Origin: Mytilus edulis
Taxonomy: Eukaryota
Assembly: GCF_963676685.1 (NCBI RefSeq)
Contig: NC_092346.1
Coordinates: 93,434,001 to 93,498,000, forward strand
Length of the DNA stretch: 64,000 nucleotides
Reading direction: 5' to 3'
Below, in pieces: positions 1 to 64,000 of the stretch. A program made the position numbers and the translations under genes. Within the stretch, counting starts at the first letter, position 1. Each line of letters begins with the position of its first letter. A model generated the notes under the pieces. That model saw nothing but the letters and a program-made list of their open reading frames with translations, made no database searches and was not told the origin of the DNA.

Positions 1-14
1 GAAACAGCATAAAT
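1..14 (-). CDS. ACER3: Probable start of ACER3-like exon 6 (IYAVS...), cut by the window edge
   Basis: Acceptor ggtctgtttttcatag|ATTTATGCTGTTTC in phase 0. IY matches the VY that follows this intron position in ACER3. Only 14 nt are visible. Confidence 0.55.
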
Positions 15-799
15 CTATGAAAAACAGACCAAACAGAAAAGCTCTTTGCTTTGATAACTTAGGCAGCTAAAAAGGTTTCCTTTGACGATCAAGAGATGAA
101 AAGTTTATAGGTTATCTGCTCTTTATAAGTTATAGAATAACAAGAGTGCACAAACTGAAATGTCTTGTCTGCTTTACAGATCATGTTTGAATTTTTGTTG
201 AAAGACTTAAAACCTCTACCAGACAGAGACATGCATGCAATAAGATTTGTAAAAGAAACTTAACCATCAAAACAATAGACTGTGGTTTTGTTTATTTTCT
301 TGGGGACCAATTTTTCGTGTTTTTACCAAGTTCTGCATACATTGGAATTCTTGGTTAATGGCTAACCATGAAATCCTTGAAAATTGGTATCCAACAAATG
401 AATCTACAGTACTGCCTTTTGAACCATGAAAATGAGGTCAAGGTCAGACAAAACTGCAAGACAGAAATGCACCATATTCATTTATTTCATACACCAAATA
501 TAGTTGACCCAATGCTTATAGTACCTGAGAAAACACATATTGTGACTTTGTCATAGAAACTGGACACTGACAAATGAACCTGAAAATATCAATTTTAGAT
601 GAACCTTGCCAGACTTGCATGTACAGCTTGCAATCTTTCCTTGCACAGAAAAAACTGAATAGTTCATGCTTATATATTAATAAATAAAGGCTAAATACTA
701 CATGCATCTCACAAGTCAGCTTAAATTAAAAACGGCAAATTTATCATATGGAGAAAGTAAAAGTAGAATTGTATAAATGGTTAGGCAAGTGTCTGTATA

Positions 800-1120
800 A
801 AAAAAAGAATGTATCCATAGTACACGAATGCCCAACTTGCACCATCATTTTCTATGTTCAGTGGACTGTGAATTTGGGATAAAAACTCTTTATTTGTTAT
901 TAATATTAGAAACATCATATCACAGGGAACATATGTACTAAGTTTCAAGTTGTTCAGACTTCAACTTCATCAAAAGCTACCATGACCAAAAAACTTTAAT
1001 CTGAAGTGGGACAGACAGAGGAACGAACAAACAAATGGACAAAAGGACGGTTGAACAAACAAGCAGAAGCCCAGACCAGAAAACATAATGCCCCTTTACT
1101 ATCGTAGGTGGGGTATAAAA
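800..1120 (+). mobile_element. Helentron-type non-autonomous (pearl/HINE-like) element
   Basis: Degenerate (GACA/GAAC)n microsatellite, then 3' hairpin ATGCCCC...GGGGTAT and an A-run. Confidence 0.6.
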
Positions 1121-1633
1121 ATAAAAGGTCCAGCCTAACTATAGGTAAATAGCAGTCAGGTTAATCAGCACATCCAGTTTATCCTCCCTTAAAATACATT
1201 TGTTTATTTCATTATTATTTGTAGCATACAATGATGTTTGTTATAGTTGGATCCCTTCTTTTCAGTCTACTCCTACATCACTGATACATGTAGTATATAT
1301 TGTGAAGCACAAAGTAACAATCAATTCTAACAAAAAGTTAGGGTTAATTAAACTTCCAAAAGACACAGCAAAACAAGCATTATTCATGTTAATAAGAAGG
1401 AAAATTTGTTTTAACAAATTAGACAACAAGGAGTCACTTAAAACGATAAAATACATTTTTAATAAGGATTTTAAAATATTGATGTGAAATATGACAAGAG
1501 ATACTTGTAAAAAAAGCTTTGATGTGGTCAAATAATAACTAAAAAGCAAATCAGATAATTTTTGCCAAAAGAAGGTGGTCTGAGCATTGTTTGAACAGTA
1601 TTTTAACTGAGTAATTACTGATATGATACTTAC

Positions 1634-1715
1634 TATAGTAACAAATAAACAATACAATGTTAAAATTATCTTCAACGGTATATTTTCATGGTTGCGAGGT
1701 TTCTCTACTTCTAAA
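1634..1715 (-). CDS. ACER3: ACER3-like coding exon 5 (HLEVEK...LFVTI)
   Basis: Acceptor ctttcag|, donor ATA|gtaagt; 82 nt; phase fits exon 4; hydrophobic TM segment; lies inside ORF 1262..1744. Confidence 0.9.
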
Positions 1716-3139
1716 CTGAAAGAAGCAATATGGATTATAAGCAAGCATTAAAATCATGAATAAAATTAAGACTCCTTGAGTCTTGTATCACTCCCCTGAC
1801 ATCTATACCTATACATTGATTATACTTATTTATGTGATTTCAAAAAAAGCAAGTACCTAAGCAAAAGAGAGGAACTCTAAATGCAGAAAAAAAAACAGAT
1901 TAAAAAATAAAAAAAAAGGATTTAAAAGGCTTTAAAACAAAAATTTTGACCATGGAAGTTGCATTTTAACTGCTAAAGTTTTTAACTTATGGAACCACTA
2001 TATATCAAGAACCTATTACTTGATTGGGTTTTTCATAGATGACTTTAGGATGCCAAGTGATTGCAATGATTAAAACAAGATTTTTGTACAGGAGAAATCA
2101 AAATGTCTAGTAGTAATACCTGGTCAGACTTATATGTATACTTAATATATGGAATCGCGTTTTAAGTTAAAAAAAAGAAAAAAAGCAGTTCTGTGTGCAA
2201 AAATAATTACATGTGCTAAATTTACAGTATTATTTGTTAGATCAGTTTGAAAACAAAAACATCCTTATACAATTCTTTCAAAACTTACTTTGTCAATATC
2301 TTTTCAGAGCAAATATGTTTCTACAACAGACATCATTCTATATGAACTAGTTGTCTTTCGTCATATTTAAATGTCTTTTTGTTTTAGAGGGGGTGTTCAT
2401 TTAAGATCTTTTATTCTGATAAGGTTTCTAGTGATTTTATTCACAACTTTTACAGACTCCGAACAATTGGGAGTTTAAGGTATTGCATAAACCCCAGCCT
2501 ATTACAAAGATGGTGTGTTGCTCTCTTTTGGTTATATGTGTTGTTAGGTAGCTGTCATTAACTAAATACTCCTTTTATCCATAGTTAATATGTTTATATG
2601 CTCCACTACAAACATCAATACAAATACCAGTTGTATATTGAAATATTGAAGGCTGTATTTTTTATAAGGTTTTAAGTAGCTAATCATCAGTCAAAAGCTG
2701 TTAAGGAGTTGATAACACATAATACCATCTGTTAATAATCCTGTCAGACCATTACCTTCTCAAGTCCTAAAACTGGATCAACAATTCACAGAATATTACA
2801 TAATGTGACATGACATGAAGTCTGTATATAATAAAGTTGTCTACTGACAACTACCTGGTAATAGAAGTTGATAACTATATCACCACTTTATATATTAATT
2901 AAACAACTTGCCATAATAGACACTCTCTTTAATAGTTTTAATGTAAACAATGATATTGGTTTCTCTATTAGATTTTCATGTTTTAATGGTTTATGGTGTT
3001 ATATCTGTAGTGTAGGACAAATTGTTTACCCTAACCAAGGACCTTATCCACACACATAATAAATAAAGCTAGTTTTGCAATCTGCAAGTTTTCAATAACA
3101 AATATTTTTTTTATATCCATGTTTCTAAATAATACATAC

Positions 3140-3192
3140 TGTGAATAAATCAGAAATGCTGATCCATAAATCATTGGCAGTTCATCAAAAAG
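3140..3192 (-). CDS. ACER3: ACER3-like coding exon 4 (LFDELPMIYGSAFLIYS)
   Basis: Acceptor tttttaag|, donor CA|gtatgt; 53 nt; DELPM motif. Confidence 0.95.
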
Positions 3193-3974
3193 CTTAAAAA
3201 TTAAATACAATATTTAAATGAACACGTAATATATATTTACATTATCATAAATATATATTATTTTCAAGTTTTACATACAAGTATATATTAAGAAATCTTA
3301 AAACTAAGTTAAAAAAAACACAAAATATTAAAAGCAATAGAAAATGTGCTTTAAGTGCAATATAAAATTGTCTTTTTTAGATGTATAAAAACTTCCATTT
3401 CATGGTGATTTTATAAATTTCTTGATAAATATGAAAACGAGTAAAATGCAGACTTATAACATCAATAACATAGAAATCTGTCAACTTGAGTAACAAATTC
3501 ATCCTTAAATGTGTTCTATGTTGAGTTGGTGTCTCCTTAACACATACTTCATTGCATGTAGGACCAACTGAAAAGACTTAATTTGGACCACTGTTAACAA
3601 CAGTCAGCAAAGCATTTCAAAATTGTTAACAATCTTCATCTTTATACTTTCATGTCAATATTGACCCATTTATAGTTTAACCTAGCTATTAAATCTATAA
3701 TTCTTTTCATGTCAATCTTGACCCAATTGTAATTTGACCTAGCTATTAAATTGAAACTGACATTTTTTCTTCTTAGAAACTGCCATTTTTCTTCTTAGAA
3801 ACTGACATTTTACTGTTCAGTCAGACTTCTTAAACTGGTAGTCAATATTCATGCTAGAAATGACAGCTTCACTTTGTGTAAGACATTTTTATAAAAAAGT
3901 ACAACTGTTCTTTATTACTTGGATCCAAAATATCACATATATATAAAGGTATATAGTAAAATGTTGACTCTTAC

Positions 3975-4027
3975 CTGCATACTATATAGTAGTGTCATAT
4001 GGAAGCACCAGGATCCAAGACCAACGG
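3975..4027 (-). CDS. ACER3: ACER3-like coding exon 3 (TVGLGSWCFHMTLLYSMQ)
   Basis: Acceptor gtttcag|, donor CAG|gtaag; 53 nt; SxxxH zinc-ligand motif. Confidence 0.95.
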
Positions 4028-5619
4028 CTGAAACAAACATTCAAAATGTCATATCAAATATGTGAATTAACTAAAATGGGCACATGTTTACAAAGTTTGA
4101 GATAACTCCTACATGTATGTATTAAAGCCATGGACTTGCTGGTGTTGTGAAATGTCCCCAACCACAAAAAGGCTTATAGACATCAGAAAAATCGGGTCCT
4201 GTTCAGTACATAATTATTTGTTAGATGAATAACGGTCTGATACAAAGTCAAAACTCATGACTCAAAAGCAATGTTTTAAGAGGAGAACTGTGATATACAT
4301 ATATAGCAAAGTGTTGAGGACAGTAATCTGTAAACACAATTACATCCTAAACAATTCCTTATATTCTTAATGTGTATAATCAGTGTTAGCACCTATAGCC
4401 ATTTCCAGAATCATGCATTACAAAAAACATGTTTAACCTGCCACATTTTTGAGCCTGTCCCAAGTCAGGGGCCTCTGGCCTTTGTTAGTCTTGTATGATT
4501 TTTAATTTAAGTTTCTTGTGTACAATTGAATTATACACAAAAAACTAAAATTAAAAATCATAAATTCAGAATTTAGTATGACGTCCATTATCACTGAACT
4601 AGTATACATATTTGTTAAAGGGCCAGCTGAAGGACGCCTCCTGGTTCGGGAGTTTCTCGCTGCATTGAAGACCCATTGGTGGCCTTCGGCTATTGTCTGC
4701 TTTATGGTCAGGTTTGTTATCACTTTGACACATTCCCCATTTTCATTCTCAATTTTATTACAATTTGAAGCAGGTTATTTCCCTTGTTGGGCATTTATGC
4801 TTAGACCTGCTATATGGCAATACATCTCAATAAAGAGGCAACAATTCATGGGGTTTTAATCCCTAGTGATTAAAAGGTTGATTGCTTAACGTCCAGTGGC
4901 AAATATTTCATGCTTGTTCAGGAGGAAAACAAGTTAATAATAAATATAATAGGTAGGTCTTGTAATAGAGGTCATTCAAGTGATTAAAAGATATTTGATA
5001 TAAATAAAGATATTATTAATGTTTTTTTCTTCCAGAATACTTATAATCAAGCTAGATTAATATGAAGATGGACATATTTGTAAATATAGAAAAACATTGT
5101 TTCTATCTCATTCTCAATATAAAGAAAATTTTATTTTCTTAATAAATTTTTTTTTCTTTTTTTTTAATATGGATTTTTCTTTTTTAATTAATCAGATCTT
5201 CATGTAAGAGGAGGAAATGACATCACAAAGAAAAATATAACATTACTGCTAATCGACAATTTATTAGACCAAATACATAATACTATATAAATCAGTGACA
5301 CATAACATCCATAAACTGGATAATAACATGTAATAACTGTCCTATGATTAGTATGTCATTCATCTTCATGTTGTACAAATGTTAAGAGCAAAAGATTGGT
5401 AAATCTAGCTGCAAAAATATCATGTCTTTAATAAATACATGTATGTAATACAATAAAGATATATACAATGTATTAAATGTGGTTGACAACAAATTAATCA
5501 TAATTTTGAAATTATTAACGAGGTGAATCAATGCATTTTTTGAATTTTTCTCCATACATATATTGGTAATTAAAGGATATTTAAAAATATAGTAAGTTCT
5601 TTTTTTTCAAGACGACTTA

Positions 5620-6990
5620 AAACCAGGTGCTTTTCAGGGCGCAGCTTTATACAACCGCAGAAGTCGAACCCTGAACAGTTGGGGCAAGAATGGACACAAC
5701 ATTTAAGCTTGATACAGCTCTGAATTTGGATTGTGATCAAATTTTTGACATAATATGAGTTTCTGACACAAAAAAAATGTCAAGATCTTACAAATCTATT
5801 GCGCAATATATTGCAATTAAAGATTTCTTCTTTTAACTTTTTAAAAATTTGGAATTTGAGAAATTTGAAGAAAAAAAATTGAAAACAAAAACCATCCTCC
5901 TTTTTTTTGCAATTAGTCCAAAACCTGACATTTCTTTAAACATAATATAAAAGTAGTGTAAGGGAGGTAAATCCGAACATACCCAACATTGTCTGTTAAA
6001 TGTTTTAGAATTACCTCCCTTACACTGCTTTTAAATTGTCTAAATTGTCCATTGACCAGAAATACCTAGTTTTTCCCCTTTTTTGCCCCTTATTCCCAAA
6101 CATTTTGAGCCAATAACCCCCCGAAGTCTATACTTACCATCCCTTCATGGTATGGAAACTTGTGGTTAAATTTCAGAGAGATTCATACACTTAAACACTA
6201 TAAGTTATTGTTTGAAAACTACAAAAATGAATATTTTGGGCCCCCTTTGTTTTGGCCCCTAATTCCTAAACTATTGGGACCATAACCCCTAAAATCAATC
6301 CCAACCTTCCTTTAGTGGTATTGAACCTTCTTGTAAAAAATTATAGAGATCCATACACTTAAACACAAGTTATTGTCTGTAAATTATAAAAATGCTTCTT
6401 TTTGGCCCTTTTTTGGCCCCTTATTCCTATATATTCGGGAAAATTAATTAACCTCAAACTGAATCCCAGCCTTCCCTGTGTTATATGGGAACTTGTGGTA
6501 CAATGTCAGAGAGATCCATAAAGTTACACACAAGTTATTGTCTTGAAACTAGAAAAGGCCGTTAGTTTTCTCGTTTGAATTGTTTTACATTGTCTTATTG
6601 GGGCCTTTTATAGCTGACTATTCGGTATGGGCTTTGCTCATTGTTGAAGGCCGTACGGTGACCAATAGTTGTTAATGTCTGTGTCATTGGTCTCTTGTGG
6701 ACAGTTGTCTCATTGGCAATCATACCCCATCTTCTTCTTTATATTGTTTTTGGCCACTTTTTGGCCCTTTATTCCTAGACTGTTTGCCCAATAACCCCTG
6801 AAAATAAATCCCAACCTTCTACTTATGATAGAACTTTTAGAACAATTGAAATACTAATACACAACTATTTGTCCTGAAACTATATAAATGCTGTTTTGGC
6901 CCCTTTGGCCCCCTAATTCCTTAACCTTTGGGACCATAACCCCCAAAATCAATCCCAAGCTTCCTTTTGTGGTTATAAACATTGTGTTAA
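5620..6990 (+). repeat. Helentron-type element carrying about 5 tandem units of about 175 bp, interrupted by another repeat at about 6557-6745
   Basis: Recurring TTTGGCCCC..ATTCCTAA...ATAACCCC..AAAATCAATCCCAACCTTCC unit at about 6080, 6250, 6410, 6760 and 6905. Confidence 0.75.
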
Positions 6991-7248
6991 AATTTTTGCT
7001 GTCGTATAAAATCTAAATCTATGTGTACAATTTGTACTATAAATTATTTTAAGGGGGAAATTACTATCACATTATTTTGTTGAACTATTAGTCTGGTCTT
7101 TTTTTAAGTTTCATAATACACAAATCTTAAAACTAAAATATTTCCAATTAGAATATAACTAAATACATGTATAGTGATTGACATTTGAGAATACCTACTT
7201 AATACTGATCCATTGCACCATTTGTATCTGACTTTAGAGAATACCTAC

Positions 7249-7359
7249 TTAATACTGATCCATTGCACCATTTGTATCTATCATCCATGTGATCAATAAA
7301 GGCAAAATACAAAGCAGCCACTGAGGGTATGATGAATATGAAATTACTAACGGTGTTCC
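7249..7359 (-). CDS. ACER3: ACER3-like coding exon 2 (WNTVSNF...GSVL)
   Basis: Acceptor ttttcag|GG, donor A|gtaggt; 111 nt; WNTVSN motif. Confidence 0.95.
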   Translation of the reverse strand, partial: GTPLVISYSSYPQWLLCILPLLITWMIDTNGAMDQY

Positions 7360-7469
7360 CTGAAAATATAAAATTACTTACTCTAAAATCTTATTCTCAA
7401 TTTATATTTTACTGCTTTACAGACTCATCATTGATATAATGGGGAAACTCTTATAGATAAAAGGAATAA

Positions 7470-7920
7470 GGTCCGAGTACACAGTTATCGTCCTTTGATT
7501 TTCGTTGTCCACGAATATAGTCCTTAGTGTGGACAGTGTGTTACTTGTCAATTTTTGTTATACCCCTTCCAAATTTATTTCTTCATGTTTTATGCCTCAT
7601 ATAGCAAGTTGGGGGATGAAATGACACTGTAAAAAAATTTGGGTCATAAATATTTAAGTAAAGTAGTGATTAGGTCCAGCTGAAAAAGGTAAAAAATTAG
7701 CACTTCGGAAGCTATCAAAAGATTTCAAGACCCCCTTAACATAAAATTGTCCATATTTTGAGTTAGAGCTGATGAAGTTTTCTATAATTTTGATATAATT
7801 TGTCCCAAAAGTAGTACAACACACTGTAAAAATATTATTGAGAAAGCGCAGGTGGGATTTTTTTTATTTTCATTTATTGTCTAAAAGAAATGCACTACGA
7901 AATAACTGTGTACTCGGACC
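7470..7920. mobile_element. 451-bp MITE
   Basis: Perfect 19-bp TIR GGTCCGAGTACACAGTTAT; ATAA on both flanks (4-bp TSD, or TA if the ends are shifted by 1 nt). Confidence 0.9.
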
Positions 7921-8504
7921 ATAAGCAGCATCACATCAACTTTAGAAGATTAATGATACATTGAGGTCAAGGTCAAATACAGGGTGGGAAAATTTTAGAC
8001 AGACCTGTACACCTTGTAATCATTCCATACACCAAATTTTGTTGACCTTTTGCATGTATAGATTCAATGATATAAAAGAAACCATGAAAACTTAATATTG
8101 ACCAATGAACCATGAAAATAAGGTCAAGGTCAGAGAATACATGCCAGACAGACATGTACACCTTACAATCATTATGTGCACCAAATATAGTTTACTTGTT
8201 GCTTTAAGTATCTTAGAATCAGATTAAAACATATGATCCTTGATCATATGAAGATTAAGATTATAAATCTTACTGACCAGAATTTATAATTATAAAATAT
8301 AATAATTATATTATTGGTACAAAAATAATTTAGTCTCATAAAAAAATACTTATTTGCAAACTTGCTTATAATATCATTATACATTTCATATGTAATATTC
8401 TACCAAGGATTTTATAGTTACTAATACAAATTCTTCATTTTACTGACAAAATTTCATTTAGATTTTATCTGTAAATATATTTAATACCTAACAATCATCA
8501 CATC

Positions 8505-8778
8505 TGTGTCCTACCGAATAAGACTATTTACCGGATTTGTTATCACATAAGCAACACGACGGGTGCCACATGTGGAGCAGGATCTGCTTATCCTTCCGTA
8601 GCACCTGAGATCATCCCTAGTTTTTTGGTGGGGTTCGTGTTGTTTATTCTTTAGTTTTCTATGTTGTGTCATGTGTGCTGTTGTTTGTTTGTCTTTTTTT
8701 ATTTTTAGCCATGGCGTTGTCAGTTTGTTTTAGATTTATGAGTTTGACTGTCCCTTTGGTATCTTTCGTCCCTCTTTT
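8505..8778 (+). repeat. Abundant interspersed repeat (Penelope-like 3' terminus); related copies at about 26960-27080, 31385-31535, 32279-32481, 37960-38083 and 59770-60036
   Basis: Shared TTTAGCCATGGCGTTGTCAGTT...GACTGTCCCTTTGGTATCTTTCGTCCCTCTTT; one copy abuts the PLE RT fragment. Confidence 0.8.
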
Positions 8779-11044
8779 ATCACAACAGATGATTTTAGCA
8801 GACCATGGAAGTAGTACTACATGACATAAATTACTTATATAGCCAGACATACAAAAAAGGCACACCATTTTACAGGATAATGCCCAGTGTAAACTACACC
8901 ATGTCTCTTTTTTTTTTATTTCAGAAAAAGTTATAAAAAAGATTTGAGATATAACTATAAGTGTCAGACTTTCCCAATATTTCTATCAATTTCATACATA
9001 TATAATCATATACAGTAATTCCTGTATGTTGAAGTATATAAAATGTTCTTATTTGAGTTAAGAAACGGATAAGTATAGCAAGTTAACAGCTTGTTTCCAA
9101 ATGCTATTTACTATTTGAACAGTGGTATTAATATGTTAATGCCAAATTGTGTATATCGTTTAACTTTAAAAATTTAAACATAAAATGATCTTTACTTTAT
9201 AAAAAAGAAAATGAAAAAAAAAATTAAAAGAGAAAGGGGAAAAATGACCCTTAATAAGATAGGAAAGTGCCATCTAAAACTTCCAGCATGAGAAGGAGAA
9301 TGTATGTGAAATAAACAAAATTATGATGAAAAGAATGAGAGAAGTATAAACCAATATATTCTAAATGTCAGAGTGTATTATATATGAAATGTTTTATATT
9401 CTGCTTCAGTGAACTTGGTTAAATATCTAACTTAATAGAGCTGAGGAAATAATTGACTTGATAAATAATTAAGACAAACTTCACAGCGTGTGATTGGTGT
9501 AAAGTACAGTATTGTATAATTCCCTGAGGGTATAAAATGTCAACATATAATTCAGGAATCTAGGAAGTATAAAATAAACAAAGGATTTATTACAGTTTAG
9601 GTTACTTTGATTATGTCACCAATACAGATAAATAGTATGCAGCTTATCATGTAAAGATAAGATATTAAATTCAATATCTATTGAAAAGAAAGCTTTTTAC
9701 ATGTACATTTGTTGATGTGTCTATTTTTCATCCATATAATTAATTAACTAGAACAATAGTACACGTATGTGTATACATGTATATAATTGTTGACCATGCA
9801 GTTAAAGGACAGTTATTGTTATTTCTTTCAGACTTTCTTCATAAAACTGTGTTATTGTTTTAGCTGAATAATTAATCCTGAATATATTCACAAAACCATT
9901 TTTTTTTGTATTATCTTGTGTCCGTGTTACTTTAGTTGTAGCCTTGCATATAAACCTTGAAACTAATGTTTTCAAATTCTAATATGTTGTTACTGATGTC
10001 AACATAATGTAGGTTAAGTTCCATATTATTGATTTTCAACTGTTGTGTTCAAGTGTTATAGTCTCTAATTAAGGTACTAGGAAAATGGTGCTTTACAGTT
10101 TTTTTTGTGCAATGCATTGTTACTTATGAACGTCTCAATTGTGCTTTTCACATTTCAATATGTTGTAATTCAATACTGATGATAAAAGGGTTGCCATTCA
10201 GGTGTTATTGGCCTTGATTCAATGGTAAAAAACAGGAGTCTAACTTTTCAAGTAATCTCAAATGACTGAAGTTTTGTGAAAATATTTGTGGAGCCTTGTT
10301 CTGTATCAGCACTTGAGAACTGTTCAACCAATCAAATACAATTTAATGCATGGAACCTACATTAAGTGCTTTTCTGAATTGCAAATGCGAAAAACTGCCC
10401 ATATGGAACTTGATCTCTTTTTTTTCATAAATATAAAACAACATATTAAAATTTGAAAAATATTAGTTGAATAATTCTTAACTAATTGTGCAGAAAACAC
10501 TTAAAAAGCGTTTTCCAATGAGTCAAGGAACATAACTCATAAACAACAAAAGATTAAAAAAGCATTGGTTGAATGGTTTTCATGTAAATGCACTCCTGAC
10601 AAAACATTGGTCATTGATGTTCATTTTTTACTACACAAAATCAATAACTGGATTTCTGTTGGATATACCCATTTAAATTTTAAGTTCAAATAAACTTAGG
10701 ACTATGTATATCATCCATAATGTTAAACTAAATGGATCACCGATTTAATTAAGTTTTATTTAATTATTACTTTGAATTTTATCAAAGAGGTGTCTGCAAT
10801 GATAAGAATAATTATTGATTTGAAAGCTTACCTGATCTGCTTACCCAATCACTTATGTTGCCTTTGATTCAAGAATATAAAAGATGTCTCATCAATTAAA
10901 TCAAATTGGTTATTCATTTGTAAATAAATATGCAATTTTTGTTCGTACTTTGCTCATTTTCATGATTTACTTTGTAAGCTTGCCGACAGACCATTTTTCA
11001 ATTTGCAATTCAGCAGAAGCAAAATTTTGATGCTGAACAGTAAT

Positions 11045-12418
11045 TTCTGAAAAGATGAATACACATTTAAAGCTTTTTGATTCATGCATTAAACCTATTC
11101 TGTTATATATCAGTGAAGTTTGGGCTACTATTAGTTTAGTGAAACAAAATACTACCATCGAAGTCAAACTACAATGTATGCAAACTTCAGTCCAAATAAA
11201 ATTCAAATAAAATTTGCTAAATTTTTATTGGGTGTAAATAAAGGTGCTGTTAATAATGCTGTACTTTCTGAATTAGGTTTATTCCCACTTTCATTGTCAG
11301 CCCTTAAAAATACAATTAATTTCTGGCTTCATATCATTATTATGGACAGTGAGAGTATGGTAAAGAAAGCATACATGTACAATGAAAACTTAAACTTTCC
11401 TAATGGTTTTTGTAGTAAATTAAAAGTGTTATTAGGTAAACTTGGTTTTCAGCATGTCTGGGAAAATCAAAATACTATGTCAAAGAAAAAAATACTTTTT
11501 TCATTTCAAAAGAAATTAGAAGAGGAATTCATAAAATACTGGAAACAAGCTCTTTTTTTGTGACTCTAATAATGGTTACCGTAATAGTCGTGGTAATAAA
11601 CCAAGCCCGTAGCCAGGAATTTCCAAGGGGGGGGGGGGGGTCGTTGGACTCACAAACTCGACTTTAACAGTCACAATTCGAACAGAACATTGACTTTAAC
11701 AGTGCTTATTTGTTTTCAAGGGGGGGTTCGTCCGACCCCCCCTGGCTACGGGTATGTAAACTAAGAACATATCGCAAAGTTAAAAATAATTTTGAATTAG
11801 AAAAATATCTTCTACTGGACCTTAACAAAAGTGTTATTTCTAAAATGGTAAAAATCAGAATTAGTTATAGTAAATTACTAATAGAAGTTGGTAGATATAC
11901 TAGAACACCTTTAGAACAGAGAATTTGTCCAATTTGCAAGGATGGAATTGAAGATGAGTTACATTTCCTCACTCAATGTAAAGCGTTAGAACTTAATAGA
12001 AATGTACTCTTTTGTAATTTAAGTGATATAGTTCCATCTTTTGTTAATATGTGTGAACAAGATAAGTTTAGTTTCATTTTGAAAAGTAATGATACGGACA
12101 TTAGTACTGTAAGTGTAGCTGGAATAAGCGATATGTATGATTTGAACATTCATTTAAATCAAACATAATGTTGTTAAGAGCTTTTATAGTATTTAAGCTG
12201 ATTGCAATAGCTGAATTAATAATATTGTATGAATAACACCTCCATACAATGTAAATATAAAATATGTATCTCTTATCATTGAGAAAATATGTTGGGTTTT
12301 TTGTTGTTTTTGTTTGTTTGTTTTTTTATTTTTGTAATTGTATTTGTATTTTGTAAATGTCGGATGGTATCATTTCTGTATAGGAATTTACACCAATAAA
12401 ATTATTTGATTTGATTTG
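11045..12418 (+). mobile_element. Decayed 3' LINE fragment (CR1/L2 group) in the first coding intron of ACER3
   Basis: ORFs 11174..11563 and 11710..12168 resemble the C-terminus of the 47704 ORF (KLRTY, IEVGRY, RICPIC, EDELHFL); ends in AATAAA and (ATTTG)n. Confidence 0.9.
11602..11756. mobile_element. 155-bp MITE nested in the LINE
   Basis: TIRs CAAGCCCGTAGCCAGG and CCTGGCTACGGGTATG; 5-bp TSD TAAAC. Removing it restores the LINE peptide GNKLRTY. Confidence 0.9.
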
Positions 12419-12728
12419 TCTGTTCATTTAAGTGCCATTAACCAAATAAACAGATTTACTGGACTTGAGGACATTAATCTCATTGCAAAACAAATGATGT
12501 GTTCATACATGTTGCGCATCATACTGCATTTCTTCTATATCAAGAATATTGCACTACTCGAAATACAAGGTTCTTACGGTTGTACTAGAATATTTTGGAG
12601 GTAAGTCCAGGGACTCATTACTTGTTGAAATTGTGAGTCCCACCGGAGTCTAACGAGTTTATGGTACAGTTACTCAAAGAGTTAAGATCTGAACTATCTT
12701 TTCTAGAAATATTTTTCATATTTAACAC

Positions 12729-12850
12729 TCAAAAAGACTTTAAAATCGGTATTCACTGCTTCTTCGCTACGGATGCAGCATTATAGAGTAAGATCAACTA
12801 CTGGTCTGATTGGAATCAGAATAAAGTTTTCCAGTAGTTTGACATGCCTA
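12729..12850 (+). mobile_element. Decayed SINE central domain (Meta-SINE-like)
   Basis: GGTATT..CTGCTTCT.CGCTA...GCAGCATTA..GAGTAAGA.CAA..ACTGGT...GGAATCAG.ATAA, recognised from memory of bivalve SINEs. Confidence 0.5.
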
Positions 12851-13255
12851 AAATTTCTATGGGCATTTGCAAAATTAAGTAATCAAAAACTTCTGACTAC
12901 CATTTAGAGAACTATGCAATGCTGATTACACACTTTAACATTCTCATAATTGAGTCATAAATGGGTAATTATTCTTATTAATGGGTACTATTAATTATAT
13001 TAAATGAGTCTAATAATGCATATGTACATGTATACCCCCAAAATGGTATCAATTGTACGGTGATAAAAATATAAGCTTTCAATTTACATACATTCATAGC
13101 GCAAACATTTAGATAAAGGACTAAATTTTGCCTAAACAAACCATGACTGAAATATCATCAGGAAAAAAGTCATGTATATTCATGAATCTTCATTTTCAAT
13201 ACTGAAAATTGACATGTTTATACATTGTCATTGACCAAATATTTATAAAACTTAC

Positions 13256-13355
13256 AAAATTCTGCAATATATGTTGTTACACTATAGTTGTCTTCACACC
13301 AATCTATTGTGGCAGTTGGAATGCCCCAAAATCCACTGGCGAATCTTGGAGCCAT
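13256..13355 (-). CDS. ACER3: ACER3-like coding exon 1 (MAPRF...IAEF)
   Basis: ATG at 13355; DWCEDNY motif; donor T|gtaag; 100 nt, ends in phase 1. Confidence 0.95.
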
Positions 13356-14530
13356 CACATCGAATTCCTATGGGGTTTGCCTTGATTTTTCTTCGACTTC
13401 TCAAGACCTAGTTTAAGGGCTTTTGCATGTGTCTTACTGTAAATAAAACAAGTATTCAGCACCGTTTCCTATACTTGTCATACTATATAAAATTTCGTCC
13501 TGGTAAGTGACCATTTGACTGCGTAATTTCTGGTAAATTGCTTAGATTTGTTTTGGTAGCAGACAACATTAACAACAGGAAGTTCGTTTAGTGTACTAAG
13601 CTCCTGTTTGGTGACGGAAAGATATACGGAAAATTATTGTGAAAGAAAAAAAATTCTAACAAGTGATCACAAGTGCTAATTTAAAAGAGGCGACAGACAG
13701 ACTTTTGGAAATGTGAGGTTTAAGGGTAGAAAAACAATGGGGATGTCGGATATGGGTGATATAAAAAGGTGTGGTGTTGGTTAAAAGAGAGGGGAGAAAA
13801 AAGGAAGTGGTAAAATATCAGTACAAAAAAGCTGGGTTTTAGAAATGAGCATCCTCTTGAATGCAGATATCATTGAATAAAAGGAAATAGAATTAAAACA
13901 CAAAAACACAGAGGCGGAGCTAGTATTTTCATACGTTAGGTGCAGAGAGGAAGTACATCGAAAAAAACCCAAAACAAGTTAACCTGAAGGGGTTTGGCGG
14001 CACCCGGCCTCCTCCGAAAAAGTGCATTTAAATTTGTTGTCACTAGAAGATAGCTGTTAATGTCACTCATGTATCATGATTCTTTTAGTACAATGATTTG
14101 AATTAGCAATAGTAAATAATATTTTTGAAAATCATATCAAAATCTTTGGAAAAAAGAAACCGTGACATGGAAAACCATGTCTTAATATGTTTATCCACCT
14201 GACTGACCCATTGATTCAGTATTAATCAAATTTTAATAGAAACTGACATGCAATAAGATTAAATTGGTTATGTCAAGAACAAAAATTGCAAGATAAACGA
14301 GACGACCCTTTCCTTTCGTATTGTTTAGTTTCCTTTCGATCGTAGATCATCCCGAAGTCGATATGTAGGTGTTTGCAATCGTTTAGGATGTCAATAATAA
14401 AACATAAATAATCATTACTGACAAAAATTAAACTTTAATAGCAGAGATATGCGTATTAAAAAATTGGCCAATAATTTGCTTTATTCAAATTGACTGAGGT
14501 ATTTCGCACTAACATAATAGTAGGATACAT

Positions 14531-14730
14531 GGTGTGTATATATAGTGGTTAACGCATCGGACTACTAGCACAAAGGTTCCTGATTCGATTGTAGGTCCGG
14601 GAAGAAAAATTTCAGGACCTGAATTTTCGGATCTACCTTGACACCATTTGTGAGTATGGTATTGAGAGACGATGATAGTCCATAAATGGCTGACCCGTGT
14701 TAAGAGAGAGAGCCATAACATCTCTTTCAG
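14531..14730 (+). mobile_element. tRNA-derived SINE remnant
   Basis: tRNA-like head with A-box-like TATAGTGGTTAA and B-box-like GATTCGATT; no intact cloverleaf. Confidence 0.55.
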
Positions 14731-16104
14731 GTAAAAACACCATTGTATATTTCGAAAAAGAGCAGGCAAATGTGGCATGTTTGCCAATGACAAAAGTTAA
14801 GCAACTTAGATGTGTTCGTACGTCTTTCGACAACGAGCAAAACCTCTATGCCGAATAGGAAACTATATCGGAAAGCCTCAGAAATAACAAAAAATACAAA
14901 TAAGTAAACTTAACGGCCTGATTAATTTACAAAGGTTTAACATCTCCCTATCCACGGACAGTGGTTTAACAGCACAACAAAAGTTTTTTTGTATGATAAT
15001 ATTGTTTATTACGCTTAAAGCAATGCTGAAATTTTTATCTTGTTTCTAATTTTCTTATATGTTAGTGTGTTTTTGTGACATTGCCAATGAAAAATAAACC
15101 TTTATAAAAATTTCTTCCTGTTCTATTTATGACGTAGCTTCATAAGATCTGTTTATATGAAGTACAACAACCCATATCAAGTCTAGAGGATTTCTTATCT
15201 GCAGATTTAAATTGTTTAACTCATTGGTCCTTTAAATAAACTTCTTCTTAAATTAAGGATGTCAATTTTACATTGAGTAAGATATTTGTGTATTGTTTTT
15301 ATCAGTACTAAAATTGGTGTGCTTGCTTATTAAATAAAACAAATGTGCATTGTTATAAAACCTAATGATCCTACATCCTTTCGATATCATGTACTTATAT
15401 TATGTTGGTAATGCTCAAGGTCAGACTTTTCTCAGACTGTTAACGGCGTCCTTACACTAAATCCTGTGGATCAATATATCACAAACATGTCTACCCCAAA
15501 CCACATGATAAATGCACCTGTTCCCAAGTTAGGGGTCTGTAATTCAGAGGTTGTCTTTTATTTATTTCTGTCTGTCATATTTGTATTTTGTTTATTGTTT
15601 TGTCGTAAATCTAGCCAATGTGTTTTCTAGTTTGAATTGCTTTGCATTAGTCATGTCGACACTAGCTACACTACAGCTAGCTATACGGTATGGGCTATGT
15701 TGGTTGTTGTAGGCAGCATATAGACCTATAATACCATATTTCCTTTTCTATATTATCATACTGAGCTTGGTTTCAGTAACTGCAATCTATTTAACACCGT
15801 TATTCTAAAGTACTAGTATCTGAAATGAGACCACTATCTAACAGAGAAGACATAACGTGAAGTGAAGCAGTTATAGATAACTGTACGGTCTTCATCAATG
15901 AGTAAACACTCATACCTCTCTTTCTGTAACATTTTTATAGTTACTTAATTCTTTCTGTAACTTTTGGTAATTTACAGAAGTAAGTGAAAAGAAACCGAGT
16001 TCCCCTAGATTTAAAAAAACCCTTTCAAATCAGGTACTTCGTCGAAAAAGTGATTGTGATATACATTGAAGAGATTGAAAGAAACAAACAACAGATAGAC
16101 ATAA

Positions 16105-16130
16105 AGCAGACCCCCCCCCCCCCCAAAAAA

Positions 16131-16162
<32 letters not shown>

Positions 16163-16205
16163 ACAAAAAACAAAAACAGAACAAAACAAAAAAAAAAAAA
16201 AAAAC
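16105..16205. repeat. Poly-C and (CAAAA)n low-complexity tract
   Basis: Seen directly; it generates the spurious ORFs at 15984-16403. Confidence 0.9.
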
Positions 16206-19200
16206 GTATCACAGAGAGCAACAGAAATAAACAACATGATGACATATATAGAAGAGGACAACAAAAGAAAATCAAAGTACTGCAGTACTGAACATCGGAT
16301 GACCGCAGGTTCTTGTGGATGGTCAAAAGCACATGTCACAGAAACAGATCACATCTCTATATACCTGAAACTTGGGTTAATTTACAGAGATATTTTTTTC
16401 TGATACAAGTTCGTGCTTGGATGATGAATAAATGACAGGAAATTCAACCCCACCGTAATAACTGTTATATTGTAGTGCAAGAAATCAGTATACCTTGGAC
16501 TATTATACTTATATAATAATAGTCGTAGAGAATACACTGGTTTGTTGTTATATATATTATTAATATTACGATTGCATGTATATATAATTTTCATCTATTT
16601 GTATATATGATAATTCTATTCTACTATTATTATAGTGCAGTGCAAGCGCATGGTGGACACTCTTCTATAAAAAAAAATCAAAGCCTTAAAGGCTGTAAAA
16701 GCAATTGCTGTCATGTTAGTGTTTTGAGGACTTTTATTTTTCATCTACATATATAAGAATTAAACCTGACAGGACATGTTTGTCTAGTGAAAAGCAAGAA
16801 GGTTTTGACTTTATATTAATAAAAGACTTAAGCAGGAAATCATTTTTAATATGTTTTATATTTCACAAGGAGACAACAAGTTTACCAGGCTAAAGTTGGG
16901 GGTAATTATGGATTATCCCCTGGTAGTGTTTGTAAATGGGCAATAATTACTTTTATTTATTTAATTTTAACAATTTTCATAAACCATTTAGTTAAAACAT
17001 TTCACCTTTCGAGACGCTAATGTTGAAAAATGGGACAGAAATAAAATAACTTACAAGACATAAACATGTAAAAAATAAATATATATTTCAGCTTACTAAA
17101 AATATTTTCATAGTGTTACTTTGACATTATTTCTTAAAACTAAGTCCCACACATAATTGTTCATTTGATATGTGTCATCCTCATGCGATACGAGAAGTTT
17201 TCATGCCGCTAAATAGTCTTCTTGTCGCTTAATTTATTCTTCTTGTCCGTTCTTGACGCTTCTTGTCGCTAAAAATTCTTCTTGTTGTTATTAGTGAGAC
17301 CGCTATTTTTAGATTACAGGTTAACCCGAATAATCCAGTCGTTATATTACGATCCCTATCGATCACTACATTAACCTCGAAAGGTGGAGAGAATCGGAGA
17401 CGGTAAGGGCTTAAATTATTCGAGTTAATTACAGGTGGTCATTTACACTACACGTATTTATAACCTGTGTAGTGATTTTTATTTTACGATAAATTTATGA
17501 ATGAACGATAAGTTTATGAATGAACAAGAGCACCTGACCTCTTTCTGAAACACCAATTAAACATATAAAATCGTATTTATTAAAAGATATAATTCAGTCA
17601 AATTTCCACCACTAAATCAACAACTGAAATGATTCCATATTTTGTTGAAACATCGTACAAACGGAGAACAGAAATCGCAGGTATGAAAATGCAATTTTTT
17701 CACTGGTGTTGAAAACCCAAAACAGTCGGAAACCCGGTTGAAATGGAACAAAAGAATCGAAGCTCTTTGTTAGAGAAGGCGATAAATGTGTACTGTAATG
17801 TTTACTATAGTGACAAAAAATTTAAAAGTTAATAGAAACAAACAAAATTACAATTTTCTTCTCAATAACGAAGTGTTATATTTTAAAAACACCATTTGCA
17901 TAAGTTTTCAATTTATCTAGTACATAGTTAAGTAAAACAATTAGATATCAGGTCGACGACATGGGTATCTTTCAAGTTGGATGTAGAAAATGCATATCCT
18001 CCGATTTCTTTAAAAAAAATTACTACGGACGGAAAACATATCAATCTATTAGTTCAGTAATTTTCGTGTCTGCCCTTCTATTATGTGACTCAAGAAAAAA
18101 TTCCAAAAAATGGGTAACAATAGTATCGAAAAGAGAAAATCGAGTGCACCTTTTTATGTTAGGGCGTGTTTGAGTTGAATATTTTGTCTTGATATCGTAC
18201 AAAGCAAGAATATTTCATACACTGTCTCGCTTCAGATTCTATCATTTTTATATATCAAAGCTACAGGTTGACATTATAACTTATAAAAATCACAGTACTA
18301 AAAGATGAAATATATGGGTCAAGTGAAATACCTATCTCATGAATCACAAAAACAGAGTAGGTGTGTTCGAATACTAAAAGTACTTGACGACAGTCTTTCA
18401 AGTTGGATGATGAAAATGCATATCTTCGAAAAATTATAATTTTTTGTGTGTGATAACTAGGGGTTATAGTCTTCAACCACTAAAAAAATCAAGTCTGCCC
18501 TTCCACGAAATATTTAATTAGCATTTTTTTTAGAATGTTTATGAATTTTCGAAAATTCCACCTGACAACCGATCATACAATAGTTTTAAGTTGAATCAAT
18601 GCAGACAAGATCATTAACTGATGCTCATTAGCGAGTTGATACATTTCTCTTATAAAATGCAACTGACATATAAGGATCGTACTGGTGCAATGTGGATAAA
18701 TTTATCGGTTTCCAAGAGCAAAATTTGTAGCGCGTCATCCCTACAATGGCTTCCATTTCTACGATTGTGAAAATGAACTGGCGTAATGGGGAGATAATTT
18801 TGACGAAGTAGGATCCTGACTGAAAACTAATTTGACTAATTTATGCAAGACGGAAATTTAAGCGATAACAATACATCGGAGTGACCTCAAGGTCATCCTC
18901 TGTAAAAATCAACCAAGGCATCTAGTAGAAAGCAACAAAAAACAAAGAATATGAAGGCAAATACTAATAGTAGAGGGCAGTAGAAGCAAACAACATAAAG
19001 ACATATAGTAGAAGGCAACAAAAGCAAAGAACATAAAGACTCATAGTAAAAGGCAATAGCAACAAACAACAGAAATAAAAGCAATATCAGTATACCGCTG
19101 TTCAAAAGGCATAAATCTATTAAAAGCAAACCAATCTGGCTTACAAACTAAAACCGAAACACATATATACAACTATAAGAAGAAAACGACGGATCAATAG

Positions 19201-19849
19201 AAACACTATAAACTGCAACAAAATCAAATACCAACAAAGGCATATAGTAGATGGATACAAATACAAACAACTCGAGGGCATTAAGTAGAGGGCAACATTC
19301 ACAATCAAAATACAGACACAGAGGTCAACGTATTTTAAAATCAAATCTGCATGTGCTATTTATGTAAAGAAAAGAAGAATATTCATGACACAGTTGACTA
19401 AGTAATTACTAGTAACATATATCCAAAGGATACGAATCAGATGAAATCAATAAAAATAACTTCATAAGAGAGAATAGGATGTCGTATACTGTGCTCAAAT
19501 GAAACTATGAGAAAACTACATTGATTCACATACTTTATTTACAAATGTTTTGACAATATCACATTAGGCTTGCTGGATGTTGTGTTATTCGTAGTGGTTT
19601 GTCTTAGTTTTTACACTTGTTTTTTCCCAGTTGACAATTTTTGGACTTTTGACTGTCAAAATTTGTTTTAGTGATTCGTATACTTCTTATTTTTTAAAAA
19701 TTATTTACGAGTCCCAAAGCTCTTTTATTAAAACTTATCTGGTAACGTAAATTGATTATTGTTATCGAATCGACCAGATTATAAAAAGTTTAGACAAAAA
19801 AGTAATTCAACACATAATTATATCGTTGGGATATAGTTTCTTTCTTGAA

Positions 19850-21367
19850 ATCATATGAGTGTGGTATTGATATTAATGATGAAAAAGTTTGTGTTTTTTT
19901 TATTATGCTGATGATGTGGTTTTACTAGCAAAAAGTAAAATCACAAAAATACTGAAACGATGAAAAAGAAATACAAACTGCATAAGATATATGGTGTGGA
20001 GATAATTGTATGACTGTTAATTCTAAAAAGTGTAATATTGTGCATTTTAGAACACCTTCTGTTAATAAGTCACATGTTGAATTTAAATGTTGGAATGATA
20101 TCATTAAATATTCTACTACTTATACATATTAAGGTTTAGATTTAAGTCAACTTTTAGATTATAATGTAACTGCTAAAGCTGTTGCAGCTTCTGCAAATAG
20201 AGCATTTGGCCTTGTTATAGCTAAGTGCAAAATCTTAGGTGGTGTTACTCACAATGTCTTTTCGAAATTATATAAATGTTTGGTGCTTCCAATTGTTGAA
20301 TATGGTGCTGGTATTTGGGGTTGCAAAAACTTTTCTCTTATTAATGCCATCCATAATAGAGCTTGTAGATTTTTCTTGGAGTTTGAAAATATACTCCAAA
20401 TGCTGTAGTTGCAGGTGATATGGAGTGGATACCTATCTTTCAAAAACAATGACAATGCTTAATTCGACTATGGTGCCGTTTGAACAATATGAGTTCTGAT
20501 CGTTTACACAGAAAAATTTTCATGTGGGCAGATATTTTGAGTAAAAAACATAAGTGTAAAAAAGAAATTGGAATTTTTATGTAAGGAAAACATTTTCTGA
20601 GTGGAAGGCAAAACATTTGTGTATCATAACAGAATATGTTGATAGTACCTCAGTGGTCAATACTGTTACGTCTACAATGTTTAGTAAATATGTCGAACAG
20701 TGGCAATGTAATTAACAGGCAGAGAAAGGTTTATCTGGTAAAGGTGGTAACAAACTTCATACATATAATCTATTTAAGAACAGTTTTGAAACGGAAACTT
20801 ATTATAAAATTCCAATGCAATTTTCGCAAAGGAGTTCTTTTGCCAAATTTTGATGTGGTGTAGCAACACTAAGCACCACTAAGAATAGAAACGGGGAGAT
20901 TTGAAAAATTGATTTTGAAAGATCGAGTCTGTGTTAATTGTATGAATATTTTAGAAGATGAAGCCCATGTTATTTTATCGTGGCCTTTATATGACGATTT
21001 TAGAAAAAAAAACATGTTTGAAGAAGCAACACATTTTGATAGTGGTTTTATGTCTTTTGATGATAAACAGAAATTTGTGTTTTTATTTACAGATAATATT
21101 ATGATTCGTAGCTGTGCCAAAGCCTGTAACCTTATTTTAAATAGATGTAGAAATGTTTTATACTGTAAATAATGTTCTTCTCAATATGTTTTATAATATA
21201 GATGAATTTTTTATATAATGTTTTAAATATTATAGTCTCTTACAATTCTGTACAGAATGACTCTCTTTTTATATCTATAATTTTACATTTAATGTAAATT
21301 GTTGTATTATATATTATTGAGAGATGAGACTTAAATAAAATATTGAATTGAAATTGAAATTGAATTG
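19850..21367 (+). mobile_element. Degenerate LINE RT 3' fragment (intergenic)
   Basis: Frameshifted YADDVVLL, RIETGRFE and RVCVNC...EDEAHVIL; ends in AATAAA and (A)ATTGA repeats. Confidence 0.88.
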
Positions 21368-22867
21368 TGATTTGTTTTTTGTTTTTTGTTTATATCTTTT
21401 TCAAATTATCGCTATTTCTTTTCACAAATTTCAGTAGCAACAATAAATGCTTTATAGATTATTCTATACCCTAATCATCAATTCAACTGCTTTCAAAATA
21501 ACTGATTAGTAAGTAACAGTCCCCTTGTGAATAGTATATGCATGTTTTAAGCGCGGCACAAATATTAGATAACATATAGTAAATAAACATAATTATTCCA
21601 CGTGGCAGCACGGTGATGACATGTATGCAGTACATAAAACGATAACTGTTTAATTAGACTATAGAATGATTCTCCATGTCACTCCCTAAAATTCATTATT
21701 GCTATGGTCAACTTGGTAGCAAATTGGTCGCAAACAACATATTTGTTTTTAAGGATTACAAATTGCTTTACGCATATTTTTTTTTTGATTTGGAGGAGAC
21801 ATCTCTTCCAGCACTATGTGATTAGGAACATGTACAATCAACACTAATAACAATAACAGTTATAAACAAATCTACTAAATACTAAAAATAAATAAATAAA
21901 ATATATGTGACAGATTTAAAATATTTCCATGTTTTGCAAAATGTCCCTTTTCATTGCACATGATTTATAAACAACAAACTAGCATTATTGGTGGAATCCA
22001 GGGAATGACAACACAAAAACAAAATGGTTAACTATTGGGTTGCATAAACCCTTAGGTAATTTAAAAGAAATTAAACATGCCATACACTATGCTTTTAACA
22101 GAGCGAGTTGCACTCTTAGTTCTTGAAAAAAGGGTGTTGTTTGACAGAGCGAGTTGCTCTCTACATTCTTGAAAAAGATTGTTAGAATCTAAATTATAAT
22201 ATAAGTCAGCATTTATATACAACTTGAATGCCGTCATCCAGATTACCTATGCTGTATGTGTAACAACGAACTCCCTTATTTATTATAATCCGAGGATAGC
22301 AGACATAGGATTCTATCATCCAACTGAAACTGAGTACATTTGTAAGTCATAGTCTATTACGTTATAAAATAGATGATTTAAATTTTGAGGTTTCAATATA
22401 AAACATGAGTTTGTCGTATAAACATCCTGCAATGGTTAATATACCGTTTGCGGAATATTTCGGTATCAAAATATCATTTTAGATATACAATGTAGTGAAT
22501 GTACTAAATACTATATATAGTATACACAAATACTAGCGATCTCTCGTAAACAATACATCTTCACAACTACAGAATTTTACAAACAATAAATCTGATTTTC
22601 AAATGTATTTTCAGAGGACATTAATGAAATAGTTAATGTATCCTTCACGGTATTACTATACATTCATATGACAAAAAATAATACATCAGTAAGTCAAATA
22701 AATATAAGTCGATACATATATATATATATATACAAAAAAAGTTTCTTTTCAAGCGGTGTACAGAATTGTATGTTAAAAATTAAATACACAAAAAGAGTTT
22801 TAAAAGCAGCATTGTCTAGCGCTTTCATCCATCTTTGGACTTTTCAAGACTATAGTTTTATAACGAA

Positions 22868-23115
22868 CTACACAAGCGATGCTTTGGTGCATTTTTCGAA
22901 GGACAAAAGAGGTTTAAAGAATTTGTTAGTGTCCTTATTACAAATTTCATCATCGAAATGATCACAAGTGCACTTGCTAGGTGACCAGTATGTTGATGAT
23001 CCGCAGGTTTGAAAAACCAATTTTCCATTCGAACATTGATAAAACTTAGAACAGTCATTTTTGTCTTGAAAGTATGCTTCACTTTGTGGATCATCCTTGC
23101 AATCAGGTACACAAT
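22868..23115 (-). CDS. Gene A last exon: chitin-binding type-2 (CBM14/peritrophin-A) domain and stop
   Basis: DCVPDCKDDPQSEAYFQDKNDCSKFYQCSNGKLVFQTCGSSTYWSPSKCTCDHFDDEICNKDTNKFFKPLLSFEKCTKASLV*; classic DCxxFYxC...C...W...C...C pattern; not in the frame shown by the ORF track. Confidence 0.93.
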
Positions 23116-23621
23116 CTATAAAACAGAAAATGTGGATGTAAATGACTCCCTGTCTCTCTCCCTGTCTAATACATGTATATTATTACGTCGAAAATAAATG
23201 ATCAATACTTAATTGTAGAATTAAACATGAAAAACAAAGACCAACTTTATCCCGAATCATTCATACTTCAAATCTAATGGTTTTGATTATTTATATTTAT
23301 CTTAATATATTTCCCTGTGTAACAAATGAATTCATGAATCCAAGAGTTTATCTAAATTTGCGTATTCTAATATTTTATCAGCTTAACGAAGAAAATGCAA
23401 GAATGAGATCTAAAGGAATTGTTTTGCCTTTACTCTTAATGTTATTTTTGTCTCTAAAAGCTACATTGTTTTTGCCATACGTTTAGTCCGTGGCGTGATC
23501 GATGTCAACGACTGAACTTGAAAACTGTTAGCACGGACCCACTTACATATTTTTGTGTTTGGCAATTGCGGGTCCATAATTATCAGGTGTTGAAAATGGT
23601 CAATATATTACTAGTACTTAC

Positions 23622-23930
23622 CACCTTCACATGCAGGTATAAGGATCGTAGATGTCAGGTTATCAGCAAGTCCCGAATCCGTCATTAGTGGAACACAAGA
23701 TATAGTCATATTTCCAGATAACCAAGAAGCAGGAATTATCGCGTCAGCTGAGACAGTGGTGCCACTTTCCTGATGATTGTCGCTACATACATTTATGTTA
23801 GGTATCATACGTGAGGATCCACCATCGTTCACAAACAAGGCCAAAGAGATGGCCACGCAAGTTTTTATCATCTCACAATGAACATGAATGCTGTCATTAA
23901 TTCGTGAAACACTGTGCTGTAGCTGTGGGT
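23622..23930 (-). CDS. Gene A Ig-like domain 2 exon (DPQLQHSV...IPACEG)
   Basis: 309-nt phase 1-1 exon; IHVHC...MTISC cysteines about 60 aa apart; conserved in the paralogue. Confidence 0.88.
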
Positions 23931-24878
23931 CTTTTATAAAAACAAAGAAAATAAATTATCATATTATAAGCTCGCCTTGGGAATATGAGGTCTTTGGTGG
24001 TATACGATTTGAAAATTGATATTTTCTGCGTTTACATTAATTTAAACACATGTTTTTGTTTAAGAGGTTAATAGTTGGAACAGAGTTATCGGCTAGGAGT
24101 TAGACTGATGTGTCTGGAATTAGTGTTATATCTGAACTGCAAATTTACCTTTTTGCGTTTTTTGTCTTTGATTTATGAGTTGAAATACCCTTTTGGTATC
24201 TTCCGCCCTATTTTTCCGTGTTAACAAGCACGTAGATATCTGACTCGGTATGCCAGGCCATAACAAAGCAATGTTCATATACACAACAAATTAATCTGTT
24301 ATCGTCCAAATGTTCATGAAACTATTGCCACACTATTATTAACATAATTTTTATCCTTCTTCTCATCATCGGATAAAGAAGTATAACACCTTAACTAATC
24401 ATAATACTCAGCCTTACATATTGCAGTAAACTATATCACAATAAAGTATTCTTACCAAATAAAGGGCCGGGATTTTCGAAAGAGAAAACAAAGAGAGAAA
24501 ATAAAAGTATGAAGACATAAATAGAAAAAGGACAGGAAACTTTGTAACCAATAGTTAAAATCTCCAACTTTCTTATATCTAAGTTGCTGGTTATATCACA
24601 TTTTAAAAGAAATTGTACCAATTCAGGATTTTGAAAGTTGTTTTCCGTTTGTTTGGTGTGTTAGAATTTTATATGTTGTCATTTGATAAAGAGCTTTCCG
24701 TTATGAAATTTCTGTGAGTTAAGTATTTGATGTTTTTGAACTTTAGAAGTTGCCATTTGATAAATAACTTTCCGTTTTGAAATTTCCTTGAGATAATAAA
24801 GAGAGAAAATACCAATGTGAAGACAGGAATAGAAAGAGGACAGAATAGTTATCAAAGGTACCAGGATTATAATTTAGT

Positions 24879-24920
24879 ACGCCAGACGCGCGTTTCGTAC
24901 ATAAGACTCATCAGTGACGC
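24879..24920 (-). ncRNA. Minimal type I hammerhead ribozyme motif inside an insertion of about 105 bp
   Basis: GCGUCA-CUGAUGA-GUCUUAUGUAC-GAAA-C GCGC G-UC^UGGCGU: intact core, palindromic stem III loop, short stem II. Confidence 0.75.
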
Positions 24921-25265
24921 TCATATCAACATATTTATAAAGCCAAACAAAGACAACTTTGCAGCCAAAAGTAAAAATCAATAAGTTTGTTATATCTCAG
25001 TTGCTGGTAATAACACCTTTTAGAATAAATTGTATCAATTCAGGAACTTGAAAGTTGTTTTCCGTTCGTTTGATGTGTTTGAACCATATATGTTGTCAAT
25101 TTGATAAAAACATTTCGTTTTTAAAATTCATTGAGTTCGGTATTTTTGATATATTATATACATGATCCTGTACGACATCACAATAGAAGAAATAGTTCTA
25201 AAATCGTGTTATTTATAACAAAGTCTTTGTATTTCACTATTTGTTGTTTCTACTTATGTGCATAC

Positions 25266-25601
25266 CTTTTAATTTTATTTCAAATTCGCTAGACGAAACG
25301 TTTCCGTCATCATATTCTATCGTGATCTCGTAAATCCCAACACTATCACATGTTGCTCTCCCCATCATGAAACGTAATTGTTGGTCAGTTCTTGAAGAGT
25401 TGTAGTAGATTATCCAACCCCTATTTTGTTGCTCAAACTCATCAGATGAAACATTGACTGAAAAACCTTGAAGTACACTCAAATATTGAGATGACAACTG
25501 TCTGACATGTATACCTGACGGGTTACTGGTAAATTTCTGTGTATAAGGAATACACATTTGTTCTCCTACCCTTGCGATAGATATATCGTTTTCACATTTA
25601 T
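25266..25601 (-). CDS. Gene A Ig-like domain 1 exon (DKCENDIS...FEIKLK)
   Basis: 336-nt phase 1-1 exon; alternating beta-strand pattern; GEQMCIP B-strand and a V-set-like ATCDSVGIYEI (D-x-x-G-x-Y) motif; conserved in the paralogue. Confidence 0.88.
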
Positions 25602-26682
25602 CTAAAACGACAATAAATTTAAATAACAACAGGTTGATTTGAACAGCACATATAGGCTCAAAACAACCCTTACCATACAGAAAAACTGAAATCGATTGGT
25701 GACTTGATCGTGAATCAACCGAGTATATAAGGATACACATATTATTAAATACATGAATATTGACAGCTACAATGTTGATATTATAGTAAGACTATTTTCA
25801 TAGTATTCAACCATATTTGATGAATAAAAATGCACAACAAAAAGTCCCCCCAAAAGATAAATAAATAGTTTTAAACACGTGTTGATACAAATTCTATATT
25901 ACAAATTAGCATACTAATACTTCGCCGTATTCTTAACTATTCATACTAAATTGAGATCAAGAAATTCATCTTAAAAACAAAATAAACAAGGTAAAACGTA
26001 ACATCAAATAAACTAAAACTGTAAAAATCTCAAATTAAAAAAGAAAAGAAAAGAATAAATATAGATTCTTTTTTATACATCACAACTCTTATAATCACAA
26101 ACTCTTTTAAATGACAGTATCAAGTCATGTTAATGACAGTTTTTATCCTTTTGTTTCATGTGTTTGAGCTTCTGATTGTGCCATTTAATAAAATTAATTT
26201 CATTGTATTTTTATTATTACTTTTTATAATACTTAGCTGATTTATATATTCTGTCTTTTAGTGCTTAAGTATGACAAAGTGCATTTAAAGTGTTGCTTAA
26301 TGAATAAACCGCATCCACATTGTGTTTGAATCGATGCATCGTTTGAATGAATATCAAATATAGATGATAGAGGTTTTGTTTAATTTAAACTGTCGAATTT
26401 GTGTGAAGTACTTGACTCCAAAAGTTAACAAAATCTCAATCATTCATGCCATTACATGTAATGCTCTAGTGCATGCATATTTTAAAAAGGCTTATCGTTT
26501 TACCACATGCTTATGCATTTTCGTTATTTGAAAGTTCGATAATGTATGAAAATCCTATATTAATTCATGTTTATGAATACGTAATACAAGCTTACAGAAA
26601 TGTTTATAACAAACCAACAATAATTTAATTTGTAAATCATCAAGTTTTTAGTTAATCTACCAGTACCAATGGAAAAACTTAC

Positions 26683-26733
26683 CCGGAAAATCCGGAAGGT
26701 CATCTGTAATAGCAGTTGGAGTATCTTTCGAAC
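26683..26733 (-). CDS. Gene A stalk exon (GSKDTPTAITDDLPDFP)
   Basis: attccag| 51 nt G|gtaagt; phase 1-1; conserved at 63800-63850. Confidence 0.88.
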
Positions 26734-28169
26734 CTGGAATGGGACATTTTAAATAAAGAAATTTGACACAAACTTTTAAAGGATTTCTGCATGTCAAACA
26801 AAAGATACTATTTTTTAATGCAATTTTAATTATTTTTTTTAAAATACAGCTAGCATTTTTAAGAGACAGCGTTAAATAATTGGGACATTCAAACTAGCCA
26901 AAAAAAAAATGGCATCGACTAACACATCATGCTACACATAAACACTTAATAAGATAAAGCGTGTTGTAGTTTGCATACTGTTGTTTGTGTTTTGGTCGTT
27001 TATCCCTTTTTGCCATGGCATTGACATTATGAATTTGACTTGAGTTTGATTATTGCTTTGGATTCTTTCGCCTCTCTTTTATCGTGAAAACTACAACACA
27101 ATTTACTGGTACTACATATAAGATTTAACACGTATAAATCTAATATATGTGAAGCCTAGACAACGTATGGTTTTTCTACTTGTAATATAACATTTATAAC
27201 TTTTCCAAATAAAATATTTTTAGTGAAAATCAACAATTTGTTATTTGAAGTAGACGACATAACAATTCTGCGAATCGACATTCTTTCACAATATCATAGA
27301 TAAATCTCTATGGAAACATTATCAATGTCACAAACAAAGCCTTATACAAATCATTTATAATGTATAACAATTTGAATGCATAACTATCACGGTTTTACTT
27401 GAGAATAATTTAAGCACATCTGAATGCGTAACAAGCACGGTTTCATTTTAAAAAAGGAATAAACAGTACACACACTCTTCAAATAAGACTGATCGAGCAT
27501 TTCAATCTTCTTGGAAACTGAAATGGTTTTCATCTTATCGCAGAATAAAAGGCGAAAAATTACACGATGTTAGTTTACAGTATTTTGATTATTAGCAATT
27601 AATAAAAAGTGATTGTTCTGAAATTCTATATCTCATATTTGAAAAGAAATAAAATTAGCGCAAATAAAAATAATATGATCCCTGGTAAATTCATACAACG
27701 ACTTTCAACTATCAAAAGACAACTTAGCATGTTTAAACACAAAACAAACCGTCAATAAAAACATATGAATAATTAAGTTTGGTTTTGTTGAACTGCAACA
27801 TTTGCACGATATCTGTTTATTGATGTATGCTTTCAATAGTTTGTGTCCGTTTATGGATAATCTAGTTCATGTTCTATTTAAATTAATATTGAAAGAGAAA
27901 TAATCGTCCAGATTTCTATCAACACAAATTTGAAAGATATATTTCGCAGTATCAATTACGTTTGGCCTCTATTGATTTTTCTTGATGCACATTATGTGTT
28001 GTTACCTGTTTTTGTTTATTAGCACTAGACGTCAGAAATGCAGAATTATGAAAAAATAAAGTTTACAGATTTGAAAAAGACATGTGGAAAAAAATCTGAA
28101 AAATATAAAGAAAAAATAATTGTCAAAATAAGATTGTGTTCAGACATTACCCTGAACCTGATGCGACGA

Positions 28170-28345
28170 GAGGTTTAGCTTATATAAAACCTGGTTTAAT
28201 CCATCCTTTTCTTCATAGAAAAATGCACGTACCAATGCGGGAATATGACAGTTGTTATCCATTCGTTTGATGTGTTTGAGCTTTTGATTAGGGACTTCGT
28301 TTTGAATTTTCCTCGGAATTCAGTATTTTTGTGATATTACTTTTT
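28170..28345 (+). repeat. Interspersed repeat family; copies at about 42815-43010, 55350-55610 and 55715-55800
   Basis: Shared ATATGACAGTTGTTATCCATTCGTTTGATGTGTTTGAGC...TTTTCCTCGGAGTTCAGTATTTTTG. Confidence 0.75.
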
Positions 28346-28561
28346 TGAATTATTCGAAACTCTAAGGATTTCTACCACAATTTTTTTTTACCTTAGCTGT
28401 ATTTGACAAAAACGTTCGCAATGTTTCGTTCGTCCTCGTTGCTCTTCAACTTCGTATTGTAATTTTGCCTTTTTACTTTTAGATTCCCGCGTCAGCTGAT
28501 ATCTTTGATGAGTTTCATAGACATAAAACACTTACTTTATATGGTTATTTGCTTTACATAC

Positions 28562-28652
28562 CTAAGAGATATTTATTTTGGATGACCCATGCCGCAACGC
28601 CGGATATACATCCAATTAAAACAATAAGAATCATTATTCTCAAAGGGCAGTT
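28562..28652 (-). CDS. Gene A transmembrane/signal-anchor exon (NCPLRIMILIVLIGCISGVAAWVIQNKYLL)
   Basis: tatttcag| 91 nt G|gtatgt; phase 0 to 1; about 19 uncharged hydrophobic residues. Confidence 0.85.
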
Positions 28653-29907
28653 CTGAAATAAAAATAAAACAAAAATAATAAAATAAGATACTATAGGAAA
28701 GAGAAGGACAGCGATGAATAAAGCAAGACTCAGATTGGCAAATAATTCTTAGGACGCAGACGAGTTATTTTTATCTACTGTACATTTTGATGGACATAAC
28801 ATATACTCAGTTTTCAAATGAAATTGAGATTTCTATAACATGTTATTTGGCATATTTCAAAGTGGAACCAGCTCTTCAATATTTATAAAATTATTATGAC
28901 CACTACATTATTCATAAAAAGGAATTCATGTATTGTTTGTTATCTTACTATCATACTTTTTTTTTAAATTTCTACTGTAAACACTGGCCTCGTCGCATGT
29001 TTGTATCTAAAGTTTTATGAATTTCTATCAAACCAACGCTTCATCAGTTTGAATATTCAAAACAGTTGTATTTTAAAAAAATTCTGCGAAGAGAGACAGT
29101 AATGTCGAAAGGGAAAGTCAAACTCTTACTTCTAAAACCAAATGATTTTTTTATGGCAAACAAAAAGATAAAAATCTCGAAAAAATAAGCAACACTGTAC
29201 AAAATAAAACATACAAAACTAAATACTGAATAACATCAAACCGACGAAACCAACCAGATTATAATCTTAGTTGATCTAGAAGAGTACGTAAATCCTGCTC
29301 TGCATTTTGTACATGTGGCACCCGTCGTGTTTCTTATTAAAGTACACCCGATGATAAAGATTTCTTTAAAAACACTATTTTGGAGTATGAAGTCTCTTGA
29401 ACTTTATTTCAAAAGGGGGAATGGATTCCTGTCTGAAACAGAATGAAACTCGCTAGTAAGATTTCATGGGGCATAATTTTTGATGCACTTAAATGTCATC
29501 ACAGACTTGTGATAGTTATTCTCTATTGAACTGTCATCCAGTTTAATTGTTTGCATAAGGGTTTGGGAGGAGAGATTAGGTCTGTTTGTAGTATTATTCT
29601 AGCATGTCTCCTTTGAAATTTTAAATATCATATTTAAACCCTGACAGCTACAACTTCTCCAAACTATACAACACTAATCAGCGATCAATTAGTGGTGAGA
29701 TTGACCATTAAAGCATAATTTTCTGAAGTCTAGATTTAAAAATTTCTTAATCTTTATTAGTAGATATAGCCTAAATGAAATTTCAAGCAGATCAAATAAA
29801 TTTGGTTTGACCATGTCAGGGAAAATTCAATTAAAATGCTAAGAGCATATTATCATCTTCAATTACAATAAATAGTTTGCTAGATGTATATTAAAAACAA
29901 AGCCTAC

Positions 29908-29937
29908 CTTTTTACTCTTGTAATGTTTTTCCAGGTC
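29908..29937 (-). CDS. Gene A juxtamembrane exon (DLEKHYKSKK)
   Basis: tatttttag| 30 nt AAG|gtaggc; phase 0-0; basic residues precede the hydrophobic helix. Confidence 0.75.
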
Positions 29938-31384
29938 CTAAAAATAAGAAGACTTATTAGATTTTCACTTCGATTGGCCTCTGAGACAAATATCCTTCTA
30001 ATGTATATATAAGAAGATGTGATATGAATGTCAATAAGACAACTAGCAATTCAAGTCCCAATTTGTAAAAGTAAACAATTATAGGTCAAAGTACGGACTT
30101 TAGATGCATGAGTTTTTATGTCAGTTGTTATTGGCGCTGAACAATCTGTCAGTACTCTCAGATCTGTACTTAGTGTCTTTTTATTATTGGGATATACAAG
30201 TACTCGGTCACGTCCACGTGTTTTTGTTGTATGTTTTTATATTTGTATTCATCTGATGAGTTAAGCTTTTTTTCAACTGATTTTTATAGTTTGTTCTTAT
30301 GTTGTACTTCTACCTAACTGTCCAGATTAGGTGAAGGGTTGCAATCTCGTTAACATGCTTAACCCCGCCTTATACTATATGTATGCGCCTGTCTAAAGTC
30401 AGAAGCCTGTAAATCAGCTGTTGTTGTATGTCGTATGCTGTATTTGGTAAAACTTTAATGAATTTTGGTCCTCAATGCTCTTACACTTCGTACATTATTT
30501 GGCTTGTTTGGAGACGAAACGCGAGTCTGGCGTAAATACAAAATGTAATCCTGGTATCTATGATGAGTTTATTTGCTGTGTTACATAATTGTTTTTTGTT
30601 ATTTTATTGTACATTGATTAAGCCCTTTTCTCGTTTAAATTGTTTTACATTTGTGATTTCGGGGCCTTTAATAACTGACTATGTTGTATGGGCTTTACAC
30701 ATTGTTAAAGGCCATACACTGATTTATAGCTGTTAATTTCTGTGTCATTTGGTTTCTTGTGGAGAGTTGTCTTATTGGCAATAAAACCACATCTCTTTTT
30801 TTTTTATATTCAACAGCCTTGTCTCACACCGTACAACAAGCTATAAAAGTCCCAAAACCCAAAAAGTGTAAAACCATTCAAGCCTTCCCCCTTACCTGAA
30901 ACAATAGTGTGATATCACAACACAGAAAGACACACTATAACATATTAATCAAAAGATATATAAAAAAAATCAGTAAGCGTTCACTGAACGAATAATTATT
31001 AACTATGACACAATGTAAAAACAAAATTAATAAAAAAGAAGGCGAGATGTAAATCAATATATTAAAGACAATCATAACCTTAACCAAAATAGTTTTAGTT
31101 ACTTAGATATAACATCGAATGATCATCACTCAACCTGCAACAAAACGCTAACTCAAACATAATTAGATACAAAAGCACCGTAATGACAAAATGTTAAGGC
31201 TTGTTTATTTAGCGTTATCCGTTTAAAGTTTAAAGAATTGATTGAATTTGTTCAGTTGATTGCAATAAATCATCTCTTATTTTTGTTACGTTTCAGTAGA
31301 AATAATCGCACTGTCGTTTAATGGAAACAACAGCTATCTTTTTATTGGAGGCAAAATATTTGTGTTGCAATATGAACCCCCTTT

Positions 31385-33040
31385 CAAAAGAGGGCCGAAA
31401 GATACCAGAGGAACGGTCAAACTCAAAAATCGAAAATAAACTGACAACGCCAGGGCTAAAAATTAAAAAGACAAACATACAAATAATAGTACACAAGACA
31501 CAACATAGAAAACTATATAAAGACTGAGCAACTGATTTCATCTTGAAGTTCACTATTTGGAACTCTTGGATTAAAAGCTTCATTGTGAGCATCAACCCTG
31601 TATCAAAGAAATCAAGATAGGAAATACAAGCGCAGAAATATCGTATCAATTATACTTCGTATGCAGGCGCTCCTGGAAAGTTGCTACAAAGAGATGGAAC
31701 GTTCACAATTGGGAAGCTGAAATCATCTAGTTTGTCGTAAAGCTTTGTTTTTTTAACCGAACCTGATGGTCAATTTCTAGATGTAAGTAAAGAAATGAGG
31801 CAGACTTAACTGTATCTGTTGTATCCTTTATCTCTAGTTCGATGGGATAGATGTGTTCAACATAGTCACCAAATTTTGAATTATTTAGTGAGAGAATATC
31901 ATCTATATAGCAGAAAGTAAAGTTGAAGGATATTGCTAACTTATTTTTCATTCTAAGAAGTTCCTGTATGAAGTCAGACTCGTAATGATAAAGAAACAAG
32001 TCGACAAGAAGAAGGGCACAATTGGTTCCCATCCGATAGTTTGTTGAAAAACACGTCCTCCAAACGTAACAAATATGTTGTCAATCAAGAAATCAAGCAT
32101 CTTGATAATGTCAGTTTCAGGGAATTTTTTGTTTGAATAAGTGTGATCCTTTTCAAAGTAGGATTTATACCCCCTAAGACAAGATACTTGTATCTTCATT
32201 TGTCATTCTTTTATTATGAAACGAAGCAATACCAACTCTTTCAATTTGTCTATTAGTTTGGAATGGGGAATAGTTTTGTAAAAGAGGGACGAAAGATACC
32301 AAAGGGACAGTCAAACTCATAAATCTAAAACAAACTGACAACGCCATGGCTAAAAATGAAAAAGACAAACAGAAAAACAATAGTACACATAACACAACAT
32401 AGAAAACTAAAGAATAAACAACAAGAACCCCACCAAAAACTAGGGGTGATCTCAGGTGCTCCGGAAGGGTAAGCAGATCTACTTGGAAAGTAGAAAAGTC
32501 AAATGTTTTGATATTATTGCAAGAGTCTTTGATTGTACAAATGTATGTACTCTAAAGGATCTGTGGATTGTTTTAGTAACCTCATCTGATTCAAGCCACC
32601 TCTACAATAGGCAGTTTCACAATAACTTTGGAGTACGGCTTTGATCGCTGATAAAATAGGTGTTAATAATTTAGAAAGAGGTGTCGTGGAGCACTTGGAA
32701 GACCTAGCATATTTGTCATGGAGGTAGGACAAGTGTTTTGCAACATTTGTGTCTTTACAGATTGACGTAGCATGGGCATTGATAAACCCATTCTGTTTCT
32801 CATTTCTGAGTTGAATCAATGACCTCACAGCGTTAATCAATTATGAAAGAGTATCTACGTCTTCGTTCTCGCGCTTAGCCCATAATCCTCAACTGAATGC
32901 ATCAGTATTTTGAATTTGTATTTCCAATTAATGGATTTATGCTCACGATATTTCGGACCTTTGGATAACACAATTCAGAGGGAAGTGTTGTTGACAATGT
33001 TGAGGTCACCGGTAATAACGTGGCTAGCCGGATTGATTAA
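31385..33040 (-). mobile_element. Decayed Penelope-like element (RT fragments plus terminal repeat), with a nested terminal-repeat copy at about 32279-32481
   Basis: ORF pieces FLIDNIFVTFGGRVFQQTIG, MGTNCALLLVDLFL and YIDDILSLN are PLE-type RT motifs; several frameshifts and deletions. Confidence 0.85.
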
Positions 33041-33130
33041 TACAGTATTGTATTGTTTTTAACACAATAATATGTTTCCGATATACGTGAACAATTTATG
33101 CTACAGGAAACCACCAGCAAAGTTTTTTTA

Positions 33131-33427
33131 TGCTGCGTTCACACGTCATTCGAATTCCATTCTAATTTGAATAAGTTTAATTCGCATTCGAAACGTTTTA
33201 CATCCAACCGTAAATTCTTATTCAAATTGCAATGTGCGTAAAATACGCTTAACTGTCCGAACGACGTTAACTTTTAATTCGTATTACCAAAACTCTATTT
33301 CTAATGCAAATTAGCCAATTCAAATCAATTCGAATTAAAAAAAGAAGCGTGTGTGAATGCGATTAGCGAATTCGATTCACATCCGGTTCGAATTCAATTG
33401 AATTAAATGTACGTTTGAACAAGGCAC
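33131..33427. mobile_element. Harbinger-like MITE remnant rich in TTCGAATT motifs
   Basis: Imperfect TIRs GCTGCGTTCACACGT and ACGTTTGAACAAGGC. Confidence 0.5.
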
Positions 33428-33907
33428 TAATCAAGTAAAACGGTTGTCCAAAAGATACACTTTGTGATACATTAATACGAACAAATGGGATAATACATAG
33501 TCTAAAAACAAATACAAATTCAAGCAATGTTTGTATAGACAAAAGTCAAATAAACGTTGATTATTGAATCATCATTATAAGTAATTTATATTTTTATGGC
33601 AATTTGGGAATCTGGATAAAGCAAGGTAGCATTTGTAAAGACAACAGGCAGCTACCGATTTTCACAAATAAAATGACGTAATGAAGTCGTTACTGCTATC
33701 ATTGCATCACCCTCTATGCGAATGTCACCAGAACACAATCGGTAAAACAAAATATGAAACAAGTTCCATAGTATCTTTTAAGATTTAATAGCGTGAAAAC
33801 ATGTCGCAAGTGTGTTTAGACACAGACGCATCTAATCGACGCCAATGATTCTTTCTCATATTTAAGTCGGAGCAGTTTTTCTGTTTTCACGTTGGTCATA
33901 TATTTAA

Positions 33908-34501
33908 GGTAGATCATAAGTAAATGTTTTTTTAGACAGATTTTTTTTATAATTTGCCAAAATGAAGATTTTAATATACTTTTTTTTTTTTAAATATAAT
34001 TAAAAGAATGGGTCACCGTGCTATTTTTTATGCTATGAGTCGTTGAAAATTGCCTAAATTTGGTTAGTTTGTTCATGAAAAAACACATAAGAGTGCATAC
34101 AAATTTTTCTATGAGATAAAATTTTGAAATAAATTGTGAGAAGATAGGTTTCATAATATGTTTTAAGAAAATAAAAAGAAAACATGGTGTCATCGAACTT
34201 GTTTTCTTTCCAGAAGTAAAAATACAAAATTTCGCTATTAGCCCAGTATAAATTTTGTACTAAAATAGTTATCTCCCCTTAAAGGGCTCATTTGAAAAAA
34301 AAAAAAGATTTTTAGAACCAAAAAAAATATTATTTGTTAAAATATTTTGAATAATACAATAAATTAACAAGTTGTCCTTAAATAACAGTCAAACCATTAA
34401 ATTGTATATCTGTTTCCAAATTTGCTGAGTTGGGCAAATAACTAGACCGATTTTGTACTGTGATTGTACAACCCAAGATGGCGGTATACCATGAATCTAC
34501 C
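33908..34501. mobile_element. Kolobok-like non-autonomous DNA transposon
   Basis: TTAA|GGTAGAT ... ATCTACC|TTAA: TTAA TSD and short GG...CC TIRs. Confidence 0.75.
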
Positions 34502-34711
34502 TTAAGTTTGCAGTCGTCCATCAGTGTCAATATCGAGAAAAAAATATCATGCATATAAGGCAAACTTCTTATTCCGCTTAATCTGAAGATAAGTTGAAAG
34601 TCATATCAATTCCTGGACTATTAAAATTGAATTAGATATAAGTAGAAACCCCACATTTATTGGACTCCGGTTGAGGCATTTTTCGATCACTTTTAGAATA
34701 TTAATAATTAC

Positions 34712-34825
34712 CGAGTAATCAGAGGAATCAATATTCGAAAATAACCTATTGTCTGCAATATAACTTATATCCTCATTGTTGTTATGCAGGTTTATTCCAG
34801 TAGGAGGTTCAATGACAGTTTCAGT
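34712..34825 (-). CDS. Gene A duplicated exon, copy 2 (TETVIEPPTG...DSSDYS)
   Basis: ctttccag| 114 nt TCG|gtaatt; phase 0-0; inside ORF 34601..34849. Confidence 0.75.
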
Positions 34826-35418
34826 CTGGAAAGTAAAATAAACATTCATATCAGTTTAGAGAAAGGCTAAATTTGAAGGTTCGATAAAAGTTATGATAAT
34901 AAACAAATTGGAAGATATGTTAAGATTCATTCCAGGTTATGATTGCGACTAAGTTTTCATTCTATAAATCCTATATGTATTTTGTGTTTTTCATAGTAAC
35001 TCGTTTTGGTATTTCGTATATTTATCTGTCAACGGAATGTAACTTATATAGGTAATTTGTTTGGACGTTTATTTTGATTTTGCATTTATGTAAAGAATTT
35101 GTCACTGATTTTATAGTGTGGGTGTTTCCATATTTAAATGGCATATACGTGATCTTGTCGCTGTGCTGAAGACCCATGTTTTCTGCTCATTCATCAGGTT
35201 GTTGTCTCTTAAAAACACTCCCCGTTTGACCTCTCAATTTTATTGATATCAATAAAAAAGTCCTTACCTATGCACTATGGTATTCTTAAAAAAAGTTTCC
35301 TACTGATTGAATATCTTAATTTCTCAGTGGTTTTGTGAATGAAAGATGATGAATCAGCATCCGTAATTGTACTTATTCAATATCACATCATCATTAACAT
35401 TTTTTTGAAAATAATTAC

Positions 35419-35544
35419 CGAGTAATGGCTGTTTCTTCCAGAGGAATAAATATTCGGAAATAACCTATTGTCTGCAATACAAGTTATATCCTCATTGTTG
35501 TTAGGCAGGTTTATTCCAGTAGGAGGTTCAATGACAGTTTCCTT
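35419..35544 (-). CDS. Gene A duplicated exon, copy 1 (KETVIEPPTG...RNSHYS)
   Basis: ttaacag| 126 nt TCG|gtaatt; phase 0-0; near-identical to 34712-34825, differing by a 12-nt in-frame indel. Confidence 0.75.
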
Positions 35545-37311
35545 CTGTTAAGTAAAATAAACATTCAACACATTTTAGAGAAAGGCCAATTTTGAAGGTA
35601 CGATAAAAGTTATGACAATAAAGGAATTGGAAGATATGTTTTAGAATCATTCCAGGTTCTGATTGTGACCACGTTTTCATTCTATATATCCTATATATGT
35701 TTTGTCGTTTTCATAGCAACTAATTCTGGTATTTCGTATATTTATTTGTTAGCGGAATGCAACTTATATGGGTAATTTGTTTGGACGTTTATTTTGAAAT
35801 TGACACTGATTTTTTAGTGTAAGTATTTTATATACGTGATCTTCTCGCTGCGCTGAAGACCCATTGGCTGTTTTGGACTGTTTTTCTGCTTATTAACCAG
35901 GTTGTTGTCTCTTTTAAAAAATCCCCGTTTCGACTCTCAATTTTATTGATGTCAATAGAAAAGTCCTCACGTATGAACTATGATATTCTTATCTAAATTT
36001 CTCAGTGACTTTGTGAGTGACAAATCAGCATACCTACATTGTACTTATTCAATACCACATCAACATTAACATTTGTTTATGTATGTTGCTACTTGATATC
36101 ACTTTTCAAATGTAAAGGGCATAGCATGCAAAGCATGGCATGGTATAAATATGTAATCACTTGGTATAGCTACTATTCTCCAACATAATAGCTAAACAAC
36201 AATAAGGAGTGAAATTGTTTGGCTTGTAAACTTATTTGAAGATCGTGTCATGCTGATCATTTTGCTTTTTCAAATTTAATGTTGAATGTCCCTCTGGTAT
36301 CTTTCGCTCCTCCTTAAATCTATCTCTTATAGTTTTTTTTAGTCTTATTCAAAGAACACAAAAGATGATATTTAAAGGGCAATAACTCCAATAAGTAGTT
36401 ATATTACGATTGTAGCATTTCAACTCAATTGTAGATCTTTTCTTGTTGATGTAAAATTGCCCTCTTTATGTCTTTTTACAATTTTCAAGATAATAGGTAA
36501 AAATAAAAATAAAATGTGCATTTGATGGTAACCCCGAGAAGAAAATGACTGACAGTTTTGGCGTACATATACAGTATGTAGATCTCATCATTTTGAACAT
36601 AGATATTGGAAGATGTGGTATGAGACAACTCTCCATCCAAGTACAATTTTCTCAATGTATAGTGGGTTTATAAATTAAAGACAAAACTAACATTTTACCC
36701 CTTTGTTATATTTGTAGACATGTCGATTGCAAAGCGAGGTCATTGAACACATTTGTAAAACCACATACCCTTTTGATGATTGTGGCCAAGTTCGTTAAAT
36801 TTGGCACATTAACCACAGAGAAGATGATCTTTGAAAAAATCAACGGACGATAGACGATGACAGACGACGTAAGACAAGTTAGTGATTGGAAAAGCTCACA
36901 TTGCTCTTTCGTGCTAAGTGAGATTTTAAGAACACAACAAAGTCTTAGTGTATGTATTTTATAATTTACTCACACTTAGACTATAAAGAATAGGTGTCCA
37001 TTTTTCACTATCTCGCCTAAGGAATTTCCATTCAGTCTATTAATATAGCAAAGTAAAGATATATATTTATCATGGTCTTTATTTATTGATATTTCAAAAC
37101 ATTACAAATCAAGACATATGCTAAGTAAATGTCTGAGAAAAAAACATATCAAGATAACTGTTAGAAAAGATACAAAAATTGTAATTGTAATTCACGTCAA
37201 TCATTTGATTATTTACCTATATTACTACATTGAGAAAATATTCTTAAATTTAACTACAGAAAATCAAATATTTCTGTTATATAATTATTTTAACATACTG
37301 GCGATACTCAC

Positions 37312-37365
37312 CTTTCGTGGTTGATACTGCTGTTCACCAATAGGGGTTCGGAATGTAGGTATATT
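37312..37365 (-). CDS. Gene A exon (NIPTFRTPIGEQQYQPRK)
   Basis: tatttcag| 54 nt AAG|gtgagt; strong splice sites; phase 0-0. Confidence 0.75.
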
Positions 37366-40152
37366 CTGAAATAATATTTTTTACACCATTTAATGTACAG
37401 AAGACAACTAAGAATACATACATGGCTGCCTATGAGAAAGCACGATAAAGCCACTCTTATCGAATTTTGTCTAATGCTTAGTTCGTTTCTGTGTGTGTTA
37501 CATTTTAATGTTGTGTCGTCTTTCTCTTGTATTGAATGCGTTTCCCTCGGTTTTGGTTTATGAACCGGATATTTTTTTCTATCGATTTATGAGTTTGAAC
37601 ATCGGTATACTACTGTTGCCTTTATTTGCTCCTATGTATTGAAAAAATAAATACGATGAAATGTAATGTCTATCTAGTGAACACATTTGGATTTAAAAAA
37701 AACGTGTATTATATACCGATTTTCAGTTTTTAAACGTTATCATGAATATTGAAATCAAACGCCTGTCTATCTTTTAATGTCAAACTGCATGAACTGCCTC
37801 ATTCACTTAATCATTATTTAGGAGCATAGGACTAACACGAAAAAATATTTTTCTTCAAGACGGCTTATTGCAAGAAAATGAATGTTGGTGAAATATCTTA
37901 ATTGGTAAGGTCATGAATTATATCTTGTTTTGGACAAAATATCTGTAGATGGTAATTTTTCTGTGTCGTGTCCTGTGTACTGTTGTTTGTCTGTTTGTCT
38001 TTTTCATTTTTAGCCATGGCGTTGTCAGTTTATTTTTGATTTATGAGTTTGACTGTCCCTGTGGTATCTTTCGTCCCTCTTTTAATTCAAATATATCCCC
38101 TTAACAGATTTTTGATTGGTGTTAAAGGCTCCTTTCAGCATTTTTGGTTGTATCTTGGCGGTCAGTTTGTATTGATATAATGATAGAGGAAGCCGTTGTG
38201 CTTGAGGAGAACCATCGTTCCTCGGCAGGAAAAACATATCAGTGATGATTTCACAGGGACATCATAATTGTCAAAATATATCATCCTATATTTAAACCAC
38301 AAAACAAATATCACTTAAAAAAATTAAATTCGAATATTACTTTCTGGTCAGTAAATGGACAAGATAAAAAAATCTCAAACCTCTCCTCTAACACATGATA
38401 GTTGTCATTGTATCATATTCATGATTACTCTCAAAACATTAATTCAAACTCATTTTCTGTTGATCCTAGTAAAATTTCGATTTATTTCGACTTCATGAAA
38501 TCCTATTAATCCAATGTATAATTCGACATGGTATATGTATTTACTTTTGTATAATACATCAATTTTCAAGATGTATGAAAATTAAAATACTCACAAAAGG
38601 AAAATGCCTAAAATTAATTTAATAGACACGATGAGAGGAACGTTAATAATTCAGTACCAACAATATCAATCATATACCTGACGTGCGTTTCTTCTATATA
38701 ACTCTCAAAATTAAGATTCATTTGGAGTAATTTATAAATCGTTGTTGGCTTAATGCATGTGACAAATGGAGGATAAGGCATATCTTTGTATAACTTTTTA
38801 CAATACTTTGAGAACTTTTTAAACTAACATGTTCGTTCTTAGGTACGTGTACATCAGGTCTCATTTAAATTTCTTTGATCTTATGTTAGTCACAGTGTGA
38901 ATGTAAAAGAAATTGAATTTGCAATTACAAACAAAGAAAAGTTTGCTTAAAACTGCTTCAAAAATTAAACAGGAATCTTTTTTAAATCTTTAAGTGATTT
39001 TTTTTGTGTCCAACGCGTTTCGTAAAATTTATATATTTTCCCCATTTCTGGCAAACAGCATTTTTTAGAATAAGATTAATTACCTTACTTACAACACAAT
39101 ACCGTAATCCCAGTCATCTTCTAACATATTTCATATGCGATATGCATCAAAGTCTAAGAACAGTATTTGTTTACAAGTGTATAACACTTTAGGCACATAC
39201 AAACGAATTTAGAACAAGTGAAAGAATGTAGGATTTTTGTGTTTGTAATTTTTTTAAATTTAATACCCATTTCTGTTTAGTTTTAGTGTCCTACGCGTTT
39301 AGTGAAGTTTGTTATATTGTTTCTGAATTCTGGCAAAAATAATTAATTAAACTTATTACACAAGTTGCAATAAAATACTGGTATTTTGTAGTACCCCTTT
39401 TACCCATATAATATGCCAAACTAATCTCCACTAAAGTCTTACGTTACCAATTGTCTTGCAATTAAAGACAAAAACAGTATTAGAAAATAAAAATAATTGA
39501 GATAAGAATTAGTATGATCGAGACTAAATCATACTTACACCGAACTTATTTGCTACCCCCATTCATAAGTATTTTGTACGTTCACTCATACTTCCCTTGA
39601 TGCACCGAGGAACATTAAAGAAATTTTATTAACAGCTATATTGTGTTCTGAAGACAGAGACAGGCCTTGTTGATATTTTCATCACAATACCCACTAAATC
39701 GTGTTGACACAAAGTCAATTATATGCAATTATCCTAAAATCAATTGAACTCTCAAGTTACTGAAGTCATGGAATCCAATGATCCATACAAAATAAGGCAT
39801 ATTTCATTTGTTGAAGAAGTTAAATGTTGCATAAAATATTACAAAAAGAACACTTTACCGTTTTGCTTATATTACTTGTAAAGAATAACATAAGAGGCTT
39901 TTAATACCCCCGTAAATCCCAACAAACAAAATACGTGTAAAAGATTTTTAATTTGCAAATAGATTATTAATTCCTAGATGAATATCTTTCGGTAAATACA
40001 TGTACATTTGTTTATTTTTACACATAGCAGTTTAAATCAATTGAAATGATAAATGCAGGTTAATGAAATGTCAGAAGTGTCAAATTTGAATATCAGTCGT
40101 TAAATTTAGTTGCCTAGAGAAATCGAATTTGGTAAACAACAGTATTAATTAC

Positions 40153-40260
40153 CGAGTGTAAACTATCTTCTGGAATTGCGTCAATCGATCCACTATCTGC
40201 ACATCCATGATTGTCGTGCCCTTTTTCCTCACAATAATTATCTTCAATTTCGTTTTTAGT
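40153..40260 (-). CDS. Gene A cassette-type exon (TKNEIEDN...IPEDSLHS)
   Basis: ttatag| 108 nt TCG|gtaatt; phase 0-0. Confidence 0.75.
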
Positions 40261-40513
40261 CTATAATTCAAAATATTTGTTTTAAATACTTGGACTGAAA
40301 GGCATGGGATAACTTACATGAGAGATACGATTAAATAGAAAATGCGCCAAAGTTATTTTCTCTAGAAAAAGACATACGATAGGTACACCACTTGTTTTTA
40401 CGAACAATTAGTTTTAAAAGTATAAATGTGATTTTATGAACTTGAGTTTCGTATACAAAATTTATTAATTTGTCAATCAACGGTTGTTCAAGCCCAGTAG
40501 CAGTAGTAACACA

Positions 40514-40963
40514 CAATGGAGATAACTTCTAACCTCTCATCAAATATGTCAGAATCTGTCAGGAAAACGGTTCTAGGACAGTATGTAGAACTGTCATCCT
40601 GACACCTTTTAGACAGTTCTAGCTAGAACAGTTCTAAACAAGAACTGATTTGGTCAGTTCTATCTAGAAATGATTTGTTCAGTTCTACCTAGAACAATTT
40701 TAGACAGTTCTGCTGACAGTTCTACGGTTAAAACTGATTTAAACAGTTCTGCTGACAGTTCTACGACTAGAACTGATTTGGACAGAACAGTTTCAGACAG
40801 TTCTACCTAAAACTGATTCTGACAGTTATAATAAGAACAATTCTCGGATAGAACTGTTCTAGGTAGAACTATTCTAGGTAGAACTGTTTTATACCAGTTT
40901 ATAACAGTTCATTGACAGATTATCCTGACAGTTCTAATGAGAGGCTAGAAGTGATATCCACTG
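40514..40963. mobile_element. MITE with 27-bp imperfect TIRs and internal GACAGTTCT/AGAACTG repeats
   Basis: CAATGGAGATAACTTCTAACCTCTCAT ... ATGAGAGGCTAGAAGTGATATCCACTG|TA; many short internal repeats in both orientations. Confidence 0.8.
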
Positions 40964-41211
40964 TATTAAAAGCTAACACCAATTGTTTTGGAATATCTTC
41001 AAGTAGTTAGACCCTTATCTGTAAAACGCAAATAAATATGAACATTTGAAAGCTTAGGATCAAAGTCCTAAGATAGAATGCAAAACGAAAGATTAGTAAT
41101 GTTATTCGCGAGGAATAACATAAGAGATTATTATTCAAGTCTTCAACCGTAAATCATAACAAACTTTATAAATGTATACGCTTTTCATATTCCACACAAT
41201 AACTGGTTTAC

Positions 41212-41346
41212 CGAGTTTAAACTGTCCCCTGGAATAGTTTGATCCGATTCACCATCTGCATTACCAGCCTTACTAAGCCCTCTTCCTTCATTCTGAGTGT
41301 TGTTATGCAAACTAGTTCGATTACTGGCTTTAATTTCTTCTCCAGT
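41212..41346 (-). CDS. Gene A cassette-type exon (TGEEIKAS...IPGDSLNS)
   Basis: ctatag| 135 nt TCG|gtaaac; phase 0-0; related to exon 40153-40260. Confidence 0.75.
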
Positions 41347-41742
41347 CTATAGATCAAAGTTGTTTTGTATAAATACGACTTATAAATGCATAGCAATATT
41401 TGAGAAGTGACCTACATCAGCTTAACAACAGGCTTTGGAACGAGGAAAAGTATTTAATTCGATAGCTTAAAATAAAATAGTTCTAAAATAGATTAATAAA
41501 AAGCTTTTACTTTGCCTGGACATTTTAAGAAAGCGCTGGCTTCAAAATAATAAATGTAACACACATTTACATTAAAATAAATTTTTTCTCAGAAAAAATT
41601 TAATCAAAATTTGAATGAAAATAGTATGCACTTTCCATCCTCGCTTATTTTAAAATTAATTATAAAATGATGAAAATAAGTTAAAATATGTTTTAAGATT
41701 ACCTTAAATTGATATCAAAATATATTGCAAACAATAGCTTAC

Positions 41743-41814
41743 TTTTGGTAATAGGGAATTCTCATACGGCCCGCTATGATGACTAGCAGTCAAACAATTA
41801 TTACAACTTTCTTC
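41743..41814 (-). CDS. Gene A exon (EESCNNCLTASHHSGPYENSLLPK)
   Basis: tttttacag| 72 nt |gtaagc; phase 0-0. Confidence 0.75.
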
Positions 41815-43687
41815 CTGTAAAAATCCAAATGTTTATTGTAATACAATTATAATAGTTTATCTATATGTTTCAGTGGTTGCATATTATATTTGAGAATATG
41901 AATGATTCAGAATACTATCGTATGAATATGAAAACCTTCTATATCCATAACTGTATCTTAAAAATAAGAAGATGTGGTATGTGTGCCAATGAGACAACTC
42001 TCCATCCAAGTCACAATGTACAAGCAGTAAACCGTTATAAGTCAAAGAAGGCCTTCAATGTGTAGGCCCTGCTCACATCGAACAGCAAGCTATAAAGGGT
42101 CCCACTTGATATTAATCGAAAGTTGTATTAGCTACTGTTTTAACGGATTGTCGTTCTTATAACGATAAGACGTATTTTTACCCCAGAGAACATAAATTCT
42201 TAGTTGAAATGACTCATATTTTATCATTTATGCGTTTTGTATTGGATCGCCAATTGTAACATATGAGCAATGTTTTCGTTAGGTTAACATTAGGACTGAG
42301 ATAGAAAAATATCTCCATAACCCAACTGAGTAGTCCCGATTGTATTTACATCTAAGAAGAGCAACCCCTACAAAAATGACCCTAGTCTTAATTTTCAAAT
42401 TGCAGGCAGATGCATATATATACTTTAATTTACACAATTTCATTTTAACTTTTGTATATGTTGTGCTGGCATAAACAAACTCATCATAGATACCAGGACT
42501 GAAATTTAAAAGATTCCCCTCACTATGAATATACCATTGTGTTATGATTTTCATTATAAGTATGGCAAATTCTTAATAAAACAAAATTACTACCGTCTTA
42601 AATTAGTATGGAGCTTTAATTATTTTTTTTGTGTATTTAATGATACGCTTTCAAATAGCCCAAGTTGAAGGTCACTCTAAAACATTTAATACATATACTT
42701 CGCTTATAGGAGAACGACTCTTTCTTTTCTGTAGGGATAAGAGAAAATCATGTAAATTCTATGTAGTTATTTCTTTTACAAGCTATGTAACTTTAAGTGA
42801 CACTTTTTATAAAGAGAGGTGAGATGTTTAGCTAGCTATAACACAAGGTTTAATCTATAATTTTTCACATTAAAAAATGCCTGTAACAGGTCAGGAATGT
42901 GACAGTAATGATAAATGCGTTTGATGTGTTGGAGCTTTGGATTTTGCCATTTGATTAGGGACTTTTCATTTTGAATTTTCCTCGGAGTTCAGCATTTGTA
43001 TAATTTTACTTCTGTGGAGATTAAGAAATCTTCACTTTTTCGAAACTTTACACTGTAATTGTAAAGTCCAAACCAAAAATGACTAAGTTGGATGCGAAAT
43101 ATATACCGAACTACTTGTTGTTGCATTGTGAGCCATTAATGTCATTTCATACATTTGTACCTCAGTCATTGTAATCAGGAGTTCGGTATTTTTGTGACTT
43201 TACGTTTTTTTTACGGAAATGTGCATTGAAATGCCGTCATTGAGTTAACGTGGCCTGATTCGAGGTTTCAAACATTGTTCTTTATTTTTTGCGTACAGAA
43301 CTATTTTTTTATGTCGAATATTAACTCCATATCTGTATACTTCCTCATTTATAAATGGAAATATTTCGTGCCAGAGATAACTACATGTAGTTCTGTAGAT
43401 GCATCTTTCGACAAAATCGCTATTAAAACTGCGTATTTATAGACCGTTCAAATAAGAAATAAAGCAGAAAAACTGCACCCTACTTTTACAAAGTTTTGAT
43501 AAGCAGGTTCCAAAAACAAACCCAACGTTTTACTGAAGTTTTATAATGTAGGCTATAATGTTTTGTTGGTATGGGCATGGAACATTCAGTGAACGCGCGT
43601 ATCATTCCTTACAGTTTATTAAAATATAAGATGGAAACATGAACCAAATTTGAAATGCAGCAATTTTATAATTAATGAAACACTTGC

Positions 43688-43844
43688 CTGACACTGACTG
43701 CAACATTGACTGTCTGTACTTTTAACACTACTTTCAATTGAGTTTGATAGCTGATTTTTTACTTTAACAGACTCAAAGCAAGTATATGATTTATCTGATC
43801 CAGTACTATCTTTACTGTCTGTACTGATTGTGCTTCTGCCAATT
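43688..43844 (-). CDS. Gene A exon (IGRSTISTDSK...SQCCSQCQ), GC donor
   Basis: 157-nt open Ser/Thr-rich frame; acceptor ttttgcaag|; donor CAG|gcaagt. Confidence 0.7.
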
Positions 43845-44249
43845 CTTGCAAAATAAAATGAAAATCATTTAAATATTATATTATATTTGTTCTAGGAAGT
43901 CAGAAAAATGTTATAACCAGTAAAATTTGATCTTACTTTTTTTGTTTTTAAATTGCTCTAGTGTATTGATACTTAAAAAATTACCTTGCGGATAATTCAA
44001 AAAGGAAAGTCACTAATCAAATAACAAAAATAAAAGATAAAAACACACCAAACGAACAGTACAGGACTGGGTTGCACAAAGGTCTTTTAAATTTAAACGT
44101 GGTTTAAAGTTAAACAGTACTTAAAATTAGAATTCTCAATTAGTTAAAGAAGACTTTAAAAACCGTTGCACAAAGCGTATTTAGTGCCACGTTTAACTAA
44201 ATGTAAATTAAAATGATAATTCGTACTTAAACCATGTTTCATATGTAAA

Positions 44250-45120
44250 AAATGGTGGATTTAACCTGGTTTTATAGCTAGATACACCTCTCAATTGTAT
44301 GACAGTAGTATACAATTCCAATATATTGACCATAATGAGTGAACAAAACAAACAAATATAAAAGGTAAAAATGTCAAAAATAAGGATACAGCTGTCAACG
44401 TTGTGTTATCATCACATGCAAGAAAAAAATACAAAAGGCACACGGACAAATAAACAAAGGCAAAAACGAAAGACAAGAATACAGAAATTATCATAGAAAA
44501 ATAGCACAATTACGGGATGTATAAGTACAGAGGCAAGTCATATGTAACAAGAAACATAAATAGGTATACAGGAAAATCATATTATCAACAATAAAAGACA
44601 AGAATAAAAAAAAAACAACTAAAAAGTAATATTCATAAAGACAAATAAAAGAAAAATATAACACGCTATTTCTATGATAAACAACGTCAGTGTACCTATA
44701 ATCTGAACTTCAAGACCATAATTTATTATTTGTGAAGTTATACGGAATTTTAATAAAACAAGGTCTTAGTACTTCCGATGAACTTTTTGTTAGAAACTTC
44801 AGAGGTTCATCAACTTTCTGCTCAGACACTGGTGACGTTTACCAAAGTTTTATTGTTGCTGCATGCTCTTGAATAGTGAATAAGTTGAAAATTTATATCC
44901 CATATGCACGTGAAGTTGATATGTTGCTACTAAGGTGGTAAAATTGATGATTTCAAAATCGTCTCATTTGTCATAAATTTGGGCAATGAGATGAGCCTGT
45001 ATGTCAAATTCGAGGTGTAAGTCTATTGTTTCTTTAATTTCTAGTTCTGGGGTATATATTGATGAAACTCTATCAGAGAAGTTTGTATTGTTAATTGAAA
45101 GAGCATCATCAATCTATATG
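44250..45120 (-). mobile_element. Second decayed Penelope-like RT fragment with 3' repeat
   Basis: Reverse strand reads IDDALSINN...PELEIKET...DLHLEFD...YSRACS in broken frames, homologous to the 31.7-32.0 kb RT. Confidence 0.75.
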
Positions 45121-45274
45121 TAGGACTCAAATCTATAGTGGGTTCCAAATCTATGGCAGATTCCTAATCTATGGCAGATTTTTTTACAATCCTAATCTAT
45201 GGCACTTTGTGAAATAAACATTTCATAATGGTCAACCAAAATGAAATGTAAGTGATGAATTCATATACCTTGAT

Positions 45275-45872
45275 TGGTTATCAAAGGTACCATGATTATA
45301 ATTTAATACACAAGACGCGCGCAAGACTCGTCAGTGACGCTCAAATAAAAAAAGTTGTAAAGCCAAACAAATACAAAGTTGAAGAGCATTGAGGACCAAA
45401 TACGGCTAAGTTAATCTATTCCTGGGATAAGAAAATCCTTAGTTTTTCGAAAAATTAAAATTTTTGTAACAGGAAATTTATTAAAATGACCATATAATTG
45501 ATATTCATGTCAACACCGAAATGCTGACTACTGGGCTGGTGATACCCATGAAACGTCCACCAGAAGTGGTATCGACCCAATGCAGACTTCAAGATTGAAA
45601 TGATGTGCCCCGAAAACATCTTCCTTATTTATCGACGATTTACAACTTAATACCCGGTTATTACATTTTTCACTTTATAAACTTTGCCAGCAATAGTCAT
45701 TACAATATTTTCTATAACTCCTTTCTCTAAATTTTTGGTCCTCAATGCTCTTCTTTTTTTGGCTTTTTAAAAAAAAAATTTATTCGAGCGTCACTGATGA
45801 GTCTTCAAAAGACGAAACGCTCGTCTGGCGTAATATGAAATTTTAATCCTGGTATCTATGATGAGTTTATTT
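45275..45872. mobile_element. Two inverted copies of the hammerhead-bearing interspersed repeat
   Basis: 45275-45580 (minus strand, ribozyme core partly deleted) and 45732-45872 (plus strand) share GGTCCTCAATGCTCTTC and GAGCGTCACTGAYGAGTC. Confidence 0.7.
45788..45831 (+). ncRNA. Minimal type I hammerhead ribozyme motif
   Basis: GCGUCA-CUGAUGA-GUCUUCAAAAGAC-GAAA-C GCUC G-UC^UGGCGU; stems I and II can pair. Confidence 0.78.
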
Positions 45873-46160
45873 TGATAATACAAACGGCCCTTTGAAAGTC
45901 GATTGTAGGTTACTATATTCAACCGGACTTTTTATTGGACGTAGATTTTAGGAACGGAGGTCAATATGAGTTAAACAGTTTAAACAATAATAAAAAAAAA
46001 TCACAACAGATTAACTTTTGTTACATACCACATCGACGTGATTAATGGTGATATTTTAATTATTTTCCTGAATCGCATGGACATTTATTAAATATTCATT
46101 TCTAATTATACAAATTCTTAATTTCAATTAAACCTTGAAAAGAGATTTAGAATGACTTAC

Positions 46161-46179
46161 GTTTGAGCATGGTTGACAT
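46161..46179 (-). CDS. Gene A micro-exon (DVNHAQT)
   Basis: catttcag| 19 nt |gtaagt; phases 1 and 2 exactly bridge the flanking exons. Confidence 0.65.
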
Positions 46180-47703
46180 CTGAAATGAATGAAAAATATT
46201 ATCGTTGTTTTAAAAACACAAATTTATAGAAAATAGTGTTCATTGATTAAATTATAAAACAATATGTAAAGAGAACATCATTATTTGTACATTCAAAGAT
46301 AATCGTTTCGTCACCAAAGTAGTATTAAAGTATAAATGTAAGAATTAAGTCCATATTCAGGTCAAATCTGTTTCCAGTTCAATGTTGCGTTGTTATGCCG
46401 TGTCATATTTGTTTATCTCAAAATTATTAAGCCAAAAAGTCACCGGGGAAAGATCTTTTGCTGTCCAAGACATCAATGCAAGCTATACTTTATTGTAGTG
46501 TAACATGGGTAGGCATAATAATCGTTATTAATTTTACCCGCGCGATAAAATGACACGAATATAATGCTTACTCACTTTAAAACTATAATAAAGTATAGCT
46601 TACATCAATTATTTAGATTCTGATTAGGACAATTAAGGTAATTTCTATGTCCGATGTTTATAAGTGTAGAGTGTATTTGTATGCTCCTCCATGAACCTTC
46701 TTTTTTTGTTTGTAAACAAGCAAACTGCTGGCAATGTTGTTTTTTTTTAACGTGAGGAGTTTTGAACATGTCGTATCTAGGTCAAATATATCAATTTCGA
46801 ATTGCAACACATTACAGTCATAATAAATGAATAAGAAACAATATGTGAAGTCTATAATAGTTTGGAAGTGTTTTAGGTTAAAGAAATATATTAAATGCAT
46901 ACGAATTTGATAAAATTCATAATTCTGCAGTAGTCAATATACGCATATTCAAAGAAATTTTATTGGATTTAGAGCATGGGTTTATTCACAAAGCGAAAGA
47001 AGCACGTCATATTAGAAAATGACTTTTGCATTAAAGTTAAATCGATGACGGTGACTGCAATTAACAGCCAATACTTAAAAAATTATGGAAATAGGAGCCT
47101 ACATATTTCTTGCAATAAAAATAAATTGTGAAACAGAAATGTATACGTTTTATATTTCAGTCAGTAATTAGTCTTATTATCTATGTTTCAAACATTTACA
47201 TCAAAGAAACAGTTTAGGAGTGAGATTATTCAACAAATAAAATATTCATAATATTTGAATATTGAATCATTACATAGTTTTTCAGAAACGATTTGAGGTT
47301 GTTCGTCAAATGAGTTACAAACCATTAAGGCTACATGTTCATATAGATTTAAGTTTTCTTATAATCGGGTCATTAGGTTTTTTGTCAATCCAAATTATTT
47401 TCTTGAGTTTTTTTTTGTTTTATATAACTTCAGCATAGTAGAATTAAGATTTGATATATTTAAAGGATCGAATAAACAAGAGGCCACACATTTGAGTGCA
47501 TGGCAGCATAAAATACGGATGTGAATAAAGGACAAATATTTGAGGCTACACAAAGAGCATGATATGTGCGAGGGTCATAATATAACGATAGACAAATTTG
47601 GTGGAAGACACGGATTTGAGACTGAACATCAATTTAACGATGGACATAGAATTTTGGTTTGGTGACATAGATTTGAGACTTTAAAGAAACTTGAATTTTA
47701 CAT

Positions 47704-49464
47704 ATGTATATAATTCCAACCATATGGAGAAAAGCCATCATATGTCCAATCTTGAAGGACCCGTTATCAGATCTCCGAGTACCAATGAACTACAGAGGTA
47801 TAAGTCTATTGTCGTGCACTAGCAAATTGTATAGTTCTTTTATTAATCAACGGCTCGTCAGTCACCTTGATAATAATGATATTCTTGCCGACGAACAAAA
47901 TGGGTTTAGAAAAAACAGATCGTGTGAAGACCATATATTTACTTTAAATAGTGTTATAAGAAATAATAAATCAGTATTTGTGGCATTCATCGATCTTAAG
48001 AAATGCTTTGATTTTATTGACAGGGATATGATGTTATACAAACTTTTGCTGAACAAAATTGATGGGAAGTTATACAACTCTGTCAAAAGTATATACCAAA
48101 GTTCTGAGTCCTGTGTTCGTATAAACGGTAAACTAACATCGTGGTTCTGCTGTAAAACTGGTGTGAAACAGGGAGATAATTTATCACCGACATTGTTCTC
48201 CATATTTATAAACGATCTTGTACAAGAGATTAATGACCTTAATCTTGGTGTAGACTTACTTGAAACGAAGGTATCATTATTATTGTATGCGGATGATAAA
48301 GCGTTAGTTGCAAAGTCGGCTGAGGATCTTCAGTGTATGCTGAATACACTTCACCAATGGTGTAAACGTTGGAGGGTGTTAATCAATACAGATAAATCTA
48401 AGTGTATTCATTTCAGAAAACCAAGAACCAAAGAAACTAATTTCGAATTTACAATTGGTAAAAACAAACTGGAGAAGGTTGAAAATTACAAATATTTAGG
48501 GATTACATTCAGTCATAACGGAAATTTCAAAACCAATGTCGAAAATTTGTCGAAAGGCGGTGGAAGAGCACTAGGAACAATCATAGCTAAAATTCACAAC
48601 AATAAAGACTTCGGATTCAATGCCTACGAAAAACTGTATTACTCGTGTGTAGTTCCAATCTTAGATTACGCCTCAAGTGTCTGGGGATACCGAAAATTTC
48701 AAACAATAGACAATATTCAAAACCGTACAATACGATATTTTCTTGGTGTTCACCGTTTTGCGCCTACTCTCGCCTTACATGGTGATGTTGGATGGATCCC
48801 TAGCCAGTTTCGAAGATGGACAAACATGGTGAGGTATTGGAACAGACTAGTCAAGTTTGAAGATGATCGCATAACGAAGATCGCTTTTAATGCAGACTAT
48901 AACCGTTGCACCGACAATTGGTGTAGCGAATTGAAGGACATTTTCTGTAAACTTAATCTAGAACATTATTTTGATTCAAAAACAGCTGTTAATTTGAAAA
49001 CTGTAGAAATGAACATTCAGCAACTTTATTCAAACATATGGAATGACAATATACAACAAGTACCAAAACTTCGTACCTATGTAACTTTCAAATCTGCCTT
49101 TAATCAGGAACTGTATATAAAACTAAACTTAACCAAAGTCGAACGCTCGCATTTAGCACAATTCAGGTGTGGAATATTACCTCTGAGGATAGAAACAGGA
49201 CGATATATAGGTGAAAGACCAGAAGAAAGACTTTGCAAATTTTGCACTGCAGACGTGTCAGAAACTGAAACTCATTTTTTACTAGACTGTACATTCTATT
49301 CTGATATACGAGAACATGTTTTTGGTGAACTTTTGTTAACTACTTCCTTTGTTTCTATGAACATTAATGAAAAACTTATTTTTTTAAATATTAGCCATAC
49401 TCGAAAACTAGCCAAATACATTGTACAGGCATATTCTAATAGACGAAATTTTGTTTACAAATAG
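47704..49464 (+). CDS. Non-LTR retrotransposon reverse transcriptase ORF (5'-truncated ORF2)
   Basis: 586-aa open frame with NYRGISLLS, EQNGFR, FIDLKKCFD, GVKQGDNLSPTLF, YADD, YKYLG and a C-terminal CxxC...HFLLDC motif; no endonuclease domain. Confidence 0.95.
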   Translation: MYIIPTIWRKAIICPILKDPLSDLRVPMNYRGISLLSCTSKLYSSFINQRLVSHLDNNDILADEQNGFRKNRSCEDHIFTLNSVIRNNKSVFVAFIDLKKCFDFIDRDMMLYKLLLNKIDGKLYNSVKSIYQSSESCVRINGKLTSWFCCKTGVKQGDNLSPTLFSIFINDLVQEINDLNLGVDLLETKVSLLLYADDKALVAKSAEDLQCMLNTLHQWCKRWRVLINTDKSKCIHFRKPRTKETNFEFTIGKNKLEKVENYKYLGITFSHNGNFKTNVENLSKGGGRALGTIIAKIHNNKDFGFNAYEKLYYSCVVPILDYASSVWGYRKFQTIDNIQNRTIRYFLGVHRFAPTLALHGDVGWIPSQFRRWTNMVRYWNRLVKFEDDRITKIAFNADYNRCTDNWCSELKDIFCKLNLEHYFDSKTAVNLKTVEMNIQQLYSNIWNDNIQQVPKLRTYVTFKSAFNQELYIKLNLTKVERSHLAQFRCGILPLRIETGRYIGERPEERLCKFCTADVSETETHFLLDCTFYSDIREHVFGELLLTTSFVSMNINEKLIFLNISHTRKLAKYIVQAYSNRRNFVYK

Positions 49465-49706
49465 CTTAATATCTATATATTTTTATTTTAAAATTAATTA
49501 AAGGTTAACTTTCGTCAACAAAAAGATAATTTCATGAATAATTTGTTATTTTGAAGAACGTGATATATTGTTTTAAAATTACTTAATTTCATTTGAGGTG
49601 ACTTATAGGTCCATTGGGCCGGGTGTATTAATATTTATCATATATTGTATATTTATAATCTGTACATATTTACACATGTCACTATAATAAATAATTTACT
49701 TACTAT
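47704..49706 (+). mobile_element. 5'-truncated LINE (CR1/L2 group) in an intron of gene A, antisense to the gene
   Basis: RT ORF, then a 3' UTR ending in AATAAA and a short (TTAC)n tail near 49690-49706. Confidence 0.9.
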
Positions 49707-50004
49707 ACAACCACAATTGATCCGATACGTACAATAACCAAAAGAATAATTGACACATTATCGACATGGACATTAATTTACTGTTATTGCAATTCTACAA
49801 TGGCATGGTTTTTTTCTGAAGTTATTAACGTTTTTTTACACTGAATAGATATTCGATTTTAGCTTTTGTATATGTTAGTCTTAAAAACATGATTTATTAT
49901 ACAAATATTGCTTTCGTGAAAAGTCAATATTCAAAATTATTAAATAAGGAAAAGTTATTTTCTTCAAGGTCGATAGGTCTGTCGTTTCTCTTAGATCTGT
50001 ACTT

Positions 50005-50360
50005 AGTATTGTTATGCGTTTACTTTTCTACATTGGCTAGAGGTATAGGGGGAGGGTTGAGATCTCACAAACATGTTTAACCCCGCCGCATTTTTGCGCC
50101 TGTCCCAAGTCAGGAGCCTCTGGCCTTTGTTAGTCTTGTAATATTTTAGTTTTAGTTTCTTGTGTACAATTTGGATATTAATATGGCGTTCATTATCACT
50201 GAACTAGTATATATTTGTTTAGGGGCCAGTTGAAGGACACCTCCGGGTGCGGGAATTTCTCGCTACATTGAAGACCTGTTGGTGACCTTCTGCTGTTGTT
50301 TTTTTCTATGGTCGGGTTGTTGTCTCTTTGGCACATTCCCCATTTCCATTCTCAATTTGA
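50005..50360 (+). repeat. Interspersed repeat family; another copy at 4425-4760 and fragments at about 35150-35245, 35835-35945 and 54300-54420
   Basis: AAACATGTTTAACC..GCC...CCTGTCCCAAGTCAGG...CACATTCCCCATTT..ATTCTCAATTT shared between copies. Confidence 0.8.
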
Positions 50361-50556
50361 TTAGTGTCTTTTGCGTTTTTTGTTAACGTTTCTATGTGCC
50401 CTCTATCGATCTAATGAGTTGAGCACCTTGAAAATGAATTTTTATAGAGCTGTCTCATTGATAACCATACTTCCTCTTTTTATTTTGATATCTTACGTAT
50501 ATCTTTAAACTTTGTACCGATTATGTGTTTTTTTAAGAAGTGAATGGTGAAACTAC

Positions 50557-50592
50557 CTGAAGACGCCATTTTTTCTCTAGATTTCAGTCGGT
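50557..50592 (-). CDS. Gene A exon (DRLKSREKMASS); may be an alternative start exon with ATG in AAAAATGGCG context
   Basis: 36-nt phase 1-1 exon; donor CAG|gtagtt; in-frame ATG with an A-rich Kozak context; weak acceptor. Confidence 0.55.
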
Positions 50593-51241
50593 CTAGTACA
50601 TAACGGCAGTCGTATCATATGTCTCATAGTGAAACAGAAGCTGACAAAATGACCTTAAACATAGAAAGAAAGATAATATGGTAAAATAAATACACATGAA
50701 AAGTCTTTAATATATCTCTTTTTAATTTCTGACATTATTTGTCTGATTTGAGAAACATACATAAATACGAAGCTTTAGACGCAAATTTACACACTACAGT
50801 CATTCAATTCACACAATAAAGTACTAATAATATAAAAGAATAATCCATTTATAGCTTGCTGTTCCGTGTAAGCCAAGGCACCGTGTTGAAGACCTATTGT
50901 TGTTAACCTATAATGGTTTTCCTTTTCAAATTGTGACTTCGATGAGGAGCTGTCTCATAGACATTCATACCACAGCTTCTTATATCAATAAATCACGTCA
51001 AATTTAATGGTACACCCTATCAAGTTGAAGGCCGTATGGAGACCTATAGTTGCTAATTTCTGTATCATTTGGTCCTTTGTATGAAAATTGTTCAATTGGA
51101 AATCACACCACATTTTCTTTTTTATATATAAATTATTCAAAGGGTTTTCTACGTCAAGTATATGTATACTTAATATAATTAAAATCCCCAAGTAATGAAT
51201 GAACTATTGCAGTTTTTATAACCACTTGTTCAATATTTTAC

Positions 51242-51407
51242 CCGCATACAGATTCTTCAATGTACAATTGAGCATTGAAAAAGGGAAAATGTCTACTAGC
51301 AGATCCTGCCATGCCAGCTCCAGACTACATTTAAACTGATTGAAAACTGTTGTCTTCATCATATGAAAATCAAGCAAAATCTCACATTCATTACTTGAAT
51401 CTGACAT
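51242..51407 (-). CDS. Gene A candidate first coding exon (MSDSSNECEILL...KNLYA)
   Basis: ORF 51216..51407; acceptor tattacag| at 51414; donor G|gtaaaa in phase 1, compatible with downstream exons. No homology support. Confidence 0.5.
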
Positions 51408-51594
51408 TGGTGTCCTGTAATATATAGATGGTATACAATCTTAGTGTTTAAAAAACTTTAAACTATCTCCCGTTATGACATGCAAGAAAACCTCAGTTTG
51501 AAATTGAATTATAGGGAAATCCTGGATTGCAGAAATTTATTTATATTCAATATACTCTATTTTGACTTTTGTAACTTTATTCTTAAAGTTGCAT

Positions 51595-51613
51595 TGACGT
51601 CATGGAAATCCCC
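51595..51613. promoter_or_regulatory. Adjacent CRE/ATF palindrome and NF-kappaB consensus site
   Basis: TGACGTCA (51595-51602), T, GGAAATCCCC (51604-51613; GGGGATTTCC on the minus strand), about 190 bp 5' of the gene A ATG. Motif match only. Confidence 0.45.
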
Positions 51614-52459
51614 AACTTTTTCTTTATGTAAATAACAAAAGGAGATATTATTTATTTGTATCGCATACAACCTAAGTAAATTAAATGCCATTGAATTGCG
51701 CATTTTTAAATAGGTAAAATAAAATATCTTAAAAGCATAATTACAAAAATATATTAAACCTTCGACCAAATCGTACTTTATATTCCGAACTCAAATGAAC
51801 GTCTTTGAGATAATCTAACACGCAGTACATAGGTTCACCTTTTTTGTTTGTTTGATCTATACTTTTTTTAAAGTATTGTTTTGATTATTATATAACATAA
51901 CATTTGGCTGAACTTGTGAGTTATTTAAAGCATTCATAATGGTATCAAAAATTTCAAACAATGAAATAATGTTTTCATGACCCCAATTTCACATGCAAAG
52001 CTATGATACTGTAAATTATTTTGTTTTTGAGAATTCTTGGGTATTGACAATCCCAAATTGGATTACAATGTCCATTTAATAAACAACATATTATCTGATA
52101 TTTTAACAGAGAAAAAAATCCAACACTTGAAAAGTTATGTGCGTCTAAAGAGATTTTCTTGATATTCCTTGATCAGGAACGGCCTCAATCTTCAACATTC
52201 GAAAACACGGAATGTATATATACCAAGACAAGTTAAGAGGTAATGAAAATGATGGCCCGATTCATGTCAGCTAATAATACATGGGTTAAATGTATCCGTT
52301 TCTGTAGGCAAACAAATGAAAAATATAAACTTTCAAAATAATGACTTGTAGGAAAGAGAAAGAGAAATAGTATTTTCATGATGATGAAAGAAATCTCGTC
52401 TGATAGACAAAACCAAATTTAAACAGTAATTACACCTATGTATGTATTTAACGGGTAAA

Positions 52460-52760
52460 AACTATAATCCTACCTTCATGAAACCTGCTCTAGTACTCTT
52501 ATTCTAGGAAGTAATTAAAGCTATATTTACTCGGTGCAATTGGTCTTAAACTGTTCTAAGTAAAGTTTTGAAATATCATTTATTGTTTTAAATGAGCTAT
52601 TATATAATTTTTTAACACATCATTTGTTCTTAGCCAGGTAAATTTATTTAAGAGATTATTATTTTATGCATTTCATATAGCGAACTAAATGTTCATTCCC
52701 ATACAACTTTAAAATTAATAGAAAGATACCTTGGTTTGTATAACAGCAATATTATTTCAC
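52460..52760 (-). promoter_or_regulatory. Duplicated block (second copy at about 56850-57140) with a STAT/GAS site, CCAAT and a splice donor; candidate promoter plus non-coding first exon of gene A
   Basis: TTCTAGGAA at 52502-52510 and TTCCCGGAA at 56897-56905; both copies keep minus-strand CCAAT and AAG|gtagga. Confidence 0.4.
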
Positions 52761-53005
52761 TATATCAAGACGTTCTTTTTGAAATAATCCGAATATATTT
52801 CTATCCATTTTGGCTCACAACAAACAAGATTTGTATATATAATAAAGAGCATAGATTGAAATCTTTCAAAATTCAATAACCATTTTTTTCGAATAAAAAT
52901 ACGCTTTTTTTCTGATAACTATAAAATGAAATGTTATATTCATTTATCATTTACCATATGTTAAATCAAATACCATTGCATGTTTTTCAATGAGCATACT
53001 TTTAC

Positions 53006-53143
53006 TTACATACTGTACTAGTGACCTAATACGGTATACATGGGGTCAGTAAATTCCATATGGGGTGAGAGCAAAGCGCGAATCCCCATATGAAATTTAC
53101 TGACCCTATATATACCGTATTAAGTGACTAGTGCACTATGTAA
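53006..53143. repeat. Long imperfect hairpin (arms of about 60 bp) at the end of an interspersed element that continues to about 53395
   Basis: TAGTGACCTAATACGGTATA..GGGTCAGTAAATT.CATATGGGG and its reverse complement; the downstream part is also present at 62490-62665. Confidence 0.8.
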
Positions 53144-54889
53144 CGAATTTATCTTACCGACTATCTTAACATGTTGCATTAGTCTAGTGACCTACCATAG
53201 TGAGCAAGTCTTCAATACCGTTATCATTAAGAAACTATACTTCCATTGATCATTAAAAAACCAATGCCAACAATAACCACTTGTTAGCTTTAAATTTATT
53301 TCAATCATTCATTGTCTGTTAAAACTTTCAAGATTATTTTTCTCAGTACCGGTTTGCTTTTATAAAGGGACGTAACACCTCTACTAACCGTGTATTGGCT
53401 CATGAATATATTTGTTAATTAACGCAAATATATTTACTCAATGAAATTTGCTATCTAATAAAAAGTAAACTGCAAAAAATCTTATTATCATTCAAACGAA
53501 TGTGTTTTGTACTATTTTATTTAACGATCAACGTGCAGTGAAAATGAATTTCTTGACCAATCATATCAACGTGTTCCATAATATGCAAATCATATAAGAA
53601 TTATCACACATTCGACTTAATCGGTACTATATGCTCAGAACTCAATTAATCAAATTTTAAATCTTAACAATTCACAAGTACACTTTTGAATGATTAAGAC
53701 TTTTGTATTCATTTTTCAGAACCTATAGATTACACACGGCTGTACTTATTTTTATTGCTGAACTTTCATTAGCCTTAACGATTGTATGAAAAGTTTAAAA
53801 CTATGACACATTGCTGTCAATGTACATATCTCAAGCTATGCAATAGTAATTTTTTGCCGAGAAATAAGTATTCTAAAGTGATAACCAAGCTGACGAGAAA
53901 GATACCAGAATTATCTATTATACTTGATGAGAGCACAGGATACGTGGGTCGATTTCTTTGACGTTCGAAATTAATCAATTAAAGTTACATCGCTGTTGAA
54001 GGAATCCTATGTATATACGCCCTATACACTTGATAGAATATTTTGATAAACTACTACGAAAAACAAATAGGAAAGTGAAATATTTTACGAAAGTTTTCTT
54101 CGTCATTTACATAGAATTTCATTAGTAATGTATCAATAAATATATAATTGACAGACAAAAGGAAAAGGATGTAAGCTAGAACAGGTCCCATTACAGCTCT
54201 CAATAATAATTAAAATTGTATGAATAACAACAACTGAATGACATTACCATTGGTGTATGGTGTTATTTCATCTTCCATCATATTGCAGTATCTTATAATA
54301 AAATTAAAAATGGAAATTGGGAATTTGCCAAAGAGACAATTACCTGATCAATAGACAGGAAACAGTTAAAGGCCACCAATTGGTCTTCAATACAGCAAGA
54401 AAATCCCGCGCCCTTAGACGGGCATCAAATGTGTGATCTTAGCAATGTTTGGGACCAACATGTCACTTCAGACAGAAGCATGGCAAACAGGGACAGGAAT
54501 GTTCACACCATACGCAAAGAACAAGAAAAAATGCTGGAAACGCAACATTACAATCAACAAAGGTGTGTTGTTTTATTATAGACAGCCCAGTAGTCAGCAT
54601 TTTTGTGTTATAAAATCATTCAGGGAATTTGATAGCTAAAATTTCGGTCTCTATTAAAACATTTTTTAAAATTAGGGGGCGATGTGGGTTTAAACTAGTT
54701 TAGTAGAAACCTGAACCGTAATCAAATATCTATCAGTGAATATCAGTTTTGGAAATTAATTCAGTCTAAATCTAATAAAAATCAAACAAGTAAAATTTCA
54801 AATTTACCGACTGCAAGTTCCATATCCTTCACTTCATGATATATGAGGATGCTTACACTTTAATGTAAGTGTATTTACCTCGAAGAAGA

Positions 54890-55345
54890 TTTCACACAGC
54901 GTAATTTCCAGAATTTGTTTTTTTGTTTTGCATCATTGTTCTTTGTACTACGGTGGAAAGGTTTTCTATTAACATAAGATATTTATAAACATTTTATTGT
55001 GCAAAGTGTCAATGTTATAACAATAAGTATTGCCTCAAACTAAAAATAAGCATATTAAATTACGAGATGAAATGATAGTAAATTTTTTACATTTTCGAAC
55101 TATTTTTCACACAGCGTAATTTCCAGAATTTTGTTCTTGTTTTGCATCCTTGTTATTTGAAGATCTTTGTGATATGGTGGAAGGTTTTATTTTTATTTAC
55201 GTAAGGTATTCCAATACATTTTATCGTGCAAAGTGTCAATGAAATAACAAAGGATTATCTATGATTGCCTCAAACTAAAAATAAGCAAATTGATGTTCAT
55301 CCCACAAATTACAAGATGAAACGATAGGAAGTTTTTGACATTTTT
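54890..55345. repeat. Tandem duplication of about 215 bp
   Basis: TTTCACACAGCGTAATTTCCAGAATTT at about 54890 and 55105; shared ATTGCCTCAAACTAAAAATAAGCA. Confidence 0.85.
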
Positions 55346-58344
55346 CCTATTATGTCTGTTTGTTTTGTTCACACATCGTTATCAATACAATATAACTTGA
55401 TGCGACTGTCATACAATGTTTAGCTACCTTTAAACTCAGGTTCAATGCACAAATGACTACATAAGGAAATGCTTGTACAAAGTCAGAAATATGACAGCTG
55501 TTATGTATTCGATTGATGTGTTTGAGCCTTTGATTTTACCATTTGATAAGGGACTTTCCTTTTTGAAATTTCCTTGGAGTTCAGTATCTTTGGGATTTTA
55601 ATTTTTACTGCACTGCAATAAATTTATTAGATACCTTTTAAAGCAATAAGAGAAGATTAAGAAAATAATTCATAAACTTGTAAACTTAATAAATGTATCA
55701 TTTAAATGTATCATATGACAGTTGTTGTCCATTCCATTTGATTAGGGACTTACCGTTTTCAATTTTCCTCGGAGTTCAGTATTTTTGTAATATTTCTTTT
55801 TCATTACTAATCGCACTTTTGTAAGTGTTTACAGGAAATTTGTGTGTATATACATACATTTGTAGTGATTATCAATAAGGGCTGTGTCGATCTTTTTTTT
55901 TTTTTAAACTTCGCCATTAATAATAATCCTTTAAAGTAAACAAATCATACATGTGTATGCGTCGCTAGCTAATCTACATTTCCAACAGTAAACTCACGTG
56001 TTACGTAGTTCAAGATTCAAACACAGTTATCCCTTAAATGGCCTGTGACCTTTTTGCTGTCTATATTATGTTGAAATTTTAATTATATTGGTGAATACTT
56101 CATTATCTGATTAACATTAAAAACACGTCTGTAGTATGACTTGACATAATGAATTTTCAAAAGATGTTTCGTTAACAATTGTTGCATGGTAAGAGATATC
56201 AACGCAACACAAGTTGGTAATATTACCAGTGATACAATTAAAAATATTACGTTTTTTTAGCTTTATTTTTCAGTCGATTTTGTTATTCATTCTAAGAAGT
56301 ACAAAAATCACATTTAGCAAATAAGTTAATGCCGTTCGTCACCATCAGGAAGCGATTGAGTTAATTCTTCAATAAAAATAGTCTCTCAATTTTGATTTTT
56401 GATATTGTAAACGTATTAAAATTCTATACTTTATCAGTTCGTTACAAAATAATGAATTTCGAATCTATCCATTGGTTGAAACTACACCATGCTACTTATT
56501 TGTTTAGTAATTATCGTTTTTTTAAATAGGTGATAATGTCATAATTGCCGAATTGCTGTAAGATTAACCTTTCTTCATTATCTAAATTACTTATTATTCT
56601 ATTAACGAAAAGGTTTGGAAACATTGTAACCCATATCCAAAAATCTAACTGAAAAAATTCAATTATTTGAACATGATAATCATTCAAATAAATATTAGCT
56701 GTAAAATACATGTTGAAAAAAATCCTTTTCTGTAGGAAATAAAAAAAAAATTTGCGGCATTAAAAAGACAAAAACTCTTCGTCTGATCTTAGAAAAACAA
56801 ACTTAAATAATAATTAAACTGAAGTATGTGTTCTTTGTGTAAAAAAAGATTCCTACCTTAATGAAATCCCGCTTTTAAAATCCCCAAGTATTCTTATTCC
56901 CGGAAGTAATTAAAAGTCATAATCACTCGGTGCAATTGGTCATTAACTATTCACAGTAGAGTTTTGAAAAAACATTTACTGTTTTAAATTATCTATTTTC
57001 TAAATTTTTAACATAATTTTTTCTTAGCCAGGTAAATTTATTGAAGGGATCATTACTTTATACATTTCATTAAGAGAATTAAATTTTCATTCCAATGCCG
57101 CTTTAAATTTAATACCAAAATACTTTGATTTGCATAATGAATAATGTTATAAAAGTAAAAAAGGAAAAATATATTCGATATTAATTTACATATAGAAAAA
57201 TAGAAATAAGCATTCTTTTTTTATGTAAACAGATATAGGAAGATGTGGTGTGAGTGCCAATGAGACAACTCTCCATCCAAATAACAATTTATAAAAGTAA
57301 ACCATTATAGTTCAATGTACGGCCTTCACCACGGATCCTTGGCTCACACCGAACAACAAGCTATAAAGGGCCCCAAAATTGAAAAACGTGTACTTTAAAA
57401 CTATTACGTTCACCTTAGCACATCAATTATCATATATTGATTTTGTAATTTCTTTCCCGATGGTAAAATTTCTTACACCGAATGCATCATAACAAACATC
57501 TCTTTCTTTAATACTTTTTTATGCATGAATATGTGTGTAACGTCCAATGGCAAATATAACTATCATATCTACATATAACTCGTTGATGTAATGTGAATAT
57601 GAATACGAGTGCTGTAGATTACACGTCGGAATGAATCTGATAATTAACAGGCAAATTAATAAAGTTTGAAGAAGAACATGTCAACGTATCGGACATGTTT
57701 TTTTTTGATAACGCACATTTGTTAAACTGTTTTAAGCAGATTCTTGAAAAAACATAGTTACATACACACTTGTAAACAAAACATAGAATATAAGACATCC
57801 ATAGATAGACATAAGGTCGTTCACAATATACGAACTTCTGTTTAAAAAGCAGGAAAACAAACAATCCTAGTCAAGTAATATTTGTATCAGACTATTCATA
57901 GGGCTATACATCTGAACACTAATGGTGATATAAGACATACGAAGGGCTAAAGGTTTGTTTGACTTGTCCAAAGATTGGTTGTTTCTCATCAGGTTATCTG
58001 GCTTCCTAAAAAAATGCCACGATATAACCAAGAGAACAAAAAGTGGCGTAAAGCACACACAATCATTAAACCGATTTTTTACTTCACGATGTATCTGCAT
58101 TTAGATATTCTTCGATTATATGTTAGCGTCTGTAAAATAAGTAAAATATGTATGCATTTTGAATATTTACATTTTTAAGAGTTGTAGCAATCATTGCATA
58201 TACTGGGAGACCCTCCGTTATCGTAGCTCGCAGTGCATACTCCATTTCGTGATTTATGAAAATGTATCACTAACGTAGTTACAAAAGTATTTATAGGGAC
58301 AATCCTCACCCAACACAGAGTTCTGTCTGTAACTGTCAATTTTC

Positions 58345-58645
58345 AAAAAAATGCAACAGTAGTATACCGCTGATCGAAACTCATAAATCGAATGGGAAAA
58401 ACAAATCTGGGTAACAAACAAAAACTGAAAGAAACGCATCAAATATAAGAGGAGAACAAAGACACAACAAAAACACAACATTAAAATGTACCGTACACAG
58501 AAACGAACTATAATATAACAATGGCCATTTTCCTGACTTGGTACAGGACCTTGTTTTGTGGCATGCCAAACCTCCCGCCTTTATGGCAATGTTAAATATA
58601 ACATTAAAATGTCAACATTACATGACAATACTTCAATACAAATAA
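58345..58645 (-). repeat. Interspersed repeat family; copies at about 37465-37627 and 19075-19220
   Basis: Shared GCAACAGTAGTATACCG..G.TC.AAACTCATAAATCGA. Confidence 0.7.
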
Positions 58646-59042
58646 TTGCTGTTTAGGTTTTAAAAATTTCAATAAAAACAACACATCAAGACCAAATGAG
58701 AGAAAAGATTTGTACTCATGTATTACAGTCTATATGAATTGGCTAAATTCATTGACATTGTAAATAATTTTCTCTAATTCTTCTTCAATTTATCCCTTTC
58801 TGCAACCATTGTATAACAAAAATTTAATCAACGTGTGGTTCGTTTGATCTCAGTACTTCATTGGTTAAAATCCGATTATGACGTCGAATGTTCTTGCTTT
58901 CCTCTGAAATGTCTATTGTGACGGCATGAAAAAAGGCGAACATGCCTGGTGACGTCACATAGAAATAACACATATTTTTGCAGATCATTCGAAAAGAAGG
59001 AATAAATTTGCCTGCATAGTGTTAGAAAATCATTAGAGAAAC

Positions 59043-59204
59043 AGATTCCACCACCAAATCTCGTGTAATACGATATTTATCTACTCTCGACAGTTATATT
59101 TTAAATATTTAAAACGCTCGGACAAGCCTCGCGTTTTAAATTTGAAAATTTAACTGTCTCAAGTGGATAAATATCGTATTACACTCGATGGAGTAGTAGA
59201 ATCT
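59043..59204. repeat. Long imperfect hairpin (arms of about 70 bp) followed by (TA)n
   Basis: GTGTAATACGATATTTATC...TTTAAAACGC / GCGTTTTAAA...GATAAATATCGTATTACAC. Confidence 0.8.
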
Positions 59205-59428
59205 ATATATATATTACTGTTGATTATAAATACATTAAATAACAGTGTATTTTCAAGGCTTTTTAATCTACGTAAATGGTTTCCCAAAGCAATCATTGTT
59301 TAACGTCATTGGGGTAAATGAACCAACCCAAGGAAAATTGTTCAGCATTTCAGAACAATACAAAACTTTTAACCATTTCTAAAGTCTGAATGATCCGTAT
59401 GACATATAGTTGTAAGTTTTATAACGAA

Positions 59429-59676
59429 CTACACAAACAATGTTTTGGTGCATTTTTCGATGGCCAAAAGAGGTTTAAAGAATTTGTTAGTATCCTTATT
59501 ACAAATTTCATCATCAAAATGATCACAAGTGCACTCGCTAGGTGACCAGTATGTTGTTGATGCGCAGGTTTGAAAAACCAATTTTCCATTCGAACACTGG
59601 TAAAACTTAGTACAGTCATTTTTGTCTGGAAAGTATGCTTCACTTTGTGGATCATCCGTGCAATTAGGAACACAAT
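59429..59676 (-). CDS. Gene B CBM14 exon and stop
   Basis: DCVPNCTDDPQSEAYFPDKNDCTKFYQCSNGKLVFQTCASTTYWSPSECTCDHFDDEICNKDTNKFFKPLLAIEKCTKTLFV*; all cysteines retained. Confidence 0.93.
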
Positions 59677-60455
59677 CTATAAAACAGAAAATGTGGATGT
59701 AATTGACTCTCTGTCTCTCTTCCTGTATAATACATGTATAGTATTACGTCGAAAATAAATGATCAATAGTTAATGACAATAACAATCAAAACCAAGGAGT
59801 AAACAAAGACTCACAAATCCAAAGGACATTTACATCAACAGTTATAAATAATAATTAAGAAACAACACGAACTCCACTAAAAACCGGGGGTGAAATCAGG
59901 TGCTCCGGAAGGGTAAGCATTTCCTGCACCGTATACTGCACCCGTCGTGTTATTTCTTTGTTTAGTTTGGTAATGATGGCAGGTTATTATGACTGCGGAA
60001 GAATATCAGATATGATATTTGTCATAATGGCCAATCTTATTGTTGAATTAAACATGAAAAACAAAGACCGACTGTATGCCGAATCATTCATACTTCAAAT
60101 CCAATGGTTTTGATTTTTTATAGTTATCTTAATATATTCCCCTGTGAAACAAATTAATGCATGAATCCGAGAGTTTATCTAAATTTGCATATTCTAATAT
60201 TTTATCAGCTTAGCAAAGAAAATGCAAGAATGAGATCTAAAGGAGTTGTTTTGCATTTACTCTTAATCTTATTTTTGTCTCTAGAAAACTACATTATTTT
60301 TCCCTATATTTATAGTCCTTGGCGTGATCGCAGTCAACAACTGAAATTGAAAACTGATATGTTAAAACGGACCCACTGACATTTTTTTGTGTTAGGCAAT
60401 TGCGGGTCCATAATTATCAGGTGTTGAAAATGGTCAATGTAATACCAGTACTTAC

Positions 60456-60764
60456 CACCTTCACATACAGGTATACGGGTCGTAGATGTCAAGTTAGCAG
60501 CAAGTCCCGGATCCGTCATTAGTGGAACACAAGATATAGTCATATTTCCAGAAAACCAAGATGCAGGAATTATCGCGTCAGCTGAGACAGTGGTGCCACT
60601 TTCCTGATGATTGTCGCTACATACATTCATGTTAGGTATCATACGTGATGATCCCCCATCGTTCACAAACAAGGCCAAAGAGCTGGCCACGCAAGTTTTT
60701 ATCATTTCACAATGAACATGAATACTGTCATTAATTCGTGTAACACTGTGCTGTAGCTGTGGGT
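60456..60764 (-). CDS. Gene B Ig-like domain 2 exon
   Basis: 309 nt, phase 1-1, inside ORF 60334..60813. Confidence 0.88.
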
Positions 60765-62037
60765 CTATTATAAAAATAAAGAAAATAAAAAGGCTTGCTT
60801 TCAACAAATTCAAGCGCTTATTTAAAGTAATTCATTATATTATTATTGCCCTGGGAACAGGAGGTCGTTGGTTGTATACGATTTGAAAATTTACTTTTTT
60901 CTGCGTCTATATATTTATTTAAACACATGGACTTTAGTTTAAGAGTTACAACAGAGTAATCGGCTAGGATTCAGACTAATGTGTCTAAAATTGGTTTTAC
61001 ATCTGCAAATTTACCTTTTTGCGTTTTTTTGTCTTTGCGTAGTCAGTTTGTCTTTGACTTATGAGTTGAAATACCCATTTGGTATCTACCACCCTATTTT
61101 GCCGTGTTAACAAGCACGTAAACATCTGACTAGGTATGCCAGGCCAAATCAAAAAGCAAGGTTCATATTCACAACAAATTAATCTGTTATCGCCCAAATG
61201 TTCATGAAACTATTGCTGCAGGGCCTTTGACATCATCTTTATCCTTCTCATCATAGGATAATGAAGTATCACAACTTTACTAATCATAATACTCAGCTTA
61301 CATACTGCAGTAAACTATCACATTTGCGTGTTCTAGCCATACAGTGTGTTGTGATTTTCGAAAGAGAAAATAAAGAGAGAAAATAATAGTATGAAGACAT
61401 AACTAGAAATAGGACAGAACAATTTGTTTACATTGACAACTTTGTAATATCACATTTTAGGAGAAATTGTACCAGTAGATATCAAAGGTACCAGGATTAT
61501 AATTTTCAAAGTTGTTTTCCGTTTGTTTGGTGTGTTTGAACTTTACATGTTCTTATTTGACAAATAACTTTCCGTTTTGAAATTTCTTGAGTGAGGTATT
61601 TGATGTGTTTGAACTCTAGAAGTTGCCATTTGATAAAGAACTTTCCGTTTGGAAATTTCCTTGAGAAAATGATGAGAAAAAAAACCAATGTGAAGACATA
61701 AATAGAAAGAGGACAGAAAACTTTGTAGCATAAAGTAAGAAACGATAACTTTGTTATATTTCAATTGCTGGTGATAACACCTTTTATAATAAATTGTACC
61801 ATTTCAGAAACTTGAAAGTTGTTTTCCGTTCGTTTAATGTGTTTGAACCATATATGTTTCCATTTGATAACAAATTTCCGCTTTGAAATTTCCTTGAGGT
61901 CGGTTTTATGAAATATTATATATTTTTGCCATGATTCCTGTACGACATCAGGAAAGAAGAAATAGTTCTAAAACCGTGTTATTTATTACAAATTATTTGT
62001 GTATCACTTTTCTTTTGTTTTTTTCTTATGTGCATAC

Positions 62038-62373
62038 CTTTTAATTTTATTTCAAATTCGCTAGACGAAACGTTTCCGTCATCATATTCTATCGTGATCT
62101 CGTAAATCCCAACACTATCACATGTAGCTTTTCCCTTCATGAAACGTAATTGTTGGTCAGTTCTTGAAGAGTTGAAGTTGATTATCCAACTCCCATTTTG
62201 TTGCTCAAACTCATCAGATGAAACATTGACTGAAAAACCTTGAAGTATACTCAAATATTGAGACGACAACTGTCTGACATGTATACCTGTCGGACTACTG
62301 GTAAATTTCTGTGTATAAGGAATACACATTTGTTCTCCTACCCTTGCAATAGAGATATCGTTTTCACATTTAT
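62038..62373 (-). CDS. Gene B Ig-like domain 1 exon
   Basis: 336 nt, phase 1-1, inside ORF 61979..62470. Confidence 0.88.
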
Positions 62374-62976
62374 CTAAAACGACAACAAAGTTAAGTTTTA
62401 ACAGGTTGATATTAACATCCTCTTCCTCTAAACAAGGAAGAGAGAGAGAGAAAGAGAGAAAGTGAGGCATTCGTACAGCCTAAAACTCACCCATTGATCC
62501 TAAAAAGCACGATGCCAACAATAACAACTTGTTAGGTTTAAATGTGTTTTATCAATTTGTTTCAATCTTAATAATCAATTTCTTCGTCTATTGAAACTTT
62601 TACGATTTTTTTCTCAGTGACGTTTCGTTTTTATAAAGGGACGTTACTCCACTACTAACCGTGTATGAAATAAGCCCCGCCGCCCTACTAACCTAATATG
62701 AAATATACAAGGTCTCCACGAGGACGCTTTTAATTAATCACATTCCTAGAAATGTATAGGAGGTAAGATAAATAATGATACACATATTATTGAATACATG
62801 AATCTTGACAGCTACAATATAGATTATGAGATTATTTTCATAGTATTCAATCATATTTGATGAATAAACAGACACAACAAGAGGCAATTTTTTTTTAAAA
62901 ACACTTGTTGATACAATTTCTACATTACAAATTAGCATACTTCACTGTATTCGTAACTTCATACTATATAACCTAT

Positions 62977-63132
62977 TACTGTGGATTCGATATTATTCAT
63001 TGAATACCAATTTTTCGAGGATTTCGTTGGTGCAGGTAAACCACGAAATGAAATGTTTAACGAATTACAATTTTTTTTATTGGCTTGTATGAAAACTAAA
63101 GATAAACCACGAAAATAAATAAATCCACAGTA
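62977..63132. mobile_element. Tc1/mariner-type MITE (TA-flanked), present in the gene B intron only; related decayed copy at 279-411
   Basis: TACTGTGGATT ... AATCCACAGTA; absent from the homologous gene A intron. Confidence 0.75.
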
Positions 63133-63799
63133 AACAGTTATAGGTAAAACCCAGCATTAAATAAAGATGGAACAGTAAAAAATCTCGAAAAAAGAAGAAA
63201 AGAATAAATATAGATTTTTTTTATGAATTACAACACTTCTATTTTGGAACCAAACCACAGACTCATTTAAATGACAGTACCAAGTCATGTTAATGACAGT
63301 TGTTATCCTTTCGTTTTATGTGTTTGAGTTTCATTGGATTTTTTGTTAATTCTTTTACTTTGAGAAATGCTTAGCTGACTTCTATATACTGTCCTGTAGT
63401 GCACAAGTATTTCAAAGTGCATTTATAGTGTTGCCTAATAAATAAACGGCATCGATGCATTGTTTAACCGAATATCAAATCTATATGACAGAGGCTTTGT
63501 TTAATATATACTGTCGAATTTGTGTGAAGTATTTGACTCCAGAAGTTAGCCAAACCTCAACCAAACATTCCCTTACCTTTAATGCTTTAGCGCATACATA
63601 TTTTGAAAAGGCGTATCGTTTTACATCTAATTTATTCATTTCCTTTATTTAAAAAATTGATAATTCATAAAAATCCTACTATAAATTAATGTTTATGTTT
63701 ATTTAATAGTAGTTTACTGAAATTTATCTTAAAAAACTCACAATAATTTAATTTGTAAATCATCAAAAGTTTTTTGATGATCTATAAATGGTAACTTAC

Positions 63800-63850
63800 C
63801 CGGAAAATCCGGAAGGTCAACTGTAATAACAGTTGGAGTATCTTTCGAAC
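63800..63850 (-). CDS. Gene B stalk exon (xSKDTPTVITVDLPDFP)
   Basis: attccag| 51 nt |gtaagt; matches 26683-26733. Confidence 0.88.
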
Positions 63851-64000
63851 CTGGAATGAGACAGGAATTTGACACAAGTTTTATGGCATTTCTGCATATC
63901 TAACAAAAGATACTTTTTTCAATGAAATTAAAAAAGTAAATAAAATACAACTAGCATTTTTGTAAGAGCGCGTTATGAATGTCACAAAAAAAAAGCCTTA

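What the first reader, a model, noticed from the sequence alone, without database searches (positions are those of the whole stretch)
22868..51407. Membrane-anchored VCBP-like chitin receptor: type II TM protein with an Ig-Ig-CBM14 ectodomain
Seen: 16 exons splice into one frame of about 683 aa. About 340 hydrophilic residues are followed by KHYKSKK-NCPLR, a single hydrophobic helix, a Pro/Thr/Asp stalk, two Ig-sized phase 1-1 exons and a clear CBM14 domain. Known: Ig-Ig-chitin-binding is the architecture of the secreted VCBPs of amphioxus and Ciona, and gastropods have secreted Ig-plus-lectin proteins (FREP/CREP/GREP). Most Ig-superfamily receptors are type I. Inference: this is a protostome signalling receptor with type II topology that senses chitin. 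I know of no description of this architecture, but I could not search for one.
Basis: partly seen in the sequence, partly recalled or inferred. Interest (0 to 1): 0.9.

Follow-up and report, generated by a model that had tools for sequence, protein, structure and literature searches.

The report
Mussel membrane-anchored Ig-Ig chitin-binding protein
This is a real, expressed mussel (Mytilus) gene for a cell-surface protein that is anchored by its front end and holds two antibody-like domains and a chitin-binding domain outside the cell; public annotation lists it only as "uncharacterized", and its role as a chitin sensor remains an inference.

Summary
The observation largely holds. A 16-exon minus-strand gene (start codon 50569, stop 22868) matches RefSeq XP_071161186.1, "uncharacterized protein" of Mytilus edulis (660 aa). 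It encodes about 297 hydrophilic residues with no known fold, one hydrophobic helix, a short Pro/Thr/Asp stalk, two Ig-sized phase 1-1 exons (336 and 309 nt) and a Pfam-supported CBM14.

The disputed 29908/28652 junction is present in assembled contigs of three probable RNA runs from three studies. The helix is therefore internal to the transcripts, not a leader that starts them. All homologues have a hydrophilic N-terminal extension and a single internal hydrophobic segment. Conserved cysteines and glycosylation sites lie only on the C-terminal side. This supports type II topology.

Structure prediction shows an IgV-like then an IgC-like domain, most like the B7/butyrophilin, TCR and BARF1 arrangement. 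This is not the V-V pair of VCBPs.

The family is a tandem cluster found only in Mytilus among named sources. It is under moderate purifying selection and shows no hypervariable loops.

Chitin binding and signalling are inferred, not shown. Two M. galloprovincialis paralogue models carry a cytoplasmic HEPN domain, which I could not verify.

Verdict: a new variant of a known kind, of moderate interest.

The parts
50557..50569 (-). First coding exon: ATG GCG TCT TCA G (MASS plus 1 nt), followed by donor GT
   Evidence: Pattern search on the window. It matches the N-terminus of P0033 and of paralogues P0019 and P0002. Not checked against reads.
46161..46179 (-). Coding exon 2 (19 nt, ..DVNHAQT), with flanks cag| and |gtaagt
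43684..43844 (-). Coding exon 3 (161 nt; IGRSTISTDSKDS...SQCQA), Ser/Asp/Cys-rich part of the cytoplasmic tail
   Evidence: Exact match to P0033 residues 12-64. Splice sites shown.
41743..41810 (-). Coding exon 4 (68 nt; SCNNCLTASHHSGPYENSLLPK)
41212..41346 (-). Coding exon 5 (135 nt, phase 0-0; TGEEIKASNRT...IPGDSLNS). First copy of a repeated tail module.
40153..40260 (-). Coding exon 6 (108 nt, phase 0-0; second, diverged copy of the same module, ...IPEDSLHS)
37312..37365 (-). Coding exon 7 (54 nt; NIPTFRTPIGEQQYQPRK), a motif shared with the paralogues
36974..37036 (-). Coding exon 8 (63 nt; TEWKFLRRDSEKWTPILYSLS)
35419..35544 (-). Coding exon 9 (126 nt; KETVIEPPTGINLPNNNEDITCIADNRLF...). 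First copy of a duplicated exon.
34712..34825 (-). Coding exon 10 (114 nt; TETVIEPPTGINLHNNNEDISYIADNRLF...). Second copy.
29908..29937 (-). 30-nt microexon DLEKHYKSKK, the basic stretch next to the membrane on the cytoplasmic side
   Evidence: Sequence. The joint 29908/28652 is present in X1, X2 and X4. Only one copy exists in the window.
28562..28652 (-). Signal-anchor (transmembrane) exon NCPLR-IMILIVLIGCISGVAAWVI-QNKYLL(G). The RefSeq model extends it to 28558.
26683..26733 (-). Stalk exon (G)SKDTPTAITDDLPDFP. The acceptor varies: 26733 (typical of the family), 26742 (contigs of X2 and X4) or 26786 (RefSeq). All three keep the reading frame.
   Evidence: The donor at 26683 is joined to 25601 in X1.
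25266..25601 (-). Ig1 exon (336 nt, phase 1-1): V-like Ig domain with nine predicted strands
   Evidence: Contig depth is about 80-130 in three runs.
23622..23930 (-). Ig2 exon (309 nt, phase 1-1): C-like Ig domain with seven predicted strands
22868..23115 (-). Last exon: CBM14 (peritrophin-A) chitin-binding domain, a 23-residue tail with one conserved Cys, and the stop codon
   Evidence: Pfam PF01607 at E = 1.5e-10. Sequence matches to Der p 23 and to chitinase CBM14 domains in the PDB. All its cysteines are conserved.

Best explanation
The gene encodes a single-pass type II membrane glycoprotein of Mytilus.

Anatomy:
- The N-terminal ~297 residues stay in the cytoplasm. They are hydrophilic, built from phase-0 exons (some of them duplicated), and have no detectable fold.
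- One hydrophobic helix (IMILIVLIGCISGVAAWVI) follows a basic microexon and acts as an uncleaved signal-anchor.
- Outside the cell lie a short Pro/Thr/Asp stalk, an IgV-like domain, an IgC-like domain and, at the tip furthest from the membrane, a CBM14 domain.

How it most likely works: the protein binds chitin or related GlcNAc polymers at the cell surface.
- Shown: the exon structure, the internal position of the helix in transcripts, the domain folds at the level of models, and the CBM14 homology.
- Inferred: the topology, the chitin binding, and any signalling through the tail.

I rank a surveillance or immune-type surface receptor slightly above a pure matrix tether. The gene sits in a lineage-restricted tandem family whose tails vary, and two paralogue models carry a HEPN domain.
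For: Gene model:
- The exons match XP_071161186.1 (P0033).
- All splice sites are canonical.

Transcripts:
- The joint 28652/29908 is seen in three runs of three studies. The contigs continue about 104 nt further upstream.
- Paralogues have full-length open frames of 552-682 aa on Logan contigs of only 2.2-2.9 kb, which must therefore be spliced mRNAs.

Topology:
- 14 of the 15 family members scanned have one strong internal hydrophobic segment and no hydrophobic N-terminus.
- K/R residues precede the helix.
- Six N-x-S/T sequons (12/19 to 21/21 conserved) and 17 cysteines (at least 90% conserved) lie only on the C-terminal side of the helix. Sequons and cysteines in the tail are not conserved.

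Domains:
- CBM_14 at E = 1.5e-10, with PDB sequence matches to CBM14 domains.
- The AlphaFold2 model has two beta-sandwiches with pLDDT about 75-90.
- Foldseek's best hits are two-domain V-C Ig chains at E about 1e-6.
- VIA-align gives Z about 10 to BARF1, BTN3A1 and PD-L1 over residues 61-272. Ig1 alone aligns to TCR V domains at rmsd 2.7-3.5 A over about 100 residues.
- An independent Atlas model of the exact protein matches V-set plus C-set clusters at TM 0.51-0.61.

Selection: exons are 93-95% identical to the neighbouring paralogue against 79-89% for introns, and dN/dS is 0.35-0.52.
Against: - No experiment or read evidence shows the transcription start. The raw-read RNA run gave zero depth on the exons.
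- Ig1-exon contigs are about twice as deep as the contigs of the helix exon. A second transcript form without this helix exon is therefore not excluded, although split alleles would give the same picture.
- No Pfam Ig model matches either Ig exon.
- The tail has no recognisable signalling domain.
- The Ig1 loops are not hypervariable.
- Chitin binding rests on homology alone.
- The HEPN-tailed paralogue could not be found in this genome.
Confidence: 0.6

Rival explanations
1. A matrix tether rather than a sensor. The same type II protein would simply fasten epithelial cells to the animal's own chitin (shell organic matrix, gastric shield or gut mucus), with no signalling role. This parallels the way the VCBP chitin-binding domain binds host gut chitin.
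For: - The tail has no signalling domain.
- Selection is purifying (dN/dS 0.35-0.52) and there is no CDR-like hypervariability.
- The CBD of VCBP binds host chitin-rich mucus (PMC5465252).
- Chitin-binding proteins are common in bivalve shell matrix proteomes (titles).
Against: - The family is a lineage-restricted tandem cluster with very variable tails.
- Two paralogue models have a HEPN_DZIP3 tail with an intact R-N-x3-H motif.
- The tissue of expression is unknown, because run metadata are coded.
Confidence: 0.3
2. A secreted VCBP-like protein. An alternative start at the helix exon, or cleavage in the stalk, would release a soluble Ig-Ig-CBM14 protein. The membrane form would then be minor or a precursor.
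For: - MILIVLIGCISGVAA|W reads like a signal peptide.
- Ig1 contig depth is about twice that of the helix-exon contigs.
- One database fragment (P0001) lacks the helix.
Against: - In all three runs the helix exon is spliced to upstream exons.
- No homologue starts at the helix. Even the shortest have 40-75 residues before it.
- P0001 is a partial genome-derived model without a start codon.
Confidence: 0.1
3. A gene-model artefact. Two neighbouring genes, one for a disordered protein and one for a secreted Ig-Ig-CBM14 protein, would have been fused by prediction.
For: - The upstream exons are short, of low complexity and weakly conserved.
- Only the microexon junction was checked with reads.
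Against: - The junction is seen in three runs, and the contigs run on a further ~104 nt upstream.
- Transcript-derived full-length open frames exist for paralogues.
- The same exon order holds in the paralogues, and the frame stays open over 11 canonical junctions.
Confidence: 0.04

Closest known systems
[quoted passage not shown]
   Same: Two Ig domains are followed by a single C-terminal chitin-binding domain. The protein is a candidate for an interface between host, chitin and microbes (PMC5465252).
   Different: VCBPs are secreted and have two V-type domains. This protein is anchored by an N-terminal signal-anchor, has a ~297-residue cytoplasmic tail, and its domains are V-like then C-like. 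No sequence kinship was detected: an exhaustive search with Ig1 returned 18 hits, and every one for which a source gave an organism was Mytilus. There is no hypervariable region.
B7/butyrophilin-type IgV-IgC ectodomains (BTN3A1, PD-L1, B7-H6) and viral BARF1
   Same: These are the best structural matches to the two-domain unit: Z about 10 with 173-201 aligned residues.
   Different: They are type I proteins with IgV furthest from the membrane. Here the orientation is reversed (IgV next to the membrane) and a CBM14 is added. Sequence identity is only 11-19%. A shared fold does not show a shared function.
CBM14 / peritrophin-A domain proteins (chitinase CBDs, Der p 23, peritrophins, squid beak chitin-binding protein)
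   Same: The last exon is a bona fide member by Pfam score, by its conserved cysteines and by the core F-Y-x-C-x-x-G motif.
   Different: Those proteins are secreted enzymes or matrix proteins. None listed combines the domain with Ig domains and a signal-anchor.
Type II glycan-sensing receptors such as the Dectin-1 cluster of C-type lectin receptors
   Same: They share the topology: a cytoplasmic N-terminal tail, a signal-anchor, a stalk and a C-terminal carbohydrate-binding head (a review is listed; the comparison is from general knowledge).
   Different: The head here is IgV-IgC-CBM14, not a C-type lectin-like domain. No ITAM-like motif was established in the tail.
Gastropod FREPs (IgSF plus fibrinogen lectin domain)
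   Same: They are molluscan proteins that join Ig domains to a carbohydrate-binding domain, in expanded families (PMC5877582).
   Different: FREPs are secreted, carry a fibrinogen domain rather than CBM14, and are somatically diversified. No such variability is seen here.

Membership tests
VCBP | Two tandem N-terminal V-type Ig domains | tested here: not met
   Ig1 has nine predicted strands and aligns to TCR V domains (rmsd 2.7-3.5 A over about 100 residues, Z about 10). Ig2 has seven strands, and the pair aligns to V-C ectodomains. This rests on predicted models.
VCBP | Single C-terminal chitin-binding domain | tested here: met
   PF01607 CBM_14 at E = 1.5e-10, 41.5 bits against a cut-off of 22.1
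VCBP | Secreted, with a cleaved N-terminal signal peptide | tested here: not met
   The N-terminus is not hydrophobic and the single hydrophobic segment lies at residues ~303-321. The helix exon is spliced to upstream coding exons in three runs.
VCBP | Sequence kinship of the Ig domains with chordate VCBP V domains | tested here: inconclusive
   An exhaustive HMMER search with Ig1 gave 18 hits. Every hit for which a source gave an organism is Mytilus, several have no name, and the weak ones scanned with Pfam carry bacterial-type adhesin domains. No VCBP sequence was available for a direct profile comparison.
CBM14 (peritrophin-A) domain | Pfam model above the gathering score, with the six-cysteine framework | tested here: met
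   All cysteines of the domain are conserved in 16-17 of 16-17 family rows. The domain aligns to Der p 23 and to chitinase CBM14 domains.
CBM14 (peritrophin-A) domain | Binds chitin | not testable with these tools
   Needs a chitin-bead pull-down of the recombinant ectodomain.
Immunoglobulin superfamily | Ig-type beta-sandwich fold | tested here: met
   AlphaFold2 model with pLDDT about 75-90 in both domains. Foldseek probability 1.00 to Ig V-C chains. VIA-align Z about 10. Atlas model TM 0.51-0.61 to V-set/C-set clusters.
Immunoglobulin superfamily | Match to a curated Ig sequence model (Pfam ig, V-set, I-set or C-set) | tested here: not met
   No Ig family at E <= 1 for the exons or at E <= 0.01 for P0033 and its paralogues.
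Immunoglobulin superfamily | Canonical disulphide between strands B and F, and Trp in strand C | tested here: inconclusive
   Ig2 has conserved Cys in ...HVHCEM... and ...TISCVPL... (18/18). Ig1 has Cys in ...QMCIPY..., but its second Cys lies before D-S-V-G-I-Y, not after it. Neither domain has the Trp. Pairing was not read from model coordinates.
Type II (signal-anchor) single-pass membrane protein | No cleavable N-terminal signal; one internal hydrophobic segment of about 20 residues | tested here: met
   Kyte-Doolittle scan of 15 family members
Type II (signal-anchor) single-pass membrane protein | Positive-inside charge bias, and marks of an extracellular location only on the C-terminal side of the helix | tested here: met
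   DLEKHYKSKKNCPLR precedes the helix. Conserved sequons and cysteines occur only on the C-terminal side.
Type II (signal-anchor) single-pass membrane protein | Experimentally determined orientation | not testable with these tools
   Needs tag accessibility or a glycosylation-shift assay.
HEPN_DZIP3-bearing bivalve immune-type proteins | PF18738 domain in the protein | tested here: not met
   P0033 matches only CBM_14. The domain occurs in paralogue models P0024 and P0025 of M. galloprovincialis (E = 1e-38 and 1e-28), not in this gene.

The most novel reading that the evidence does not exclude
The Mytilus cluster is a family of type II IgSF pattern-recognition receptors. Chitin capture by the distal CBM14 would be relayed across the membrane to interchangeable cytoplasmic modules, including a HEPN RNase-type effector with an intact R-N-x3-H motif in some paralogues. 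That would be a transmembrane glycan sensor wired directly to a HEPN effector, which as far as I know has not been described in animals.
Probability: 0.12. Interest if true: 0.8.

Novelty: new variant of a known kind. Interest (0 to 1): 0.5.

Why it matters
Ig domains joined to a chitin-binding domain are so far a hallmark of the secreted VCBPs of protochordates. Membrane IgSF proteins are, from general knowledge, almost always type I.

A lineage-specific, tandemly expanded, expressed family in mussels puts the same parts on a type II anchor with a long modular tail. This looks like an independent invention of Ig-plus-chitin recognition in a protostome.

It also offers a tractable candidate for how filter-feeding bivalves deal with chitin, whether from fungi, diatoms or crustacean parasites, or from their own shell and gut matrices.

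The value is limited until chitin binding, the tissue of expression and any signalling have been tested.

Tried and rejected
- Pfam on the Ig exons and the helix exon gave only chance-level hits (G7C_C at E = 0.015; Hormone_4 at E = 0.074).
- The raw-read RNA run X21 gave zero depth on the exons, so there is no information on transcript starts.
- The HEPN-tailed paralogue was sought in this genome. The chromosome-13 copy has only the helix, stalk, Ig1 and Ig2 exons within 160 kb, with no HEPN, no tail exons and no CBM14. The fusion therefore remains unverified.
I could not inspect the M. galloprovincialis loci or the Logan transcripts.
- The other first-stage note (s1-838807, same chromosome near 47.6 Mb) was fetched and compared. 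There is no significant similarity (best E = 1.2), so by sequence it is a different family.
- The tail (residues 1-297) has no look-alike by language-model features, and structural TM-scores are at most 0.21.
- CDR-like hypervariability was sought and not found.
- Positive selection was sought between the two adjacent paralogues and not found (dN/dS 0.35-0.52).
- Five literature searches found no description of the architecture.
- The joint at 28559/26742 in X2 and X4 has non-canonical ends in this assembly. I could not resolve whether it reflects an allele or a paralogue.
- I did not send a joined spliced model of my own to any search or fold. The database protein P0033 served instead.

Full report
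**What is in the window.** The window is AT-rich animal DNA (about 31% G+C). The whole-genome tool places it at C3:93434001-93498000 of a 1.37-Gb assembly.

- an exon 25601-25266 of 336 nt and an exon 23930-23622 of 309 nt, both phase 1-1, with canonical AG and GT flanks;
- a last exon 23115-22868 whose translation matches Pfam CBM_14 at E = 1.5e-10 (41.5 bits, cut-off 22.1).

Upstream lie three more exons:
- a 51-nt stalk exon ending at 26683;
- the 91-nt exon 28652-28562, which encodes NCPLR-IMILIVLIGCISGVAAWVI-QNKYLL;
- the 30-nt microexon 29937-29908, which encodes DLEKHYKSKK.

**The gene is already in the databases.**
- An exhaustive HMMER search of 1.84 billion representative proteins with the Ig1 exon gave 18 hits, nine of them at E <= 1e-10.
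- Every hit for which a source gives an organism is from Mytilus (edulis, galloprovincialis, coruscus, trossulus). A second search adds M. californianus. The names are "uncharacterized protein" or "Chitin-binding type-2 domain-containing protein".
- One cluster member, P0033 (XP_071161186.1, M. edulis, 660 aa), sits on a contig of 107,021,180 bases, the same length as C3.
- P0033 residues 12-328 match the window letter for letter. They cover nine exons from 43843 to 28560. The remaining exons also match.

The coding model has 16 exons: 13, 19, 161, 68, 135, 108, 54, 63, 126, 114, 30, 91, 51, 336, 309 and 245 nt. That gives 641 aa. RefSeq uses a donor 4 nt further on and an acceptor at 26786, which adds 19 residues in the stalk (660 aa). 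The neighbouring paralogue lacks that insertion.

The start codon is at 50569 (aaaaaATGG, MASS|), and the paralogues begin the same way. The tail has 297 residues.

I did not send a joined model of my own to any search or fold. The database protein P0033 stood in for it.

I laid three contig sets that are probably RNA, plus one raw RNA run, on 25230-31200.
- The joint 28652/29908 has intron ends CT..AC on the plus strand, which is GT..AG on the gene's strand.
- It is present in X1, X2 and X4: three studies and two organism labels, at depths of 37-52.
- The contigs that carry it hold about 104 more letters upstream of the microexon, and these lie outside the stretch I laid.
- The joint 25601/26683 is also present.

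The helix exon is therefore internal to the transcripts.

Support from the homologues:
- Paralogues have full-length open frames of 552, 588, 669 and 682 aa on Logan contigs of only 2.2-2.9 kb. These can only be spliced mRNAs.
- In a hydropathy scan, 14 of the 15 family members have exactly one strongly hydrophobic segment. It follows 40-400 hydrophilic residues and is never at the N-terminus. The exception, P0024, has no strong segment.
- Lys and Arg residues precede the helix.
- Six N-x-S/T sequons (conserved in 12/19 to 21/21 rows) and 17 cysteines (at least 90% conserved) all lie C-terminal to the helix. Sequons and cysteines in the tail are not conserved.

Together these support an N-in, C-out (type II) orientation. 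It remains an inference.

Caveats:
- The raw-read run gave no depth on the exons, so transcript starts were not observed.
- Ig1 contigs are about twice as deep as helix-exon contigs. This could reflect split alleles or a second transcript form.
- In X2 and X4 the helix exon is joined to 26742 with non-canonical ends in this assembly. The frame is kept (four extra residues), but I could not explain the joint.

**Are the two exons Ig domains?** No Pfam Ig model matches them. The fold evidence comes from predicted structures.
- I folded P0001, an ectodomain fragment 92-97% identical to the window, with a 22-row family alignment. The mean pLDDT is 67.6, about 75-90 in the two domains. The first domain is a nine-strand sandwich and the second a seven-strand sandwich.
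- Foldseek's best PDB matches are two-domain V-C chains (TCR beta, RAGE VC1, shark UrIg) at E about 1e-6.
- VIA-align gives Z about 10 to BARF1, BTN3A1, PD-L1 and B7-H6 over residues 61-272. The first domain alone aligns to TCR V domains at rmsd 2.7-3.5 A over about 100 residues.
- The ESM Atlas holds P0033 itself. Its own model of residues 368-578 matches clusters that carry V-set plus C1- or C2-set domains at TM 0.51-0.61.

The unit is therefore IgV-like followed by IgC-like. Because of the type II anchor, the V-like domain lies next to the membrane and the CBM14 at the tip.

The CBM14 aligns to Der p 23, to chitinase CBM14 domains and to a squid beak chitin-binding protein.

**The tail.** Residues 1-297 have no Pfam match and no Atlas look-alike. 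The tail is built from short exons, mostly phase 0-0. Two pairs are duplicated: 41346/40260 and 35544/34825. Across paralogues the tail is the most variable part, from 40 to 400 residues.

Two M. galloprovincialis models (P0025, and P0024 = LOC143066215) carry an N-terminal HEPN_DZIP3 domain at E = 1e-28 and 1e-38, with an R-N-x3-H motif. This domain is greatly expanded in bivalve immune-type genes (PMC9646362). I could not verify the fusion:
- their counterpart in this genome, on C13, has only the helix, stalk, Ig1 and Ig2 exons within 160 kb;

**Family and selection.** The genome has seven copies of the Ig1 exon. Six form a tandem array on C3 spaced 37-120 kb apart, and one lies on C13.

The next copy lies partly inside the window, with exons at 63851-63792, 62374-62039, 60765-60457 and 59689-59432. 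It corresponds to P0019.

Between the two neighbours:
- exons are 93-95% identical and introns 79-89%;
- dN/dS is 0.35, 0.43 and 0.52 for Ig1, Ig2 and CBM14.

Both copies are therefore under moderate purifying selection. Variability across the family is spread evenly and is not concentrated in CDR-like loops.

**Interpretation.**
- Shown: an expressed 16-exon gene, an internal helix, a CBM14 domain, and two Ig-like folds at the level of models.
- Inferred: the type II topology (strong circumstantial support), chitin binding (homology only), and any signalling (no direct support).

The closest known architecture is the VCBP (PMC5465252). Three of its defining features are not met: secretion, a V-V pair and detectable kinship. 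The resemblance is therefore one of design, not of membership.

The main open choice is between a surface sensor and a tether to the animal's own chitin. The tandem, lineage-restricted family with interchangeable tails tips me slightly towards a sensor. The purifying selection, the lack of hypervariability and the empty tail keep the tether reading alive.

**Novelty.** Five full-text searches found no description of a type II Ig-Ig-CBM14 protein. The sequences themselves are public but uncharacterised. Two other first-stage notes on this genome report membrane-tethered Ig-plus-chitin-binding designs elsewhere. The one I fetched shows no significant sequence similarity. I rate this a new variant of a known kind, with interest 0.5.

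Noticed in passing
window 59432-63851 (- strand): The 3' half of the next paralogue upstream lies inside the window. Its exons are the stalk (63851-63792), Ig1 (62374-62039), Ig2 (60765-60457) and CBM14 (59689-59432). It corresponds to M. edulis protein P0019 (609 aa) and is 85-92% identical in protein to the studied gene.
   Followed up: yes
window 47704-49464 (+ strand): An intact 586-aa open reading frame with Pfam RVT_1 (E = 4e-38). It is a non-LTR-type retrotransposon copy lying antisense inside intron 1 of the gene. Further reverse-transcriptase-like fragments (YIDDIL) lie at about 31730-32080 on the minus strand and have no Pfam hit.
   Followed up: partly
window 28230-28429 and 30030-31029: Intronic repeats with contig depths in the thousands in all four runs, and with many loose ends and joints to each other. 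These are high-copy, transcribed interspersed repeats, not part of the gene's mRNA.
   Followed up: no
window 38829-38864 (- strand): MRPDVHVPKNEH is followed by gtaagt and preceded by tAG. This is the motif (MRPDIHVPKDK...) that paralogues encode just before NLPRFTTP. It is not in the RefSeq model of this gene. It may be a 36-nt exon that is skipped or decaying.
   Followed up: no
window 26742/28559 joint: Contigs of X2 and X4 join the helix exon to the stalk 9 nt upstream of the AG acceptor, with non-canonical intron ends in this assembly. The frame is kept (+4 aa). This may reflect an allele, a paralogue or a true minor splice form.
   Followed up: partly
G000:C13:63599064-63602855 (L008): The chromosome-13 paralogue (89% identical to M. 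galloprovincialis P0025 in Ig1) has only the helix, stalk, Ig1 and Ig2 exons. No CBM14 was found within 23 kb downstream, and no tail or HEPN exons within 135 kb upstream. It is a partial or decayed copy, or a case of presence/absence variation.
   Followed up: partly
P0001 (M. galloprovincialis fragment) compared with window 29908-29937: The M. galloprovincialis fragment has four tandem DLEKHHKSKK units where this window has a single microexon copy. P0005 and P0028 have three related KKE(K)ELEQN units. The basic stretch next to the membrane seems to vary in copy number.
   Followed up: partly
G000:C3:47641669-47641743 (L027): In the separate 'type II (Ig+CBM14)x2' locus noted by another first-stage reader, the only resemblance is a strand-F-like motif, KLTITLMVANCDSEGLYSVVV, against QLRFMMGRATCDSVGIYEITI here. 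Both share the unusual Cys before D-S-x-G-x-Y. E = 1.2, so this is not significant.
   Followed up: partly
P0033 residues 58-70 and 76-80 (window exons 43844-43684 and 41810-43): The tail holds a cysteine cluster, CCSQCQAKSCNNC...HH, and a conserved SGPYEN motif. The cluster is only partly conserved in the neighbouring paralogue. It could be a palmitoylation or metal site, or a YxN phosphotyrosine motif. None of this was tested.
   Followed up: no
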